DNA from: Promethearchaeota archaeon | Lineage (GTDB): Archaea > Asgardarchaeota > Lokiarchaeia > Sigyniarchaeales > SOKP01 | Reading direction: 5' to 3' | NCBI GenBank assembly: GCA_016839765.1 | Contig: JAEOTP010000068.1 | Location: 27,218-91,217, forward strand | DNA length: 64,000 nucleotides | Part shown: piece by piece, positions 1 to 64,000 of the stretch | How the letters are laid out: every line of letters starts with the position of its first letter | How positions within the stretch are numbered: the stretch's first letter is position 1 | Position numbers and translations under genes: made by a program | Notes under the pieces: model-generated | Databases searched by the model: none | What the model was told of the DNA's origin: nothing | The model's input: only the letters and a program-made list of their open reading frames with translations

Positions 1-890
1 ATTCCAGGTTTTGGTTTAATACTTCCTAATAATACATATTTTGAAATCTCAGAGAGATATTCATAAACTGATTGTCCTTCCTTTAATTTTCCCTCTTTTT
101 CTAAAAACCGTCTTCTACCCAACATCTTAGCAATAGCAATTCCTGCTCTAATAGATGCTGGTATTTCAATATCTATTTTATTTCTTCTAGTTTCATCGAT
201 TATCGAATAAATCAACTCTAGCTCAGACTCTTCGACAATAAAATACTCAGGTAAATTAATTCTTATAATATCTAATTCAGTAGTTTTATCTGGATAAGTT
301 AATTTAATCCACACTTTAATTCTATCTTTTAAAGCTTCTGAAAGCCGATGTGTTCCAGATAATTCCTCTGGGTTCATCGCAGAAATGAAGAAGAAATCAT
401 CATCTGCTTTGATTCTACCTAAATGGGGAATTCCAATTGAAGCTTCTTCTAAAGGTTCCAAAAGTGTATTTTGTGAATATTCTGTGGCTCGATTGATTTC
501 ATTTGCTAAAAATGTCCCTCCTTCTAGCATAGCACTTAATAAAGGGCCTGGATTAAATGCTTCAAGCACGAAACCTTTTTTTAAAGTTATTGCTGGATCA
601 AAAGAGCCAATAAAATGTGATGGTTTAATTGATTCATCAAGAGTCATCCAGTAAAAGCTTTTATTTTTTTTCTCTTTTACTCTTAAACTCGCGAAGTATC
701 TACATAGAATGGTTTTTCCAACACCTGGAGGACCAACGAGGGCTGGAAATAAACCAGTGGCCTCAGCATCCCTTAATAATTCTAAAGCTTTTCCATATTG
801 ACCAGATAATACAATTTTAATATCTTCTTCAGAAATATCCTTGATAAGATGTTGACTAAATAATTGTTCAAATCTTTCTTTATTTATCAT
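1..890 (-). CDS. MoxR/AAA_5-family AAA+ ATPase (3' end outside the window)
   Basis: Not in ORF track. Hand translation from ATG at 890: MINKERFEQ..., Walker A VGPPGVGKT, Walker B region GGTFLANEINRA; frame still open at window edge. Confidence 0.85.
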   Translation of the reverse strand, partial: MINKERFEQLFSQHLIKDISEEDIKIVLSGQYGKALELLRDAEATGLFPALVGPPGVGKTILCRYFASLRVKEKKNKSFYWMTLDESIKPSHFIGSFDPAITLKKGFVLEAFNPGPLLSAMLEGGTFLANEINRATEYSQNTLLEPLEEASIGIPHLGRIKADDDFFFISAMNPEELSGTHRLSEALKDRIKVWIKLTYPDKTTELDIIRINLPEYFIVEESELELIYSIIDETRRNKIDIEIPASIRAGIAIAKMLGRRRFLEKEGKLKEGQSVYEYLSEISKYVLLGSIKPKPG

Positions 891-1167
891 ACCAATTTCT
901 CAAATGAATTATAGAGATAAATATCTAATCCTTTATGGGAATATTAAGTTAATGATGATTTAAAACTTTAAAGTTAATAAGTTAAAATGGATTCTAATCC
1001 AGAAACAGAATAAGGTAAAGCTTTTTAAAAATTTTAAATTTCTTTTTTAAATCTTATTTTAAATAATATTTTGTGCCTAATAATATCTGATAATAATCAA
1101 GATTAACAAATATATTGTTTTAAATGATTTAATATTATAGGTAACTAAAAAAGGTTTATAATAAAAT

Positions 1168-2097
1168 TTGCCCGAGAAAAATCATTACCAGAAATCAATA
1201 ATTCGATATTTTGAATCAGAAAATCAATTGGATTTATTCATTTCATCCAAAAGAAATGAAAATAAGAAAAATAAAACTATAGTTGGAACACCTCATCCTT
1301 TCTTAAAATGGGCAGGTGGAAAAAGACAATTAATTTCCCAATTAGATAAATTTATTCCCCTTAACTTTAATAAATATATTGAACCATTTGTGGGGGGAGG
1401 AGCACTATTTTTTTATTTATTGCCAACAAATGCTATTTTAATAGATAATAATCTAGAACTAATCAATTGTTATAGAGTTATAAAAGAAGAGGTCGAGAGT
1501 TTAATATTATCTTTAGAAAAGCATAAATATGAACAAGAATACTATTATAGAATTCGCGCTATGGACCGTAATCCTCAAATATTTATGAATCTAACTGATA
1601 TTGAGAAAGCTTCAAGAACTATATTTCTGAATAAGTCGGGATACAATGGTTTATATAGAGTTAATAGTAAAGGCTTTTTTAATGTACCATTTGGAAGGCA
1701 TAAAAACCCAAATATATGTGATAAAGAAAACTTAAAAGCTGTGCATAAAATTTTAAAAAATATAAAAATTATTCATGGTTCCTTTGAATTATGTCTAAAT
1801 TATGCTGAGAAGGATGATTTTATTTATTTAGATCCACCTTATTATCCTCTTTCAGATACAGCCTTGTTTACTAGTTATACTAAACAGGATTTTGGACAAG
1901 AATCCCAAATAAAACTATATGAAGTCTTTAAAGAGTTGGATAAAAAAGGATGCCAATTGCTATTAAGTAATTCTTACTGTGATTTTATTTTGGATTTATA
2001 TAGAGATTATAGGATTATTACTTTAAAAGCCAAAAGAGCTATTAATTCTATTTCTTCTAAAAGAGGAGAGATAAATGAAGTGTTAATTATGAATTAA
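1168..2097 (+). CDS. dam: Dam/DpnM-type (D12 class) N6-adenine DNA methyltransferase
   Basis: Motifs KWAGGK, EPFVGGGA, YNGLYRVNSKG and DPPY. Confidence 0.9.
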   Translation: MPEKNHYQKSIIRYFESENQLDLFISSKRNENKKNKTIVGTPHPFLKWAGGKRQLISQLDKFIPLNFNKYIEPFVGGGALFFYLLPTNAILIDNNLELINCYRVIKEEVESLILSLEKHKYEQEYYYRIRAMDRNPQIFMNLTDIEKASRTIFLNKSGYNGLYRVNSKGFFNVPFGRHKNPNICDKENLKAVHKILKNIKIIHGSFELCLNYAEKDDFIYLDPPYYPLSDTALFTSYTKQDFGQESQIKLYEVFKELDKKGCQLLLSNSYCDFILDLYRDYRIITLKAKRAINSISSKRGEINEVLIMN

Positions 2098-2214
2098 AAA
2101 AATATTGTTATGCTCCTTTAATTATTTCCTCGAAATCTTTTTTAATCTATAAATCTATAATTTAAATCGTTGTACTTATTATTATTAAATAATTCTTGAT
2201 TTTGGTGATTAAAA

Positions 2215-4593
2215 ATGCAGTTAAAGCAGACATCTCATCTAAATTATGAGGATAGAATCCTTAAAATGAAAAATAAAGTGGTCACAGCTCCACATGAAGT
2301 ATGTATTGAGAGAGCAAAATTATTCACAGAATCGTATAAAAAAACTAAAGGAGAAAGTCCTGTTATTCGCTTTGCAAAAGCAATGGAAAATTTATTATTG
2401 AATATGACCATAGAAATTTGGGAAGACGAATTAATTGTAGGAAATCAATGTAAAAAGTTTTTTGGAACTCCATTATATCCTGAAATAAATGTGGAGTTTC
2501 TAGAACAGGATGTGGATACTTTTGAAAATCGCCTTGCGCAAAAAATGCATATTTCGGACGAGGAAAAACAAATTTTTAAGGAAGAAATTTTACCTTTTTG
2601 GAAAAGTGAGGAAAGTACTTTAAAAGAGCACTTTTTAGAAAGTTTAGATCCACAAGTGAAAAATATTATGGATTCATTAGTCTTTCTAGTTGAAACAGAA
2701 TTAACTAATGGTATTGGTCATTTTTTCCCAGGTCATGAAAATATTTTAAAACATGGATTAAACGGTTTGATTAAAAAGGCAAAAATCAAGTTGAAAGGAT
2801 TTTCCGTTGATACTCAAAAAGTGTCTTTTTTACAGTCTGTTATTATTGTATGTACTGCAGCCAAATCATTTATTAAAAGATTTTCATCTCTAGCAAAGAA
2901 AATGGCGGAAAAAGAAACAAATTCCGAACGACATAAGAAACTTATAGAAACTTCAGAAATTTGCTTAAATATATCTGAAAATCCTCCAAAAACTTTTAAA
3001 GAAGCACTTCAATTGGTATATTTTAATCATCTTATATGTAGACTGGAAGATGGGGGATATGCTATCAGTATTGGGCGCCTTGACCAATTACTTTATCCAT
3101 TTTTTATGAATGACATAAATATCGGAATTATTACTAAGGAAGAAGTTAAATTTTTAATTGAATGCTTTTTTCTGAAATTAACAACTTTATGGAATTATGT
3201 CTTTTATTTAGCTATTAGTGCAGCAGAAGGACCTCCAATTACCGAGAATGTTACGATTGGGGGTTTAGATCGAAAAGGAAGTGATGCTACTAATGAATTG
3301 TCATATATTATACTAGATGCATATACTCAAATCCAGACAGTTCAACCCACATTTTCGATAAGAATTCATCAAAACACTCCAGGAGATTTCTTAATTAAAA
3401 TTGCAAAATCCGTTAAATCAGGCACAAGTATAGCTTTATTTAATGATGATTTAATGATAAGAGGTCTTATAAATCGTGGTTTTACCCTCGAAGATGCACG
3501 AGAGTATGCACCAATTGGATGTGTAGAACCTCAACATCCAAGTAAATCATTTGGTTCAACAAATGCATGCCAACTTAATATTGTTAAATGTTTAGAATTA
3601 GCCTTAACAAATGGAAGCGATATTTTCATCAGAAGAGAAATTGGAATAAAGAGTGATAAAAAAATTAAATCTTACCAAGATCTCTGGGATTCTTTTTTAG
3701 AACAGATGAGATTTTTTATAAAAAATATGGTCTTAACAATGGATACACTCGATAGGACTATTGCTAAATTCAATCCGCAACCCTATTTATCTTCTACTAT
3801 TGATAATTGTATCGAAAAGGGCTTAGATGTAACTCAGGGTGGTGCGATATATAATTTTACAGGACCCCAGTTAATTGGTTTGGCAACAGTTGCAGATAGC
3901 TTAGCAGTAATTAAAAAATTTGTTTTTGAGGATAAAATAATTTCATTCGAGGAAATGGTACAAATACTTATGAAGAATTTTAGAGGAATTTACCAAGGAA
4001 AAAAGGGTTCTGAGTGGAGGGAACTCTTTATAAACAAAGTTCCGAAATTTGGGAATGATAATGATTATGTAGATCAAATTGCTGTAGATATTGTCAAAGA
4101 ATACTGTAATGAAATTTCAAAATATAATAATTATCGTGGTGGTAGCTTTAATCCAGGGGTATATTCCACTTCTTTTCATTTAACATTTGGATCTTTTACA
4201 GGTGCATCAGCTGATGGACGAAAGTCTAGAGATCCACTCTCAAACGGTGTGGGACCTACTCATGGAAGAGATAAAAATGGTCCAACCGCAATTCTCAATT
4301 CAGTAAAAAAATTAGATACTGAATTAATAACTAATGGTACTTCTTTAATATTAGATTTTCATCCAAATACTATTAAAGAAGATATCTTTGTACCATTGAT
4401 CAAATCATATTTTGAACCTAATGGGGGATATCACATACAATTTAATGTTATTCGCAAAGATACATTATGTAAGGCGCAGCAAAACCCTGATGATTATCGT
4501 GGTTTAGTTGTAAGAATTGCTGGATATTCAGTCTTATTTACAGAGCTCTCAAAACCCGCACAGGATGATATAATCGCAAGAACCCAATATTAA
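2215..4593 (+). CDS. Glycyl-radical enzyme, PFL2/dehydratase-like
   Basis: C-terminal RIAGYS glycyl loop; single-Cys GCVEP motif; SIGRLDQ; GGTGA SD upstream. Confidence 0.9.
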   Translation: MQLKQTSHLNYEDRILKMKNKVVTAPHEVCIERAKLFTESYKKTKGESPVIRFAKAMENLLLNMTIEIWEDELIVGNQCKKFFGTPLYPEINVEFLEQDVDTFENRLAQKMHISDEEKQIFKEEILPFWKSEESTLKEHFLESLDPQVKNIMDSLVFLVETELTNGIGHFFPGHENILKHGLNGLIKKAKIKLKGFSVDTQKVSFLQSVIIVCTAAKSFIKRFSSLAKKMAEKETNSERHKKLIETSEICLNISENPPKTFKEALQLVYFNHLICRLEDGGYAISIGRLDQLLYPFFMNDINIGIITKEEVKFLIECFFLKLTTLWNYVFYLAISAAEGPPITENVTIGGLDRKGSDATNELSYIILDAYTQIQTVQPTFSIRIHQNTPGDFLIKIAKSVKSGTSIALFNDDLMIRGLINRGFTLEDAREYAPIGCVEPQHPSKSFGSTNACQLNIVKCLELALTNGSDIFIRREIGIKSDKKIKSYQDLWDSFLEQMRFFIKNMVLTMDTLDRTIAKFNPQPYLSSTIDNCIEKGLDVTQGGAIYNFTGPQLIGLATVADSLAVIKKFVFEDKIISFEEMVQILMKNFRGIYQGKKGSEWRELFINKVPKFGNDNDYVDQIAVDIVKEYCNEISKYNNYRGGSFNPGVYSTSFHLTFGSFTGASADGRKSRDPLSNGVGPTHGRDKNGPTAILNSVKKLDTELITNGTSLILDFHPNTIKEDIFVPLIKSYFEPNGGYHIQFNVIRKDTLCKAQQNPDDYRGLVVRIAGYSVLFTELSKPAQDDIIARTQY

Positions 4594-4702
4594 TCTTTTT
4601 TAATTTCGATTATCTCGTTAATTACTATATTAGCATATGTTTAAAAATGAAAAAAAATATTAGAGATACTTGTTTTAATTAAATAACAAAATTATTAAAA
4701 AA

Positions 4703-4802
4703 GGGCCTGTAGATTAGTCGCAGATCACTTGTAGTTTGGTTCAAATTACGGATAAATTGATTCGCATTCAAGAGGCCGCGGGTTCAATTCCCGCCAGGTC
4801 CA
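4703..4802 (+). tRNA. tRNA-Ala(CGC) with 28-nt intron at 27/28 (4729-4756)
   Basis: Acceptor GGGCCTG/CAGGTCC with G3:U70; T arm GCGGG-TTCAATT-CCCGC; spliced anticodon arm CTTGA-TTCGCAT-TCAAG. Confidence 0.9.
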
Positions 4803-4888
4803 CTTATCATTAAAAAAATAAGTATATAATTCTATATTCGTCCAGAACAACAATCTTAAATTAAAAATTACATTAAAATTGACTTAAG

Positions 4889-7636
4889 ATGATTGATTTT
4901 AACAATTTACCACGAGTACATGATCCACAGAAAATTGAAAAGGGTATTTATGAATGGTGGGAATCACAAGGATATTTTCGCCCTGAAAAACAACGGGAAT
5001 TAAATTTAGTAGAAAAAGACGGACCCCGTTTTTGTATTACACTTCCTCCTCCTAATGTAACTGGTGTACTTCATCTAGGTCATGCGATAGTCCTTACTCT
5101 TGAAGATCTGATGACGCGTTATGAACGTATGAAACAAAAAGAAACCTTATTTCTTCCAGGAACTGACCATGCAGGTATAGCAACTCAAAATGTTGTAGAA
5201 CGGGAATTAGCTAAACAAGGGGTTTACAGAAAAGAAATTGGCCGAAAAAAATTTTTAGAAGAAGTGTGGAATTGGATAAATAGAAACCAGAGTATAATTT
5301 TAGGTCAATCCAAAAGTATGGGGGTCTCATGTGATTGGAATCGTAATAGATTTACTTTGGATGAGAAGTATTATAAATCTGTAATAACTGCCTTTAAAAT
5401 TCTTTATGATAGAGGATTAATTTATAGAGGAAAATATTTGGTTAATTGGTGTCCTGGAAAGTGTGAGTCTGCAATTTCTAATCTAGAAGCAGAAGCCGAG
5501 GAACATGAAAGTCATTTATGGTATTTAAAATATCCAATTATAACGGATGAATGGAAGGGACCAAAAGCAGAGTGGGCATCTGGTAAATGGGCAGAAGGTG
5601 TAACAGAATTTATAATATTGGCAACAACTAGACCAGAAACATTATTAGGCGATACTGGAGTTGCAATCGCACCAAGGCATCCATATTACTCTAAATATGG
5701 AGGTAAAAAGGCCGTTTTACCAGTACTTGGTCGTGAAATCCCAATATTTGAGGATTCATATGTAGATCCAGAATTTGGAACTGGTGCTTTAAAAATCACT
5801 CCAGCTCATGATCCAAATGATTATGAAATTGGAATTAAGCTTGGTTTAGAAGCTATCACGGTAATAGATAAAACTGGTAAGATGGTTCCAAAATACTCAG
5901 GTAAATATGCTAATATGGATCGGTTTGAGTGTAGAGATGAAATTGTTAAAGATTTAGAAAAAGAAGGTCTAATAGAAAAAATTGAACCTTATACACATAT
6001 AATCGCCCATTGTCAAAGATGTAATGCAATAATTGAACCGAGAATTTCTACTCAATGGTTTATTAGAACTCGAACTATAGCAAGAGAAGCAATGGATATT
6101 GTAAGAAGTGGGTTAACAAGGATGATACCAGAAAGAGAAGAATTGCGGTTCTATCAGTGGATGGAAAAAATAGAAGATTGGTGTATCAGTCGTCAATTAT
6201 GGTGGGGTCATCAAATTCCAGTATGGTATTGTTCAAATGGCCATCAAATTTGTGAACCTGAAAAACCTAAACAATGTCCTACATGTAATGATAAAAAATT
6301 AAAGCAAGATGAGGACGTTTTAGATACTTGGTTCTCTTCTGGATTATGGCCATTTGCTACTTTAGGTTGGCCAGATCTAGAAAGTGAGGATTTCAAAAGA
6401 TATTATCCCAATGATATGCGAGAAACTGGATATGATATTCTTTTCTTTTGGGTAGCTCGGGAAATGATGTTAGGATTAGAATTGACAAAACAATCACCAT
6501 ACCAAATGGTTTATTTTCATGGAATTATTCGCAATGAACAGGGTAAAAAAATTAGTAAATCAATGGAAAATATCAAGGAATATGATCCTTTAAAAATTAT
6601 TGAAAAATATGGTGCAGATCCACTAAGATTCACATTTATAGCCAACATGATACCCGGTAGAGACTTAAATTTGGGGGAGGGCCTTCTTAAAGCTTCAAAA
6701 AATTTTTGTAATAAGATTTGGCAATCAACTAATTATATTTTAGGTAATTTGGATAAAGCATCTGAAATAGAAAGATTTACAGCCTCATACCCTATAGAAA
6801 AGCTTAAGACTGGAGACCATTGGATTCTTTCACGATTAAATCAAATGGTAAAAAAGATAAATAATTACTATGAGGAATATGATTATTTAAACGCATCTAG
6901 AGAAATACGATCATTTTTTTGGGATGAGTTTTGTGATTGGTATATTGAAATTTCTAAAATTCGAATTTATGATGAAAACGAGCGGAATAAAAATACACCT
7001 ATATCAATTTTAATTCATGTTTTAGAAATATCACTTCGACTCCTCCATCCCATCATCCCTTTTTTAACAGAAGCTTTATGGCAAAAACTACCTAATATAG
7101 TAAAAGATGGTCCTGCTTTAATAGTAGCAAAATGGCCTGAGCCTAATGAATCATTAATCAATGACATGTTTGATGAAAATTTTAATTTAATCATAACATT
7201 AATTCATGAGATTCGACGTGTAAGAAAGGAGTTTAATGTAAAACCTGGTTTGAAAATACCCTTAATTATACAAACTGGAGACAAACGAGAATTGGTTGAA
7301 AATAATGCTTTAGAAATTATCACTCTATCTCATATAGATAAAAATCAATTTAAACTTGATGAAGCTGAGGTACCTAAACATTCTGCTCAAATTATCCTTC
7401 AAGGTATCATAAGTTACCTTCCCTTAGAGGAAGTAATTGATTTAAAAATAGAAACAGAGCGAATTTCAAAACAACTCAAATCAATCGAGGAAAAAATACA
7501 AAAAAGTGAAAAAAAATTGAGTGGTCCTTTTACTAAGCGTGCAAATCCAGAAATAGTTCAAATCGAACGAGAAAATCTAGATGAATTAAAAGAAAGGAAG
7601 AAGATACTTGAAGATCAGCTTGAAATATTACGTTAA
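4889..7636 (+). CDS. valS: Valyl-tRNA synthetase (bacterial-type)
   Basis: PPPNVTGVLHLGH, PGTDHAGIATQ, DWCISRQLWWGH, KISKS; C-terminal coiled-coil arm. Confidence 0.97.
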   Translation: MIDFNNLPRVHDPQKIEKGIYEWWESQGYFRPEKQRELNLVEKDGPRFCITLPPPNVTGVLHLGHAIVLTLEDLMTRYERMKQKETLFLPGTDHAGIATQNVVERELAKQGVYRKEIGRKKFLEEVWNWINRNQSIILGQSKSMGVSCDWNRNRFTLDEKYYKSVITAFKILYDRGLIYRGKYLVNWCPGKCESAISNLEAEAEEHESHLWYLKYPIITDEWKGPKAEWASGKWAEGVTEFIILATTRPETLLGDTGVAIAPRHPYYSKYGGKKAVLPVLGREIPIFEDSYVDPEFGTGALKITPAHDPNDYEIGIKLGLEAITVIDKTGKMVPKYSGKYANMDRFECRDEIVKDLEKEGLIEKIEPYTHIIAHCQRCNAIIEPRISTQWFIRTRTIAREAMDIVRSGLTRMIPEREELRFYQWMEKIEDWCISRQLWWGHQIPVWYCSNGHQICEPEKPKQCPTCNDKKLKQDEDVLDTWFSSGLWPFATLGWPDLESEDFKRYYPNDMRETGYDILFFWVAREMMLGLELTKQSPYQMVYFHGIIRNEQGKKISKSMENIKEYDPLKIIEKYGADPLRFTFIANMIPGRDLNLGEGLLKASKNFCNKIWQSTNYILGNLDKASEIERFTASYPIEKLKTGDHWILSRLNQMVKKINNYYEEYDYLNASREIRSFFWDEFCDWYIEISKIRIYDENERNKNTPISILIHVLEISLRLLHPIIPFLTEALWQKLPNIVKDGPALIVAKWPEPNESLINDMFDENFNLIITLIHEIRRVRKEFNVKPGLKIPLIIQTGDKRELVENNALEIITLSHIDKNQFKLDEAEVPKHSAQIILQGIISYLPLEEVIDLKIETERISKQLKSIEEKIQKSEKKLSGPFTKRANPEIVQIERENLDELKERKKILEDQLEILR

Positions 7637-7731
7637 AAAAAGATATTCTAACAAAAAATTGTTAACTTCTCTATTTTAATATTTATACTTATAAGAGATT
7701 ACAAATTTACCTTTTGATAAAACGAGATTTA

Positions 7732-8457
7732 ATGAAGAATGGAAAATTAGTAGTTGTAATTCCAGCGTATAATGAAGAAAATACTATCCTTAAAGTAATT
7801 AATAATATTCCATCAATTGTAAATCTAAAGCAAGAAGTAATCGTAATTGATGATGGAAGCACTGATAAAACATTTAAACTGGTAAAAAGTACAGGTGTAA
7901 CAATAATTTCTAACATGAAAAATTTAGGATTAGGATATACTTTCAAATGCGGTTTAATAAATTCATTAAAAAATGGAGCAGACATCATTGTAATTTTAGA
8001 TGGTGATGGACAATACAATCCAAAAAACTTAGAATCCCTGATATTTCCAATATTAAATAACCAGGTGGATATAGTAATTGGAAATCGTTTTTTATATGAA
8101 ACTTCATATGAACTCAATTTTATAAAGAAATTAGGAAATAGATTATTATCTATATTTTTATCTAAAATATTATTAAAACTTGATCAAGTTTATGATATAC
8201 AATCATCATATAGGGCATTTAATGGAAAAATTGCAAAATTTCTTGTAAGAAATCTAAAAGGACATTATAATTATGCGCAAGAAATGTTTATTCTATGCTG
8301 TCTATATGGTTTCAAAATAAAGCAGATCCCTGTTGAATGTTATAAAAGAACTTCTGGTAAATCAAGACTAATTAAAAATCCTATTATTTACTTATTTAAG
8401 ATCCTTTGGGTGATTTTTAAGACATATTTAAAAATTAAAATTAAATTATTAAAATAA
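7732..8457 (+). CDS. GT2 family glycosyltransferase (DPM1-like)
   Basis: VVIPAYNEE, IDDGSTD, LDGDGQ. Confidence 0.9.
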   Translation: MKNGKLVVVIPAYNEENTILKVINNIPSIVNLKQEVIVIDDGSTDKTFKLVKSTGVTIISNMKNLGLGYTFKCGLINSLKNGADIIVILDGDGQYNPKNLESLIFPILNNQVDIVIGNRFLYETSYELNFIKKLGNRLLSIFLSKILLKLDQVYDIQSSYRAFNGKIAKFLVRNLKGHYNYAQEMFILCCLYGFKIKQIPVECYKRTSGKSRLIKNPIIYLFKILWVIFKTYLKIKIKLLK

Positions 8458-8464
8458 GACTATC

Positions 8465-9199
8465 CTAGGGTTGTTCTTTATCGATTCCTAGTTGTGTAAT
8501 CATCATTCTTTTAAGTTCTTCCTTATTTTTAGGCAGGCCAAACATATCAGCATATTTATCAGTCGTTGTTAATTCATGAGTTCTTCCTTTTTTCACAGCA
8601 GATATGAGGTCGTTATCTAAAAGATATTTAATATGCTCATAAGCACCACTTCCCCTTATTTTTACGACAGTTGATTTTAAAATTGGTTGTTTTAATGCAA
8701 TTACGGTTAAGGTTCTTAAATTAGCTTCTGAAATACCACCTCCTTTTGCAAATTTTGAAACGCGCTCTGTGTATTCTGGTCTTAATTGCATTTGAAACCT
8801 TTCGCCAACCTGGGCAATTATAAGTGCACTTGAGCGTTCTAAATAGTCAAAGGCTAGTTGGTTGACCAATTTCTCGACTTCTTTTTTTGGAAGCTCTAAT
8901 TTAGTGGATAATTCTTCAATGTCTAATGGTCTTCCTGAAGCATAAAGTGCTCCTTCAATTAAATTTCTATTTAGTTCCGTTAATTCAATTTGTATAGCAA
9001 ATTCTGATTCTTGAGAGCTATTTTCTTGTTCTAATCCAGATCCAACTCCTATTCCGTTTAATTTTTCATTTGTTAAAGATATTGTTTGATCTTCTTCATC
9101 ATTTTCATCATTTGTCTGCGATCCATCGTTAGATTTCTCTTCCTCATTATTTATTTGATTATTACCCACAAATTTATAATTATCATCATTATCTTTCAT
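8465..9199 (-). CDS. scpB: SMC-ScpAB KITE subunit ScpB
   Basis: IEGALYASGRPL, LRTLTVIALKQP, IRGSGAYEHI, FGL motifs; acidic N-terminal extension; operon position. Confidence 0.92.
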   Translation of the reverse strand: MKDNDDNYKFVGNNQINNEEEKSNDGSQTNDENDEEDQTISLTNEKLNGIGVGSGLEQENSSQESEFAIQIELTELNRNLIEGALYASGRPLDIEELSTKLELPKKEVEKLVNQLAFDYLERSSALIIAQVGERFQMQLRPEYTERVSKFAKGGGISEANLRTLTVIALKQPILKSTVVKIRGSGAYEHIKYLLDNDLISAVKKGRTHELTTTDKYADMFGLPKNKEELKRMMITQLGIDKEQP

Positions 9200-9225
9200 A
9201 AAATTTCTCCTAATAGTGTAAATTA

Positions 9226-10242
9226 TTATTTCTTTAGGGTAATCACAAAATCCTTAAAATCTTCATCTTGAGATAAAGTTAGCCTACTATTATTAGATAA
9301 AAACATTAATGCTAAGAACATTCTTACAAACGCAAACTTTTTATCTATATCATTTTCTTCTTCATTTTTAATTATTTCAGTTATATCGAAAAAACTCGTT
9401 TCCTTATTATCAAATTCTGTTTTTGCCTTTATTCTATTATACCAAGAATCGTGTAATTCTTCTATACTTTGTTCTCTACCACTAATATGTTTTAATAACT
9501 CTTTTGGTAATCTGGCGTTTGATTTCATATGTATTCTTTGTTCCTTTAATTCATCTCTACGTAATCGTCGCCTTCTTAGCTTTTCTTTATTTTGCATTGT
9601 TTCTATAATTGCTGATCGCATTGCTTCAAACAATTCTTCCTTAGTAGATACTAGTAATTTTGGTTGAATGGGTTGAGGTAAGGTTTTAGGAATTGATCTC
9701 CCATGTCTTTGTCTGAATTTTTCAAGTTCTTCTTTTTTTTGAATTATTTCTTCTTCCTTTATAATACTCGATATTTTATAATGATGTAAATAAGCAGAAT
9801 TTTTTAGGGCAATTCCAGAAATTTTATAATTGATCAATTCTTCGTGAAGCATATTGCTAAAGAATTTATCAACTAGGGAAGCTAAATCATAAAAAGCTAT
9901 ATCTGAATCTTTTGCTAATTCAAAATCTAGTAAGCTAGAAAAAGGAGGTTTTTGCCAAAATTTTAACTCCAGTCTTTCTTTTTGTAATAGAGCAGGATCT
10001 TCTTCTTCGCCCGCTATTAATTCTTCTTCTAAAACCTCATCTAACTCATCTTCCTTGGTTCTATCTATAAATTCAGGATGGGATACTACATCATTCAGTA
10101 ATTTTATTATATCATTCTTTTTAGATTTAGAGGGGATAGTTATATTATTCTGTGTAGCAAAATCTCTTAACTCTTTTACAGTCCAATCTTTAAAATTATA
10201 TCCCTCCTTTATGCCATTTTCTTTCGAAATTTCTAGCACCAC
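9226..10242 (-). CDS. scpA: Kleisin ScpA with extra N-terminal SAP/Rho-N-like domain
   Basis: Kleisin N-domain (DLASLVDKF...ISGIALKNSA..HHYK); C-terminal winged helix (FLALMFL...LSQDEDF); lies between smc and scpB. Confidence 0.8.
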   Translation of the reverse strand: MVLEISKENGIKEGYNFKDWTVKELRDFATQNNITIPSKSKKNDIIKLLNDVVSHPEFIDRTKEDELDEVLEEELIAGEEEDPALLQKERLELKFWQKPPFSSLLDFELAKDSDIAFYDLASLVDKFFSNMLHEELINYKISGIALKNSAYLHHYKISSIIKEEEIIQKKEELEKFRQRHGRSIPKTLPQPIQPKLLVSTKEELFEAMRSAIIETMQNKEKLRRRRLRRDELKEQRIHMKSNARLPKELLKHISGREQSIEELHDSWYNRIKAKTEFDNKETSFFDITEIIKNEEENDIDKKFAFVRMFLALMFLSNNSRLTLSQDEDFKDFVITLKK

Positions 10243-10257
10243 ATTTTTTTGATAAAT

Positions 10258-13200
10258 TTAATTTTCTTCTACATTTGTAGGAACCTCTGATAAATCTAAA
10301 AGTCGCTTTGCTTCTTCTTCTAAATCAACACTAAATACATCCGTGATACCCGATTGTTGCATTGATACCCCATATATCCTGTCCGCATTTACAATATTCT
10401 CTTCTCTATGGCTTATAACCAAAAATTGGGCTTGCGTGGAAATCTCTTTTAGCAACATTGAAACTCTATGTGTGTTAGGACCATCCAACTGAGCATCAAT
10501 CTCGTCGAGAATATAAAACGGACTTGGCATAAATTCCTGAATCGCGAAGATAAACGAGAGGGCCACGAGTGTTTTTTCTCCACCGCTTAGAATTTCTAAG
10601 CTTGATATTTTCTTACCTCTAGGTCTTGCTTCAATGCTAATACCTCCTTCAAATGGTTTATCGGGTCTATCTAATATCATTTTAGCTGAACCTCCGGGAC
10701 TTAATTTCTGAAAAATTCTACTAAATTCTCTGTTAATTTCATGATACGCTTTCATAAAAGTCCTAGTTTTTTCTAATTCAATTTTTTCAATGGCATCTAA
10801 GATTGCTTTTCTTTCTCTTTGAATTGTCTGTCTACGCATATCTATCTCATCGAATCTTTCTTTAACTGTATCATATTGTTCAATTGCTTTTAAGTTAACT
10901 GGTTCAAGAGCCTTCTTCTTACTATTAGCTTCATTAATATCTGTTTGTAGACCGGTTTCCGATAAATCAGCGGTTACTTGTGGCAAGGAACCATAATCCT
11001 TTGATCTATGGTACAGTGTTTCAATTTGATCTGTTGTCATGATTTTTTGGGATTCATAATTATTTAATTTGGAATTTTCCATTGAAAGATCAGATTTTAA
11101 GTTATTTACAATTTTTTGATACGATTTTTGCTTTTTCCAAGATTCGTCCTTTTGATTAATGTAATCATCAATTTCTTCTTGCTTTAAACGTTTCTTTTCA
11201 TTTTCACTAGTTAAATTATCTTTTACTTTTTCAATATCTTCTACTAAAGATTTGATTTCTTTTTCAGTGTTTTTTATCTCTTCGTTAAGTGAAAATATTT
11301 TTTGTTCGCGCTCTTTATTTTTATTTAATTCATTTAGTTTTTTCTGAGATTTTTGTAGATCCTTATTAAATTTATTCAATTTACTCTGAGTCTTTTTTTG
11401 GGCTTCAAGCTCCTTGTTTTTCTCTTCGCGAATATGATCAATTTCTTTTTGAACTTCATCTACTTTTTTTTGAATATTATCTACTTGGGAATTGAATTCT
11501 TCAATATCTTTTTTACATACATCAATATTTTTATTGGCTTCGATATTTTCTTTTGTTAATTCTTCGATGGAATTTATCATCATCATAATATTTTCTAGAG
11601 CTCTCAGTTGATCCATTTTTTCCTCTAATTTCTTGTTATAATCTTCAGTTTCCTTTCTTATTTTCTCAATATTTACCCAATAATTCTCTTTTTCAGTTAT
11701 TAATTTTTCAATATTTTTATCCAAATTAGATTGCTCCAAGTTTAAATTTTTAATATTTTCTTGATTTGTATTTATTATTTCTTTCTTTTCCTCTATGGAT
11801 TTGTTCAATTCTTTAACACTATTTTCAATTTCTAAAACATTCTCAAATAAATTTTGAATACCTCGAAGATCTTGTAATTTTGATTGTAATTCTTCTAATT
11901 CTTTCTGTTTTTCATCAATTTGTAATTTAATTGCTGAAGAATTATCCCAATATTCATTTTTAAGGTTTTTTAATTTTTCTATCTCAGCTTTGTAATCTTC
12001 TTTTTGCTTTTCATCAATCGAAGTAGTCCTTTTTCGAATTTCGTCATCAGATTGTAAATTTAGTTGATTTATTTCTGCTATTCTTTTATTAATTTCTTCA
12101 AGTCTTTGATTAAAAAGCACTAAATTATCTGAATCATTTTTCTTTTGTGTATAAAATTCAGTTAATTTCATATCAACTTTATTTAAATCTTCATTTTGTG
12201 AGCTGATATTTTCGGAAATTTCCTCCAATTGTCTATATAATTCTTGACTCTTAGACATTGTTAATTTTCTTAAGGAGAGATATACGTTTTCTAAGATTTC
12301 CATTAGATCTTGCACAAAACTATCAAAAGTAGATGTAGATTGTTGAATTTCAACATCTGCAGATTCTTTTACTCTACTAATTAACTGATCTAATGTTAAA
12401 TCAACATTTTCGGTGAATAAAGTTAAAGTTTGTAAAATTGAGCTGAGCATTTGGGACATCTCTGATTTTTCTTCTTCATCATCGGTGACCCCTTCAACAG
12501 TTTTCATTATATCTACAACATCCAATACAAATTTCTTGAAATCTTCCGCAGAAGTTTCAATAGCTTCTGCATTTGACTGTTGGATGTTGCTTTTTATAGA
12601 TTCGACGGATATATTAATATTTTGAGTCAACATATTTAAAATCTGGAGAATTCCTGTAATATCTTCAGTATTTCTTTCATATTCTTTTTCTGAGTTTTCA
12701 ATTTTTGATAATAAATTTTCTTTTTCAGCTGCTAAGTCATCTAAACGTTTAGTGATATTTTGCTTTCGAGTTTCAAGATTTTTTCTCTCGCTTTCAATTT
12801 GAGAAAGATTTTTATTTAAACTACTAACTTTTAAATCTAAATCTCGTTTTTCACGCTCTAGGTTTGTTAATTCTCTTTTAGATAGTTTTAATTTAGTGTT
12901 TATATTATCTATTTTTGCTCTATTATCAAATATTTCAGATTGGATTGAATCTTGCTTCAATATTAATAGTTCTAATTCTTGTTCATTTTTTCTGTACGTA
13001 GAATCTTCAATATTTGCTTTTTCCTTAAGATTGTCCAAATTTTTGATAAGAATTTCTCTATTATCCATTAATTCTTTTAAAATTGATTCGGTTTCTTTTC
13101 CCTTGCTTAATTCTTTAATTTTATTTTCAATGGATAATTTTCTGCTGTTTAATTTTTGGATTCTATCATTATTCATTTTAATTTCAGTATTTATCGAGGA

Positions 13201-14706
13201 TAAGCTAGACTGTAATTCTGCGGATTTTGAATTCAGCTGGTATTTTTGTTCTTGTAATTCCTTAATTTTCGTTTCTAATTCTTTTTGTTTTTGATTTTCT
13301 TTTGTGATATTTCCTTTTAATTCATTAATCTTTTTCCTTAAATCTGCTTCTTCTTTTCTTACTGCATTTATTGCCTCATCGATACTTTCTGCTTCTCCCT
13401 TTAATTTATTTAGATCAACTTCCAATTTCTGTTTCTTTTCTTCATTTTTTATGATATTTTCTTTAAAAATTTTAATTTGGGCTTTATTGGAAGAAATATT
13501 TTGCTTTAAGTTTGAAATATCAGTTTTATGAGATGATTTCACATCTTCACTTTCGCTTATTTTTAATTCGAGTTCTGTTTGACTTTGTTGTTTTAGTTCA
13601 ATATCTTTTTTTGCATCTTCAATTTGATTTTCTAATTCAAGGATTTGATTATTTTCATTTTCAATTAACGCGTCAAACGTCAGACCCTCTTCAAGCTTCA
13701 TTAGTAAATTTTCTAAACTTTTTATTTCTTGAGATAACTTCTCAATTGATTTATGAGCTAATTCCAATGTAGTTTGATTAGAGGATAACTGAGTTTTCAA
13801 TTGGGTTATATTTTCATTTATTATCTCTCGATCTTTTTCTTTTTCTGTAATTGTCTTCTGTATATTATCCATTACTAAAGATTCTTGCTTTAAAACCTCT
13901 TCTTGTCTTGTTACTTTTTCTTGTAATTCCTCAATTAGTTTATTTGATTCTTCAACTTTTTTTTCCAAAACCTCTTCTTGATCTCTTAATTTTGAAATTC
14001 TTAACGCAATTAATTGTGCGTTATAAAATTTGATTTTTTCATCCAATTCTTTCCAAGCTAAAGCATCGCTTTTCTCTTTTTCTACTTTTTTAAGTTGTGA
14101 AGATACTTCTTTAAAAATTGCTTCAAATTGCCCTAAATCTCTCTCTGCTTTTTCTAATTCTTTTAAAGTAGAATCCTTCATCTCATCGTATTTCTGTAAT
14201 CCAATTAGTTCCTCAATAAAAATTCTACGTCCTTCGGTATTCATGTGAGTCAATTCTACTATTTTACCTTGTAATACAAACTGATTAGATCCGTCTGGAT
14301 CTACATTTGCAGTCGCCAGAGCATTAAGAATTTGTTGTCGTGTAACTTTTTTCCCGTTCATTTTGTATCCTCCTCCACCACCCCGTTTTATAGTTCGAGT
14401 TATTTGAAATTCATCCCCTCCTCCAGGAAATATCTTCTCTGAATTATCAAAAAACATAGTTACTGCTGCTCTTTGTGATGGGTTTTTGCCTCTAGAACCT
14501 GCAAAAATAAGGTCCTCAAGACTTTTTGCTCTCATTGTTTTTTTACTTAATCTTCCTAAAGCAAAACATAAAGCATCAATAATATTTGATTTTCCTGCAC
14601 CGTTAGGTCCTACTATACAAGTAAATCCACTTGAAAGTCGAATAGTCACTGTTCTATCTCCAAATGACTTAAATCCAGTCATGGAAATTTTTTTGATATA
14701 AGTCAA
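10258..14706 (-). CDS. smc: SMC ATPase, elongated, no canonical hinge
   Basis: GFKSF, Walker A GPNGAGKS, Q-loop VLQG, signature LSGGEKT, Walker B FYILDEIDAQLD; long coiled coils. Confidence 0.95.
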   Translation of the reverse strand: MTYIKKISMTGFKSFGDRTVTIRLSSGFTCIVGPNGAGKSNIIDALCFALGRLSKKTMRAKSLEDLIFAGSRGKNPSQRAAVTMFFDNSEKIFPGGGDEFQITRTIKRGGGGGYKMNGKKVTRQQILNALATANVDPDGSNQFVLQGKIVELTHMNTEGRRIFIEELIGLQKYDEMKDSTLKELEKAERDLGQFEAIFKEVSSQLKKVEKEKSDALAWKELDEKIKFYNAQLIALRISKLRDQEEVLEKKVEESNKLIEELQEKVTRQEEVLKQESLVMDNIQKTITEKEKDREIINENITQLKTQLSSNQTTLELAHKSIEKLSQEIKSLENLLMKLEEGLTFDALIENENNQILELENQIEDAKKDIELKQQSQTELELKISESEDVKSSHKTDISNLKQNISSNKAQIKIFKENIIKNEEKKQKLEVDLNKLKGEAESIDEAINAVRKEEADLRKKINELKGNITKENQKQKELETKIKELQEQKYQLNSKSAELQSSLSSINTEIKMNNDRIQKLNSRKLSIENKIKELSKGKETESILKELMDNREILIKNLDNLKEKANIEDSTYRKNEQELELLILKQDSIQSEIFDNRAKIDNINTKLKLSKRELTNLEREKRDLDLKVSSLNKNLSQIESERKNLETRKQNITKRLDDLAAEKENLLSKIENSEKEYERNTEDITGILQILNMLTQNINISVESIKSNIQQSNAEAIETSAEDFKKFVLDVVDIMKTVEGVTDDEEEKSEMSQMLSSILQTLTLFTENVDLTLDQLISRVKESADVEIQQSTSTFDSFVQDLMEILENVYLSLRKLTMSKSQELYRQLEEISENISSQNEDLNKVDMKLTEFYTQKKNDSDNLVLFNQRLEEINKRIAEINQLNLQSDDEIRKRTTSIDEKQKEDYKAEIEKLKNLKNEYWDNSSAIKLQIDEKQKELEELQSKLQDLRGIQNLFENVLEIENSVKELNKSIEEKKEIINTNQENIKNLNLEQSNLDKNIEKLITEKENYWVNIEKIRKETEDYNKKLEEKMDQLRALENIMMMINSIEELTKENIEANKNIDVCKKDIEEFNSQVDNIQKKVDEVQKEIDHIREEKNKELEAQKKTQSKLNKFNKDLQKSQKKLNELNKNKEREQKIFSLNEEIKNTEKEIKSLVEDIEKVKDNLTSENEKKRLKQEEIDDYINQKDESWKKQKSYQKIVNNLKSDLSMENSKLNNYESQKIMTTDQIETLYHRSKDYGSLPQVTADLSETGLQTDINEANSKKKALEPVNLKAIEQYDTVKERFDEIDMRRQTIQRERKAILDAIEKIELEKTRTFMKAYHEINREFSRIFQKLSPGGSAKMILDRPDKPFEGGISIEARPRGKKISSLEILSGGEKTLVALSFIFAIQEFMPSPFYILDEIDAQLDGPNTHRVSMLLKEISTQAQFLVISHREENIVNADRIYGVSMQQSGITDVFSVDLEEEAKRLLDLSEVPTNVEEN

Positions 14707-14876
14707 AATATTAACTCCATTTCATTAGTTATTTAGAATAAAGAATAAACATATCTATATATATACTCTTCATTCAAATAGAAAAGATTTTGCATTTTAC
14801 TTAAAATTAGTTATAATTAGAATTATCCAAATTAAACATTTGGATATATCCACAAAGATAAAAATTTTTTTAGTCC

Positions 14877-16070
14877 TTAAAATTTATTAAATATTGCATC
14901 TGCAATAGCTTTAAGTTGTTTTGGATTTATTGCCATAAAATAGAATTTATAATTTAATAAATTTTTTTGATCAGATTTTAATAAGGTTTGATCACTTCTT
15001 TTTGAGAAACTCAAAACTCCGATACTATGTAATGCTTTAATTAATTCATAAAATTCATCCATTCTTTTATTATATTCTAATGATTCACAAGATATATAAT
15101 ATAATTCCTTTAGTTCATCTATTGTTATATAATAATTAGGTCTTTTTAAAAAGAAATTCGCTAAGTTATCAAGAAAGATTAGAGTTAATATATCTTCTTC
15201 AGAAATATAAGTTAACATGGCAAACTCATCTGATAGGTGAATTGAATCAAATTGATTTTGAAGTATTTCAATAATCTCCAGATTATTTATAACATTTTGA
15301 TGAGCTAATATTGGATATAGTTCTCTTAATATCTCAACCCCTTTTCCCGGTACAGGAACATAATGTTCAAAAATCAAATCGCTTATAAATTCAATTAATT
15401 CTTTATCAATTCCATTGATGAAGGTTAAAGCAACTCGTTGTTCAATAATATCAAGAAGTTCATGGTAATTGTAATAGCTTAATTTTTTTTTAAGATCAAA
15501 TTTATTGATTAAATCTAGAGTTTCAGGTTTCAATACTTTATTTACAGTTGAAATTGAACTAATTTTTGATTCTTTTCCATATTGTAAGAATTTCTTATAA
15601 TATTCTGGTTTTAAATGCTCAATATTGTTGAAAACAAGGATCAAATTATTTCTAGTTTTGTTACAGATTAGTTTGAAAATATTCCATAATTCAGATAAAT
15701 TACAATTGAGGAATTGAAGATAATCAACTTTGATATTAGTAAAACTACTAATATCAGTTATAATGGAGAAAACAATTTCATTAATGCTTTTTTCTTTACA
15801 ATCTATTGGAATTTTTATGAAACCTATAAAATCTTCTTCCGTTTTAATTAGATCTTGTATAACTTTATTAATAATTACTTTTTTACCAATTCCTTGGATA
15901 CCTTGATATAATACGTTTAAATTAAACTCATCTGAAACTGAATCTTTCAGAATTGAATACAAGTTGACTTCTTCTTTCTTCCTATGTAAAATCTCAGGGG
16001 GAACATAATTAGGATCAAAAATAGCTTTTGGTCCAATACAAAAATTCATAGATTTTGATTTTCCAATCAT
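14877..16070 (-). CDS. Cdc6/Orc1-like protein with degenerate ATPase motifs
   Basis: FDPNYVPPEILHR N-terminus; Walker A GIQGIGKK; Walker B ILVFNN; probable C-terminal winged helix. Confidence 0.8.
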   Translation of the reverse strand: MIGKSKSMNFCIGPKAIFDPNYVPPEILHRKKEEVNLYSILKDSVSDEFNLNVLYQGIQGIGKKVIINKVIQDLIKTEEDFIGFIKIPIDCKEKSINEIVFSIITDISSFTNIKVDYLQFLNCNLSELWNIFKLICNKTRNNLILVFNNIEHLKPEYYKKFLQYGKESKISSISTVNKVLKPETLDLINKFDLKKKLSYYNYHELLDIIEQRVALTFINGIDKELIEFISDLIFEHYVPVPGKGVEILRELYPILAHQNVINNLEIIEILQNQFDSIHLSDEFAMLTYISEEDILTLIFLDNLANFFLKRPNYYITIDELKELYYISCESLEYNKRMDEFYELIKALHSIGVLSFSKRSDQTLLKSDQKNLLNYKFYFMAINPKQLKAIADAIFNKF

Positions 16071-16208
16071 TTTTTTTATTTTAGTTTTTGTTTTATATTC
16101 TAATAATTTATATTTAAACCCCCCCAGAGAGAGGGGTCATAAGAAGTAAAAATAAAGATCTAAATTATTAAAACTGAAGAATTCAGAGTCAGATTCAGAG
16201 TCAGATAA

Positions 16209-17021
16209 CTAAATTTTTTTTACATTGATCTTATTTTTTTCTTTAATTTCTTTAAATCTTAATTTTCTAATTTTACTTGGAAAGCTTAAATCAATATTAT
16301 CATAAAGAAATCCATTTGAATTAAAAGGACCTTCTGTAATTTTTAATTTTGATGGTGAAATATGACCCTTAATGAATGAAATAATCTTACTATTTCCAGG
16401 AAACTTTCTTTTAAAAAAATATCCAAAAGTATTACACCCCACTACAGGTATTCTGTTTTCAAGTGCACGCGCTTTTAAATAAGTCTCCCAATTCTCCATC
16501 CCTTCTTCTCTTATTTGCGTTGGAGAGAATAGAATATCTGCGCCATATTCAGCAGCTAATCTTGGAGTCTCAAAAAAAGCCATATCAAAACATATTAAAA
16601 TTGAAAAATTATTGGAGTTAAGTTTAAAAATTTTCAATTCTTGGCTCGATTCAAATTGCTCTTTTTCATATGAATAAAGATGAATCTTATCTTGGCGACC
16701 GATTTCTTCTCCACGATTATTAAAATAATAACTTGTGATTGCAGGTTTAAAATTTTTCTTTCTTTTTTCCCAAATTGCTCCAGAAATAATATTAATACTA
16801 TATTCATACGCAAGTTTCTTAATAAATAAAAAGTCTGAACCTCTTTCCTCTTGAAAATTATTAGAAAAATTTAATTCAAAAGGAACCCAACGCTCTGGTA
16901 AACAAACAATATCAAGTTTTTGACGGTTTTCTATCAATTTTTTCAATAAAGTTTCCACTTCAAAATAGCATTTTTCTCTATTTTGAAGAACCTTTGGCTG
17001 AATACAAGCAACATTAATCAT
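16209..17021 (-). CDS. Carbon-nitrogen hydrolase (nitrilase superfamily)
   Basis: E-K-C triad: CLPE, DKIHL, ICFD; ARALEN. Confidence 0.9.
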   Translation of the reverse strand: MINVACIQPKVLQNREKCYFEVETLLKKLIENRQKLDIVCLPERWVPFELNFSNNFQEERGSDFLFIKKLAYEYSINIISGAIWEKRKKNFKPAITSYYFNNRGEEIGRQDKIHLYSYEKEQFESSQELKIFKLNSNNFSILICFDMAFFETPRLAAEYGADILFSPTQIREEGMENWETYLKARALENRIPVVGCNTFGYFFKRKFPGNSKIISFIKGHISPSKLKITEGPFNSNGFLYDNIDLSFPSKIRKLRFKEIKEKNKINVKKI

Positions 17022-17029
17022 ATCGATTA

Positions 17030-17776
17030 TTATAAAGGATTATGTTTATTAATTTCTTCAATAATTGGAAGTATTTGATTTAAGTTTGTTATTTCATAAT
17101 CAGGTTTAAATTCAACTGATATTTTTTGACCGGTTTTATATGTATCATATTTCCCACCTCGATGTATATAAATGCTATGAATGTTATTTAACTTAGCTGG
17201 AACGATATCCTTGTAAATATTATCGCCAACATAAATCGTGTCCTTTCCATTAACTCCAAATTTTTTTAAAAAAAAAGAAAACAGCTTCGGATTTGGTTTT
17301 CGTATTCCAATTTCATCTGAAATTACGACTAAATCAATCTTATCTTCAATATTTAATCTCAAAATCTTTTCATATTGTTTTATTGGAATACCATCAGTAA
17401 TAATAGCAGTTTTTATAGATAAATTTTTTAATTTCTTTAAACAGGGCATTACATCATCATATAATTTAATATATTTTATTTTTTGAGCATGATAGGCCAT
17501 GACAGCCGCTGCGATATATTTATATTGTTCAATAAAAGAAATTGAAAGCTTTTCTATTTCATTCAATCTTCTAATGAAATAATCATAGTGTCTAGATGAA
17601 TTCGAACCATATTCTTCTACAATTTCTTTTATTAAAAGGATTGCTTTCTCGCGATCTATATCTAACCCCAAATTTATCATCGCATCTATTCCTTTTATTC
17701 TAGCTTTTTCAGAAAGTCCCGTTGAATCAAAGAGACAATCATCCAAGTCAAAACCTACTAATTTAATAGCACACAT
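17030..17776 (-). CDS. HAD-superfamily hydrolase, archaeal subfamily IA
   Basis: FDLDDCL, ITDG, KPNP, YVGDNIYKDI. Confidence 0.9.
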   Translation of the reverse strand: MCAIKLVGFDLDDCLFDSTGLSEKARIKGIDAMINLGLDIDREKAILLIKEIVEEYGSNSSRHYDYFIRRLNEIEKLSISFIEQYKYIAAAVMAYHAQKIKYIKLYDDVMPCLKKLKNLSIKTAIITDGIPIKQYEKILRLNIEDKIDLVVISDEIGIRKPNPKLFSFFLKKFGVNGKDTIYVGDNIYKDIVPAKLNNIHSIYIHRGGKYDTYKTGQKISVEFKPDYEITNLNQILPIIEEINKHNPL

Positions 17777-17905
17777 GATTGTTAGTTTAATAATAACTCT
17801 ATTGATATTTATTAATATAATTATAATTAATAGATGTTAAACCAAAGATAAATTTATTATTCCTTTAAATATTAAAAAAAAAAATAACAAAAACAAAATT
17901 AATTT

Positions 17906-18742
17906 TTACATTTTAGCATATTTAGGTTTTGTAATGAAACCAAGGAATATCACAAAATTTACGATAATTGTAACAACTTCAGCTATAACAATCATAGATG
18001 GGTTCTCTAAGGCAATTGAAGTTATAATTGATCTTATTAAACTACTAGCAATTAGGCAAAGAAAAGCAATACCAATTAATAATGCATTTGCTTGAGATAA
18101 TCTTTTATTCTTATACATAAAGAAAAACATAATTGCTAACAATAAATAAATCCCTATAGTAAAATAAGGAAGGGCAAAAATAAGAGCACTCAATGTTGGG
18201 GCAATTATTATAATAAACAACATTATTGATAAATAGATACCAATAATCCCCAATCTTATCTTATTAAACTGTGATTTATTTACATTTTTTACATAAGCAC
18301 TTACAAGAGCCAATGTTGTTTCTAATCCAATATAAAGAACAGGTATGATATTTATGGTCACGATAAGATATCTAATTTTAGTTATGAGCAACACGAATTC
18401 AGCAGTAGCATTTTCACTAACAACAATTAAATTGTTATATATATCATAAATCTTCCCAACTATTAAAACTGAGAAAAATAAAGCAAATAAAAAATAGGCA
18501 TCTGAAGTATATATTGTCTCTTGTTTAAACCACTTAGCAAAGAGAATAGAACTCATTATTACTAAAATAATTATCCTAATAATCCCAGATATAACCGCAA
18601 GCCATGCACCCTCAACTAGATTTAATACAATTACCAATTCATTCCAAGAAAAAGCAAATAATAGGCCAAATCCAGATCCTATAAAAAAACCTGCTATAGC
18701 TAAATAAGATTTAAATCTTTTTTTCTTTTCCATTTTATTCAC
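17906..18742 (-). CDS. Multi-pass (about 7-8 TM) membrane protein, unknown function
   Basis: 278-aa ORF with repeated hydrophobic helices. Confidence 0.75.
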   Translation of the reverse strand: MNKMEKKKRFKSYLAIAGFFIGSGFGLLFAFSWNELVIVLNLVEGAWLAVISGIIRIIILVIMSSILFAKWFKQETIYTSDAYFLFALFFSVLIVGKIYDIYNNLIVVSENATAEFVLLITKIRYLIVTINIIPVLYIGLETTLALVSAYVKNVNKSQFNKIRLGIIGIYLSIMLFIIIIAPTLSALIFALPYFTIGIYLLLAIMFFFMYKNKRLSQANALLIGIAFLCLIASSLIRSIITSIALENPSMIVIAEVVTIIVNFVIFLGFITKPKYAKM

Positions 18743-19101
18743 TATTATAGAATGGTTATTATGAATTCACTAAGAATTCATAAAGATATTTATTATAAAA
18801 CTATAAAAAGCCAGATATTTTTAATAACGATTTTAAAAGTTAGGAGATAAATGTTTTTTATACAAACATTTTTATCTAAATTGCCTTATTGCGTTAAAGA
18901 GGATAAATACTGATGAATGATCACCAAGTAAGATTAATATATTAAATCTATTATATACCTACATGAGAAATAATTTTAAATAAAAGTAAGGAAAAATTTT
19001 TAAATTAAATAAATCTTAATTATTAATTTATTCTTTATTATACTATTAAAAAATTAATATTATACATTATTGAGATAAAAACTTTTATGGAGTAATAATA
19101 A

Positions 19102-20262
19102 TTGTCCACTATTGTTGCTTTATCATATTTTCACCGAAAAATTGGTCCATTAGTATTCTATTCTTATCCAAGTGTTATGCTAGATGACCAGTTGTCAATT
19201 AGAATTGCTAATATTATGGATCAGACTGTTAGTGAAGGTTTTTTTACACACTCATTCGAAAATAAAAATTCTATGAATTTTTATTTTGAAATACATTCAG
19301 ATTGGAATCGCGGAAATAAAGAAATGTTAATGATTTCAATTATTCTTGATCGTCATACATCACCAGAGATAGAGCAAAATATTTCAACACTTTGTACTGA
19401 ATTCTCTGAAAAACTTCAATCAAATGAGGAAATTTTTACTGCTTTTTACGTAAATGATGTAAATAATTTTGATGAGACTGATAAAGAGTTAATCTTAAAA
19501 AATAATTCTTCAATAAAAACCTGGGTTAAAGAGCTATACTGGGCTACACTCGAAGAAACAAGAGAAAAAAGTGAAGAAGAAAAAATTGCCATATTATTGA
19601 ATAAAGAACATATATTTTCAACGTTAAAAAAGCTATCAAAAGGACCTATAACTTTAGAGGGATTGAATGAGTGGTTTAATGAGATTTTCCCTGATTTAAA
19701 TTTCAATGATTTAATTGACCTTTTAGCAGAAAAACAATTTATTTTTATAAACCAAATCGGGATTGTAGAAAAATACATTTTATTAGTAAAAGAAGTTAAT
19801 GCTGAAAGAATACCTCCCGATAGTGTTATCGAGTATATTGATGAGACTCCAGAACAAATCGAAAGAGAACTAATTGACTTACTAATCCCAAAAGTGCAAG
19901 AATATTTTAGTATTTATGAAAATAAAAGCAAAAAAGAACTAGAAGAAGATACTCTAACATTATTCCAGATAATATCTGATGCACGAAAATATAACGTTCT
20001 TTCAGAATTAAGGAATGGTTTAATATCAAAAGACAAACTTCCGAAGCTTGTTTCAAAGAGAACTCTTGACAACTTAAATACTTCATTAGATTTTTTGAAA
20101 AAATATGATGTCATCGAAGAATTAAAGTATAAAAATGAAACTTATATAGTACTAAAAACAAATATTCAAATTACAACAACATTTCCCGAATATTTGAGGA
20201 AACTTTTACCAAAAGAAAGCAAACCTGTTGTAGCGAAAAAATATATTCCAAAAAATCGCTAA
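19102..20262 (+). CDS. Longin/uDENN + winged-helix protein (NPRL2-like eukaryotic-signature protein)
   Basis: N-terminal LSYFHRKIGPLVFYSYP resembles the NPRL2/uDENN F-H-xx-GP motif; two WH-like segments downstream. Confidence 0.65.
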   Translation: MSTIVALSYFHRKIGPLVFYSYPSVMLDDQLSIRIANIMDQTVSEGFFTHSFENKNSMNFYFEIHSDWNRGNKEMLMISIILDRHTSPEIEQNISTLCTEFSEKLQSNEEIFTAFYVNDVNNFDETDKELILKNNSSIKTWVKELYWATLEETREKSEEEKIAILLNKEHIFSTLKKLSKGPITLEGLNEWFNEIFPDLNFNDLIDLLAEKQFIFINQIGIVEKYILLVKEVNAERIPPDSVIEYIDETPEQIERELIDLLIPKVQEYFSIYENKSKKELEEDTLTLFQIISDARKYNVLSELRNGLISKDKLPKLVSKRTLDNLNTSLDFLKKYDVIEELKYKNETYIVLKTNIQITTTFPEYLRKLLPKESKPVVAKKYIPKNR

Positions 20263-20331
20263 ATCAATCTCTATTTAAGTAGGTTTTGAATTTTAGAAAA
20301 TTAATTCAATAAAGAATAATATAGAAGATTT

Positions 20332-20589
20332 GTGATGAAGAAGGGGGATGAATCTCCTGAGGATATAAAATATCTTTTAGGAAATATGGGAATTGAAATT
20401 CTATATGCGATAGAAAGAGGAGCAAAAGATCTTGAAACAATCAAATTATTTTCGGGAGTTTCAATGGAATGTATTAAAGGAAGACTTCCTGTGTTAATGG
20501 ATCTGAACCTTATTGAAAAAAAAGAAAGAGGCTTTTCTTTAACATTGAAAGGATTTGATTTTAAAAAAAGGATTGAAAAATCTGATTAA
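20332..20589 (+). CDS. Small winged-helix protein
   Basis: ILYAI...RLPVLMDLNLIE...FSLTLKG wHTH pattern. Confidence 0.65.
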   Translation: MMKKGDESPEDIKYLLGNMGIEILYAIERGAKDLETIKLFSGVSMECIKGRLPVLMDLNLIEKKERGFSLTLKGFDFKKRIEKSD

Positions 20590-20597
20590 TTTAAATT

Positions 20598-20663
20598 TCA
20601 GATTGGGGCGACAACGTCATTGCTACGAGCAATAGCTCAAACCACTTGTCATAAGTTCATCAT
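20598..20663 (-). ncRNA. Box C/D sRNA, predicted guide for 23S Gm2251
   Basis: Minus strand ATGATGA...TTGTCGCCCCAAT-CTGA; GC-rich island between convergent genes; D guide complementary to the P-loop UGGGGCG. Confidence 0.75.
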
Positions 20664-20701
20664 TAATCTAAATTACTGAATAGATCTAATTCATTACTTT
20701 A

Positions 20702-21160
20702 TTAAACTTTTTTGGAGTAATATTTCCTTTCATAATACCCTGGTTTTTTTGGTCCACCACATTCTTTAATTAACTTCTTTAATCCGTCTTTTTTTAGTAT
20801 TTGGTTTTTAAGTTTTTTATAAAATTCAAGATTAATTTCTTTTCTCTTAAATAAATAATCGAGTATCTCAAGAGCTTCATCATCATTAGTACATCTTCTA
20901 ATGAAATCAATTACCTCTGGATTGTTTAAATCCTCCTTATAATCTTCAGTTTTAGTGAGGTTTGTTGGTTTATTTTTGGATTCAATATTAAATTTTACTG
21001 AATCGATTTTAATCGATTTCTTTTTATTTGAAATTTCTGACATTAGATTAGGAAATTGTTTTTCTAATTCACTTTTTTCATATGCGATTTTTAATCCATC
21101 AAAATCGATTACTTTTGGCTTTTTTAAAGCATTTTCCTTATCCTTTTGCTTTTTTTCCAT
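20702..21160 (-). CDS. DUF2095-like archaeal protein
   Basis: PEVIDFIRRC...ALEILDYL...PKKPGYY. Confidence 0.75.
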   Translation of the reverse strand: MEKKQKDKENALKKPKVIDFDGLKIAYEKSELEKQFPNLMSEISNKKKSIKIDSVKFNIESKNKPTNLTKTEDYKEDLNNPEVIDFIRRCTNDDEALEILDYLFKRKEINLEFYKKLKNQILKKDGLKKLIKECGGPKKPGYYERKYYSKKV

Positions 21161-21459
21161 TTATGAGATTAACATCCTCTGGTATTATCTTCAAGGAATT
21201 ATTAATTAAAATAATATAATCAAAAATATATAATTTATTGTCAAGAAAAAAGTATGAATATATAAATTACTGATAAATTCTAATAAGAAGCTGGTAAAAT
21301 TATTAAAGAAATTGAATTTATCTTTATAAAGGATGATAGTTAAGAATGTTTCAAATTAAATAAAGCATTTAAATTCATATCAAAAAATCTATTAAAATAA
21401 TAAAATTAATTAGTTTTTCACTATTTCAATAAATATTCTCAATTAATAAAAGAGTAGTT

Positions 21460-22044
21460 ATGAAGTCTGGATATAGCTTTGTAAAGGAAACTTTCGAGAA
21501 GCATGAAACGGGTTATAAAACCCCCCATTGGTATAGAGGAATCGAATATAGGAAAGGAAAATCGATACAGAGTATAGAAAAGCCAACGAAGCTCCATAGA
21601 GCAAGATCATTAGGATATAGAGCGAAACAAGGTTATATCATCGTAAGAGCGAGAATAAGAAAAGGAGGAATGCATAAAGTTAGACCTAAACGCGGCAGAA
21701 AACCAAGAGCTATGGGAGTTTCAAAATATACAACAGGTAAGAATCTTCAATGGATTGCTGAGGAACGCGTTCAGAGGAAATATCCAAACATGCAAGTATT
21801 AAATAGTTATAAAATCTATTCTGATGGAAGACATTGGTATTATGAAGTTATTTTAGTTGATCCCAGTCATCCTGTAATAAAATCAGATCCAAAAATAAAT
21901 TGGATATGTGACCCCGCTCATAAAAAAAGAGTTACTCGTGGTTTAACTTCAGCTGGAAAAAGAGCTAGAGGGTTACACAAAAAAGGGTGGGGATCTGAGA
22001 AAACTCGACCAAGTATTTCAGCGAATAAAGGTCGTGGTAAATAA
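21460..22044 (+). CDS. rpl15e: Large ribosomal subunit protein eL15
   Basis: [31 protein letters not shown]. Confidence 0.98.
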
Positions 22045-22137
22045 AATTTACTGATTTCTGATTTTTTTAATTCATGCTAACCTTCAATAGTTTTAAGACA
22101 TGAGCTTTAAAACTGTATTTTGATTTGCAATGAAATG

Positions 22138-25100
22138 TTAATTTTCTCTTTTTTCTCCATACAACAAATCTGGATAAATTGGTTCAAATTTTTCATTAAA
22201 AAGTTTATGATTCATCCAAATTTTATCTTTATCATTCCAAATAAGGTTCTTTAAAGGATTATAAGAGTCTAGGAACTCTAAATTATCATAAACGGACTTT
22301 AACAATTGTTTTCCATCAACTAAATCAGTTAATATTAGATAATGCTTAATATTAAAATACTGAAATATGAGATCGAACACCTCAAAAAATTCATCCAGTT
22401 CACATCTTGGGAACCATATTTCGAGTAAGAGTCCATTTTCGAATGATTTTACATCCTCAAATCCATAAATAAAAAATTCTCCTTCAATCTCATAGATATG
22501 ACACATATTAAAAAAGCTAAATATTTTGATAATTTTCTCATTAAACTCCTTCTTAACGTTAGGTAAAATAATTGAAACTTTATCTTCAAAATCCAAATTT
22601 TTTAATGACAGATAAGGAAAAATCAATTTTTTTTTCAAAAGGTCTCTTATAAAATTAATGGTCTCATGTTTTTTCGTGCCTAAGTATGATTTAATATCAA
22701 TAGAATGAGTATTATATATCTGAGTTAAAGCTTCATATTCTTGAGTATCTTGTCCATAAATATTATATTCGGATTTTTCACTTATGTCAAATTCTCTTAC
22801 TCCTGATATCTTTGGATCATAAGTCAGGTTGAATAAAACATCTTGTATATAAGATTTAAATCTAATTGATGAGTAATTCCAGCCTTCTTTTGATAGGTTG
22901 CGATTAAAGTGAAGTATTTCAAAAAATTGCTTCTTATAGAACAGACAATATTCAGAAACAATCTTTTTTGATTTTGCAAGCCAATTCAAATAAGTCTTAT
23001 TAGGATTTCTGAGTGGAAAAATGAATTCAGAATAAACGGCTTGGTTAGATTCGATACACGCAGGATACTTAATCTTTTGGTATGAATTTATAAATAAAAG
23101 TCTGAAATCAATTTCAAAAGTCTGAGATCTATAAAAAAATGGACGAAAATATAAATGATATTGAGAAAAACCGAATTTCTGAAATGCAGGGAGAAATTTT
23201 ATTGATTTTATATATCTCTCGAAGAAAGCTTTAGCTCTAAAATCTACAAAATTATCACGATCAATCAAATTGGTATCTAAATTTTTTCTAAAATCTGAAA
23301 AATCATCTATCTCTCTCAAATTGAAATCTATTTTTTGGTGTGAAATTCTATTATTTACTGTCTTTACCAAATTATCCATATTTTGTTTGTTGGACCAGAA
23401 AACTTCCTGTACATCATTATTCAATAGATATTTAGGCCACTCCATTTTTTTACCAAAAATTCTTTGAGCATATGATCTTGTTTCCTTAAATATATCTTCT
23501 GAATATAAAAACGCTCCCTTTTCAAAATCATAAAAATCTCTTGCCTCAAATTTCACTCGTCTCATAACACCTCTCCAAAAGCACCGGTTGAGCTTAATAA
23601 TATCATCCTTAAAATAAGAATAGAACAATGATAAGAAAAGCTTTTTTTCTTTAATGTTTATAAAATAAATTAACAACCGAATGAAATTCTTGTTGGTAAA
23701 TAGTTCTTTAGATTTATATATAAATATCCTTGGAAAATAAAGTTTTAAATCTTCAAGTTTCTTATGAACCGCGGACGAATCTTCTATTAATATTTCAGAA
23801 TAATATTTCAAAAATGTAATATTATAAATTGTATTTGTTACAAAGGGCTTTATTACAGGAGGATCATAGCTCACAAAAGTCTCAATCCAAGCCTCAATCT
23901 TCTCATTGGTGATTTTATATGAGGTTGCATTTTTGAATATTTTCCGATATTTTTTTTCTCTTGTACGGTAAATCTCTTCAGCTATATTAGGTTCTTTAAT
24001 AATCAGTTTTACCTTATTTAAATTTAGAATTTTTAGATTATAACAAGAATTTAGCATATTGTAATAACTTTGAATCTTCTCCACTTCTTTTTCGAAAAGG
24101 CCTCTGGATTGAAAAAATAATGGGAAAACATCCCGTAAAACGATCTTTTCAACTTTTTTATTATATATAAGTATTTGATCTTCAATATCTTGAGAGATTA
24201 ATGTGGTAAGTAGGAATGTTTTTAGTTGATTTATTTTTCTAATTTCAGGATATCTTTTTAAAACCTCTTCAAGTAAGTGTATATAGTTTAAAATTTGATT
24301 TAGATGAGAATATGCTTGAAAAAATCCATAATCTTTATGTTTTTCTAAATAATGTAGAAATTGCGGTTTATATTTAATAACATTATTTAAATTGTTTTTA
24401 AACTCTTTAGTAATACTATTTTGCTTTAGTAATTCATTTTTGATATCTTCTTTTATTGTATTTAGGGTTTCGATTCTTTTATCAAAGGTTAAACCAGTAA
24501 TTGAGGGATATTTTACACGCTCTAACATGGTGTAATCAAAAATGGAAAGGGGAAGAAGTTGAGATACAGGTGAATAGTCCATTATAAATTCAATTTCAAA
24601 TTTTTTCTCATACTTACTGTTATTAAGATCAATAATTTTTCTTATATTTGCAATGTCCATATAATAGTTTAGATTTATAAAATCTATCTTGTGTAAGACA
24701 CACAGAAATTTTTTATCTATAATATATCCAAACTCTTCTAACCAATTAAAATAGCTTAGAAAATCTTCTAAGTATACGTAAGGGACATGAAATGTCACGG
24801 ATAGTTCTAATGCAAAACTATTTACTTTTACTTTTGATAAATAAAAAAAGGGGATTTCTTCTATCAGAGTTTTGATTTTGGGTTTCTCTAAAAGAGGATT
24901 AAACTTTAAAAAGGTATTAATTGTATAGAACCCAATTATACTATAGTTATAATCATAAGAAGGTGCGATAGAAGAGCATTTATTAATCCATTGCATGCTT
25001 TCGGTAAATTTTCTTATACTTAACTCCGAAATTATCTGATTTTTTTCCTTATATTTCTTGAAAAGAGTCTGATAATCTATTAAATTTAAATATAATTTGG

Positions 25101-25767
25101 TTTCATAGAAAATCTGGATTATTATCCTCAATGTTTCTATAATATCTGGGTTAAATAAAGATTGTGAAGTCTTATAGGCATACCCTTCAAAAATGATATC
25201 ATAAAACCTGTCAATATTGTCATTTTGGCACATTAATTTATTTTCTCTTATCTCCCTGAAGAAATATTGAGTTGCACTCTCAAATGGAGCTTGTGCCTTA
25301 ATTTTAAAAAATTTTTGAAGTCTATCTAATTCAGAATCAATAAATTTTTTATCCACTAAAGAATCTCTGATTAATTTCTTCCAATTTTTAAACCCTGAGA
25401 GTCTATTGAGGTCATTTTCTACAATTTGATTGATACATATTTTCACAAGTTCACTTGCTCGTTTATCGATAAAACAATAATAACCTTCTCTCAAAAGGAT
25501 AAATGGCAGAAAATCTTTAGTATAATTAATAAGATTTATTACTATCTTATCATTATGATAATTTCTCTTTACACCAAAATCAAAAACCGAAGCTGTCTCT
25601 TTTTTTTTATGAGTCTCCTCTATAACTAACTTTACATTATGGTATATGGGCTGTAACTTAAGAGTGGCTTCTAAATCAGATAATAATATATTAAAGAACC
25701 GCTGGATTTGATTATTATCTTTCTCATAAGATAAAGCTTCAAGAAAATTAAAGTCTGAAAATTGCAC
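22138..25767 (-). CDS. 1209-aa protein, probably tandem Lrp/AsnC-like wHTH-ferredoxin-fold modules
   Basis: Long clean ORF; repeated P-x-(F/Y)-xx-(F/I)G(F/L)-like linkers followed by beta/alpha patterns. Confidence 0.6.
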   Translation of the reverse strand: MQFSDFNFLEALSYEKDNNQIQRFFNILLSDLEATLKLQPIYHNVKLVIEETHKKKETASVFDFGVKRNYHNDKIVINLINYTKDFLPFILLREGYYCFIDKRASELVKICINQIVENDLNRLSGFKNWKKLIRDSLVDKKFIDSELDRLQKFFKIKAQAPFESATQYFFREIRENKLMCQNDNIDRFYDIIFEGYAYKTSQSLFNPDIIETLRIIIQIFYETKLYLNLIDYQTLFKKYKEKNQIISELSIRKFTESMQWINKCSSIAPSYDYNYSIIGFYTINTFLKFNPLLEKPKIKTLIEEIPFFYLSKVKVNSFALELSVTFHVPYVYLEDFLSYFNWLEEFGYIIDKKFLCVLHKIDFINLNYYMDIANIRKIIDLNNSKYEKKFEIEFIMDYSPVSQLLPLSIFDYTMLERVKYPSITGLTFDKRIETLNTIKEDIKNELLKQNSITKEFKNNLNNVIKYKPQFLHYLEKHKDYGFFQAYSHLNQILNYIHLLEEVLKRYPEIRKINQLKTFLLTTLISQDIEDQILIYNKKVEKIVLRDVFPLFFQSRGLFEKEVEKIQSYYNMLNSCYNLKILNLNKVKLIIKEPNIAEEIYRTREKKYRKIFKNATSYKITNEKIEAWIETFVSYDPPVIKPFVTNTIYNITFLKYYSEILIEDSSAVHKKLEDLKLYFPRIFIYKSKELFTNKNFIRLLIYFINIKEKKLFLSLFYSYFKDDIIKLNRCFWRGVMRRVKFEARDFYDFEKGAFLYSEDIFKETRSYAQRIFGKKMEWPKYLLNNDVQEVFWSNKQNMDNLVKTVNNRISHQKIDFNLREIDDFSDFRKNLDTNLIDRDNFVDFRAKAFFERYIKSIKFLPAFQKFGFSQYHLYFRPFFYRSQTFEIDFRLLFINSYQKIKYPACIESNQAVYSEFIFPLRNPNKTYLNWLAKSKKIVSEYCLFYKKQFFEILHFNRNLSKEGWNYSSIRFKSYIQDVLFNLTYDPKISGVREFDISEKSEYNIYGQDTQEYEALTQIYNTHSIDIKSYLGTKKHETINFIRDLLKKKLIFPYLSLKNLDFEDKVSIILPNVKKEFNEKIIKIFSFFNMCHIYEIEGEFFIYGFEDVKSFENGLLLEIWFPRCELDEFFEVFDLIFQYFNIKHYLILTDLVDGKQLLKSVYDNLEFLDSYNPLKNLIWNDKDKIWMNHKLFNEKFEPIYPDLLYGEKREN

Positions 25768-26310
25768 TTATTCAAGTACCTTTATAATATATATAATATA
25801 TACTTCTTGCACTTCAATCATATTTAAAATTTTGGTTAATGGGACTTGTAAAAAACTTCTTGTTGGCATAAAAAAATTTTGCTTCTTTCTAGAGACTTTT
25901 GCAAGGTCAAAATTGATATTTTGCTACATTGAATGATCCTTGACAGATTTTAGAGTCAAGCCCAATTGTTATATATACTATAGAAGTTGTTAAATTTATC
26001 ATCAACTAAATTCAGTAAAAAATTAATTTTTTTCAGTTCACTTTAAAAACGTGAATGAAAATATATTGTTACCAGTTGTTAATGGTGTAGAGGTATATTA
26101 AAATGCCTGCTGGAGTGGGAGATGGTTAAGTACTTTTAGAATCCTCAACACTAAATCGATGTTCAAACATAAATTAACGTCAATATAAAGGATTCTAAAA
26201 ATATTTCTTATTTTTTTTAATTATCCCTTAGCATATAAAATTCATTATTACTCAATGAGTTTTTAAATATTTACTTAAACAACTTAGTAAAATAATTATT
26301 ACGTTAAAAA

Positions 26311-27480
26311 ATGATTAATAAATCAAATTTGTTTATCTATTTTTACACATATTTTAGCGCGGATATGATATTTGTCTATACAAGAAGTTATTTACCTATT
26401 TACTTTTCAAATATAATTAAAATTGACACTACTCAGCTTTCTTTTGTCCTATTTTTATCTTATTTAGCATTGTTATTGCGCCCTCCTATATCAATTTACT
26501 TTGATCGAAAAAATTCAAAACGAAAATTCTTAGTGATTCTTAGTGGATTTGCGATTTTAGTGAGTTTTTCGCTATTACTTTTTAACTTACAATCAACATT
26601 ATTATTTGGTGTTTTCTATGCTATTTTATTGGCATTTATATCGATTTCTTCTGTAGGTGTTAATAAAATTATGATTTCCAGATCACCAGACATCAATAGC
26701 AAGAATAAAAATGCTTTACTTATTCAAATTGGGGCAATATCAGGAAGCTTGTTTCCTATTTTTATCTTTTTAATAAGTGTGGATTCATTGTCTAATTGGA
26801 GTATTTTTTTTATCATGGGAATTATTTTTACAGCTCCGCTTTTATTGTTCTATTTTTTTTTAAAAGAGAAGCCTTATGACAATTATCATGAAATAGAAGA
26901 AAAACCAACTAAAAGTTCAATTAATAAAAAACCTATTATTTTGGTATCCTTATTTCTATTTTTAGCTTATTCAGATAGATTATTTTCATACTCAATAAAG
27001 CCCTGGATTTCAACTCAAACTAGTATTACATTTTTTTCAATCTTATGGTTTATTTTAATCTTGATTTACACTTTTGGGAATATTATTGGTGGTATTTTTC
27101 TTAAAAAGTTGAACTGTAAAAAGATTCTCATTATCACAACCTTGATTATTGGGACTATTCTCTTTTTGGTACCTTTTACTAATTTTTCATTATTCCTGGT
27201 GATTTATGGAGCTTACTTTTTTGTATCCGGTTTGTTCTTAATAAAACTGATTCCTTATAAAATGGAGCTTGCTCAAAATAGAGTCTTTTATTATCAGTTA
27301 ATGACAATGTTTAGTATCTTAGCAAGTATCATTTTTATTCCGGTGGGGACGTACCTTTATAAATATATAGAAACAGAAATTATCATCATGATTTCAGGAA
27401 TCTTGATAATATTATCCATTATTCCTTTTTATTTTGTTAAAATAAATGAAGAAGAAGGTTCAATTTTCATAAAAAAATAA
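26311..27480 (+). CDS. MFS transporter
   Basis: About 12 TM helices; motif-A-like YFDRKNSKRK. Confidence 0.8.
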   Translation: MINKSNLFIYFYTYFSADMIFVYTRSYLPIYFSNIIKIDTTQLSFVLFLSYLALLLRPPISIYFDRKNSKRKFLVILSGFAILVSFSLLLFNLQSTLLFGVFYAILLAFISISSVGVNKIMISRSPDINSKNKNALLIQIGAISGSLFPIFIFLISVDSLSNWSIFFIMGIIFTAPLLLFYFFLKEKPYDNYHEIEEKPTKSSINKKPIILVSLFLFLAYSDRLFSYSIKPWISTQTSITFFSILWFILILIYTFGNIIGGIFLKKLNCKKILIITTLIIGTILFLVPFTNFSLFLVIYGAYFFVSGLFLIKLIPYKMELAQNRVFYYQLMTMFSILASIIFIPVGTYLYKYIETEIIIMISGILIILSIIPFYFVKINEEEGSIFIKK

Positions 27481-27502
27481 ATGAAGAAACTTAACTAATT
27501 CT

Positions 27503-28312
27503 TCACAATTTGTTAATACTTACAGTCATACCGCCATCTAAAATAATATTTTGTCCAGTTATATAATCAGCTGCTGGAGATGCTAAAAATAAGGCAACAT
27601 CAGCAACATCAGTCGTTTCACCAATTCTGTTTATAGGAAGAGAGACTTTTCTTAATTTCATCCATTCCTTAATAAATTCTCGGCTTTCGTAAATCGGAGT
27701 AAAAAAGATACCCGGACAAATAGCATTCACGGTAATGTTATTAGCTCCTAGTTCAAGAGCCCACAGTTTAGTGAACATGATAAGTGCTGCCTTACTTGCG
27801 CTGTATATTCCAATAAAAGGATTGGCTCCACAATCTGTACCAGCACACGATGTAATGTTAATAAGTTTTCCTGTGATTGGTTTAAAAGTCTGGTTTCTCA
27901 TCTTTTTAGAAAACACTTTTGTCATATTCCATGCTCCTTTTACGTTTACATTCATTATTCTATCATATTCTGCTTCCTTTGCAACCAGTGAGAAACTACT
28001 TGCTTTTTTTCCAATTCCTCGTACTCCCGCATTATTTACTAATATATATACATTATCAAATTGACTAAAGACTTGCTTACTCATTTGCTTGACTTCTTCA
28101 AAATTAGAAATATCTGCTTTAGCTAATAAAATATCAGTTTTTATTGATTTTAAAATGAGATCACGCGTTTCTTTAAGATTATCCAAATTAATATCGTTTA
28201 TAACTAAATTAGCTCCTTTATTTGCAAAAGCAATTGCCATTTCGCGACCAAATCCACTTCCTGCCCCCGTTACAAGAGCTACTCTTCCCTTTAAAAATTT
28301 TTCATTAAAAAT
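27503..28312 (-). CDS. Classical SDR (FabG-like) oxidoreductase; true start upstream of the track ORF
   Basis: In-frame upstream GRVALVTGAGSGFG; NNAG, YSASK, DGG; the only in-frame start candidate after the upstream stop is ATT at 28312. Confidence 0.85.
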   Translation of the reverse strand: MFNEKFLKGRVALVTGAGSGFGREMAIAFANKGANLVINDINLDNLKETRDLILKSIKTDILLAKADISNFEEVKQMSKQVFSQFDNVYILVNNAGVRGIGKKASSFSLVAKEAEYDRIMNVNVKGAWNMTKVFSKKMRNQTFKPITGKLINITSCAGTDCGANPFIGIYSASKAALIMFTKLWALELGANNITVNAICPGIFFTPIYESREFIKEWMKLRKVSLPINRIGETTDVADVALFLASPAADYITGQNIILDGGMTVSINKL

Positions 28313-28325
28313 TTATCCTCCCCTC

Positions 28326-30065
28326 CTAAAATTCTCCAAATAATCCCTTATTCTTTTTATATAATCCTAAGAATTTTCCAACTGGAGGTGATTCAAATGC
28401 AATACTAACATCAATTACCGCTGGTTTTTTCGACTCCATTGCTCTTTTTATTGCAGGTTTAATATCCTCTGGCTTTTCTACTTTTTCACCATAACAACCA
28501 AAAGATTTTGCTATTTCAGCATAATTAATTGGAGGAAAATCAACATCACAATATCGCTTCTGGAGATTATTTTTTTGATAAGTTTTGAGCATACCCCAAG
28601 CACAATTATTTCCAATTATTATGATTATAGGTAAATTCAATCTAACTGCAGTTTCTAATTCTTGAATATTAAATAAGAAGCTACCATCTCCATTAATACA
28701 CACAACAGGTTTATCTGGTTTAGCTAATTTTACAGCAATCGAATAGCACACACCTACACCCAGATGCCCCATACCTATTGAAGTAAATGTACTCCGCGGA
28801 TATCTTTGAAAATTAGATAAAAGGCCATAACTGAAAATAGCGATATCTCCACCATCAATGACTAGCTGTGTTTCTGGTGGAATGTATTCAAGTATTTCAA
28901 CAACAAATCTCTCAGGTTTCATTGGTATTTTATTAGACTTTAGAAGGCTCTGAATAATGTTTTTATCATTCTCTCGAGCAGCTTGCAAATATTCATTCCA
29001 TTCATTCCATTCAGATATTTTTTCTTTTGGAAGTTTTTCTTCCATATGGTTAAGAAATTGAATTAAAACTGCCTTTGCATCACCTATAATTCCTACATCA
29101 ACTGATCTATTTTTTCCAATTTCCTTAGGATCAATATCAACCTGTATAATCTTCTGATCTTGATTCCATAATGGAGGGGTGCCATATAGAGTGGTATAAT
29201 CCCATTTGCATCCGATAGATATTACCACGTCTGCTTCCGAGGCTGCTCTACGAAATGCATTCGATAAGGGATAAGATCCTGCATAAGTTTTTTGATCACA
29301 ACTTATTGCTCCAATACTCAAAACCGTAGTTAGCGCTGGAATATTATAAGCTATTGATAATTTTATTAAATCTTCTGAAGCTTCAGAGGCTATAGTTCCG
29401 CCTCCAGAAATAATTATTGGTTTTTTAGCGCTTTTCAGAATTTCTAGGGCATTATTTATTAAATAAGGATCTCCATAAGGTCTGTTTACTGGTCGATATT
29501 TTTCCGGGTTCAAAATCTTTGTGAAAAGTTCTTCTTTTGCTGTTCTAACTAGAGCAGTCTCTCTTAATTCAAGATATACAGGGCCTCTTCTTCCCGACAT
29601 AGCTGCTTTCATACATCTTTGTACTGCAAATGGAATTTCATATGGATGCTCAACAGATATTTGTAATTTAGTAATTGGTTTCATCAAACCCATTTGATCT
29701 AATCCCCCTTGCATTATTCCTGTATCATCAAACATTCGTGCAATTTGAGCGCCAATAATTAACATTGGTATTGAATCGGCATTTGCAGCTGCAACCGCAG
29801 GTATAAGATGTGAGACTCCGGGTCCTGCGGTACCAAAACATACTCCTATTTCCCCTGTTGTTCTTGCCCAAGCATCTGCCATATGTCCTCCTGCCTGTTC
29901 ATGGCGGACCATGACAGTATTAATTCCCTCTTCGCGTCCCCATCTTTCGATGGCATCATAAATTCGTGTTAACTCTCCACCAACAATTCCAAACATTTTA
30001 GTAATGCCTTCATTTAAGAGGCACTTGACAAGTAAATCTCCACCATTTTTAAGTTGTTTAGACAT
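28326..30065 (-). CDS. ThDP-dependent enzyme (acetolactate synthase / HACL-like)
   Basis: VRHEQ, GTAGPG, GDGSF...NN ThDP motif. Confidence 0.9.
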   Translation of the reverse strand: MSKQLKNGGDLLVKCLLNEGITKMFGIVGGELTRIYDAIERWGREEGINTVMVRHEQAGGHMADAWARTTGEIGVCFGTAGPGVSHLIPAVAAANADSIPMLIIGAQIARMFDDTGIMQGGLDQMGLMKPITKLQISVEHPYEIPFAVQRCMKAAMSGRRGPVYLELRETALVRTAKEELFTKILNPEKYRPVNRPYGDPYLINNALEILKSAKKPIIISGGGTIASEASEDLIKLSIAYNIPALTTVLSIGAISCDQKTYAGSYPLSNAFRRAASEADVVISIGCKWDYTTLYGTPPLWNQDQKIIQVDIDPKEIGKNRSVDVGIIGDAKAVLIQFLNHMEEKLPKEKISEWNEWNEYLQAARENDKNIIQSLLKSNKIPMKPERFVVEILEYIPPETQLVIDGGDIAIFSYGLLSNFQRYPRSTFTSIGMGHLGVGVCYSIAVKLAKPDKPVVCINGDGSFLFNIQELETAVRLNLPIIIIIGNNCAWGMLKTYQKNNLQKRYCDVDFPPINYAEIAKSFGCYGEKVEKPEDIKPAIKRAMESKKPAVIDVSIAFESPPVGKFLGLYKKNKGLFGEF

Positions 30066-30185
30066 ATGAAATGGTATTAAAAATGAAAATTAAATTTTGT
30101 TAAAAAGGGGACTTTTTTACATTTTGATATAATTATTTCCCAATTTTCAAATCAGAAATTATTTTCAATTCTCAGTTTATATAGT

Positions 30186-31484
30186 CTATTTCACACTATC
30201 AGCAAAATCTAATTTGTCAATTGGATTTTCAAGGGGAAATTCTCCCTTAAGAATCTTCAATTTTAATTCTTCTGCTAATTTAATGGCTCCATTTCTATCT
30301 GATTGCCTTAATACAATAGGAATATCCCTCTCTTCAAACTTGATTGTTTTCATGTCTAATTGAAATGCGTCTGGACAAACAGTAGTGCAGGCACCACAAT
30401 TAAAACATCTAGCCCTATCAATTCCTTGAACAGTACCACCGTTCACAATGAAAGCATTTGTGGGACAGATATCTATAACTCTACATTTTTCACATGTAAT
30501 ACAAGCTTCTGGATTGAACTTCATTAAGAAATTGTCTTGCCAAACATCCCCATAAGTAATTTCACCAATTTTTTCTCTACCTACAAGACTTAAAATTTGT
30601 AAAGCAACATTATTATCTGACTTTACAATGTCATTGAATATAGCTTCATTTAAAATTGGGATTGGTAATGCAATACTACATATCGGTTCCAAACCATAAG
30701 ATGTCTTAAATGCGCCCATGTATTCAGGCTTCATCCCATTAAATGGGGCAATAGTCATCATATTTGGCTTTTTAATATAATTTCGTGTACCTGGCCCCAT
30801 CAAATAACCAGTACTTCCATTTACTAATAGTGGTGTTCCAACCCCAAAAGTCTGAAAGTTTGGATCATTTTGAAAGGGATTTAATGCTCCGCATCCAGAG
30901 AAAGTCATTTGGGTTCTATTTGGTTTAAATGGAAGCGCAGAAAATATTGTATTGACTTCATATGATTCACAATTTATCATTGCGTTATAATTTTTTATTG
31001 CTTGCCTAGTTCCCATTAATTTTGCAAACTGCATATCCTCTAATGTCATTGTTTTTTGAACTTTTTCACCCTCGCTACTCTTCGCAATAATTTCTACATC
31101 TTTACCTTCAACTAGTTCTCTGAAAAGTAATCCCCCACAATAATTATTTCTTGTCTGGCTCTGAGTAGTTCCATAAATGATTAGATCAACAATTCCTAAA
31201 TACTCATTCGGGCATGGTCCTGGAAATGCTGGGATTCCATTCATATCTACTTCTGTGAATTTTCTTAGTGCTTTTGGTGGGGAAAGACGGAAAGAAAATA
31301 CACCCATTATTCCGCTCATTAATCCCTTAGTTGCTGTTGTAATGACATCTACGTCTTCAAAATTTATATTTTCGCCATCACTCAAACGATCAATTAAGTT
31401 CTGGACGGTAATTATTATAACAGTTCTTTTCTCAATCTTTTTCTTTATTTCAGAAAGTGTCCTCTTTTTAGGCAATAGAAACAC
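30186..31484 (-). CDS. Methanogenesis marker 16-like metalloprotein (DUF39 + 2x[4Fe-4S])
   Basis: VDVITTAT..LMSG, GPCPNE; CxxCxxCxxxxxCP and CxxCxxCxxxCP; LRQSDR. Confidence 0.8.
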   Translation of the reverse strand: MFLLPKKRTLSEIKKKIEKRTVIIITVQNLIDRLSDGENINFEDVDVITTATKGLMSGIMGVFSFRLSPPKALRKFTEVDMNGIPAFPGPCPNEYLGIVDLIIYGTTQSQTRNNYCGGLLFRELVEGKDVEIIAKSSEGEKVQKTMTLEDMQFAKLMGTRQAIKNYNAMINCESYEVNTIFSALPFKPNRTQMTFSGCGALNPFQNDPNFQTFGVGTPLLVNGSTGYLMGPGTRNYIKKPNMMTIAPFNGMKPEYMGAFKTSYGLEPICSIALPIPILNEAIFNDIVKSDNNVALQILSLVGREKIGEITYGDVWQDNFLMKFNPEACITCEKCRVIDICPTNAFIVNGGTVQGIDRARCFNCGACTTVCPDAFQLDMKTIKFEERDIPIVLRQSDRNGAIKLAEELKLKILKGEFPLENPIDKLDFADSVK

Positions 31485-31611
31485 TCAAAAATATCAAATT
31501 TATAACTTGGTAAATATTCATTTATAATAAAATTTTTTTATTATACTAATGCTTACATTTCATAAAGAAATATTCTAAGATCTATTAGTTTGAATTGAGG
31601 TTTTTCATTTA

Positions 31612-32346
31612 TTGTCATATTTTGAATCAAGATTAAAGATAAGTTTCGATAATTTAGAAGAAGTTAGACATATACTAACCTTTTGTGAAAAATTGGGTAT
31701 AAAAAATTTAATTCTTGAACCAATAAATAATTCAAATAACCTTAAGGTTGAATTACTTAATAAAATTAAAAAAATTACAAAAATAAATATATATTATCGC
31801 TTTAATTTAACCCCAAGCAGCTTAAATGATTTTAAGAAGACATTAAAAAAATATGATTCTTTTCCTCATATTTTAGGGGTAGAAACTCCTTATAAGGAGA
31901 TTCAAATTCAAGCAGCAAAAGATTCTAGAATTGATATCTTATCATTTTCAAATGAAGAGATTATGAAGACAATCTCGATTGGAGTCATTTCATTAATTAA
32001 ACAAAACAATTCGTTTATTGAATTTTCACTAGCTCCAATAATGATGAAATCTAAAGGAATTCAGTCAAAGAATTTCAGAAATTTGTATCGTTTTACTAAA
32101 TTAGTATTAGATTTAAAACCAAACTATATCATTAGTGGAAATTTTAGTGAGTTATATCATTTTAGAAATCCAAGAAGTCTCTTAAGTATTTGCCACACAT
32201 TATTAGGAATGTCTTTATATGAAGCAAAAAAAGGATTCAGGGATAATGTCCAATTATTATTAAAGCGTGTTAACCATCGTGTTAATAAAAATATATTCCA
32301 AGAAGGTGTTAAATTCATTAAAGGAGGAGGTAATGATTGTGAATAA
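31612..32346 (+). CDS. rnp3: RNase P subunit Rpp30
   Basis: AAKDSRIDIL, FIEFS, RNPRSL; adjacent to Pop5. Confidence 0.85.
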   Translation: MSYFESRLKISFDNLEEVRHILTFCEKLGIKNLILEPINNSNNLKVELLNKIKKITKINIYYRFNLTPSSLNDFKKTLKKYDSFPHILGVETPYKEIQIQAAKDSRIDILSFSNEEIMKTISIGVISLIKQNNSFIEFSLAPIMMKSKGIQSKNFRNLYRFTKLVLDLKPNYIISGNFSELYHFRNPRSLLSICHTLLGMSLYEAKKGFRDNVQLLLKRVNHRVNKNIFQEGVKFIKGGGNDCE

Positions 32347-32686
32347 GGAGAGACAAAGATATATTCTATTCCGTATTTTTAGCGAAAACAAGAGCAAATT
32401 TGATCAAAATGAAATATTGAAAGCAATTTGGCAATCAATTTGGAGATACTTTGGTCTGAAGGAAGCTAACAAGACGGGATTATGGTTAGTAGAACTTGAT
32501 CTCGAGAAAGATTATGGAATAATAAGATGCTCTCATCAAACTAAAGAATTGGTAATTTCTGCTTTAACTCTCATAACAGAGATATCTAGTGAAAAAATGA
32601 TATTTTCTCCTATCAAAACTTCTGGGACTATTAGATCGTTAGTTAAAGTAAAAGAAAAAATATTTAATAGAAAGAAGAATAGTTAA
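32333..32686 (+). CDS. rnp2: RNase P subunit Pop5/Rpp14
   Basis: RQRYILF, GIIRC, TSGTI; GGAGGAGG SD. Confidence 0.88.
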   Translation: MIVNKERQRYILFRIFSENKSKFDQNEILKAIWQSIWRYFGLKEANKTGLWLVELDLEKDYGIIRCSHQTKELVISALTLITEISSEKMIFSPIKTSGTIRSLVKVKEKIFNRKKNS

Positions 32687-32708
32687 TTTTAGAAAATATT
32701 GGAAAAAG

Positions 32709-33140
32709 ATGAAAAAAGATAAATTAACTAACGCAGTTATCAAGGAAAATTTAGATCCATTTAAATTAAATCTAACTCAGTTATTATCAGAAGTAAGAGA
32801 TTCTCGAAATAGTCCTTATTTATTAATTATTCAATCAAATACAGAAAATTATGTAAAATTAACAATTTATCCAATAAAGCATCAGAAGATCATTAAATTA
32901 ACTTTAAAAGGCGTTAACATTTTATATAAAGATATTGAAATCTTATCCAAAAGACTCCAAAAATATAATATAATTCACACTACTGGATTAGTATCAAAAA
33001 GTAAAAATGTTATTTATGAATGTTACCTTGATTTACGAAAAATTGATACTAAATATAGTGAACTTGAAAAATCTTTAGAAAAAATTAAAAGCATATTCAA
33101 AGATATAAAAATTGAGGAATTAAGTTTAAATCAAAGTTAA
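32709..33140 (+). CDS. Hypothetical protein, possible ACT-like C-terminal domain
   Basis: 143-aa ORF co-oriented in operon; IIHTTG...YECY. Confidence 0.6.
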   Translation: MKKDKLTNAVIKENLDPFKLNLTQLLSEVRDSRNSPYLLIIQSNTENYVKLTIYPIKHQKIIKLTLKGVNILYKDIEILSKRLQKYNIIHTTGLVSKSKNVIYECYLDLRKIDTKYSELEKSLEKIKSIFKDIKIEELSLNQS

Positions 33141-33152
33141 AATGTCATAAAA

Positions 33153-33602
33153 ATGAAAAGCTGGGAAATTACCTTAAAATACTCTGACGGTTCAGCTAAA
33201 AAACTAGATTTATTTGATGTTAAGAATTTATTCAATGGATATTTGAAAATTAAAAGAAGTTATTTTGACCGACTTTTAAAAGCAGTAAAGATAACTAAGA
33301 ATTATTTTACGGGCAACGCTATTGAAATGATAATTTCCCCAGATAAAGATGATTGGACTTTTAATCCTTGGATGTTAGTCTTAATACAGGATAATGAGAA
33401 GAAGAAACCATTTTGGCTGCTTATCAAAAGAGAGAGAGATCTTTCCGGGGAACTGGTTGCTATAGGGCCAAAAGGTTTTGCAGATTATAATGATAGCAAC
33501 AGTGACGAGGCTAGACGTGATCTTAAACGCTTAATGACTTATCTTGTTGTATATATTAATAAATTTGAATGTGGTGTGCTTTTACCTAATTATTTATCAT
33601 GA
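33153..33602 (+). CDS. Hypothetical protein
   Basis: 149-aa ORF, tight operon spacing. Confidence 0.65.
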   Translation: MKSWEITLKYSDGSAKKLDLFDVKNLFNGYLKIKRSYFDRLLKAVKITKNYFTGNAIEMIISPDKDDWTFNPWMLVLIQDNEKKKPFWLLIKRERDLSGELVAIGPKGFADYNDSNSDEARRDLKRLMTYLVVYINKFECGVLLPNYLS

Positions 33603-33747
33603 TTTAAGATACTGTTGAGTTTATAGAAATAGATGATTTTTAGAATTATCAAATTAATACTCAATTTTTTGAATATATTGAAATAAGTATAAGAAACTTA
33701 AAATATCAAATTTAATTATCACCTTCATTAGTTGATAAATAGCTAAT

Positions 33748-34614
33748 TTGCATAAAATATCTGTAAGTGGCTTTAGAACTGTGAAAAGAATTGCGATTAA
33801 ATTAATTATCCTAATGTTTATTACAAGTCTAACGGTTAGTTCCTATTTATTAGTTATAAATGGCTCTGGGGCAGATTTAGAAATCAAACCCCTTTATGGG
33901 CAAGCTCCTGTAATAGATGGAGAAATTGATACATCTGAAAATGAATGGAACAAGGCAATAAAGGAACATCTAAATTTATATCCAAATGAATCCGCCCCAG
34001 AAAATCCATTACTAGTTGATTTATGGGTTATGCAGAATGGCTCAAATTTATATATCTCAATCCAATTTAGTTTTCTTCATAATAGTTTTGAATTTGTGGG
34101 ATTATTAATCTCTAGCAATCAATCTGAAAACCCAGAAGATTTTACAGATGCTAAAATCGTTCGATTTTCAAATATTAGTACCAATGAATATACATATAAA
34201 GATTATTATTTAAATAATTCAATTTATGAGGAGGATACAAATTCAAATGGTAGTGGAGCTGGAAAAATAGAGGGAGAGGATGTTATTTATGAATTTGTCT
34301 TGCCTGTTGAATATAATGAAAGTGATCCTGAAGATGTCTTTTTAGAATACGGAACTGATGAAGAAAGTGGTCATATATTTAAAATTATTATGGGAGATTC
34401 TACAGACCCTCCTTCTTATCCAGAGGATATAAGGATAAGTAATAATGTTTTAATTAAAATTACATACAATCCACTACCTACCGAGTTAACTCAAGAAGAA
34501 CTTTTAATCTTAATTTTTTCCATTATTATTTTTGGTACTAGTGGAATGCTTTACGTATTTTATATCTATAGAATTGTAAAATTGAAGGAAAGAATTGAAA
34601 GAATAAGGACATAA
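33748..34614 (+). CDS. Surface protein: signal peptide, DOMON/CBM9-like domain, C-terminal TM (copy A)
   Basis: APVIDGEID...EW motif; homolog at 63177-63977. Confidence 0.75.
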   Translation: MHKISVSGFRTVKRIAIKLIILMFITSLTVSSYLLVINGSGADLEIKPLYGQAPVIDGEIDTSENEWNKAIKEHLNLYPNESAPENPLLVDLWVMQNGSNLYISIQFSFLHNSFEFVGLLISSNQSENPEDFTDAKIVRFSNISTNEYTYKDYYLNNSIYEEDTNSNGSGAGKIEGEDVIYEFVLPVEYNESDPEDVFLEYGTDEESGHIFKIIMGDSTDPPSYPEDIRISNNVLIKITYNPLPTELTQEELLILIFSIIIFGTSGMLYVFYIYRIVKLKERIERIRT

Positions 34615-34615
34615 T

Positions 34616-35029
34616 ATGCCAAAATTTAAAAAAGAGAAGAAAAGGGATAACCGTTCAAACAAAAAAGCATTTAACGAAGAATTCGCGTATAAGACAGTAA
34701 TTAAGTCAGTTATTTTCGCAGGCTTTTTTTTTACTTTATCAATTCTCTTTAATATGGAGATAATAACATTTTTTGTAAATTTGGGTGAACTTTGGTTTAT
34801 TATTGATATAATTATTAAACTGGTTGCAATTTTACTCTTTTTCTTTTTCATGGTAATAAGTATTGGCAATTATAAAGAATTAACAGGAAGACCGTTAGAT
34901 TTTAAGCTAATTCTTTTAATGTTTGTATTATCTCTCCTTCAAGCATTTCGAGACCCTATAGTTTTTACGTTTACCTTTTTTGGACTTGCTATTATAATTA
35001 TTTATATGTTCTTTGTCCAAGAAAGTTAA
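34616..35029 (+). CDS. Small 4-TM protein (copy A)
   Basis: AFNE.FAY and SIGNYKE shared with 62759-63175. Confidence 0.85.
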   Translation: MPKFKKEKKRDNRSNKKAFNEEFAYKTVIKSVIFAGFFFTLSILFNMEIITFFVNLGELWFIIDIIIKLVAILLFFFFMVISIGNYKELTGRPLDFKLILLMFVLSLLQAFRDPIVFTFTFFGLAIIIIYMFFVQES

Positions 35030-35063
35030 ATTTGAAATCGAAATCTCATTATTGATTATAATA

Positions 35064-35807
35064 ATGAAGTCAAATTTTTTATTTGTGGGACACAGAGGAA
35101 CGAGATTTCAGTTTGATGAAAACACTATAGAAGCATTTGAGATCGCATTAATCCATGGAGCAAATTATATTGAGTTTGATATTCGTGAATTAAAAGATGG
35201 AAATTTAATCATTATTCATGATTCTTCGTTAGAGAGAACAACAAACGGTTTTGGTTTAATTAAAGATTATAATTATTCAGAGATAAGTAATCTAAATACA
35301 AGAAATAGAAATTGTAAAATACCTCTTTTACATGAGGTTTTGGAAAATTTTAGGAGTAAAACTAATTTTATAATCGAATTAAAAGAAGTAGATTCATGGC
35401 AGGAAGTTATAGATATTGTAATTAAAAAACAATTACTACTTAACACAATTTTTAGTGGAAGAAATTTAGTTATGTTAAAACGTTTGAAGACAAAGGCACC
35501 AGAAGCTCAAGTTTGTTATAATATTACTAAGGGACAAGGATTTACTTTGAAAAATTTTCTTGAAAATCGGGGCATGGATAAATTAACTTTTATTCCAGAC
35601 ATAATTAGTCTTAGATCTAACTTAATTGAAAAAAAATTTATTAAAAAATGTCATAAGCATAATTTATTAGCATTAGCTTGGGATTTCATTAATTACAAAA
35701 ATCCCATCGAAAAAATCAAATATTTAATCGATTTAGGAATTGATGGTATATTATTTGATGATTATCGCAATATTGGATTTATAAAAGATTATTTATTGAC
35801 CAGTTAA
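35064..35807 (+). CDS. Glycerophosphodiester phosphodiesterase (copy A)
   Basis: GHRG, ENT, IEFDI, HD, IELK, GIDGILFD; start set by alignment with copy B. Confidence 0.92.
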   Translation: MKSNFLFVGHRGTRFQFDENTIEAFEIALIHGANYIEFDIRELKDGNLIIIHDSSLERTTNGFGLIKDYNYSEISNLNTRNRNCKIPLLHEVLENFRSKTNFIIELKEVDSWQEVIDIVIKKQLLLNTIFSGRNLVMLKRLKTKAPEAQVCYNITKGQGFTLKNFLENRGMDKLTFIPDIISLRSNLIEKKFIKKCHKHNLLALAWDFINYKNPIEKIKYLIDLGIDGILFDDYRNIGFIKDYLLTS

Positions 35808-37867
35808 TTGTTTTTTATGATAGATTTCCCTGATGGAAGAATCAATACTATCTCGTCTAAAGTTAATAATTTTATCCATTTCCTTAATTTCTTTTCAGAT
35901 GTTTTTAAAAAATAAGATATTATTTCTTTTGCTAATGCTCCTTTTTGGAGTCCTGTATTAGAAGGTTTTATAATTAAAAAATTACTATCTTCAGATTCGA
36001 TTGCCCTTATTGGTCCAACCTTTATTTTCGGATAAAATTGATGATTTTCATCATTTGAAGTATCATGTAATTCAATTAATTCTAAACTAATAGCTAACTC
36101 TGTCTCAGCGTCTTTTATAAGGTTTTTTTTTCCTGAAATCATAAAAGAGCCTTTAGGTAGAAATTCACCTGAAGGAGGGGTTTTTGAAACTTGATTTGGC
36201 AACACAAAGAACACATCAACAACACCCCAATTTTCTTTCCATGCTCGAGAATAACTAGCAACGAATATTGCAGCCTCTTTTATTGTATTTTGGGGAATAT
36301 CTTTACCTTCCGGATTTTTTATGACTGTTAATGGGGAACCTGGAAAGTTTGTATGAAAAACTAAATCATTATCATCAACATATTTCTTATATATTAATTC
36401 ATTTGAATTAGCATCTCTCCCTCCAATAACAAGAAATTCTTCCGATGAAAAGAACCATCTAAATTTTTCAAACCACTTCTTCTTTGGTTTCTTAATTAAA
36501 ACATCTACTTTTTCTTCGATTGCATCTCTTTTATCAAGTAATTGTTGTATAGTTTTTTTAGTTTTTTCAATTGCAGGGATGGTGCCTTTTATTTTTTTTT
36601 CAAACTTTTTTCCTTTAGTATAGAGCCTATTGGCATTCTCTCCTAGACTATAATTTAAATTTAAATATACTTCATTATCTTTTATGTTAATTATTACTTG
36701 TTTTGTTGATGGTATAATTTTAATGAAGAATTGTAAACCTTCAATATTATCATTCTTGGCATTTAATAATTTTTCATTAATTTCTTCAATTGAATAGCCT
36801 CTGCTTCTTGCATTTGAGATTGTATCAAACAGTTTTTCTAATGTATTGAAATTAGTATATATAAAATCTCCATAATCATAGAATTTTTTCTTTTGAACTT
36901 TTAACTCGTTTAGATACTCCTTTTGTCTTTTTAAAATTTGTTCCTGAACATTTATTTGGTGATCAAGATTATCATTTTGGGAAGATTTAACTAGATCTGA
37001 ATCAATTTGAGAATAATAATAATCAACTGCTTCATTGAAAGACTCAAAATATCTTTTATTTTGATTTTGGTATAAAATAAGATCAAAAGGCTGAACTGAT
37101 ATTTGATTTTCATTCTCATCAAGTATAATATTTGCGTTAATTTTACCGAAAAGTAATTGATTTCTTAAATTTTTGAAAGCATCGAATAGATTTTTCAAGT
37201 TATCAATACCTAAACTATTACCTTTTTCAGTTTTTTCGATTCCTGCTTCATAGCAAAGTTCTTCACTATGTAGACCTGAGATATTTATATTTCTTGCTAA
37301 AATTCTGACTATTTCCTGATCTGAATCAATGATCAAGTCATTAAATTCTTCTCGGTTTAAAGTTAAAAAATCCTTTCCCCTTGGTTTAGGAAAACTATAT
37401 TCTCTATTAGCTAAAATATCACGGTCTTTAAATCTTTTATACTTATTAGCAATTTTTACAACATCCTTATCGTCAACCAATATATAATTGCCTTTATTGA
37501 ATAGTTCGACAATAAATTTCCATGGTTCCTCATCATAATTACTTAAATTAAAAATGATAATCCTATCGAAATTATGTTGAGATATAGACAAAATTTTTCT
37601 GTTTTTCATGAATTTTCTTAAAGACATTACATATTGAGAAGGATATTTTGGGATAGGATAATTATAATTTGTTAAATTGATTCGAGAGTCATTTTTTATA
37701 ATTAAATTTTTCTTCTCATTTTTCTTTGTTTTAAGTTTTAATATCAAGAGATCTTCAATTTCATATATATTTAAGATGATCCCTTGAGAAAGTATTGAGT
37801 CTAATTCTCTAACAATTATATATACATCAAAATTTGAAAATTTTAATATTCTTCTCATAAATACCAT
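35804..37867 (-). CDS. rqcH: RqcH/NEMF (NFACT) ribosome quality-control factor (copy A)
   Basis: FDRII, WFEKFRWF, GGRDA, SKTPPSGEFLPKGSFMISG. Confidence 0.95.
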   Translation of the reverse strand: MVFMRRILKFSNFDVYIIVRELDSILSQGIILNIYEIEDLLILKLKTKKNEKKNLIIKNDSRINLTNYNYPIPKYPSQYVMSLRKFMKNRKILSISQHNFDRIIIFNLSNYDEEPWKFIVELFNKGNYILVDDKDVVKIANKYKRFKDRDILANREYSFPKPRGKDFLTLNREEFNDLIIDSDQEIVRILARNINISGLHSEELCYEAGIEKTEKGNSLGIDNLKNLFDAFKNLRNQLLFGKINANIILDENENQISVQPFDLILYQNQNKRYFESFNEAVDYYYSQIDSDLVKSSQNDNLDHQINVQEQILKRQKEYLNELKVQKKKFYDYGDFIYTNFNTLEKLFDTISNARSRGYSIEEINEKLLNAKNDNIEGLQFFIKIIPSTKQVIINIKDNEVYLNLNYSLGENANRLYTKGKKFEKKIKGTIPAIEKTKKTIQQLLDKRDAIEEKVDVLIKKPKKKWFEKFRWFFSSEEFLVIGGRDANSNELIYKKYVDDNDLVFHTNFPGSPLTVIKNPEGKDIPQNTIKEAAIFVASYSRAWKENWGVVDVFFVLPNQVSKTPPSGEFLPKGSFMISGKKNLIKDAETELAISLELIELHDTSNDENHQFYPKIKVGPIRAIESEDSNFLIIKPSNTGLQKGALAKEIISYFLKTSEKKLRKWIKLLTLDEIVLILPSGKSIIKNN

Positions 37868-37944
37868 TATCGTTTGAATAAAATCTGAACTTTACTACAA
37901 TATATATAATGATTTTTATAATAAATAATATTAATAATACTATT

Positions 37945-38361
37945 ATGGTTAAAAAAGATAAACGCCAGAAGCGAACCAATATAAAGAAAGAACGTCAGAA
38001 GCGTATTAAAGAAAAAAAGAAACAACTACAAAAACAAGATTTATTATCAGATAAAAAAACTTCAAAGGGAATAGATCTCCGTTTAGAAAAAGAAACAAAA
38101 ATTTACTGGATTAGAGCAATAACAGGTGCCGCTAGCGCTTTAATTGGAATTTTAATAGGTTTAAAAGGATGGTGGATATTTCTCTGGATGATGTGCTTTT
38201 GGTGGATTACTCCATTTTTTGTAAGTTTTATAATATTAAGATATGAATATGATAAAGAGGAATGGAATTGGAAAAATATTATTAAGCCCGGAGTAGGAAT
38301 ATATTTCTTCCTTTTTATGATTATCTCAACTATTACATTCACATTAATTAGATATTTCTGA
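37945..38361 (+). CDS. EMC6-like 3-TM protein (copy A)
   Basis: YWIRAITGAASALIGILIGLKG and G.GIYFFLF pattern like EMC6; basic N-terminus. Confidence 0.6.
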   Translation: MVKKDKRQKRTNIKKERQKRIKEKKKQLQKQDLLSDKKTSKGIDLRLEKETKIYWIRAITGAASALIGILIGLKGWWIFLWMMCFWWITPFFVSFIILRYEYDKEEWNWKNIIKPGVGIYFFLFMIISTITFTLIRYF

Positions 38362-38364
38362 AAT

Positions 38365-38871
38365 TTATAATGAAATTGCTTGTTTTACTTTTTTCTCAAT
38401 TTTTTCTTTTGAAGTAAAAATAATTTCTTCTAATTTATAATTGCGATTACAATATATACATTGAATTTTCAATGGCTTTTCTTCTAAAACTAAGAATTCT
38501 GTGTCGATTGGCTCTTTTTCTGAATTTGAAATACATGTTTTGTTTTGGCAGAGTATTAATCTTTCAATAATTTGTGGTATTTTTACTTTTTTCTTTTCTA
38601 TCACTTTATAATTATCGATAAGAGAAATTGTTGCATTAGGTGAGAGAATCGAAATTTGTTGCATTTGTATTTCGTTCAGAAAAACTCCTTCAATCTTAAT
38701 TATATCTTTTTTATTATACTTTTTAGACGATACATTCACCCCGATAGTCATAAGATTTGGTGATTCATCAAGACCCGTTAGATTCAGAATTGTTAATGCA
38801 TAACCCGCATCGATATGGTCAATTACAGTACCTTTTTTTATTTTATCTATCTTTAATTTTTCTTCAGACAT
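38365..38871 (-). CDS. pyrI: Aspartate carbamoyltransferase regulatory chain (copy A)
   Basis: GTVIDHI, KDIIKIE; Zn cysteines C.N..CIS and CIYC. Confidence 0.97.
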   Translation of the reverse strand: MSEEKLKIDKIKKGTVIDHIDAGYALTILNLTGLDESPNLMTIGVNVSSKKYNKKDIIKIEGVFLNEIQMQQISILSPNATISLIDNYKVIEKKKVKIPQIIERLILCQNKTCISNSEKEPIDTEFLVLEEKPLKIQCIYCNRNYKLEEIIFTSKEKIEKKVKQAISL

Positions 38872-38936
38872 TTTCTTGTAATTTAAATAATCTAATTGAA
38901 AAAACTTTTGGCATAAATCAAGAATTTTATTATTAT

Positions 38937-40016
38937 TTAGATAATAATGAATGAGATAAAAAATAACACGGTTGATATAATAGAATTGTAAGTAAGATTA
39001 TCATCAATTTCTAAGTCTAAAAAATCTAACAATCCAATTAATAATGCACCAATCGAAGGTAATAAGAATATACTTAATAAATTTAATATTGATAATCCAT
39101 TTAAGAGTAATAAAACAATTATCCCAGAAAAGAAAGCAACAACTATTCCAGCAATTAATCCTGCATAAGTTTTATTTGTATTTCGAATTTTTTTATGACC
39201 AAATGTTCTCCCAAATAGATTAGCAGTCATATCACCAAAAATTGCCATTGTCATAGAAGTGCAGATTATTAAAGGGCCGATAGGTTGGATCACTCCATAA
39301 ATTATGATGATCGAAAAACACCCAATTCCCATAGAAATATGGGGGCCAAATCTCATGTGGCGTTCTTTCTCTCTTAGAATTCTATTAACAGGTTTTAAAG
39401 GATATACCTCTGGTTTCAATATCCTTATGAATTCTGCTGTGAAAAATCCAATTAAAGAAATTCCAACTAAGCATACTACTAAATATTGTGTAAAAATCAT
39501 ATTGGGTATATTATTATAAATTGAAAAAAATAATTCAGAGAAAAATGGCGGTAATAACTTGAATAAATAAACAAATAAATTCTGAACGAGGAATCCCAAT
39601 GTAAAATAGAAAAAGATAATTCCTAGTACTATTAAGTGGGATAATTTTCTGTAAATCTCATATTTTAATGGCAATTCTTTGGGAGTTAATAAATCATTTT
39701 TTCTTGTATTAGGTTTTCCTAGGCTAACTTTTTTCTTTTCCCTATGAATTAAAAGATAAAAAAAGGGTAAAAATAACAAAATGAAACCCAGTATAAGAAT
39801 ATCAAAAGGATATATAATCAAATCTATACTAGTTATATGAAGTAGATTAATTATTACTAAATTAATTGAGATGCTTATTAGGAAAACCAATGAATTAATC
39901 AGATTATTAAGGAATGCTCCCTTTTCACCCTTCTTTTTAGTAAGATAGGTAATATAGAATAAAATTAAGCCATATAGAGAAAAAATTCCTACTATAATGT
40001 ATGATAGCAAATCCAA
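38937..40016 (-). CDS. CTP-dependent polyprenol/diacylglycerol kinase family (SEC59/DGK1/phytol kinase) (copy A)
   Basis: RKLSHL, FGD..A..FG..FG, KTYAG, DDNL. Confidence 0.85.
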   Translation of the reverse strand: MDLLSYIIVGIFSLYGLILFYITYLTKKKGEKGAFLNNLINSLVFLISISINLVIINLLHITSIDLIIYPFDILILGFILLFLPFFYLLIHREKKKVSLGKPNTRKNDLLTPKELPLKYEIYRKLSHLIVLGIIFFYFTLGFLVQNLFVYLFKLLPPFFSELFFSIYNNIPNMIFTQYLVVCLVGISLIGFFTAEFIRILKPEVYPLKPVNRILREKERHMRFGPHISMGIGCFSIIIIYGVIQPIGPLIICTSMTMAIFGDMTANLFGRTFGHKKIRNTNKTYAGLIAGIVVAFFSGIIVLLLLNGLSILNLLSIFLLPSIGALLIGLLDFLDLEIDDNLTYNSIISTVLFFISFIII

Positions 40017-40115
40017 AGATTACAATTCTCGTGAGATTTTAATAATGTTAATGATCTTTATAATTTTAAGATTTACTGTAAAATTATTATCAAGAAAGAA
40101 AGAAAAAAAAATAAT

Positions 40116-41516
40116 TTAAAATTGATTTTCATCGATTATTGGCATATCTGGAGAAGCTAATGCTTTCTTAATATCTTCTTTTGGTAATTCATAATCTTCT
40201 AACTTACCGCTCATGAATTCTTTGTATGCTAATAAATCAAAAAATCCATGACCACTGAAATTGAATACGATTACCTTTTTCTCATTATTCTCTTTTGCTT
40301 TTAAGGCTTGATTTATTGCTTCTTTTACCGCATGAGCAGTTTCTGGTGCGGGTAAGATTCCTTCTGTTTGAGCGAATTTAAGACCTGCTTCAATAATTTC
40401 TGTTTGGTGAAGCATTGAAGTTGAAATGATATTGTTGTTAGATAAAATTGAAATAATAGGCGCCATTCCATGATATCTTAATCCTCCCGCATGTATTGGA
40501 CTAGGAATAAATGTATGCCCCAGAGTATACATTTTTAATATTGGTGCTTTTTTTGCAGTATCTCCAAAATCCCATCTATATTCTCCTTTGCAAACGCTTG
40601 GGCAAGCTCTTGGTTCTACCCCTATTATTTCTAAATCTGGACATTTCCCCTGTAATTTATCTTTTACGAATGGAATTGCAAATCCTCCAAAATTCGAACC
40701 ACCACCCATACAACCTATGAGAATATCTGGCTCTAATCCGATTTTTTTTAGTTGTACTTTAGTCTCTTGGCCGATTATAGTTTGATGTAAAAGTACAAAA
40801 TTTACCACACTTCCTAGTGAATAGCGTATTTTATCACTCCTTAGACTATGTTCAACTGCTTCAGATATTGCAATGCCTAAGCTTCCAGGATGATCTGGAT
40901 TAATGTCATAAAATGTTCTTCCGGCATCGGTATGTTTTGAGGGACTTGCATGAATTGCTGCATTATATGCTCTCATTAATATCTTTCTACCAGGCTTTTG
41001 GATAAAGCTCGCTCTTACCATGTAAACAGTACATTTTAATCCATATATATTACATCCATAAGAGAGCGCTGAACCCCATTGTCCTGCTCCGGTTTCAGTG
41101 ACAAGCTCCTCAATTCCTTGTATTCCCGCATAATAAGCTTGAGCTAGAGCCGTATTAGGCTTATGGGATCCTGTAGGAGAAACTGATTCATTTTTAAAGA
41201 AGATTTTTATTCTACCATCATTTATACCAAGCATTTTTTCTAAACGGACTGCTCTGTGAAGAGGTGTTGGACGATATGTTGTAGCATAGATTTCTCTTAG
41301 CTCCTTTGGGATACTAATCGTATTATCTTGAGATACCTCTTGTAACACGCATTCTTTAGGAAAGATCGCAAAAGCTAATTCTGGAGGTGCCGGTTTTCCG
41401 TCCATAGGATTAATTAAAGGCGTTATAGGTGATGGTAAATCTGGAAGAATGTTTATCCATTCTTTAGGAACTTCGTTTGGATCTAATAAAACTCTTGCAT
41501 TAAAATTTTCTAACAT
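40116..41516 (-). CDS. trpB2: TrpB2 PLP enzyme (copy A)
   Basis: PTGSHKPN, TETGAGQWG, GGGSN, HAGGLRYHG, SGHG. Confidence 0.97.
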   Translation of the reverse strand: MLENFNARVLLDPNEVPKEWINILPDLPSPITPLINPMDGKPAPPELAFAIFPKECVLQEVSQDNTISIPKELREIYATTYRPTPLHRAVRLEKMLGINDGRIKIFFKNESVSPTGSHKPNTALAQAYYAGIQGIEELVTETGAGQWGSALSYGCNIYGLKCTVYMVRASFIQKPGRKILMRAYNAAIHASPSKHTDAGRTFYDINPDHPGSLGIAISEAVEHSLRSDKIRYSLGSVVNFVLLHQTIIGQETKVQLKKIGLEPDILIGCMGGGSNFGGFAIPFVKDKLQGKCPDLEIIGVEPRACPSVCKGEYRWDFGDTAKKAPILKMYTLGHTFIPSPIHAGGLRYHGMAPIISILSNNNIISTSMLHQTEIIEAGLKFAQTEGILPAPETAHAVKEAINQALKAKENNEKKVIVFNFSGHGFFDLLAYKEFMSGKLEDYELPKEDIKKALASPDMPIIDENQF

Positions 41517-41559
41517 TTAAATCACCGTTTTACATTTTTAGTTAAAAATGCTACATCTT

Positions 41560-41587
41560 TATATTGGAATTCAATATAATTGACGCA
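41560..41587 (-). promoter_or_regulatory. Conserved 28-nt element in the trpB2 leader (copy A)
   Basis: TGCGTCAATTATATTGAATTCCAATATA; 23/28 identical to 56252-56279. Confidence 0.6.
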
Positions 41588-41673
41588 TAATTGGCAAAAC
41601 AATTAAGATAATACAAAGAGAGGGAAATTATGTGATAGAAAGAAAAATTTGATTTAATCCAATGAAGGCGTAA

Positions 41674-41727
41674 CTAAAAACGCCAAGGCCACTGCCAACG
41701 CCAAAAAGTATTTTTTTCAGTAGCCAT
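41674..41727 (-). CDS. Trp-rich leader peptide MATEKNTFWRWQWPWRF (alternative ATG at 41739)
   Basis: Hand translation; 4 TGG codons; stop 157 nt upstream of trpB2; conserved in copy B. Confidence 0.85.
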   Translation of the reverse strand: MATEKNTFWRWQWPWRF

Positions 41728-41831
41728 TGATAAAATCATTGTTGTTTTGTTATTAACAAAATAACAAAACTTATAAATTTAACTTTTTTTACCAAAAATA
41801 ATTTTTTTTACCAAAAATATCAAAAATCAAT

Positions 41832-42236
41832 TTATCTTCCTTCAAAGATTTTTGCTAAATTTTTTGCTGCAACTCTCATTACTTTAACGGTTTTCATTAA
41901 TGTGTCGATGAGTGTTCCAGCACATACAATTACTAATGGGCCTGCATTACTTACAACTATGTAGCCATTTTGGGCTCTTACAATTATTTCACTTAATTCT
42001 TCTTGAAACAGTGTCTGAATTGTTGAGCTACCAGTCATTAGTAGAGCACTTGCGAGCCCACAAAATTGATCGCCATCAACATGATATTGGGGAAGCGCAG
42101 AAAATGCAATTTGATACCCCTCCTGAGAAACAAGTGCAATTGCTTCAATGTCAGCATTAGAAGTTATAAATGTAATTTGAGGACTTATTTTTTCAATATC
42201 CTCATCAGTAATTCCAAGATCACTTCCGAACTGAAT
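41832..42236 (-). CDS. Roadblock/LC7 domain protein (copy A), probable ATT start
   Basis: IALVS.EGY.IA and EIIVRA.NGYIVV.NAG roadblock pattern; AGGTG SD 6 nt before the ATT. Confidence 0.9.
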   Translation of the reverse strand: MQFGSDLGITDEDIEKISPQITFITSNADIEAIALVSQEGYQIAFSALPQYHVDGDQFCGLASALLMTGSSTIQTLFQEELSEIIVRAQNGYIVVSNAGPLVIVCAGTLIDTLMKTVKVMRVAAKNLAKIFEGR

Positions 42237-42331
42237 CCAAATCACCTTTCTTGGGATAAATGAAAATAGAACCTTTATCTTAGTAATTTTTTAAAATTCT
42301 TTTTATTTATATATTTTCATTAAAATTCAAT

Positions 42332-42601
42332 TTATTTATAAAATTGTCTTTTCTTGTCTTCTTCTGATTTAGACTCTTCTTTTTTCTTAAAGTATTTTCT
42401 AAGCATGAAATAATTTATAATCATACCAACAAGTTCAACTAAAATACCAACAAATGCAATAATTGTTCCACCGAATTTGAGATGTCTTAATAATAAAGCA
42501 ACACCTAAACCGGAGGAACTAAATACAAACAAAAGAAAACCTTTAATGATTTGAGAAAAAGAGATTCTTAATTGGGTCAACTCTTTTTTGATCAAAGACA
42601 T
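42332..42601 (-). CDS. Small 2-TM protein (copy A)
   Basis: IKKEL...SGLG shared with 49604-49879. Confidence 0.85.
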   Translation of the reverse strand: MSLIKKELTQLRISFSQIIKGFLLFVFSSSGLGVALLLRHLKFGGTIIAFVGILVELVGMIINYFMLRKYFKKKEESKSEEDKKRQFYK

Positions 42602-42675
42602 AACTTAAATAATTTTTTATAGATTTTAAATTTGGTTAAATAAATAGTTCTCTATTAAATACTTTGTATCTTACT

Positions 42676-45075
42676 CTAAATATTTCTTCTTTTCTTTTTA
42701 AATTTAATATATAGAGCATTATCTAATATTTTTCCAATTTTAAGAGCAATATTTTTAGCAATCAAATATCTTTCCCCATCAAGCATGGATTTTATCTCAT
42801 TATGACTCGGCTTATGAGTTAACCTTTCAATTAATACATTTTCCACTAATAATTCGACAGAATCCTCAATTTGCTTGTAATCAGGTAAATTTATATCAAG
42901 TTTAAATGATTTTATTTTCTCGACGACAAAATTATAATATTCACAAAATCTCGTATAAGGATCATCATTTAATTCACTATGCAGTTTAATATTATCTGTT
43001 GCTATCTTAGTGTCTTTTTCTTGCCAATAAAATTGATTAGGATTTATTCCAGGGCGATTTATCCCCATCAACGAGGATGTTATACGTCTTTCTATCCAAT
43101 TAAAGGTACTTTCTTTCTGCTTTTCACGGATTTCTTCTTTTTTTATTTCCTTTTCTCTTTTTTCAATCTCAATGACTTTCTTAACTTTAGATTTACGTTT
43201 TTCCTCGAACACTTCTAGTCTTTTTATTAATTCAAATGCGATACAATAAGAGATAGGGGAAATTAAATCTGCTTGTAATTTCAATGGCTTAATATTTTCG
43301 TATATTAAGCTTGGATTTTCCCTTAATTCGATTATACATTCTTGAAGAGGTTTGTCTGTTAACCTTGATAAAATAAAACCATTCACTAGGAAAACTTGAT
43401 TATTCGCATTAAATACAATAACTAATTCTTTTTGTCTTCTTATTATTCGTTTAATTATTAATTCTTCTAATTTAATATTTATCCAATCTTCATATTCTAA
43501 AGTTCCCTCTATTTTTTTTAAAGCTTGTAATATTAATCCCTTGTCATTATTAATTTTGTTATACGATTCAATTATCCTACTTAATTGTCTAAGGATTTTT
43601 GATAATATATAATAAAAAATATCTCTTATCAAATTATCAATAACTTCTTCAAAACTTAAGAGTGTAATTATTTGATTATAATTACTCATCCCTAGTTCTT
43701 TTAGAAAAACTTTATCAATAATTTGCTTCTTTCTTACAAACTCTCTGAGGTCGTTAATTGATCCTCCCATTTTCTTTTCCAATAACTCCCATAATTTTTT
43801 TAGTTGTAAGTCATCTCTATACAAAAATTTAGAAAGATTAAATTCAGATATATTGTCAAAGCCTCCTAATATTCTTTCTATATAAGGAAAATTAAGTCCT
43901 ACAATCTCCTTTTTCGCTAGATTAACTAAATTTTTATTTTTATCATTTAATGCTAAAAAATCCTGTTTTTTTATATTAAATTTGATCATATTTTTCTTTA
44001 TTTCCGAAATTAAATCATTATCAACATTGATTAAATGCATAATATCATAAATTCCACGTTTATTTAACTGATACATAATTTCATCAAAAGAATATTCATA
44101 AAGGCTTTGTATTAAGTAGATAAAGTCATTTGGGTTAGTTTTAAGTTGTTTTACTATCAATTTTTTTAAAAAATTTAAAGTGCTATTCTCAAAATCTTCA
44201 TAAATTATCCTCTCTTGAAGAGCTTTATTTATAAGATTTAATAACTCCATTTTTATTGAATTGCCTTTTAAGAATGCTCTCAAACCTGGAACTGAAACTG
44301 GATATTTATTAAATTCATAATCCAAAATTTTCTTTTTAATCATCCTAACTGGCATAGCTTCAACTTGGAGCTCCTTATAAGATTTAAATTCGTAATCCCT
44401 GTGAATAACTTTTATCAATCGATTGAGTGTTGATAATTCGATGAATTTATCTTCCTTTTCTTTCTTATCTAATTTTTTTTCAATATCAACAGACAGATCT
44501 TTGAATGCTGATTCTTCTTCTAGGATTTCTCTCTTTATATGATTATTTAGACCAATTATATCTCCTAATAAATCATAGAAGTAAAAAGGAGGATATTTTC
44601 TAATTATCTCCAATAATTCAAACTCGATCTTTTGATCTATTTCCTTTAGTTTTTCATTTTTTTGATAGTCATTAAAAGAAGATACTCTTTCTTCAATTAA
44701 GAAAGATAAGAATAGATTTTCTAGAGTTATTATTTTATAGAGTAAATCAATCTCTAAATCGAAAGAATTTTTTAGTAATAATTCAACTTCGTTCATCAGA
44801 GTCTCTTTTTCATTAATTTCTAAGTCCCCTACAACTTTATCAGAAAAATGCTCAGATTCAAAATCTTGTGGAAATCTAACTCCAAAATTATGATACAAAT
44901 GAACTGATGCAGTTGCAACTAACAATATACTAAGATTTGGAGAAGAATCGGTCAGTTCAAAGATTTTTTGCCTATCTGCAGGTCTTTTAAAGTGTGAGAG
45001 AATTAAATCAATAGTTTGGAAGTATCTATAAGTACTTTCTATAGCAGTTGTTTTTCTTTTAATACCACTTATCAT
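42676..45075 (-). CDS. 799-aa helical protein of unknown function (copy A)
   Basis: MISGIKRKTTA; ATGA overlap with upstream gene; homolog at 50035-52227. Confidence 0.9.
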   Translation of the reverse strand: MISGIKRKTTAIESTYRYFQTIDLILSHFKRPADRQKIFELTDSSPNLSILLVATASVHLYHNFGVRFPQDFESEHFSDKVVGDLEINEKETLMNEVELLLKNSFDLEIDLLYKIITLENLFLSFLIEERVSSFNDYQKNEKLKEIDQKIEFELLEIIRKYPPFYFYDLLGDIIGLNNHIKREILEEESAFKDLSVDIEKKLDKKEKEDKFIELSTLNRLIKVIHRDYEFKSYKELQVEAMPVRMIKKKILDYEFNKYPVSVPGLRAFLKGNSIKMELLNLINKALQERIIYEDFENSTLNFLKKLIVKQLKTNPNDFIYLIQSLYEYSFDEIMYQLNKRGIYDIMHLINVDNDLISEIKKNMIKFNIKKQDFLALNDKNKNLVNLAKKEIVGLNFPYIERILGGFDNISEFNLSKFLYRDDLQLKKLWELLEKKMGGSINDLREFVRKKQIIDKVFLKELGMSNYNQIITLLSFEEVIDNLIRDIFYYILSKILRQLSRIIESYNKINNDKGLILQALKKIEGTLEYEDWINIKLEELIIKRIIRRQKELVIVFNANNQVFLVNGFILSRLTDKPLQECIIELRENPSLIYENIKPLKLQADLISPISYCIAFELIKRLEVFEEKRKSKVKKVIEIEKREKEIKKEEIREKQKESTFNWIERRITSSLMGINRPGINPNQFYWQEKDTKIATDNIKLHSELNDDPYTRFCEYYNFVVEKIKSFKLDINLPDYKQIEDSVELLVENVLIERLTHKPSHNEIKSMLDGERYLIAKNIALKIGKILDNALYIKFKKKRRNI

Positions 45076-47378
45076 AACTCTTTAATCCACTCCCTATAAA
45101 CCTCTTTAAAATTATCTGAAATTTCAAACTTTGACTTAGTATGCCAATATTTAAAATTAACAAGGTGAAACAAAGTACTTTTAAAAAGCTCTTTTTCTTC
45201 ATTTGTTAAAGTATGCTTTAAGATTATGCTTTTAGGTCTAGGGATTAGTTTTGAGAAATATTTCAATTCATTTTCGTTAATATATTTATATAATGTATCC
45301 TCTTCTGAAATATTTAAAAGTGTAATTGGAAGTACTTTGTTTTGATTCAATTTTAACAAATTAACTTCAGTTTCAATTTTTTTTTGAACATACTTCGGAA
45401 ATTCAAGTTTAATATCAATACAGAATTCAAATTTTTTAGAAAAATCTAATAGAAGATTTTTCTCTGTCTCATCTAATACCTTAACAATATACGTATCTAA
45501 AAATACTAAAAATTGTTTTTCATTTTGCTCAAAAGTTTCGCGTTTTTCAATATATTCAACAAAATCTGTATATGTCTCATTTAAACTCCAATCTCTTTTT
45601 TCTTCTATCTTAAAAAATCTTTTTGCATAATCTTTTATCCATTCTAAGACATAAGATTTCCAAATTAAATCTATTCCCCCCATTCTTTTTTCCAGAAATC
45701 GATAGAATTTATTTGCGAATGTAACTGGATCTGAGATTTCAATATCATTTTCTTCCTTTAAAAAGCGATTAATTGTTGAATACCTTAATATATAATTTAT
45801 TAAAAACCTTAATTCGTTTGAAAATTTCTCAAAATTATTTAAATGCTTTTTAATTAAACCAGAATTACTTTCCATTTGTACTTCCGCAAAGGCTACTAAA
45901 TCACTAATACTTAATTTTACTTCTTTTATAAAAGAGGAAAGTGTTTCAATTACAATTTTTTTAAACTCTTTTATAAGTAAATTCAAATCAAAAAGATAAT
46001 CTTTTATCAAGGTAATTGAATTAAATTCAATTTTATTGAGGAGAACACTTTTAAATTTAGAAATTAAATTTTGACCTAGTGCTTTCACTGGTTTTTGTTC
46101 TTTATCAAACTTTTCATTTAAATTACTAATGAGAATATTTACTAAGAAAATCAATTCTCTGCGATAAAGAAAACGAGGTAAAGATTTCCTCATTAAGTTA
46201 AAGTTATTTTTAAAAATTTCAGCAAAGTAATTTACTGCTGAATTTAATTCTATAGCAATTAAATCTTCATCTTTTCTAATTGATTGATTTATTGAGAAAC
46301 TTGCTAATTCAAATAAATCTCTATAATTATAATTTCCTTGATCATTCTTCTTCTCTATGAAGTTATCAAACTTTTTTAAAAGATGGGTTGAATCACCCTT
46401 TTCGCCAGAAGCAAGAAACTCATTAGATACTTCTAAAAATTTATTTAATTTCTTTTCCATTCGATTAAAAAAATCTTCAAAGTAAGATGTTATCCATTCA
46501 ATGGAACAGTTTTCTTGATATGCTCCAACTTCCTCTCTAATTTTTTTAATTAAATAGAATAAAATTCTATCTTGAGATTCATCTATCGTACCAGTGTTAG
46601 CTAATTTCATAAGATTTGTCCCCAATTTTAATGTATTTTCAACCAAAAAATTAGCACTAGGGACGGAGATTAAGTATTTTAGGTGTTCTATGGCCATTTG
46701 GTCATCAAATGGAGACTGGAACTTTTCATATTCGGGATTAAAAAAGTTAAGCTCAAAAGGATTTTTATTCCAAAAAAATTCTACGTCATTTTTTATAGAG
46801 CCATATGTTTTTAACATATCTTCATCAGTGGGGAGGGAGATATTTATTCCAATCAGTTTTTTGTTCCATTTATCTTCAATTAATTCACCATACAGTTTTT
46901 TACTAAAGCGTTCAGCAAAACTTTCTAATAATCTAATCTTCCCTTCCCTGTCTAATTCGGGATGATCTGTGAATTCTTCTACTTCAAAAAACAATTTACT
47001 AATATCATCAATGGATTCCTTGGATTTATGAGTATCTAAATAGCCAGTATCCGGTTTTAAGGCAAGAAGTAAACTTTCACAATCTTTATAATTTCCCGGA
47101 ATCAATAACATAGATTTTGGATAAATATTGATTCTAGCATCCTTCTCATCAAAATTAAATAATTCAAACTCAGCGTAGAATAATTCAGAACCCGTATAAT
47201 CTCTCAATATTGCATTGTACATTCTCAAAAATCTGATAACTTCTTGTGATAATTCATTTACTCTAACACTTGTTAACTTACCTGGACCCAAAACATTTCC
47301 CACAATGATATCTTTTGGACTAGAATAACCAAAAATCAATGAAAATTGATAATTAATAGATTCTCTTGTTGTTATCAT
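45072..47378 (-). CDS. 768-aa helical protein of unknown function (copy A)
   Basis: MITTRESINYQFSLIFGYSSP identical in 52224-54530. Confidence 0.9.
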   Translation of the reverse strand: MITTRESINYQFSLIFGYSSPKDIIVGNVLGPGKLTSVRVNELSQEVIRFLRMYNAILRDYTGSELFYAEFELFNFDEKDARINIYPKSMLLIPGNYKDCESLLLALKPDTGYLDTHKSKESIDDISKLFFEVEEFTDHPELDREGKIRLLESFAERFSKKLYGELIEDKWNKKLIGINISLPTDEDMLKTYGSIKNDVEFFWNKNPFELNFFNPEYEKFQSPFDDQMAIEHLKYLISVPSANFLVENTLKLGTNLMKLANTGTIDESQDRILFYLIKKIREEVGAYQENCSIEWITSYFEDFFNRMEKKLNKFLEVSNEFLASGEKGDSTHLLKKFDNFIEKKNDQGNYNYRDLFELASFSINQSIRKDEDLIAIELNSAVNYFAEIFKNNFNLMRKSLPRFLYRRELIFLVNILISNLNEKFDKEQKPVKALGQNLISKFKSVLLNKIEFNSITLIKDYLFDLNLLIKEFKKIVIETLSSFIKEVKLSISDLVAFAEVQMESNSGLIKKHLNNFEKFSNELRFLINYILRYSTINRFLKEENDIEISDPVTFANKFYRFLEKRMGGIDLIWKSYVLEWIKDYAKRFFKIEEKRDWSLNETYTDFVEYIEKRETFEQNEKQFLVFLDTYIVKVLDETEKNLLLDFSKKFEFCIDIKLEFPKYVQKKIETEVNLLKLNQNKVLPITLLNISEEDTLYKYINENELKYFSKLIPRPKSIILKHTLTNEEKELFKSTLFHLVNFKYWHTKSKFEISDNFKEVYREWIKEL

Positions 47379-47527
47379 AATTAGAAAATAAAAAAAAATA
47401 ATTTTGCAAAGATACTAGTTAAAAAATTTAAATAATTTATAGTTGAATTAGTATTAAAATTTAAGCTGATCATAAGAAGATTTACATATTAAATAGTCAT
47501 TTATTTATTACAACCTTTTAGCCTACT

Positions 47528-47585
47528 ATGACAGGTTTAAACCTCGTATCTTGCAACATCAATTAAGAGTTTCGCAGGGATCTGA
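47528..47585 (+). ncRNA. Possible box C/D sRNA (degenerate C box)
   Basis: GC-richer intergenic island ATGACAG...GAGTTTCGCAGGGAT-CTGA, 58 nt. Confidence 0.3.
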
Positions 47586-47608
47586 AAATATATAAACCAA
47601 CTCCTATT

Positions 47609-48355
47609 TCATAATATAGCATAATTTTCCCATAATCTTTCCTTTACATTATGCGATATTAAATAATCCTTAATATCGGTTAATAATATATTTGGATCAA
47701 ACTCCCAAGCAGCATATTCGTTAAATGATAAGCATTTTAAATTCTCAATATTTAATACTGATTTCAATAAAAGCCCATAAGTAGCAACCTGAGGTAAAGA
47801 AAACATAAAATTTCCTTCAGGCTTATAATCAATCACTTTAACTGTATTATGTTGAATTTGAATCAGATCAATATGCCCAGTAATAGAATTTTTACCAACC
47901 CTTTTCCAAATAGGGATCTCAATAGCAACTGAATCCTTATCTTTAATTAAAATATATTTTAAAACAGGACCATGCCCTGGTTTTTGCCCAATTCCGTCAT
48001 TCTTAAAATTTGCATGAACCTTCCGAGCATATTGAGGTAAATTTGAATTTGAATCAAAATACTCAATTTTTCCCTCCCGGATTAGCTTTTTGGCAAAATG
48101 ATTAATAAATATCGACTTTATCCCGGTGATCTTAAATCTAGATACTCGAGGTAATGATTTTGAGTTAAATAAATTATTTGGAATCTTCCCTTGATAAATT
48201 CGATTAAAATATTTCCCTAAAAGTACAAACTCAGATCGATAAGGATTTAATTGGAAAACTTTTTGCTTATGATGTTCAATATTCCAATTAAAAACATATG
48301 GAATTTGTTGATGAACAAAAACTCGATTTCTAATTGATTGTTGATATGAACTCAT
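47609..48355 (-). CDS. PD-(D/E)XK nuclease, RecB/Cas4-like fold (copy A)
   Basis: AIEIP, ITGHIDLI, IDYK, QVATY. Confidence 0.85.
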   Translation of the reverse strand: MSSYQQSIRNRVFVHQQIPYVFNWNIEHHKQKVFQLNPYRSEFVLLGKYFNRIYQGKIPNNLFNSKSLPRVSRFKITGIKSIFINHFAKKLIREGKIEYFDSNSNLPQYARKVHANFKNDGIGQKPGHGPVLKYILIKDKDSVAIEIPIWKRVGKNSITGHIDLIQIQHNTVKVIDYKPEGNFMFSLPQVATYGLLLKSVLNIENLKCLSFNEYAAWEFDPNILLTDIKDYLISHNVKERLWENYAIL

Positions 48356-48506
48356 CTAGTCAATATTTATGTTTTAAATTTAAAAAAACATTTATATTAA
48401 TGATTTATTAATTTGTAAAGTTGTTCTTAAATTTTTTTATTCCTAGAATTAAGGGAATTGAAATCTAAAAAGTTTTATTTAAAAAACTCAGCATAAAAAA
48501 TTAAAA

Positions 48507-48611
48507 CGGACCCGGCAGGATTCGAACCTGCGACTTTCGGATTAGAAGTCCGACGCCCTATCCATACTAGGCAAGCTAGGCTGGCTAGCTGGCTGGCTAG
48601 GCTATAGGTCC
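48507..48611 (-). tRNA. tRNA-Arg(TCT) with 30-nt D-loop intron (48565-48594)
   Basis: Anticodon arm TCGGA-CTTCTAA-TCCGA; T arm GCAGG-TTCGAAT-CCTGC; BHB splicing gives the typical GCCTAGCCTGGATAGGGC D arm. Confidence 0.92.
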
Positions 48612-48866
48612 TTGCTTTATAAAATAAAGATTTTATATTTTATAAAATATCCTTTATGATGTTTAAAGTTTATTATGACTTGTTGTTGCTCTTCTCTTAT
48701 TAAGAAATTAAAAAATAATTTTCTATTTCTGAAAATAGACTCATTAATTTCTTGATGAATTAATAAATTATTAATACATTTTATTTAATAAAATACAACA
48801 TTAAATTATAATTAAGACATATATTGAATATATAAACGTGATTTGGTAATATAAAAGAGAGTATTA

Positions 48867-49592
48867 ATGGAGCTTAAACAAAAACATTTTGTACATCAAA
48901 ACATACCCTATTCTTTCAATTGGAATAAGATTCATCATAAACAAAAATTTTATCAAATAATTGCTAATCGAGAAGAATTAAATAGACTTAAAGCACATTT
49001 TAAAAGAGTAGCTGAAGGGAAAATTCCGAATAGGTTATTTAATTCTCGAGATCTTCCAAGAGTTTCTCAATTTAAAATTAGAGGTATTAAGCCAGCTTTT
49101 ATTAGAAGTTTTAGTAAAAGTTTAATTCGTTCAGGGAAAATAAAGCGTTTTGATTCCAATTCAAAATTATCCTTGTATGCTCAGAGAGTATTTGAAAGTT
49201 ATAAAGAAAGTGGATTCAGAGGAGACCCTGGACATGAACCAATTTTAAAAAACATTTTAATTAAAGATAAGGACTCTGTAGCAATAGAAGTTCCGATTTG
49301 GAAGGAAGAAGAAAACAAAACCATTACAGGGCATATTGATTTGATTCAAATTGAAAATAATGCTGTTAAAGTAATTGATTACAAACCAGAAGGAAAATTT
49401 TTACTCTCTTTACCCCAAGTAGCAATGTACGGTATTTTATTTAAATCGAGATTAAATATTAAGACGGTAAAATGCGTTTCTTTCAATAAAGAAGAAGTTT
49501 GGGAATATGATCCAAAAACGTTATTGTCTGAAGTTAAAGAATATTTAATTTCTCATCATATTAATGAAAGGCCATGGGAAGATTTCATATAA
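48867..49592 (+). CDS. PD-(D/E)XK nuclease (copy B)
   Basis: ITGHIDLIQI, IDYKPEG, QVAMY. Confidence 0.85.
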   Translation: MELKQKHFVHQNIPYSFNWNKIHHKQKFYQIIANREELNRLKAHFKRVAEGKIPNRLFNSRDLPRVSQFKIRGIKPAFIRSFSKSLIRSGKIKRFDSNSKLSLYAQRVFESYKESGFRGDPGHEPILKNILIKDKDSVAIEVPIWKEEENKTITGHIDLIQIENNAVKVIDYKPEGKFLLSLPQVAMYGILFKSRLNIKTVKCVSFNKEEVWEYDPKTLLSEVKEYLISHHINERPWEDFI

Positions 49593-49603
49593 AGGGAATC
49601 TAT

Positions 49604-49879
49604 CTAGAGCTTCTTTCCTTTTGGTTTTGAGGGTTCAGGTTCTTCCCTAGGTTTCACATACCCTTTAAACATGAAATAACATAAAAGTAAGGCTACTAAT
49701 TCTGTAGCAACACCAAGAAAAGAAATAATTGTACCATTATATCCCAGATATCTCAATACTAATGCAAAACCTAAACCTGAAAATGCTAAAATAAATAAAA
49801 TAAATCCTTTTATGATTTCTAGGAAGGAATCTTTAATATATCCAAGTTCTTTCTTAATCCAAGTAAAAATTGAAGCCAT
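49604..49879 (-). CDS. Small 2-TM protein (copy B)
   Basis: Homolog of 42332-42601. Confidence 0.85.
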   Translation of the reverse strand: MASIFTWIKKELGYIKDSFLEIIKGFILFILAFSGLGFALVLRYLGYNGTIISFLGVATELVALLLCYFMFKGYVKPREEPEPSKPKGKKL

Positions 49880-50034
49880 AAGATGATTCTACTTCTATAT
49901 AATTTTAAATAAATTAAATAAATATCATTTTAATATCTTTGTTATTTTCTAAAGATTTATCTAAATATTCAAATCAGAAATGATTATGATTAAACTATAC
50001 TTATCGATATTAACCTAAAGTTTTTGAGATAGTC

Positions 50035-52227
50035 TTAGCTCCTTTGTTTACTTTTAAATTTAGAATATAATGCCTTATCTAACAATTTGCCTATTCTTTG
50101 GGCAATTTGTTTACCAATTTCATATCTTTCACCATCAAGTAAATTTCTCATTGCTTCTGGGGTAGGATTGTTCCCTAATCTTCTAAACAAAACTTTTTCT
50201 GTTATTTCATTTACCATATCTTTAATTTTTCCATAATCAGGTAAATTAATATTGGGATTAAAGCTTTTGATTTTCTCTATTGCAAATTGAAAAAATTGAC
50301 TAAATAACTCGATTGGATCACCTTTTAATTCACTATGAAGTTTAATATTATCAGTAGCTATTTTTGTATCTTTTTCTTGCCAATACAACTGATTTGGATT
50401 GATACCTGGACTATTTATTCTCATAAGTGAACTTGTAATTCGGCGTTCAATCCAATTTAATGTACTAACTTCCTGTTTTTCACGTATTTCCTTCTTTTTT
50501 TCTATTTTTTCTTTTTCTTTAGATTCTATAATTTGTTCTACTTTCGATTTACGTTGTTCTTCAAGGTCTTCAAACCTTTTAATTATATCATATCCTATAC
50601 AGTAAGAAATTGGTGAGATTAGATCTGATTTTAACTTTAATGACGATATCCCGGTATATACGTGACTATTCTTCTCTTTTAATTCTAAAATTCCCTCTTT
50701 TAAAGGAATACCCATCAATCGTGCCAATATAAAACCATTAATTAAAAATGGTTGATTATCCGCATTAAATACTATAACTAACTCTTCTTGTCTCTTATTT
50801 AATTTTTCTATTATTAATTCCTCTAACTTAACCCTAACCCATTCTTCAGAATCAGTAGTTCCAAATATTTTTCTTAAAGCTAAAAGAAATAATGTTTTAT
50901 CATTTGAAATTTTAAGATATAGCTCAATAATCCGACTAAGTTGTCTTAGTATTTTTGATAACATATAAAAAAATATGTCTTTCACTAATTTGTCCATGAT
51001 ATCTTCAAAATCTAACACAAATAAGATATGAGCATAATTTTTTAATCCTAATTCTTTTAAAAAGACCTTCTCAATAACTTGCTTTTTTCTTAGATCATTT
51101 GGATCTATAAGATCATGTTTTGTTATATTATATCTGACCATATTTCTCCTTACTTCTTCAGTAATGGACTCGTCTATATCCATGAGATATAAGATATTGT
51201 AGACTCCATATCTATTTAACATAAAGATTAAATCATTGAAACTACATTCATTTAGGCTCTGTAGAAAATAAATGAAATCATTTGGATTAATTTTCAGTTG
51301 TTTAAATAACTCAGATTTTAAGAAGCTCAAAATATTTTGTTCAAATTGGTCATAATTAATTTTTTCTTTTAGAGCATTTTCTATTCTCTTTAACAGTTCT
51401 TTTTTAAGGTTGTTTGTTTCTTTAAAGATTTTTAGTCCGGGAATGGAAATTGGGAACCGATCAAAGTTATAATCAAAAATTCTTCGTTTTATCATTCTAA
51501 CTGGCATTGCCTGTACCTGCAATTCCTTATATGATTTGAATTCGAAGTCTTTTCGGATTTTGTCAATCATTCGACTTAAGGTTGCTAATTCGATAAACTT
51601 ATCTTCTTTCTCTTCTCGTTCTAATTTTTTTTCAATTTCTAGTGATAAATCTTTAAAAGCAGAACTTTCCTCTAGGATTTGTAATTTAGTTTCGTCAGTT
51701 AATCCTATCAAATCGCCGATTAAATCATAAAAATAAAAAGGTGGGTAATTTAATATAATTTCTAATAATTCTTGTTCAACTTTTTGTTCAATTTCATTCA
51801 ATATTTGCTTCTTTTGAAACTCTGGAAGTGTAGATTCTCTTTCTTCAATTAGATATGATATAAATCTATTCTCTAAATCAAATATCTTATTAAGAACCCC
51901 AATTTCTAATATGAATGAATCTTTTAATAATGTATCAACTTCTTCTATTAAAATCTTTTTTTCAATGTGCTCTAAATTTTTAGTTGACTCAAAGGAAAAT
52001 TTATCTTGCTCTAAGGTTTCTTTAACTCTAATACCTAAGCTGTGATAAATATGAATTACAGCTGTAGCAATTAAAAGATCTTTGAAAGTGGTTTTTTGAC
52101 TTGTTAATTCAAATATTTTTTGCTTATCTGCATCTCTCTTAAAATGGGAAATAATTAAATCTACAGTTTGAAAAAATCTAAATGTACTTTCAACCGCGGT
52201 TGTCTTTCTTTTTATCCCACTAATCAT
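50035..52227 (-). CDS. 730-aa helical protein (copy B of the 799-aa protein)
   Basis: MISGIKRKTTA start; ATGA overlap conserved. Confidence 0.9.
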   Translation of the reverse strand: MISGIKRKTTAVESTFRFFQTVDLIISHFKRDADKQKIFELTSQKTTFKDLLIATAVIHIYHSLGIRVKETLEQDKFSFESTKNLEHIEKKILIEEVDTLLKDSFILEIGVLNKIFDLENRFISYLIEERESTLPEFQKKQILNEIEQKVEQELLEIILNYPPFYFYDLIGDLIGLTDETKLQILEESSAFKDLSLEIEKKLEREEKEDKFIELATLSRMIDKIRKDFEFKSYKELQVQAMPVRMIKRRIFDYNFDRFPISIPGLKIFKETNNLKKELLKRIENALKEKINYDQFEQNILSFLKSELFKQLKINPNDFIYFLQSLNECSFNDLIFMLNRYGVYNILYLMDIDESITEEVRRNMVRYNITKHDLIDPNDLRKKQVIEKVFLKELGLKNYAHILFVLDFEDIMDKLVKDIFFYMLSKILRQLSRIIELYLKISNDKTLFLLALRKIFGTTDSEEWVRVKLEELIIEKLNKRQEELVIVFNADNQPFLINGFILARLMGIPLKEGILELKEKNSHVYTGISSLKLKSDLISPISYCIGYDIIKRFEDLEEQRKSKVEQIIESKEKEKIEKKKEIREKQEVSTLNWIERRITSSLMRINSPGINPNQLYWQEKDTKIATDNIKLHSELKGDPIELFSQFFQFAIEKIKSFNPNINLPDYGKIKDMVNEITEKVLFRRLGNNPTPEAMRNLLDGERYEIGKQIAQRIGKLLDKALYSKFKSKQRS

Positions 52228-54530
52228 AGTTCCTTTAACCACTCCCTATAAACTTCTTTAAAATTATCTGCTAATTCAAATCTAGAATTAGTATGCCAAA
52301 ACTTAAAGCTTAATACATGAAAAAGATCTCCCCCAAACAATTCTTTCTCTTCGCTTGTTAAATTGTGTTTTAAAATTAGAGTTAATGGTCTAGGGATCAA
52401 TTTTGAAAAATATTTTAACTCCAACTCTTTAATATAATCATAAAAGTGGTCCTCACCACTTATATTAAAAAAGTTGATAGGAACTTGCTCTTCAAATTGA
52501 GGACTAAGTATACTTACTTCTTGTTTAATTTTATTACTAACATACTTCGGAAATTCAGTACTAATATTTATGCTTAAATCATATTGCTTATAAAAATCAA
52601 TTAATAACTTCTTTTCCTCAATATTTGATATACGCGCTATATACGTATCTAAAAATTTTAAAAAATGCTCAAGCTTTTGCTCATTTGATTCTCTTTCTTC
52701 AAAATAGCTAATAAAATCATTATATATCTCATTCAAAGTCCAATCTTTTCTTTCTTCTACGTTAAAGAATTTTTTGGTATAATCATTTATCCATTCTAAA
52801 ATATAAGATTTCCAGGTTAGATTAATTCCTCCAATTCGTTTTTCTAAAAACCGATGAAATCTAGTGGCAAATGTAACTGGATCGGCTATCTCTTTATCAG
52901 GTTCCTCTTTTATATACCTATTAATTGTTGTATATCTAAGAATATAGCTTAATAGATAAGATAACTCACTCGAAAAAGTCTTAAATTTCTCTATATGCTC
53001 TTTTATAATATTAATATCTTTATCCATTTGTATTTCCGCAAAAGATACTAAATCTCCCATATCTAGTTTTATGTTGTTGAAAAATGGTTCAATATTTGTA
53101 TTAATTAATCTTCTAAACTCTTTTATTATAATTTCTTCATTAAATTTAAGAAACTCCGATAAAACCATTGGATTATCTTCAATTTGGTTAAAAATATGAT
53201 CTTTAAACTTTTCTATCAATTTGTGACCAAGGGTTTTCGCTGGTTTTTGTTCGCTTTCGAATTTTTGCTTTAAATTTTTTGTTAAATCAATAATTAAGGA
53301 TTTTAACCTCCTACGTGAAAGATATTTTGGAAGAGATACCTTTACCAAATTAAGACTACTTTTAATAATTTCTGAAAAATAATTAAAAATAGAGCTTAAA
53401 TCTATCGCTCTTAAGTTTGTTTTTGTAATTGCTGATTGATCAATTGATTTAATTGCTAAATTACAAATACCTTCAAAATCTTCATTTTCAAATTTAGCTT
53501 TATTTACAATAAAGTGCTTATATTTTTTTAATAATTCAGGTAAATCTCCAATTTCTCCAGTTGTAAGAAAAGAGTTAGAATATTCAATGAATTTATTTAG
53601 GTATCTTTCTAAATCGATTAAAATTCTATTAATAAAGGAAATTAACGATTTTGCTGTGCAAGGATCTTTTAAGTTATGTGTTTTTTGCTTAATATAGTTA
53701 ATAATAAACGAGACTACTCTATCTTGAGATTCATCAATTGTACCTGTATTTGCTAAATTAATTAAATTTGCTCCTAACTTTAATGTTTTATCCACAATAA
53801 AATTAGCACTAGGCTCTGATATAGAATATTTTATATGTTCTATGGATTGTTGCCCCTCAAAAGGGCTTATCAATCTCTCGAAAGTTGAATTGAAAAGGTT
53901 AATCTCATATGGTCGCTTGTGTAATAATATATCTACATCTGATTTGACTCTTGCATAAGTATTTAACATTTCTTTTTCTGTTGGAAGCGAAGCACTTACA
54001 CCAATTAACTTTTTATTCCATTTATCTTCAATTAATTCTCCAAAGAGTTTTTTGCTAAATCTAGTAGCAAATCTCTTATATACTTGTAGTTTATCTTCAC
54101 TTTTTAATTCAGGTCGATCTGTAAATTCTTCTACTTCAAAAAATAACCTACTTATATTGTTTATAGCTTCACGGGATTTATGGGCATCCAAATATCCTGT
54201 TTCAGGTTTTAATGCAAGCAATAAACTCTCACAGTCTTTATATTTGCCGGGTACGAAAATCATTGATTTTGGGAAAATATTTACTCGAGCACTTTTTTCA
54301 TCGAGGTTATATAACTCAAATTCGATACTAAAGACTTCTGAACCAGTATAATCTCTTAAAATTGCATTATACATCCTTAAATATTCTATTACACCTTGTG
54401 AAAGTTCATTCACTCTTTCTCTAGTTAATTTTCCAGGACCAATTACATCTCCAACAATGAGATCATTTGGAGAAGAATAACCAAATATAAGTGAAAATTG
54501 ATAATTAATTGATTCTCGTGTAGTTATCAT
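52224..54530 (-). CDS. 768-aa helical protein (copy B)
   Basis: Same length and near-identical termini as 45072-47378. Confidence 0.9.
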   Translation of the reverse strand: MITTRESINYQFSLIFGYSSPNDLIVGDVIGPGKLTRERVNELSQGVIEYLRMYNAILRDYTGSEVFSIEFELYNLDEKSARVNIFPKSMIFVPGKYKDCESLLLALKPETGYLDAHKSREAINNISRLFFEVEEFTDRPELKSEDKLQVYKRFATRFSKKLFGELIEDKWNKKLIGVSASLPTEKEMLNTYARVKSDVDILLHKRPYEINLFNSTFERLISPFEGQQSIEHIKYSISEPSANFIVDKTLKLGANLINLANTGTIDESQDRVVSFIINYIKQKTHNLKDPCTAKSLISFINRILIDLERYLNKFIEYSNSFLTTGEIGDLPELLKKYKHFIVNKAKFENEDFEGICNLAIKSIDQSAITKTNLRAIDLSSIFNYFSEIIKSSLNLVKVSLPKYLSRRRLKSLIIDLTKNLKQKFESEQKPAKTLGHKLIEKFKDHIFNQIEDNPMVLSEFLKFNEEIIIKEFRRLINTNIEPFFNNIKLDMGDLVSFAEIQMDKDINIIKEHIEKFKTFSSELSYLLSYILRYTTINRYIKEEPDKEIADPVTFATRFHRFLEKRIGGINLTWKSYILEWINDYTKKFFNVEERKDWTLNEIYNDFISYFEERESNEQKLEHFLKFLDTYIARISNIEEKKLLIDFYKQYDLSINISTEFPKYVSNKIKQEVSILSPQFEEQVPINFFNISGEDHFYDYIKELELKYFSKLIPRPLTLILKHNLTSEEKELFGGDLFHVLSFKFWHTNSRFELADNFKEVYREWLKEL

Positions 54531-54733
54531 GACTCAAAATAAATAAAAATCTTATTTCTTTAATCATTAAATCATAACTATTATAATTCTTACTGAAATT
54601 GCGAAAAAATTTAGGAATTATTTTTAATATTTTTAAGTTTATATAATATTAAAATTTACTTTTGAATAGTAAATAAATTAATTTCATAAAAATTTATATT
54701 TAAAATTCTAATATAGTAGATAGATGGAAAAAA

Positions 54734-55405
54734 TTGTCGGAGATCCTTCTTAATCAACTCATAGAGAAATTGGACGAGGTACTCTTAGGAAGAAGAGATA
54801 TTATATCTGAGATTGAAAAACTAAAGGATGCAATAGAAAAGATTCAGAGTGAGAAAAAAGACAATACAGGAATTCAAATCACGAATACTGTAAATGAAAT
54901 AAAAGTTTTTATGTCAAAGTCCACCAATGTTTTATCTGAACTTAATAATAATATGAGAAATTTACAAAATTTAATAATTTCCCTCAATAATGTTTTTGAT
55001 ACAATTTTAAGTACAATAAATATCCCCGAATCGTTTACGGCTAGTGAAATTTCAACAAAACCTCAAAAAATTGGAACTTCAACTAGATATGAAAACAATT
55101 TATCTGCTCCTATAAGATCTCCAAGTGAATCAATATCACCAAGTGCTCCTGAAAAATCATTAGATATTTTAGGAGATTCAGACTTTAAGTTAATTATTTC
55201 TATAGCTAAATCCAATAATCCGGCAGTTGAAATAGCGATAATGCTTGAAAAAATAAGAGCAAAATTAGAAAACGAGAATCCCTTAAACCCTATCTTGTTT
55301 GAATTAAGCATGGAATCAAGGCGACTAAAATCTTTAGGAAATATACCACTTGACGCATATAATCTGCAAATTCTAATAGAGAAATTACAAAAATGGATTG
55401 GATAG
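54734..55405 (+). CDS. Coiled-coil protein with S/P-rich linker, right arm only
   Basis: 223-aa ORF with heptad N-terminal half. Confidence 0.7.
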   Translation: MSEILLNQLIEKLDEVLLGRRDIISEIEKLKDAIEKIQSEKKDNTGIQITNTVNEIKVFMSKSTNVLSELNNNMRNLQNLIISLNNVFDTILSTINIPESFTASEISTKPQKIGTSTRYENNLSAPIRSPSESISPSAPEKSLDILGDSDFKLIISIAKSNNPAVEIAIMLEKIRAKLENENPLNPILFELSMESRRLKSLGNIPLDAYNLQILIEKLQKWIG

Positions 55406-55537
55406 CAATTGAAAATTATGGAATTTTATTTGAATTAAATTTTATCTTAACGAAAATAAATAAATAAATGGATTTTAATTAATTTAATATAAGTATAATC
55501 TAAAATTTTATATAAATTATCTAAAAGGTGTAGGCTT

Positions 55538-55942
55538 ATACAATTTGGATCTGATTTAGGTATTAACCATGAAGATATAGAAAAAATAAGTCCGCAAATC
55601 ACATTTATAACATCTAATGCAGATATAGAAGCAATTGCACTTGTAAGCGTAGAGGGTTATCAAATAGCTTTCTCTGCTTTGCCCCAGTACCAAGTAGATG
55701 GTGATCAATTTTGTGGACTTGCTAGTGCTTTATTAATGACTGGAAGATCAACAATTCAAACATTATTTCAAGAAGATATAACTGAAATAATTGTAAGGGC
55801 TGAGAATGGATATATAGTTGTTACAAATGCAGGACGCTTAGTTATTGTATGTGCTGGGACAATTATTGATACTCTAATGAAAACGGTGAAAGTTATGCGA
55901 ATAGCAGCAAAGAATCTCTATAAAATTTTCGAAGGACGCTAA
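55538..55942 (+). CDS. Roadblock/LC7 domain protein (copy B), ATA start
   Basis: IQFGSDLG...; 120/134 identical to copy A; no ATG/GTG/TTG in frame between TAA 55496 and the conserved N-terminus. Confidence 0.88.
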   Translation: MQFGSDLGINHEDIEKISPQITFITSNADIEAIALVSVEGYQIAFSALPQYQVDGDQFCGLASALLMTGRSTIQTLFQEDITEIIVRAENGYIVVTNAGRLVIVCAGTIIDTLMKTVKVMRIAAKNLYKIFEGR

Positions 55943-56112
55943 ATTATAAATTTTTCTTATTTTAAATCTTCACAGTTCTGTGTATTTAGTTGGGCATGAA
56001 AGTATTTTATTGTCTTAATTTTATAGAAAGTACTTTTTAGATCAATTAACTTTTTATTTAATAATAAATAGTTAAATCAATAATTTTTATTATGATAATA
56101 TGGTTTAATTTT

Positions 56113-56163
56113 ATGGCAACTGGAAATTATTATTTTTGGCAGTGGCCTTGGTCTTGGTTGTAA
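56113..56163 (+). CDS. Trp-rich leader peptide MATGNYYFWQWPWSWL (alternative ATG at 56092)
   Basis: Hand translation; 4 TGG codons; stop 148 nt upstream of trpB2. Confidence 0.85.
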   Translation: MATGNYYFWQWPWSWL

Positions 56164-56251
56164 GACCCATTATATTGCCTTAAACCATACCTTACTTTCT
56201 CTCTTTTCTTAATTTTCGTTTTTCTAAATTATCGAATACTCTATTTAAATG

Positions 56252-56279
56252 TGCATTAATTATTTTGATTTCCAATTTA
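56252..56279 (+). promoter_or_regulatory. Conserved 28-nt element in the trpB2 leader (copy B)
   Basis: TGCATTAATTATTTTGATTTCCAATTTA matches copy A. Confidence 0.6.
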
Positions 56280-56311
56280 GTAATGAGACACAAAAAATAA
56301 GTTGATAAAAA

Positions 56312-57727
56312 ATGATAGTAAAGAAGGTAAAGTATTATAATTCAAGAATTATATTACAACCAAATGAAATACCAAAGCAATGGGTAAATATTTTACCAGA
56401 TTTACCCTCTCCCATGACGCCCTTAGTAAATCCTATGGATGGCAAACCCGCGCCACCAGAACTAGCATTAGCGATATTTCCAAAAGAATGCGTTATGCAA
56501 GAAATATCTCAAGAACCAACAATTCCTATCCCTAAGGATTTAAGGGAAATTTTCGCAAGAACTTATAGACCAAGTCCTCTACATCGCGCATTAGGATTAG
56601 AGAAAGAATTGGGAATAGAAGGTGATAATATAAAGATATTTTATAAAAATGAATCTGTTTCACCTACAGGTTCCCATAAACCAAATACAGCAATAACTCA
56701 AGCTTATTATGCAAAAAAGGATGGACTTGAAGAATTGGTCACGGAAACAGGAGCAGGACAATGGGGTTCAGGACTTTCTTATGGATGTAATTTGTTTGGA
56801 ATAAAATGTACTGTATATATGGTAAGAGTGAGTTTTTTACAAAAACCGGGAAGAAAAATTTTAATGAAGGCTTTTAATGCAGAAGTTCATCCAAGTCCTT
56901 CGAGATATACAGAATCAGGCAAAAAATTCTTAGAAAAAGATCCAGAACACCCCGGTAGTTTAGGAATAGCCATCTCTGAAGCATTAGAACATAGCTTAAG
57001 GAGTGATAAAATTAGATACTCTCTTGGAAGTGTTGTAAATTTTGTTCTTTTACATCAGACAATTGTAGGACAAGAAACTAAAATCCAACTAGCAAAAGTT
57101 GGTGTTGATAAACCTGATATAATAATAGGTTGTATGGGAGGTGGTTCTAACTTTGCTGGCTTTATGATCCCTTTTGCAAGAGATAAAATACATGGAGTTC
57201 TTCCAGATGTAGAAATTATTGGAGTTGAGCCACGAGCTTGTCCTAGTGTTTGTAAAGGTAAATATGGATGGGATTTTGGAGATACTTCTATGAAGGGTCC
57301 TATTATAAAAATGCATACTTTAGGTCATACATTTGTTCCAAGTCCTATTCATGCAGGGGGATTAAGATATCATGGGATGGCACCTATAGTTTCAATCTTA
57401 TATAATAATAGAGTTATATCTGCGTCTATGCATCATCAAACTGAAGTCATTAAATCCGGTCTTTTATTTGCAAGGGCTGAAGGAATACTTCCTGCCCCTG
57501 AAACAGCACATGCCGTAAAAGAAGCAATAGATCAAGCATTAAAAGCCAAAGACAATAAGGAAAAGAAAACAATCGTCTTTAACTTTAGTGGTCATGGCTT
57601 TTTTGATTTATTAGCTTATAAATTGTATATGACCGGTGATTTGGAAGATTATGAATTACCGACTGAAAAAATCCAAAAAGCATTATCATCAGAAGAAATG
57701 CCAAAAATTGATGAATCTCAATTTTAA
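56312..57727 (+). CDS. trpB2: TrpB2 PLP enzyme (copy B)
   Basis: Same motifs as copy A. Confidence 0.97.
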   Translation: MIVKKVKYYNSRIILQPNEIPKQWVNILPDLPSPMTPLVNPMDGKPAPPELALAIFPKECVMQEISQEPTIPIPKDLREIFARTYRPSPLHRALGLEKELGIEGDNIKIFYKNESVSPTGSHKPNTAITQAYYAKKDGLEELVTETGAGQWGSGLSYGCNLFGIKCTVYMVRVSFLQKPGRKILMKAFNAEVHPSPSRYTESGKKFLEKDPEHPGSLGIAISEALEHSLRSDKIRYSLGSVVNFVLLHQTIVGQETKIQLAKVGVDKPDIIIGCMGGGSNFAGFMIPFARDKIHGVLPDVEIIGVEPRACPSVCKGKYGWDFGDTSMKGPIIKMHTLGHTFVPSPIHAGGLRYHGMAPIVSILYNNRVISASMHHQTEVIKSGLLFARAEGILPAPETAHAVKEAIDQALKAKDNKEKKTIVFNFSGHGFFDLLAYKLYMTGDLEDYELPTEKIQKALSSEEMPKIDESQF

Positions 57728-57837
57728 ATAATAATTTTAAATAATTTTTTTTCCTAAATAATCTAATTTTACTTTTAAAGAAAATCTTAAAAATGAAAGA
57801 ATCCTTAAAATATTCAAATTTAAGAGATTGGTAATTT

Positions 57838-58833
57838 TTGAATGTCCTTTCCATAATAATTTTAAGCTTTTTCTATTTATACAGCCTAATTCTATTATAT
57901 ATAGCCTTTTTAGCAAAAAGCAAGGGAGAACGAGGAGCATTTATTAATAATTTGGTAAATGCTTTAGTTTTAATTATATCACTTACTATAAATTTGGGAA
58001 TTCATTTTTTTTTAAAAACTCCTTATAATGAATTTATTGTTTTTCCCTTTGATCTGTTGATGATAAGCTTTATTGGAATATTCTTTCCAATATTTTCGCT
58101 ATTTATTTTGCGAGAGAAAAAAAAAATTAAAAACCGGAAAGAGATAGATACCAAACACTTTAAACAATTACCTTTAAAATATGATATTTACAGAAAGTTA
58201 ACCCATTTAGTTGTTTTAGGAATAATTTTTTCGTATTTTACACTTGGGTTTAATATAAATGGAGATAAAATGTTTTTTTCTCAAAATTTAGTTATTTTCT
58301 TGGTAGGAATCTCTTTAATTGGATTATTAACAGCTGAATTTATTAGAATATTAAACCCTGAAATTTACCCTCTTAAACAGGTTAATCAAATATTACGAGA
58401 AAAGGAGTTGCATATGAGATTTGGGCCTCATATTTCTATGAGTATTGGATGTTTTTCAATAATTCTTTTATTTGGGTTAATTCAACCAATAGGTCCAGTA
58501 GTAATCTGCACCACTATGACAATGGCAATTTTTGGAGATATAGCATCAAATTTAATTGGTAGAATAATAGGAAAAACTATAATTCGCAATACAGATAAAA
58601 CGTATGAAGGTTTATTCGCGGGGATGGTAATATCATTTTCTTCGGGTATTATAATACTAATATTGTTGAGGAGCTTTTATGATCCAAGCATTTTAGGTTT
58701 TTTTTTAATTCCAATATTAGGTGCATTGATTATTGGGGGAATTGACTACTTAGATTTAGAAATTGATGATAATTTAACCTTTAATTTTATTTTATCAACA
58801 ATTTTATTTTTTATTTCATTTTTTGTTTTATAA
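57838..58833 (+). CDS. CTP-dependent polyprenol/DAG kinase family (copy B)
   Basis: RKLTHL, FGD, KTYEG, DDNL. Confidence 0.85.
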   Translation: MNVLSIIILSFFYLYSLILLYIAFLAKSKGERGAFINNLVNALVLIISLTINLGIHFFLKTPYNEFIVFPFDLLMISFIGIFFPIFSLFILREKKKIKNRKEIDTKHFKQLPLKYDIYRKLTHLVVLGIIFSYFTLGFNINGDKMFFSQNLVIFLVGISLIGLLTAEFIRILNPEIYPLKQVNQILREKELHMRFGPHISMSIGCFSIILLFGLIQPIGPVVICTTMTMAIFGDIASNLIGRIIGKTIIRNTDKTYEGLFAGMVISFSSGIIILILLRSFYDPSILGFFLIPILGALIIGGIDYLDLEIDDNLTFNFILSTILFFISFFVL

Positions 58834-58891
58834 GAGAAATTTAAGTTAATAAGAATTTACCATAAGTTTTTCAATAAGAATATTTTAATTA

Positions 58892-59401
58892 ATGAAAATG
58901 TTAGAAGAAAAATTAAAAATTGACAAAATCTCTAAAGGAACGGTAATTGATCATATTGATGCTGGTTATGCTCTAACCATACTTAATCTTACTGGATTAG
59001 ATGAATCTAAGAATTTAATGACTATAGGTGTTAATGTTTCTTCTAAAAAATACCAAACAAAAGATATTATTAAAATTGAAAATGTATTTCTAAACGAAAC
59101 TCAAATGCAACAAATTTCAATTCTCTCACCCAATGCAACTATTTCATTAATAGAAAATTATAAGGTAATTGAGAAGAAAAAAGTTAAAATTCCAAAAACA
59201 ATTAAAAAATTGATTATGTGTGTTAATCAAACATGTATTTCCAATTCAGGTGAGCCAATTGATACAGAATTTTACGTTTTAGAAGAAAAACCTTTAAAAA
59301 TTCAGTGTATATATTGTGAGCGAATATACAAACTCGAAGAAATTGTATTTACTTCTAAAGAAAAGAAAGAAAAGCAGGTAAAGCAAAGGATTCAATTGTA
59401 A
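58892..59401 (+). CDS. pyrI: Aspartate carbamoyltransferase regulatory chain (copy B)
   Basis: About 85% identical to copy A by hand count. Confidence 0.97.
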   Translation: MKMLEEKLKIDKISKGTVIDHIDAGYALTILNLTGLDESKNLMTIGVNVSSKKYQTKDIIKIENVFLNETQMQQISILSPNATISLIENYKVIEKKKVKIPKTIKKLIMCVNQTCISNSGEPIDTEFYVLEEKPLKIQCIYCERIYKLEEIVFTSKEKKEKQVKQRIQL

Positions 59402-59418
59402 TAAATCCTTAAATCCAC

Positions 59419-59859
59419 CTATAAAAATAATTCAAGGATTGATGAAAAATCAGGAATAAACTTAAGTGTTGTATGAATAACTACCCCAACTATCATAAAT
59501 AAAAAGAAAAATATGCCTATTCCAGGCATTAAAATATTTTTCCAAGTCCATTCTTCCTTATCGTATTTAAATTTTAATATAATGAAGCTAACAATAAAAG
59601 GAAATAAAAGCCACCAAAATAGCATCCAAAAAAATAAAAACCATCCTATGAATCCAAATAATAATCTTCCTATTAATGCACTTAAAGCACCTGTTGCTGC
59701 TCTTATCCAATATAATTTTGTTTCCTTTTCAAGTCGAAGATCAAAAGGTTTTGTAGTTGTTTTCTTTGGAATAACATCTTGTTTAGGTAATTCTTTCCTC
59801 TTCTCTTTTATTAATTTCTTCCTTCTCTTTCTAATATCGACTTTTTTATGTTTAGCCAT
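59419..59859 (-). CDS. EMC6-like 3-TM protein (copy B)
   Basis: DLRLEKETKLYWIRA; start set by alignment with copy A. Confidence 0.6.
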   Translation of the reverse strand: MAKHKKVDIRKRRKKLIKEKRKELPKQDVIPKKTTTKPFDLRLEKETKLYWIRAATGALSALIGRLLFGFIGWFLFFWMLFWWLLFPFIVSFIILKFKYDKEEWTWKNILMPGIGIFFFLFMIVGVVIHTTLKFIPDFSSILELFL

Positions 59860-59929
59860 GTTATTAATATAAATAATTATTATTATAAAAATCATTATAT
59901 ATAATGATAAACAAAAGTACAGACAGAAA

Positions 59930-61993
59930 ATGATTAGAACCGTAAAGAAATTTTCCAATTTTGATGTATATGCTATTGTTAAAGAATTAGATTTAATTTT
60001 ATCAAATAGTTCGATTTCTAATGTTTATGAAGTTGAAGAATTATTGGTACTAAAAATAAATACCTCACAAGGGAAAAAAAATTTAATTGTTAAAGAAGAT
60101 TCTCGGATTAATTTAACTGAATATGATTATCCAGTTCCTAAATATCCAAGTCAATATATTATGTCTTTAAGAAAATTCTTAAAAAATAAACGAATTCTAA
60201 GAGTTTCTCAATACAATTTTGATAGGATAGTAATTATTGAGTTAAGCAATGGCGAAGCAGAACCTTGGAAGTTTATTATTGAACTGTTTAATAAAGGTAA
60301 TTTTTTGTTGTTAAATGAGAATAATATTGTTAAAATTGCTAAAAAATATAAAAGATTTAAGGATCGTAATGTTTTAGCTAACAAAGAATATATTTTTCCA
60401 AAATCACGAGGGATTGATTTTTTAAATATAAATAAAGATAATTTTAAAGAATTATTGAAATTAGATACAGACGTGGAAGTAGTAAGATATTTAGCAAGAA
60501 ATGTAAACATTGCCGGTTTTTATAGCGAAGAAATATGTTATAGAGCAGAAGTAGATAAAAAATTAGTTGGTGCGGATTTGTCTGAGGATGATGTAGAAAA
60601 ATTATATAACTCTTTTAAAAAATTAAGAAATGAATTACTCTTTGGGAAGATCGACGGTAAAATTATTTATGATAATAATGGTAATGAGATTTTTGTTCTT
60701 CCTTTCGAATTAAAATTGTTTAAAGATTATAAACAAAAAAAATTCGAATCTTTTAACAATGCCGTCGATGAATTTTTCTCAAAATTAGATTCAGAAAAAT
60801 TAATCATTCCCAAAGATCAAAAAATTTTAGACCAAATCAAATCTCAAAAAAAAATCTTAAAGAATCAACAAGAATATCTAGAAGAACTTAAAATTAAAAA
60901 GAAAAAATATTATACGTACGGAGATTACATTTATTCTAATTTTAGTACGTTAGATAAGTTATTTGCAATAATCCTAAATGCAAAAATAAAAAGATATGAT
61001 TGGGAAAAAATTAATGATGAGTTACAAAAAGCTAAAATGAAGAGTTTAGAAGATATCGATATTTTCGAGAAGTTAATACCCTCAACTAAGCAAGTGCTCA
61101 TTAAAATTAATAGTGATGAAGTTTATTTAGATTTAAAAAAAAGCATTGGTGAAAATGCTAATTTAATTTACTCTAAAGGAAAAAAAGCTGATAAAAAGAT
61201 AAAAGGTACTATAATAGCTATTGAAAAAACTAAAGCAAGTATTGAAAACTTAAAACTTGAGAAAGAATCTATGGAAGCTGAAGTTGATTTCTTAATAAAA
61301 AAACCAAAAAAGAAATGGTATGAAAAATTCAGATGGTTCTTCTCATCAGATGGATTTCTAGTAATTGGAGGAAGAGATGCCTCATCCAATGAAATTCTAT
61401 TTAAGAAATATATGGATTCAAATGATCTAATATTTCATACAAATTTTCCTGGATCTCCATTAACTGTTATTAAAAATCCTGAAAATAAGGAAATTCCTGA
61501 AATAACTATTAATGAAGCAGCGAACTTTGTAGCAAGCTATTCACGTGCATGGAAAGAAAATTGGGGTATGGCTGATGTTTTCTATGTGAACCCATCACAA
61601 GTTTCAAAAAGTCCACCTTCAGGTGAATTTTTAGCAAAAGGTTCTTTTATTATTTCAGGTAAAAAGAAATTTATTAAGAACGCAAAAACAGAGCTAGCAA
61701 TTGGATTAAATATTATAGACATCAGTCCTAATATAGAAGATAAGGGTGGAATTCTTTATCCTAAATTGATCTGCGGACCTCTATCAGCAATTCATATACA
61801 AACAAATTATTATGCATTAATAATACCATCAAAATCAGAAGGCTTAACCAAAGGAAAATTAGCTCAAAAAATAAAATCCTACTTTATTAACCATGTTGAT
61901 AACAAACTAAAAAAATGGATAAAATTATTGACAGTTGATGAAATATTACTTTGTTTACCAAGTGGACTCTCAACAATTAAATCAAGATCTTAA
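59930..61993 (+). CDS. rqcH: RqcH/NEMF (NFACT) (copy B)
   Basis: Same motifs; 687 aa like copy A. Confidence 0.95.
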   Translation: MIRTVKKFSNFDVYAIVKELDLILSNSSISNVYEVEELLVLKINTSQGKKNLIVKEDSRINLTEYDYPVPKYPSQYIMSLRKFLKNKRILRVSQYNFDRIVIIELSNGEAEPWKFIIELFNKGNFLLLNENNIVKIAKKYKRFKDRNVLANKEYIFPKSRGIDFLNINKDNFKELLKLDTDVEVVRYLARNVNIAGFYSEEICYRAEVDKKLVGADLSEDDVEKLYNSFKKLRNELLFGKIDGKIIYDNNGNEIFVLPFELKLFKDYKQKKFESFNNAVDEFFSKLDSEKLIIPKDQKILDQIKSQKKILKNQQEYLEELKIKKKKYYTYGDYIYSNFSTLDKLFAIILNAKIKRYDWEKINDELQKAKMKSLEDIDIFEKLIPSTKQVLIKINSDEVYLDLKKSIGENANLIYSKGKKADKKIKGTIIAIEKTKASIENLKLEKESMEAEVDFLIKKPKKKWYEKFRWFFSSDGFLVIGGRDASSNEILFKKYMDSNDLIFHTNFPGSPLTVIKNPENKEIPEITINEAANFVASYSRAWKENWGMADVFYVNPSQVSKSPPSGEFLAKGSFIISGKKKFIKNAKTELAIGLNIIDISPNIEDKGGILYPKLICGPLSAIHIQTNYYALIIPSKSEGLTKGKLAQKIKSYFINHVDNKLKKWIKLLTVDEILLCLPSGLSTIKSRS

Positions 61994-62734
61994 TTTTGAT
62001 TTAATCCACTGTTTTATTTTAGGAATGTTTTTGTAGTTATCAAATAAAATGCCATCAATCCCTATATTAATCAAGGATTTAATGAGTTTTATAGGATTTT
62101 CACTTACAATAAAATCCCAGGATAATGGTAAAATTTCATTCTTATGACAGATATCAATAAACTTAGATGAAACCAGGCTTGATCTTAAACTAATTATATC
62201 TGGCTTGAAAATTAACTTTTTTTGTGCGCCTTGCTTTAAGAAATCATCTAACTTGAACTCTTGTGCTTTAGTAATATTATAACATATTCTACATTTGGGT
62301 AATTTAGCTTTCATTAGTTTTAAGATATGAATATCCCGCCCACTGATAATTGATTCTTCTATTAAATCATTTTCTTTAATTGTTTTTGTTATTTCATCAT
62401 GTAAATGTTCTTCTTTTAATTCAATCATGAATTGTATTCTTCTTTTTAGCAGTTTTAAAACTTCAGACAATAATGGAATTTGTTCTTGACATTTTTTTGT
62501 TTTTATAGTCTTAAGTTCATCATAGTTATGGTTATCTAATCGTCCTGTTCCATATGTCATTCTATCTAACGTGGAATCATGCATAATAATTAATTGTCCA
62601 TCTTTTGTTTTCCGCACATCCAATTCAATATAATTTGCACCGTATTCTATTGCTTTCTCAAAGGCATTTATTGTATTTTCATCAAAATCGGTTCTTGTTC
62701 CTCTATGCCCGATATATAAGAATTCAGATTTCAT
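61982..62734 (-). CDS. Glycerophosphodiester phosphodiesterase (copy B)
   Basis: GHRG, ENT, IELDV, HD, IELK. Confidence 0.92.
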   Translation of the reverse strand: MKSEFLYIGHRGTRTDFDENTINAFEKAIEYGANYIELDVRKTKDGQLIIMHDSTLDRMTYGTGRLDNHNYDELKTIKTKKCQEQIPLLSEVLKLLKRRIQFMIELKEEHLHDEITKTIKENDLIEESIISGRDIHILKLMKAKLPKCRICYNITKAQEFKLDDFLKQGAQKKLIFKPDIISLRSSLVSSKFIDICHKNEILPLSWDFIVSENPIKLIKSLINIGIDGILFDNYKNIPKIKQWIKSKLRS

Positions 62735-62758
62735 TATTTTAAGAATATCTTAAATCTT

Positions 62759-63175
62759 TTAAATCTCTTGGATTAAATACAAATAAATTAAGATTATTAT
62801 AATTCCTAAAACAGTAAATGTAAAAACCCAGAGATTTAGAATAGACTGGCCCAAAGATAAAACTATGAGAAATAGAAATTCTTTCCAACTTATAGGTTTC
62901 CCAACAATTTCTTTATAATTTCCTATACTAACCATCATAAAGAAGAAAAATAATAAAATAACACTAGTTTTAATCAATAAATCTATTATGTCAAATAATA
63001 CATTTTTATCCATAAAAACAGTAATGATCTCAATATTAAAGAAAATAGATATAATTAAAAATATACCTCCAAAAATAACAGAAATAATTACGGATCTATA
63101 GGCAAATTTCTCGTTAAAAGCTTGTTTGGCTTTAAAATTTGTCTTTTTATTTGGGGATTTAGAAATTTTTGACAT
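62759..63175 (-). CDS. Small 4-TM protein (copy B)
   Basis: Homolog of 34616-35029. Confidence 0.85.
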   Translation of the reverse strand: MSKISKSPNKKTNFKAKQAFNEKFAYRSVIISVIFGGIFLIISIFFNIEIITVFMDKNVLFDIIDLLIKTSVILLFFFFMMVSIGNYKEIVGKPISWKEFLFLIVLSLGQSILNLWVFTFTVLGIIIILIYLYLIQEI

Positions 63176-63176
63176 T

Positions 63177-63977
63177 TTATCGGCGATACCTTTCCATAAT
63201 TTCCTTTAGTTTTATAATTCTATAAATATAAAATCCATATAATACTACAGCAAGACTGAAAATTACTATAGTAAAAACAAAAATTGTTAGTTTTAAAAGA
63301 GGTAATTCACTTTCGGGAGGGTGGTTTATATTAATTAAAAAAATACTGCTTTTCATAATTCCTTGAGGATAACTGGGAGTAAGTCCATATGTTATATTAA
63401 AAGCGAAAGGTTCACCATATTCCAAATAAACATCTTCATCAATATCTCCTTGAAGATTATTTATTGGAATAGAAAATTCATAAGTAGAAGTTTCACCTTC
63501 CAATTTTGCAGCTCCATTGCCATTTGATGCAGAATCTGGAATAAAAACACTGTTATTTATAAAATAATCAAAATAGTCGAACTCATCTTCAGTTATATTA
63601 GAAAATTGAACAATTTTCGCATCTATAAAATCTTTTATATCTTCAGAAGAACTATTTGAAATTAAAATCCCTACAAATTCACTCGTTCTATTTACCACTA
63701 TAGATTCCAATTCAATTTTAACTGCAATATATAGATTTGAACTGCTTTGCATTACCCATAAATTAATTGGTAAATCAGTTAAGTTTGTCTGAATTTTATA
63801 TGCTTCATCCCATTCGTTGGCAAATGAATCAATCTGCCCATCAATAGTAGGAGTTTTGCCAAAGTTAGGATCGATTTCTTCCAAAGCACCATGACAAGGT
63901 ATTGTGAAAAGTACTGAAATGAAAAATATGTTAATAATAAACATAGATAATAAAATTTTAAGAATTAGTTTCCTCAA
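63177..63977 (-). CDS. DOMON/CBM9-like surface protein (copy B)
   Basis: TPTIDGQID..NEW, DFIDAKIV, FYIYRI.KLKE. Confidence 0.75.
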   Translation of the reverse strand: MRKLILKILLSMFIINIFFISVLFTIPCHGALEEIDPNFGKTPTIDGQIDSFANEWDEAYKIQTNLTDLPINLWVMQSSSNLYIAVKIELESIVVNRTSEFVGILISNSSSEDIKDFIDAKIVQFSNITEDEFDYFDYFINNSVFIPDSASNGNGAAKLEGETSTYEFSIPINNLQGDIDEDVYLEYGEPFAFNITYGLTPSYPQGIMKSSIFLININHPPESELPLLKLTIFVFTIVIFSLAVVLYGFYIYRIIKLKEIMERYRR

Positions 63978-64000
63978 GATATTATTGCCACGTAATTATA

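Follow-up and report, generated by a model that had tools for sequence, protein, structure and literature searches.

A mirrored gene block around tRNA-Arg(TCT) in a Promethearchaeota MAG is very probably an inter-genome chimera of two related lineages

Why should one archaeal contig carry a run of conserved genes twice, as diverged copies that face each other across a tRNA gene? This question is raised by contig C50 (JAEOTP010000068.1) of the Promethearchaeota archaeon MAG GCA_016839765.1, referred to here as G000, of which we analyzed a stretch of 64,000 nucleotides (positions 27,218 to 91,217 of the forward strand; the window). A first-pass annotation, made from the letters alone, had proposed a chimeric assembly of two Lokiarchaeia joined at the tRNA, a large block acquired from a relative, or an old inverted duplication.

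Mirror structure of the window

The inverted similarity in the window is genuine and exceeds chance by far. We found 15 long inverted DNA matches (70-82% identity) linking 35.0-42.2 kb with 55.5-62.7 kb, and 13 reciprocal protein pairs linking the two arms at 43-86% amino acid identity (Table 1), with one tRNA-Arg(TCT) gene between the arms. These matches bore out the first-pass claim of genes recurring in an inverted layout, although 14 genes had been counted. Mirrored order and strand, as it had described, applied to most pairs, but three pairs (42332-47378 versus 49604-54530) proved to be direct and on the same strand. A 223-aa gene occurs in the right arm only, without a left partner. All the paired genes are open reading frames throughout in both arms, in agreement with the description of the copies as intact. 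The hand-counted identities were right for PyrI (~85%) and for the clearly lower values of RqcH, GDPD, and DOMON, and too high for roadblock (90%). The name DOMON did not hold for its pair, which recurs as described but has no Pfam match at E ≤ 0.01. That the right arm goes no further than 63977 simply reflects the end of the contig at window base 64000.

Table 1. Coordinates (window positions), strands, and between-arm identities of the features. Gene pairs follow left-arm order; "place" counts genes of the right arm outward from the tRNA.
Feature	Coordinates	Strand	Place	Amino acid identity	Remark
Left arm	33748..48514				MAG's own lineage (A), by nucleotide identity to G046/G054 and protein identity to G046
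DOMON-like pair	63177-63977 (right)	right -	14	43%	
4TM pair		right -	13	53%	
GDPD pair		right -	12	52%	
RqcH pair		left -, right +	11	59%	
150-aa pair		right -	10	58%	right copy 179-aa
PyrI pair		left -, right +	9	85%	
CTP-transferase-like pair		left -, right +	8	57%	"kinase" of the first-pass annotation
TrpB2 pair		left -, right +	7	76%	
Roadblock pair		left -, right +	6	86%	
89-aa pair		left -, right -	2	~50%	right copy 91-aa
799/735-aa pair		left -, right -	3	~59%	
768-aa pair		left -, right -	4	57%	
PD-(D/E)XK nuclease pair	48867-49592 (right)	left -, right +	1	59%	
223-aa gene	54734-55405	right +	5		
Hybrid tRNA-Arg(TCT) gene	48507..48611	-			aligned base by base against G046 for A and L077/G058 for B
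Shared tRNA core	48515..48564				50 nt, A and B exactly identical; A-to-B switch interval
30-nt insert in 5' (D-arm) part of tRNA	48573..48602	-			native to lineage B
Right arm	48565..64000				orthologous locus of lineage B, reversed, cut by contig end

Two parental loci and a hybrid tRNA gene

The two arms have different nearest relatives. On the left, contig C118 of G046, the nearest relative, matched window 35389-48572 at 97.9% nucleotide identity, and contig C117 of G054 matched 32789-48572 at 93.7%; the left-arm proteins were 93-100% identical to those of G046. On the right, contig C80 (JAHLWP010000037.1) of the MAG 9R3_44 (G058) was collinear with window 48500-64000 over 15,520 nt at 94.8% nucleotide identity, and an independent JGI contig, Ga0114921_10018097 (L077), matched the right arm at 96%. 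The right-arm proteins fell into clusters at ≥90% identity with 21-29 members from other assemblies, and the right-arm RqcH was 99.4% identical to the JGI protein P0036. This lineage B was traced only via an exact-cluster look-up, a JGI scan, and a search for the diagnostic insert of its tRNA; the donor was not among the 41 congeners from the genus search, in which the best RqcH match reached 63-64% amino acid identity and the best DNA match ~70%. The G058 genome has the locus once, without an A-type arm. In C80, the DOMON-like gene is followed by further orthologs, whose window counterparts lie at 33153, 32709, 32267, and 31612. The mirror, predicted by the first-pass annotation to go on past 64 kb, does so in the donor lineage's contig, with the orthologs of the 31612-33602 genes next. 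The G000 bin yielded no further contig of lineage B, which counts against a chimera: it is the right arm alone that points to B as a separate organism in the G000 sample.

Phylogenetic trees, suggested as a check by the first-pass annotation, placed the arms in different clades (RqcH, nuclease, and 768-aa protein) and not as each other's closest relatives. The right RqcH copy was nested with 100% support among lineage-B proteins of other assemblies (IQ-TREE; terminal branch 0.004), as was the right nuclease within the B-cluster clade (FastTree; terminal branch 0.01). In the TrpB2 and 768-aa trees, which were built without B-cluster rows, the right copy lay outside the left clade. The left copy was sister to G046 in the RqcH, nuclease, and 768-aa trees and within the same four-member clade as G046 in the TrpB2 tree. 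On the side against a chimera, the suggested tetranucleotide comparison gave no separation of the arms, nor did GC or GC3: their GC contents are 27.4% and 27.0%, and both lie at the 85th-88th percentile of tetranucleotide distance.

The locus is conserved genus-wide in the order u1-u4, DOMON-like, 4TM, GDPD, RqcH, 150-aa, PyrI, CTP-transferase-like, TrpB2, roadblock, 768, 799, 89-aa, nuclease, tRNA-Arg(TCT), and a further gene, Z. RqcH was found as one copy in each of 37 of the 41 congeners searched, the 37 being those with a match. The nuclease-tRNA-Z order is kept throughout the genus, and the tRNA orientation in B is opposite to that in A: 13 congeners have a nuclease(-) tRNA(+) layout, and G018 and the G046/G054/G022/G019 group have nuclease(-) tRNA(-). 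When flipped, the right arm together with the tRNA gives the nuclease(-) tRNA(+) layout, and its 768/799/89-aa block is then oriented as in those 13 congeners. The objection that both parents share one tRNA orientation, with no mirror possible, was rejected because those 13 congeners show the opposite one. The A-type tRNA-Z arrangement is present in G046, G054, G022, G018, G020, and G019, and the B-type Z-tRNA-nuclease arrangement in L077 and G058, where the opposite flank of the tRNA is a Z ortholog (51-65% amino acid identity to the congeners' Z). Z is absent from the G000 bin.

The tRNA gene itself is a hybrid of the two types. Its A-type 3' acceptor strand (CGGGTCC) is combined with a B-type 5' acceptor strand (GGACCTA), resulting in an A7:C66 mismatch and a U6:G67 wobble, whereas the native stems pair at all 7 of 7 positions (5' GGACTCG with 3' CGGGTCC in A; 5' GGACCTA with 3' TAGGTCC in B). 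The ARAGORN call is limited to 48508-48582 and the Rfam tRNA match to 48515-48572. Across an aligned region of 170 nt, G000 shows no difference from G046 up to the right edge of the shared core, and none from L077 from the left edge of the core onward; the diagnostic bases are 48513-48514 (CG in A, TA in B) and 48565-48566 (TA in B, GG in A). The left and right parental alignments overlap only in the tRNA, and the junction has no Ns. G000 has one copy of the core, and any second end of an insert would lie beyond the contig end at 64000.

The 30-nt insert, probably an intron of non-canonical type, makes a separate hairpin in the fold of B's pre-tRNA; a 6-nt repeat leaves its exact boundaries ambiguous. 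L077 and G058:C80, both independent B contigs, carry it as well, as does contig C317 of G019 at its end. We rejected the idea that it is an assembly scar because it is native in lineage B (L077, G058:C80).

Origin of the join

We consider contig C50 to be, very probably, an inter-genome chimera of two congeneric Promethearchaeota (Lokiarchaeia-type) lineages joined at the tRNA. This was the first-pass annotation's simplest reading, and it gains from the separate, near-identical, non-mirrored counterparts of each arm, the 50-nt repeat at the breakpoint, the hybrid tRNA, and the trees. The nearest genome differs on each side (G046 left; G058 and L077 right), the exact repeat is long enough to merge graph nodes (50-nt core; 77-nt overlap in G020), and the native continuation of each parent exists elsewhere (tRNA-Z for A; Z-tRNA-nuclease for B). 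What we observe directly is how the locus is laid out in each parent, where the breakpoint interval lies, that the tRNA is a hybrid, and where both arms fall in the trees; that the assembler rather than a cell made the join is what we infer. There is precedent for chimeric co-assembly of closely related Lokiarchaeota lineages (bioRxiv 10.1101/2019.12.17.879148).

Such a join would require both lineages, A (nearest G046) and B (nearest 9R3_44), in the sequenced material, each with the conserved locus, 50 tRNA bases in common, and the tRNA oppositely oriented. The assembler would enter the shared core from A's nuclease side and exit on the side with the tRNA 5' end, which in B leads to B's nuclease and the rest of its locus, backwards. 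Since the tRNA is flipped in B relative to A, the path through the core would run into B's locus reversed, and the outcome would be an apparent 30-kb mirror of diverged "paralogs" around the tRNA.

In other assemblies, too, the graph branches at this tRNA. The overlap between contigs C52 and C30 of G020 consists of exactly the 77 nt of the tRNA; in G019, C317 (JBATUM010000317.1; MEGAHIT, k127), a second public MAG contig with this foreign sequence, ends in a 104-nt tail of B type, and C313 starts within the tRNA core and continues into native Z. That the B-type tails of G000 and G019 are 100% identical was dismissed as proof of one source strain, as L077 is identical there as well.

A post-assembly scaffolding or merging of two correct contigs, rather than a de Bruijn graph error, would give the same outcome, and a 50-73 nt tRNA overlap could be used by an overlap-merging step; the absence of Ns at the junction argues against it, and we regard it as very improbable, though it is itself a form of the artefact explanation, distinguishable only by the assembly history. 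An ancient inverted duplication within one genome, with both copies under purifying selection, would account for the mirrored order, the intact frames, and identities that track each gene's conservation. Yet the left arm falls with G046, G054, and G019 and the right arm with lineage-B sequences of other assemblies, the right arm is 95% identical in nucleotides to another organism's single-copy locus, and both the B genome and the 37 congeners with an RqcH match have one copy. Both the trees and the donor's contig refute this duplication, which was raised in the first-pass annotation, and we give it next to no credence. Each of the true paralog blocks of G000 (C43/C59, C90) is matched at 87-96% in both G046 and G054, where the right arm has no such counterpart. 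The duplicated blocks C43/C59 and C90/C53 were also considered as further lineage-B contamination and were set aside as ordinary paralogs that G000 shares with G046 and G054.

On the other hand, a cell of lineage A may have taken up at least 15.5 kb of B chromosome via the 50-nt tRNA core, for instance if a circularised fragment underwent Campbell-type integration. The right-arm genes are all intact, as acquisition would have it, and the hybrid junction occurs in MAGs of two different species (G000:C50 and G019:C317, with ~6% divergence between their A sides). That G019 also switches from A to B at this core could be read as a recurrent biological event, and C313, running from the core into Z, would suit the second junction of an integration. 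However, G019 has no right-arm-like DNA beyond the 104-nt tail, and graphs break at the same tRNA in other assemblies. In G046, the nearest relative, tRNA and Z stand in their native arrangement, the G000 bin lacks Z, and the right arm, as its RqcH illustrates, is not diverged from free-living lineage B. By Pfam, neither the right-arm genes nor their left-arm orthologs include an integrase or mobility gene; the block is plain conserved chromosome in donor order, and the contig ends before a second junction. Moreover, the sole tRNA-Arg(UCU) gene of an AT-rich genome would carry a mismatched acceptor stem. Acquisition is thus much less parsimonious than a chimera, and we think it unlikely. If true, the cell would be merodiploid, with two diverged, intact, inverted copies of 13 normally single-copy genes (RqcH, PyrI, TrpB2, and others), and a similar event would have taken place in a second species (G019).

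Consequences and comparison with known systems

If C50 is chimeric, as we favor, the last ~15.5 kb of a 91-kb contig belongs to another species, in a MAG that is its species' genome in GTDB 232, and this foreign DNA creates 13 spurious "paralogs". Confirmation of the chimera would call for C50 to be split at the tRNA in the public databases. The MAG's only tRNA-Arg(UCU) gene would be an artificial hybrid, with the conserved neighbor Z missing. As both arms have ~27% GC and similar tetranucleotide profiles, the chimera would be invisible to composition-based checks. Joins of this kind could mislead analyses of paralogy, copy number, and gene transfer in Asgard MAGs. The mirror, not being a feature of any genome, would carry no information on gene duplication or dosage in Asgard archaea.

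C50 resembles large inverted (palindromic) segmental duplications in its mirrored gene order around a central spacer. It differs from them in that its arms are orthologs of two lineages, three genes are unmirrored, and no relative has two copies. With tRNA-associated genomic islands and integrative elements it shares a hybrid tRNA at the border, with foreign DNA beginning inside the tRNA gene, and the partial tRNA beside the old neighbor in G019 is island-like as well. Unlike such islands, it has no integrase or mobile-element gene, its content is the donor's ordinary conserved locus in native order, and its hybrid tRNA is mismatched rather than restored. C50 is also like the inter-genome chimeric contigs that arise when close relatives co-occur in a metagenome, the target of tools such as GUNC (PMC8201837): the nearest genome changes between two segments, the switch falls in a short exact repeat present in both genomes (here the conserved tRNA core), and the segments are too alike in composition to be split by binning. 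C50 is unlike them in yielding an inverted ortholog mirror; since the tRNA is oppositely oriented in the two lineages, the artefact would mimic a palindromic duplication instead of a simple flank swap.

Mirrored arms around a single tRNA gene

The first-pass annotation had described a 30-kb mirror of 14 gene pairs around a tRNA, and the mirror itself was confirmed: we found inverted DNA matches and 13 protein pairs between the arms in an all-against-all comparison (names from Pfam), with a single tRNA-Arg(TCT) between both nuclease genes. Most pairs recur in mirror order and strand as described, but the mirror is imperfect because the 89-aa, 799/735-aa, and 768-aa pairs keep the same strand in both arms. 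The right arm alone carries a 223-aa gene, between the 768-aa gene and roadblock. The window corresponds to positions 27218-91217 of contig C50 in the genome under study, G000; window base 64000 is the contig end, and the right arm stops 23 bp short of that end.

Window positions of the mirrored features, with amino acid identity between paired proteins
Feature	Left arm or junction	Right arm	Identity
Arm	33748-48514	from 48565	
Inverted DNA matches	35.0-42.2 kb	55.5-62.7 kb	70-82% (DNA)
DOMON-like			43%
4TM			53%
GDPD			52%
RqcH/NFACT			59%
150-aa			58%
PyrI	38365-38871	58892-59401	85%
CTP-transferase-like			57%
TrpB2-type PALP enzyme			76%
Roadblock			86%
768/799/89-aa block	42332-47378		
89-aa			~50%
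799/735-aa			~59%
768-aa			57%
PD-(D/E)XK nuclease			59%
223-aa gene (+)		54734-55405	
tRNA-Arg(TCT) gene (-), true span	48507-48611		
Longest exact run between lineages A and B	48515-48564		
B-type tRNA insert	48573-48602		

In 40 loci of the genus, the common order is u1-u4 (the genes preceding DOMON-like), DOMON-like, 4TM, GDPD, RqcH(-), 150-aa, PyrI(-), CTP-transferase-like(-), TrpB2(-), roadblock(-), 768(+), 799(+), 89-aa(+), nuclease(-), tRNA-Arg(TCT), and a conserved neighbor gene, Z. Read backwards, the right arm has this standard order. The 768/799/89-aa block is inverted in the left arm and in the congeners G046, G054, G022, and G019, a derived state that they share; elsewhere in the genus, G018 and G020 included, it runs the other way. 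None of its three proteins has a Pfam family above threshold, and the two large ones (799 and 768 aa) are kept genus-wide with no function in the annotation. Relative to nuclease(-), the tRNA is on the (+) strand in 13 congeners (G005, G042, G017, G009, G050, G043, G003, G041, G001, G057, G016, G045, and G006) and on the (-) strand in G018 and the left-arm group (G046, G054, and G022 among it). Since the position and orientation of Z are constant, only the small tRNA gene was flipped, in place, between lineages of one genus; this very small inversion left the order and orientation of the nuclease and Z unchanged. The locus has no pyrB adjacent to pyrI (aspartate carbamoyltransferase regulatory chain) in any congener examined. 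G018 and G020 have approximately 5.5 kb extra between u4 (ortholog of the window gene at 33153) and DOMON-like, and both lack TrpB2 at the locus; G020 has a TrpB2-like match on another contig, C13.

Two parental lineages

RqcH had a match in 37 of the 41 congeners, in single copy in each whichever copy was the query, and only G000 has two copies of the locus. The left RqcH is close to those of G046 (97%), G019 (93%), G054 (91%), G022 (88%), G020 (73%), and G018 (71%). The right copy reached only 63 to 64% among the same 41 congeners, and right-arm DNA had no match above about 77% in this set. The per-gene trees proposed in the first-pass annotation placed the arms in different clades. For RqcH (IQ-TREE, quick search), the left copy pairs with G046 as its sister, and the right copy lies apart, within a 100%-supported clade of proteins from a second lineage, B, as sister to the JGI protein P0036 (99.4% identity, terminal branch 0.004). 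The right nuclease is nested in the B-cluster clade (FastTree), and the right copies fall outside the left clade in the TrpB2 and 768 trees, which hold no B-cluster rows. The arms are never sisters, which excludes a duplication within the lineage.

Two independent contigs represent lineage B: L077 (JGI Ga0114921_10018097), with 96% nucleotide identity to the window, and G058:C80 (JAHLWP010000037.1 of MAG 9R3_44; 42 kb, 273x), with 94.8% over 15,520 nt. Both are collinear with the window from the tRNA to base 64000, unrelated to it left of 48500, and have a Z ortholog on the far side of the tRNA (51 to 65% aa identity to congener Z), beyond which G058:C80 has a tRNA-Ile. The mirror had been expected to continue past 64 kb, and the genes past DOMON-like in G058:C80 are indeed orthologous to those at window positions 33153, 32709, 32267, and 31612; further parts of the window follow, reversed. 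The locus is single copy in G058. Right-arm proteins belong to clusters at ≥90% identity with 21 to 29 members drawn from NCBI, JGI, ENA, and Logan, and the contigs that encode these members reach 144 kb. These clusters and B's own contigs indicate that B is a separate, widespread organism. B is the native lineage of the 223-aa gene and the only one to carry it (92% identity in G058; 25 members in its cluster); its match to a phiKZ internal head protein is weak (E = 3e-4, below the Pfam cut-off). In G046, G054, G022, G018, G020 (C30), and G019 (C313), Z lies next to the tRNA (70 to 94% nucleotide identity among them); no counterpart was found anywhere in the G000 bin.

Junction and origin of the join

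In the aligned 170-nt region around the junction, G000 matches G046, the nearest relative in its own lineage, A, base for base on the left side up to and including 48564 and diverges beyond, and the A and B alignments overlap in the tRNA only. In the native A tRNA, GGACTCG pairs with CGGGTCC; in that of B (L077:1635-1740), GGACCTA pairs with TAGGTCC, and a GCTAG-rich insert of 30 nt within the D-arm region forms a separate hairpin when folded. The G000 tRNA combines the B 5' strand and insert with the A 3' strand, giving an A7:C66 mismatch. A different insert of ~30 nt follows 'gccctat' in the tRNA-Arg(TCT) of nine congeners (G044, G052, G053, G002, G008, G047, G004, G011, and G056), where the sequence departs from that of the tRNA immediately beyond the T-loop and no gene is called by ARAGORN. 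The inserts in the genus may represent non-canonical introns or reflect split tRNAs.

Our analysis shows how each parental locus is laid out, where the breakpoint lies, and that the tRNA is a hybrid. The A path runs nuclease_A(-), tRNA(-), Z_A, and the flipped B path Z_B, tRNA(-), nuclease_B(+), with 50 identical bases common to both. A walk entering from nuclease_A and leaving on the B side would yield nuclease_A(-), the hybrid tRNA(-), nuclease_B(+), and the B locus reversed, exactly the contig observed. Judging from these sequences, the join was very probably made by the assembler and not by the cell. A real recombination event in the cell appears very unlikely: it would need B DNA taken up so recently that it has not diverged from free-living B, a cell that tolerates a mismatch in its only tRNA-Arg(UCU), an event missing from G046 in spite of 97.9% identity, and a parallel event in G019. 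The two parents, the breakpoint, the hybrid tRNA, and the trees thus support the chimera of two Lokiarchaeia at the tRNA preferred in the first-pass annotation. The tetranucleotide comparison it suggested gave no separation; the profiles are alike and GC is similar (left 27.4%, right 27.0%), so binning was unable to split the contig. The further collinear duplications that we tested in G000 (C43/C59 and C90) are true paralogs: each has counterparts at 87 to 96% in both G046 and G054, but at only 75 to 86%, or none, in G058. The mirror is very probably no real genomic feature; its biological interest is low, and in practice it serves as a warning about this public MAG.

The same tRNA in other assemblies

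Other assemblies are also interrupted or led astray at this tRNA. Two G020 contigs, C52 and C30, share a terminal overlap of exactly 77 nt that corresponds to the tRNA. G019:C317 (JBATUM010000317.1; MEGAHIT k127), 94.2% identical to window 42867-48668, ends in 104 nt of B-type sequence joined to the A-type tRNA 3' end, a small chimeric tail in a second public MAG contig; G019 C313 starts inside the core and continues into native Z. Chimeric co-assembly has been described for closely related Lokiarchaeota lineages (bioRxiv 10.1101/2019.12.17.879148).

Follow-up and report, generated by a model that had tools for sequence, protein, structure and literature searches.

Attenuation by leader peptides is a textbook mode of gene control that needs coupled transcription and translation as well as hairpin terminators, and, to our knowledge, descriptions of it are confined to bacteria. 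Trp is sensed in its free form by TnaC, an arrest peptide that works with Rho termination and induces a catabolic operon, and TrpY of Methanothermobacter is a DNA-binding repressor that operates at the promoter of the trp operon and involves no leader peptide. Neither a leader-peptide attenuator from archaea nor any account of how Asgard trp genes are regulated came up in a search of the full-text literature, and a review of transcription-translation coupling contains no mention of attenuation (PMC8116511). The terminator signal of archaea consists of U4 tracts, which are bound by aCPSF1 and give stronger termination as their number increases; a Lokiarchaeota ortholog of aCPSF1 behaved alike, and archaeal U-tract terminators have been reported to have no hairpin requirement (PMC8716108).

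Here, we analyze a leader found upstream of trpB2 in a Promethearchaeota archaeon (GCA_016839765.1), on a stretch of 64,000 nt (contig JAEOTP010000068.1, 27,218-91,217 of the forward strand) that we refer to as the window and whose coordinates are used throughout unless a contig is named. The leader resembles the bacterial trpL (RF00513) in featuring a short ORF with clustered Trp codons, which is followed by helices and a U-rich tract, and in its expected logic, whereby stalling results in read-through. Unlike trpL, which has two adjacent Trp codons, the archaeal leader displays three to six alternating UGG codons; further, a hairpin loop contains its stop codon, a long-range helix surrounds the entire uORF, the 1:2 / 2:3 / 3:4 scheme was not found in it, and its predicted terminator is an archaeal U-tract that is possibly read by aCPSF1. 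A scan of the leader against Rfam (cmscan, E up to 10) recovered chance matches only, with neither RF00513 nor a T-box among them.

Several other systems share individual traits with this leader. As in tnaCAB of E. coli, there is a Trp-linked leader peptide, which in that operon is coupled to factor-dependent termination in an unstructured tract 3′ of the stop, and the peptides of one Asgard family (f6; see below) have the TnaC-like trait of ending in W-P-stop; unlike TnaC, the peptides studied here have many Trp codons (3-6), a variable N-terminus and no conserved Asp/Pro spacing of the TnaC type. The TRAP system of Bacillus similarly features triplet repeats at a fixed spacing in a trp leader; however, it combines 9-11 (G/U)AG repeats with a protein, as against the three to six UGG inside a conserved ORF in the present case, and a search of the genome for TRAP (PF02081) gave no match, with the B. 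subtilis control being found. TrpY likewise provides archaeal control of Trp synthesis, but does so with no leader peptide; the palindromic boxes that lie downstream of the uORF (see below) could nevertheless constitute a TrpY-type site. The mycobacterial polycysteine uORF attenuators (bioRxiv 10.1101/834739) are alike in being short ORFs rich in one amino acid, with control of an operon by that amino acid and an architecture different from the enterobacterial one, and unlike in being bacterial, leaderless and Cys-sensing. The leader is best regarded as an archaeal variant of ribosome-mediated attenuation, a probable bacterial-style form of control.

Our main reading, to which we assign a probability of roughly 0.7, is that the leader is a ribosome-read Trp sensor in the 5′ leader of trpB2 that gates premature termination. 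The sensor part is well supported, with the conservation of the ORF, its exclusive link to trp genes, the P2 and P1 helices and the enrichment of U-tracts all being computed results; translation, stalling and the termination output are predicted.

A Trp-rich uORF in the trpB2 leader

The original prediction had placed a W-rich uORF with four TGG codons on the minus strand, downstream of a TATA box and with its stop 157 nt before trpB2, and had noted a C/U-rich tract after that stop. All these elements are borne out, the tract being pyrimidine/U-rich (Table 1). The four UGG codons fall within seven codons. A longer uORF can be read from an in-frame ATG at 41739, and the alignment of leaders points to the ATG given in Table 1 as the conserved start. 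Upstream of it, the TTTATAAGTT of the predicted distal promoter is kept in the aligned orthologous leaders and, at the other end of the leader, SD-like sequences (AGGA, GGTA or GGTG) are found at the same place in the orthologs. The product of trpB2 matches NF009057 at 645 bits and TIGR01415 at 605 bits; in line with established work on TrpB2 proteins, it presumably functions in indole salvage. In this 96%-complete assembly trpA, trpC and trpE were not detected, with all control genomes being positive, and trpE is absent from 34/34 genomes of the genus. Hence, TrpB2 is the only detected route to Trp in this organism and a sensible target for regulation by it.

Table 1. Features of the trpB2 leader, its second copy and the candidate termination factors (window coordinates unless a contig is named)
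Feature	Position	Strand	Basis
Predicted distal promoter: BRE-like AAAGTTAAA and TATA box TTTATAAG (41777-41770)	41770..41786	-	Sequence reading
P1 5′ strand (UGAUUU.AUC)	41729..41738	-	MFE and centroid fold
Leader ORF (uORF) MATEKNTFWRWQWPWRF*, 17 codons and stop; ATG at 41727, TAG at 41676-41674	41674..41727	-	ORF reading and alignment of leaders
Trp sensor: four UGG (41703-01, 41697-95, 41691-89, 41685-83) alternating with CGU, CAG, CCU	41683..41703	-	Sequence
P2 hairpin: GGCGU (41684-41680) / ACGCC (41671-41667)	41667..41684	-	Covariation and fold
Conserved CAUUGG box and P1 3′ strand (GAU.AAAUCA, 41659-41650)	41650..41664	-	Alignment and fold
U/C-rich tracts UUUUUCUUUCU ... UUUCCCUCUCUUUG, putative terminator signal of the archaeal type	41613..41647	-	Sequence and tract counts
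Downstream conserved module	41532..41590	-	Alignment, covariation and fold
Shine-Dalgarno GGUGAU of trpB2	41521..41526	-	Sequence
trpB2, stand-alone TrpB-like PLP enzyme, 466 aa; ATG at 41516	40116..41516	-	Profile match
Second leader ORF MATGNYYFWQWPWSWL*, 5′ of the second trpB2 (56312-57727)	56113..56163	+	
Downstream module of the second copy	56230..56300		
Best beta-CASP proteins of this assembly	C57:21425-22729 and C96:157678-160008		

UGG is rare in this DNA because the G+C content of the window is only 26-33%. The pattern TGGN3TGGN3TGGN3TGG occurs five times on the two strands of the 3.32-Mb genome, as against 0.12 expected; two of these occurrences are the leaders of both trpB2 copies in the window and the other three are repeats within coding sequence. 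The W-rich uORF in the trpB2 leader is not a chance occurrence. By itself, WxW is frequent (46 short ORFs per genome), and cases with only two Trp codons therefore require additional support.

The original prediction called for a check of orthologous trpB2 leaders for W-rich short ORFs with codon-level constraint, and both are present. When 73 distinct orthologous leaders are aligned, the start of the uORF is ATG in 66/73 and GTG in 3/73, and a start in frame with at least two Trp codons and a stop is found in 71/73. Among these 71, the uORF has a length of 15-18 codons in 62, the first Trp is codon 9 in 56, and there are 3-5 Trp codons in 65. Across the same alignment, the N-terminal residues vary freely and the W run is fixed. 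Since start, frame, stop and length are kept while the N-terminus varies, the signature is, as far as an alignment can tell, that of a translated sensor ORF, unlike what one would expect if the peptide itself had a function or if the motif were not translated. There is also constraint at the level of codons: the codon that follows UGG begins with C in ~88% of cases (CAG, CGU, CCU, CAA, CAU), which results in a UGGC repeat with a 6-nt period, and Gln is encoded by CAG three times more commonly than by CAA despite a G+C content of 28%. Such constrained synonymous sites indicate that the RNA sequence is important beyond coding; the preference for C after UGG may stem from pairing with the GCCA of the 3′ arm of P2 or from decoding context.

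Distribution of the leader and its linkage to trp genes

The close relatives of this locus all come from metagenome genomes named Promethearchaeota or Promethearchaeia (Lokiarchaeia-type Asgard archaea). A short W-rich ORF is found 5′ of trpB2 at 23/23 loci of the genus, at 7/8 loci from other families of the order and at ~64/73 further Promethearchaeota loci (e.g., WRWQWPWRWR*, WQWPWRWQ* and WCWQWPWRWR*). Nine loci are without a W-rich uORF, one of them having an N gap and another a hairpin remnant. Variants of the leader are displayed outside the order by families f19, f30, f10 and f5, and related leaders precede trpB2 in other Asgard classes; many other Asgard families have no leader within 600 nt. 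In family f6, which comprises 1.4-Mb genomes, the peptide is FWAWRWLTWP*, the stop lies in the loop of a hairpin that is followed by UGCAAUGG, a U6-7 tract is present, and the leader is situated 79-88 nt 5′ of trpB2.

We built a covariance model (R1) on the uORF region and ran it against 121 genomes of the family, of which 90 were matched once or twice each (98 matches in total). In 42 genomes, the match lies directly 5′ of trpB2 on the same strand. Ten other matches were inspected: six are before TrpD (TIGR01245, 422 bits), three are before TrpB2-like genes, and one is a remnant locus (G073:C96:3922-6600), in which a full leader stands directly before a 344-aa gene and pyrI, the usual followers of trpB2. 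No trpB2 lies between the leader and the 344-aa gene at that locus, which looks like one that has lost trpB2 and kept the leader. It is the whole 270-nt leader, with its downstream boxes included, that recurs before trpD. Six R1 matches share the strand of trpE and are located 5-6 kb 5′ of it, a position at the head of a trp operon, and in two other genera trpE is directly preceded by a different leader with four Trp codons (TWFW.WRWHA*), which shares the hairpin, a CAAUGG box and the U-tracts. Across the 121 genomes, every R1 match that was mapped precedes trpB2 or trpD, which heads the trp operon, and none turned up away from trp genes.

Two genomes have ~250 nt of additional sequence between the leader and trpD (L199, L200), with an apparent small ORF beginning MSHYHKNILYTFNKE....

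A whole-genome scan was also run for leader ORFs enriched in amino acids other than Trp. Its top matches precede genes for a CCG-domain protein, ETF-alpha, a radical-SAM enzyme, a flavodiiron-type protein and a CobW GTPase; no cognate biosynthesis gene is among them, and in this genome leaders of this kind at other amino-acid genes thus find no support. A 30-codon ORF with 13 Met codons (MTRRMMKIWMMTMITGMMM...; G000:C27:2249-2341, plus strand) is found on a short contig and is followed by no gene on the same strand. Two kinds of Trp-rich candidates were rejected: a WxW ORF before a class-I W/Y tRNA synthetase is an off-frame reading of the preceding gene, and the 'CWFWYF'-type ORFs 5′ of trpE (L122, L124, L127, L132) are off-frame readings of the GFGIS motif of TrpA. 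The latter pseudo-leaders are a pitfall for automated searches for Trp-rich uORFs.

RNA structure and U-tracts

The original prediction saw no obvious GC-rich terminator hairpin, and this proved wrong: a covarying hairpin (P2) runs from the last Trp codon across the stop, and the U-tracts are preceded by a long-range helix (P1). The 5′ arm of P2 begins in the last Trp codon and the UAG stop lies in the loop. This geometry is present in 79/86 leaders, with 72 having only one or two codons from the last Trp to the stop. In the alignment, 91% of the cells in P2 are paired and 3/5 pairs have changes on both sides. Its arms are GGUGC/GCACU, GUUGGC/GCCAAC or GCGCG/CGCGC in relatives and, with compensatory changes, GGUCUU/AAGACC in the second copy of the window, and in other families P2 reaches 7-11 bp with different sequences. 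The short-window z-scores of P2 are weak (median -1.0, mononucleotide shuffle); what speaks for this helix is covariation, together with its reappearance in leaders of unlike sequence. RNAalifold on a 23-sequence alignment returned P2 only; AT-rich helices were tested by hand.

P1 pairs the 20 nt 5′ of the uORF AUG with positions +14 to +29 after the stop, such that the whole uORF is enclosed; its 5′ strand stops directly before the AUG and spans the ribosome-binding region of the uORF. In a duplex test against shuffled controls, 30/68 leaders ranked within the lowest 5%, and 14 within the lowest 1%. The sequences of P1 differ between clades, and the pair at alignment positions 70/167 covaries (GC 14, AU 6, GU 3, never unpaired). 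P1 has a median of 14 bp in the stronger cases, and only 9 bp with an internal loop in the minus-strand leader of the window (copy A). Both window copies fold as P1 and P2, with fold z-scores of -2.5 and -2.3. In some clades P1 and the local hairpin share a strand, and in copy A the stretch holding the CAUUGG box and the P1 3′ strand is also able to form a small local hairpin (P3). A further helix, of the start region with the UGG run, was not counted, as it is 74% paired and hardly covaries. Neither a clear terminator/antiterminator pair nor a conserved antiterminator was found in the leaders.

Directly after the uORF, U-tracts are enriched ~2.5-fold. Between stop+15 and stop+65, tracts of at least four T number 2.23 on average over 71 leaders, with 79% having at least two, and 85% of leaders have a run of at least five U in the 50 nt from stop+15. 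The controls, namely flanking windows and 1,906 upstream regions taken from this genome, have 0.8-1.0 tracts, with 18-23% having at least two. The tracts set in at a median of 9 nt past the 3′ strand of P1.

Proposed mechanism and the site of control

We propose that transcription would start ~25 nt past the TATA box and that ribosomes would translate the 17-codon uORF, in which the four UGG occupy codons 9-15. With charged tRNA-Trp plentiful, the ribosome would attain the stop in the P2 loop and depart, upon which P2 and the long-range P1 would fold and the polymerase would terminate at the U-tracts, either alone or with aCPSF1/FttA. With charged tRNA-Trp scarce, a ribosome stalled on the UGG run would mask the 5′ arm of P2 and occupy the loop that P1 must close, while a queued second ribosome would possibly sit on the 5′ strand of P1; the closed fold would thereby be blocked, allowing read-through into trpB2. 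The spacing between the AUG and the first Trp, fixed at nine codons or about one ribosome length, hints that such a queued ribosome might mask the 5′ strand of P1. As a stalled ribosome would block P2 and P1 and a departing one would permit both before the U-tracts are reached, premature termination would be the likeliest output. The reported ability of archaeal terminators to do without hairpins (PMC8716108) counts against termination that is gated by folding, as does the lack of a conserved antiterminator among the leaders. In addition, when U-tract accessibility was modelled for a leader with no ribosome, with one on the UGG run and with one at the stop, no consistent shift emerged.

We incline slightly towards the broader proposal that these leaders constitute a phylum-wide Asgard class of amino-acid attenuators that are read by the ribosome and would be the first of their kind in Archaea, with a design of their own: a closing helix that includes the ribosome-binding site, a stop codon in a hairpin loop and a read-out by U-tracts, with the Trp at codon 9 possibly letting a queued ribosome hold the helix open. 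If so, ribosome-polymerase coupling in archaea would be tight enough for regulation, and this in the closest prokaryotic relatives of eukaryotes. The leader would also offer a natural cis system for examining how archaeal termination (U-tracts, aCPSF1/FttA) is modulated, and, for archaeal genetics and the few Asgard strains in culture, a compact switch that responds to Trp. trpB2, too, would stand out as a genuine route to tryptophan under Trp control in organisms in which the remaining pathway was not found.

The U-tracts could alternatively be the direct point of control, with the ribosome altering the access of FttA/aCPSF1 to the C/U tract by a tnaC/Rho-like logic to which RNA folding is irrelevant. 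Such a scheme agrees with the enrichment of U-tracts after the uORF and the binding of U-tracts by aCPSF1 (PMC8716108), and a steric exclusion between FttA and the coupled ribosome has been proposed (PMC11616081). However, a ribosome stalled 30-60 nt upstream would leave the U-tract unshielded and hence lower expression in starvation, which is the wrong direction; moreover, the covarying P2 and P1 are ignored by it, and a search for aCPSF1/FttA in this 96%-complete assembly found none above the TIGR03675 cut-off, a negative that weighs on our main reading too. The best beta-CASP proteins (Table 1) are one of 434 aa without KH domains and one of 776 aa whose 290-aa N-terminal extension matches no known family. 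A tnaC-like logic is also a poor fit because tnaC is about induction of a catabolic gene by free Trp, whereas the same leader precedes the biosynthetic trpD and trpE. We therefore regard control of factor access as unlikely. The original prediction of a Trp-sensing uORF is supported as regards a cis-acting sensor of a Trp gene, given the 71/73 leaders and the trp-only linkage, and is not supported as regards the tnaC-like logic that it had attached to it.

The downstream module

Between the U-tracts and the trpB2 SD there are nearly invariant boxes (GCAUUA, UUGAnUUCCAAU and AUGAGACA), with a hairpin just 5′ of the SD. In copy A, this module holds the GCGUCA/GCAUUA box, the palindrome UAUAUUGAAUUCCAAUAUA (41578-41560), where UUGAnUUCCAAU is a perfect palindrome, and the hairpin GCAUUUUU-AACU-AAAAAUGU (41551-41532). 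The boxes persist in nine orthologs without the uORF and are also present in the trpD-linked leaders; the module, being kept without the uORF and recurring before trpD, is therefore probably part of Trp control and workable in the absence of the uORF. It could serve a regulator as its operator, next to a proximal promoter, or act at the RNA level as a platform for translation, and the boxes may represent a second, independent layer of Trp control. The nine orthologs that lack the uORF and keep the boxes allow for either a proximal promoter or such a second layer.

The conserved hairpins just before the SD raise the prospect of translational control in the manner of ermC, in which a stall would refold the leader and expose the ribosome-binding site of trpB2, with transcription being unregulated; from the alignment, a conserved UUCCA box could pair with a GGAA-type SD. 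We consider this decidedly unlikely, as the stop of the uORF is 140-175 nt from the SD, the downstream boxes remain where the uORF has been lost and the enrichment of U-tracts is left unexplained.

W/R-rich peptides resemble antimicrobial peptides, and one may envisage two separate units, with the W-rich ORF being a small gene or sRNA that has its own terminator and trpB2 being transcribed from a proximal promoter/operator, so that nothing acts in cis. The boxes TTGAnTTCCAAT and an A/T-rich stretch do resemble a promoter with a palindromic operator, and the boxes survive in orthologs that have no uORF, among them one that has lost the distal TATA too. This arrangement is nevertheless very unlikely: no copy of the element turned up away from trp genes among the mapped matches in the 121 genomes, the entire leader recurs before trpD together with its boxes, the N-terminal half of the peptide is unconserved, and the hairpin before the SD displays compensatory changes, which suggests that the region is transcribed. 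Finally, an untranslated RNA element whose UGG(C) repeats bind a TRAP-like protein or the CCA of tRNA, with the ORF being incidental, would account for the very high nucleotide conservation of UGGCAGUGGCCUUGGCG and the 6-nt period of UGGC, but is extremely improbable given that start, frame, stop and length are kept through ATG/GTG exchange, that neither a TRAP homolog nor any Rfam family (T-box included) was matched and that there are only 3-6 repeats.

The second copy and its genomic setting

The two trpB2 copies of the window belong to mirror-image syntenic blocks (35800-48500 on the minus strand and 48600-62000 on the plus strand), each with a roadblock gene, the leader, trpB2, a 359-aa membrane protein, pyrI and a gene for a 687-aa protein. 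The DNA of copy A is 97% identical to that of other genomes with a single copy, and copy B shares 92.6% identity with a different one of them; the two copies are only 73% alike, and relatives have one trpB2 each. This pattern of identities fits a second arm that might have come from another lineage and been joined by an assembly error; alternatively, the paired blocks may have originated by an old duplication or by gene transfer.

Follow-up and report, generated by a model that had tools for sequence, protein, structure and literature searches.

Results

Two Trp-rich leaders precede two trpB2 genes

The window (the whole stretch of 64,000 nucleotides of Promethearchaeota DNA that was analyzed) contains a 15-kb mirror, in which the region at 34.5–48.3 kb (arm A) is matched by that at 48.9–64 kb (arm B) with 68–76% nucleotide and 43–85% protein identity. 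Each arm carries a trpB2 gene, at 56312–57727 on the + strand in arm B (471 aa) and at 40116–41516 on the − strand in arm A (466 aa); the two are 76% identical, and both exceed the TrpB2 cut-offs (TIGR01415 and PRK12391; 583 and 633 bits vs 519 and 366). Assignment rested on these HMM cut-offs together with genome comparison for arm B and comparison of the arms for arm A. Upstream of the arm B gene, a leader ORF of 16 codons runs on the + strand from the ATG at 56113 to a TAA at 56161–56163, with Trp at codons 9, 11, 13 and 15, and ends 148 nt from trpB2. Its arm A counterpart (41727–41674, − strand), recognized by ORF reading and an RNA-model scan, is of the type found in the host's own genus, comprises 17 codons and lies 157 nt from its gene. 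The coordinates, Trp positions and spacings had been given correctly in the original prediction, as had the features common to both arms, namely the MAT start, Phe at position 8 and Trp at positions 9, 11, 13 and 15; WQWPW is offset by two codons between the two peptides.

The view that four in-frame TGG codons are unlikely to recur by chance held when all 3.3 Mb of the genome were considered: of 68,929 short intergenic stop-to-stop segments, no more than 13 contain at least three Trp within the final 14 codons, and the arm A and arm B leaders are the sole ones to combine an ATG with WxWxWxW. The pyrimidine tract said to be kept between the copies is present in arm B at 56191–56210 (+ strand), and arm A on the − strand retains its composition, not its sequence. 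A TATA-like box at 56051–56058 (+ strand), which corresponds to a near-invariant T-run in the alignment and lies ~50–62 nt 5′ of the uORF ATG in relatives, is the putative leader promoter. An in-frame ATG at 56092 would add seven codons to the leader, including a TGG at 56101 that had been counted as a fifth Trp. Both arms also carry a Roadblock/LC7 gene (55538–55942, + strand; 42236–41832, − strand) that is 90% identical between them from an Ile codon on; for the arm B gene no ORF of at least 100 aa beginning with ATG, GTG or TTG is listed, which is consistent with a non-AUG start.

Arm B probably originates from another genus

Arm B had been described as a second, diverged copy, a description that comparison with other genomes does not sustain. 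The arm B TrpB2 is 91–93% identical to those of four genus-g12 genomes and at most 78% identical to those of the host's own genus, g1; likewise, the leader plus gene start is nearest to g12 in arm B (95%) and to g1 in arm A (98%). To the left of 48572 the window matches a g1 genome at 99% identity, and to the right of 48504 it matches a g12 genome at 97%; the g1-like and g12-like parts overlap in an identical 50-nt core of tRNA-Arg(TCT). In g1 this tRNA gene points the same way as its neighbouring gene, whereas in g12 the two are divergent, and a join running through it would yield exactly such a mirror. At the mirror axis (48508–48611, − strand), genome comparison shows a hybrid tRNA-Arg(TCT), with a g12 5′ half, a g1 3′ half and a mismatched acceptor stem, which marks the probable misjoin. 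The g12-type 5′ half carries a ~30-nt insertion in the D arm that is also present in G061 and G087 and is probably a non-canonical intron. Read depth differs between the arms, being mostly ~60–70 vs 40–55 in run X1 and ~11 vs 1–8 in runs X5 and X7. Among the contig pieces listed for the public runs, none spans the hinge; these runs were covered as contigs, and X1 may be the source sample. From these sequence matches, we consider it very probable that the contig is a chimeric assembly joining two genera at tRNA-Arg.

The alternative, that arm B is a real 15-kb block acquired horizontally or duplicated anciently at the tRNA-Arg, leaving two regulated trpB2 genes, appears improbable. The block lies on a single contig without Ns, and tRNA genes are common integration sites. 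The true g1 flank was not found elsewhere in this metagenome-assembled genome (MAG; G000), in which the search found the true flank of neither tRNA allele. In another MAG, G143, this hybrid tRNA recurs at a contig end, over an overhang of 96 bp, and may reflect an identical artefact or a genuine event. However, trpB2 is single-copy in all 35 of the other g1 genomes that gave a match, the switch of best match falls exactly within the identical tRNA core and leaves the acceptor stem mismatched, the opposite tRNA direction in the two genera by itself yields a mirror, and the differing depths and the unbridged hinge also speak against one continuous molecule. Moreover, the supposed insertion is ordinary syntenic chromosome (pyrI, rqcH) that reaches the contig end, and the copies are neither both nearest to the host lineage nor found together in relatives, as segmental duplicates would be.

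Where tested, positions 48612–64000 are 93–97% identical to genus-g12 genomes. The arm pairs of rqcH, pyrI, roadblock and the 768/735-aa genes are ortholog pairs, the two large ones having the reverse orientation to that in arm A. The mirror is therefore best treated as misassembled, and the genes that look duplicated within it as pairs of orthologs from two different genera. Because the arms represent orthologs and not paralogs, comparing them is a valid ortholog comparison and provides evidence of selection.

The reading frame of the leader is conserved among relatives

DNA 5′ of trpB2 was retrieved from ~100 loci of the class Promethearchaeia, and in most genomes of the family Trp-rich short ORFs stop ~125–170 nt 5′ of the gene. 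When the densest TGG cluster was used as a frame-blind anchor (85 clusters), one frame held 320 of the 336 TGG codons, an open in-frame ATG was present in 74 clusters vs 2 and 1 in the other two frames, and 75 clusters had a stop no more than five codons away (TAA 41, TAG 26, TGA 8) vs 3 and 8; these counts come from related genomes, some of them near-duplicate loci, and thus are non-independent and describe a pattern without a P-value. The pattern is seen in all 13 genera of the family, and TTG or GTG substitutes for the start codon in several leaders lacking an ATG. Selection on the Trp leader frame, as originally proposed, is thus upheld by the start, stop and frame being locked in the orthologs; across the relatives, TGG repeats were not found to be conserved out of frame or without a start and stop. 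Like leaders of the trpL type, this is a short, Trp-enriched leader ORF with a conserved start, frame and stop.

The upstream extension is not conserved in this manner. Among 55 leaders, an ATG lies at −7 codons (as at 56092) in 4 and an in-frame stop lies within 10 codons upstream of the start in 25, and the position of the fifth Trp is TGG in 16 leaders and an in-frame TGA in 7. This site belongs to the 5′ arm of helix P1 (see below). The fifth Trp and the ATG at 56092 were ruled out as part of the sensor, and the aligned leaders indicate that the extension as a whole (56092–56112, + strand) is probably not a sensor part.

Residues between the Trp codons vary among leaders (WHWHW, WFWFW, WAWRW, WQMPW and WHGLW), whereas the codons after Trp are synonymously frozen, with CAG used 59 times vs 4 for CAA (40:228 in genes), CCT 41 times vs 2 for CCA, and CGT 50 times. 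Such frozen synonymous sites imply an RNA constraint in addition to Trp-codon sensing. As far as sequence comparison can establish function, the ORF is very likely a translated leader that senses Trp.

The leader is predicted to fold into a conserved RNA structure

The RNA structure of the leader was missed in the original prediction. The copy B leader folds as P1, P2 and P3 with the stop codon at the tip (z −2.3). In the MFE fold, P1 pairs 56099–56108 with 56180–56189 (+ strand) and encloses the whole uORF, and the P2/P3 hairpin (56138–56179, + strand; P3 at 56150–56167), which is supported by covariation, has the Trp codons on its 5′ strand and the stop at the loop/3′ strand; the predicted leader thus contains a 1:2-like hairpin overlapping the control codons and stop. 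The P3 pairing GGCGU/ACGCC of arm A is replaced by GGUCU/AGACC in arm B. P1, whose 3′ arm is supported by the alignment as well as by the fold, shows changes on both sides at 7 of 7 pairs but is weaker (67% of cells paired) and is absent from some subgroups. Across 61 sequences, the combined P1+P2+P3 structure, which was chosen by the analyst and hence is favoured over its controls, was 79.7% paired with 51 double-change cells, a level reached by 0 of 500 shuffles, and slid controls gave 30–43%. RNAalifold, applied unaided to the raw alignment, recovered only three pairs, the core of P3, and an Rfam scan yielded no leader family, RF00513 included, with tRNA as the sole match at gathering thresholds. 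A further helix, P0, between the start-codon region and CAGUGGCC, was 72.5% paired, which shuffles equalled in 51 and 15 of 500 cases; if formed as modelled, it could explain the conserved MAT.

Directly 3′ of P1 lies a U/C-rich tract (56190–56225, + strand) with a U fraction of 0.5–0.65 vs ~0.35–0.42 in the flanks (49 leaders), which from its composition is a candidate archaeal terminator or aCPSF1 site. Just 5′ of trpB2, a second conserved hairpin, P4, was identified by covariation in arm B (56250–56292, + strand) and by alignment with the closest relatives in arm A (41549–41587, − strand). It has a 3-nt bulge and an apex, UUG-N4-CCAA, that is invariant, and is 85% paired with 16 double-change cells, reached by 0 of 500 shuffles. 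P4 is kept in g11 genomes from which the uORF has been deleted (L008, L011 and L013) and travels with the leader to some trp operons. It is possibly a protein-binding or stability element; a DNA palindrome is also possible, but covariation of the stem favours RNA. P4 as a second uORF was rejected, its ATG often being ACG.

A conserved antiterminator pairing segment 2 with downstream RNA was not found among 49 leaders (mean z −0.42; 4 of 49 below −2; no common partner site). Segment 2 can pair with the 3′ side of P4 in copy A and its close kin (z −2.5 to −4.4) but not in copy B (z 0.04). Pairing of CAUUGG (segment X) with CCAAU of P4 was also rejected, its modelled probability being ~0 in every ribosome state and matching changes being lacking. 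Modelled ribosome footprints left the predicted pairing of both the U-tract and the trpB2 start region unaltered (0.59–0.60 for the latter). Nor was a separate GC-rich 3:4 terminator hairpin with a U-run found in the leader, where the U-tract follows the AU-rich P1 and A-rich sequence follows P4.

The leader is linked to tryptophan genes throughout the family

A covariance model of the leader matched 106 of 151 Promethearchaeia genomes and 105 of 126 genomes of the family, in all 13 genera and nearly always once per genome; outside the family, model R1 gave no match among the 151 class genomes scanned. Most matches adjoin the 5′ side of trpB2. The eleven located elsewhere were inspected individually: seven lie 5′ of trpD, trpA or trpE, genes named here by length and N-terminal likeness to one Pfam-assigned operon, and the other four comprise a match at a contig end, a remnant without trpB2, a Phe-rich variant beside unrelated genes and a borderline match without a leader. 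The unit thus lies 5′ of cognate biosynthetic genes (trpB2, trpD, trpA and trpE), with the putative TATA-like box upstream. Eleven genomes lack the leader at trpB2; nine of these have trpA, a gene that exceeds its cut-off in just 28 of the 135 family genomes, and eight of the nine have a Trp leader before the trp operon. These genomes represent no more than three lineages, and both leaders are retained in several genomes.

Variants of the arrangement were also observed. Leaders of a shorter W-[PA]-W-[HRQ] type, recognized by eye and not by the model, precede trpB2 in other families of the class; in the complete 4,324,194-bp genome G021 (L158:1706), an ORF of ~30 codons ending in W-P-W-H-L-L lies ~230 nt 5′ of the gene. 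A second leader subfamily with the tail W-H-A-stop (L127, L135, L142–L145, L155 and L157) often has a downstream inverted repeat of 11–12 bp bracketing the U-tract. Some genomes have two leaders at a single trp operon, inside it or next to it, one 5′ of trpD and the other 5′ of trpA or trpE, and in some operons an ORF of ~90 aa without a Pfam match lies between leader and trpD (L134:641–913 and L144:8855–9136). At L137:170 and L138:5396, a Trp leader lies just 3′ of the trp operon, and the one in L138 precedes a GNAT/methyltransferase fusion gene, for which a Trp-linked function is possible. The Phe-rich variant (L154:2594, G028:C17) has the same fold with four Phe between two Trp and is followed by a 71-aa ORF, a CxxCxxCC protein and a beta-keto acid cleavage enzyme; this leader was possibly re-tuned to phenylalanine or aromatic catabolism. 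The remnant (L153:1–2500, G079:C96) is a degenerate leader from which trpB2 is missing, with CTP_transf/pyrI genes beyond, and G079 has an intact leader–trpB2 unit at another locus.

Discussion

We propose that the leader acts as a ribosome-read Trp sensor 5′ of trpB2, or of trpD, trpA or trpE where a trp operon exists. The comparison supports this proposal through the promoter-like box, the start codon, three to five in-frame Trp codons followed immediately by a stop, the P1/P2/P3 fold and the linkage to Trp genes. With ample Trp-tRNA, the ribosome would finish the ~16 codons and depart, allowing the P1-P2-P3 stem to close just 5′ of the U-rich tract, where transcription would terminate with the aid of aCPSF1/FttA. 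Under Trp shortage, the ribosome would stall on the Trp codons and hold the stem open and/or remain coupled to RNA polymerase, excluding aCPSF1, so that the polymerase would read through into trpB2. This polarity, on in starvation, is suggested because the same leader heads de novo biosynthetic operons. A Trp sensor combined with termination at the U-tract is, on balance, the explanation that we prefer for the whole, and we lean to a similar degree toward termination as the output, which we infer from the sequence features.

Archaeal terminators are U-tracts that do not need a hairpin and cooperate with aCPSF1, including its Lokiarchaeal ortholog (PMC8716108), and steric exclusion between FttA and the ribosome on the elongation complex has been put forward as a hypothesis (PMC11616081). 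More tentatively, and with doubt outweighing confidence, we suggest that in Asgard archaea the stalled ribosome directly gates termination at the U-tract through aCPSF1, with no antiterminator helix. aCPSF1 is present in four of five close relatives; in this MAG no full-length copy was found, the best match, of 436 aa, falling below the cut-off, and ARAGORN listed no tRNA-Trp. Both are probably unassembled in this 96%-complete genome, in which trpA, trpC and trpE were likewise not found. In this organism, TrpB2 would make Trp from scavenged indole; such indole salvage is its likely role because enzymes of the TrpB2 type show tight binding of indole and accept O-phosphoserine as a substrate (PMC11917138).

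The main rival to termination is translational or stability control, in which the same Trp-codon sensor would act by a stalled ribosome refolding the leader or P4, thereby raising trpB2 initiation or transcript survival. The lack of a GC-rich terminator hairpin and of a conserved antiterminator fits this possibility, as do the position of P4, a conserved hairpin 20–35 nt 5′ of the start codon, and the ability of segment 2 to pair with its 3′ side in copy A and close kin. A precedent is provided by the mycobacterial polycysteine sORF attenuators (bioRxiv 10.1101/834739), which resemble the Asgard leader in having runs of cognate codons and a stalled ribosome that blocks an RNA duplex; those sORFs, however, are leaderless and directly sequester the next SD, whereas the Asgard uORF has a ~30-nt leader and the next start is ~150 nt off. 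The modelled pairing at that distant start is constant over ribosome positions, copy B lacks the pairing with P4 seen in copy A, and P4 outlasts deletion of the uORF and hence may be independent of it. We regard this output as unlikely, although still conceivable.

Far less probable is nascent-peptide arrest of the TnaC or arginine-attenuator kind, in which WxWxW in the exit tunnel, together with free Trp, would stall the ribosome at the stop codon, and for which WQWPW had been suggested as the arrest sequence. The alternating WxW pattern is unusual among trpL-type leaders, and the W-[PA]-W-[HRQ] tail recurs 1–4 codons before the stop in other families of the class. Arrest is nevertheless unlikely because the spacer residues, as well as the peptide length, vary freely, with no invariant motif at a set distance from the stop, while the nucleotides stay fixed: CAG, CCT and CGT after Trp are explained by the hairpin and not by the peptide. 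In addition, TnaC polarity would have excess Trp inducing a biosynthetic operon. That the leader is a non-coding structured RNA or a TRAP-like, protein-binding UGGC repeat with the frame as a by-product is the least credible reading of all, since the strong nucleotide-level conservation of the 6-nt TGGC repeat is accompanied by an ATG locked in frame at variable multiples of three, three interchangeable stops and the TTG/GTG start substitutes.

The proposed Trp sensor with U-tract termination has partial counterparts in bacteria. In enterobacterial trpL, the 1:2 hairpin carries the Trp codons on its 5′ strand with the stop inside, and the Asgard leader is alike; it also shares with the trpL attenuator (Rfam RF00513) a short Trp-codon ORF before tryptophan genes and a U-rich tract downstream. 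Unlike trpL, the Asgard leader has an archaeal host with a TATA promoter, alternating instead of tandem Trp codons and no Rfam match; it has neither a GC-rich 3:4 terminator nor a conserved 2:3 antiterminator, P1 encloses the ORF and P4 is additional. Lacking these 2:3 and 3:4 elements, it is best classed as a variant of leader-peptide attenuation and not as a trpL member. In Escherichia coli tnaC and Salmonella mgtL, as in the Asgard leader, what follows the leader ORF is not a terminator hairpin but an unstructured, pyrimidine-rich tract, and in both cases a ribosome stalled on the ORF could keep a termination factor from acting; here, however, the factor would be aCPSF1/FttA and not Rho, no arrest motif is fixed, and the switch would be on in starvation and not in excess.

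Known archaeal trp control relies on DNA-binding proteins, the TrpY repressor of Methanothermobacter thermautotrophicus and the Tar/TK0271 activator of Thermococcus kodakarensis (PMC6737238). These are Trp-responsive like the Asgard leader but act at initiation. In a literature search of incomplete coverage, we found no report of a leader-peptide attenuator in Asgard or other archaea; Xie and Reeve reportedly described, in 2005, a Met-Trp dipeptide leader on trpY. If our interpretation is correct, the leader would be the first case of amino acid-sensing uORF attenuation in archaea, uniting a bacterial-type sensor with a eukaryote-related 3′-end machine, aCPSF1 being a homologue of CPSF73. It would also represent a regulatory use of transcription–translation coupling in the lineage closest to eukaryotes, and could then serve as a compact reporter for the shielding of RNA by ribosomes from aCPSF1/FttA.
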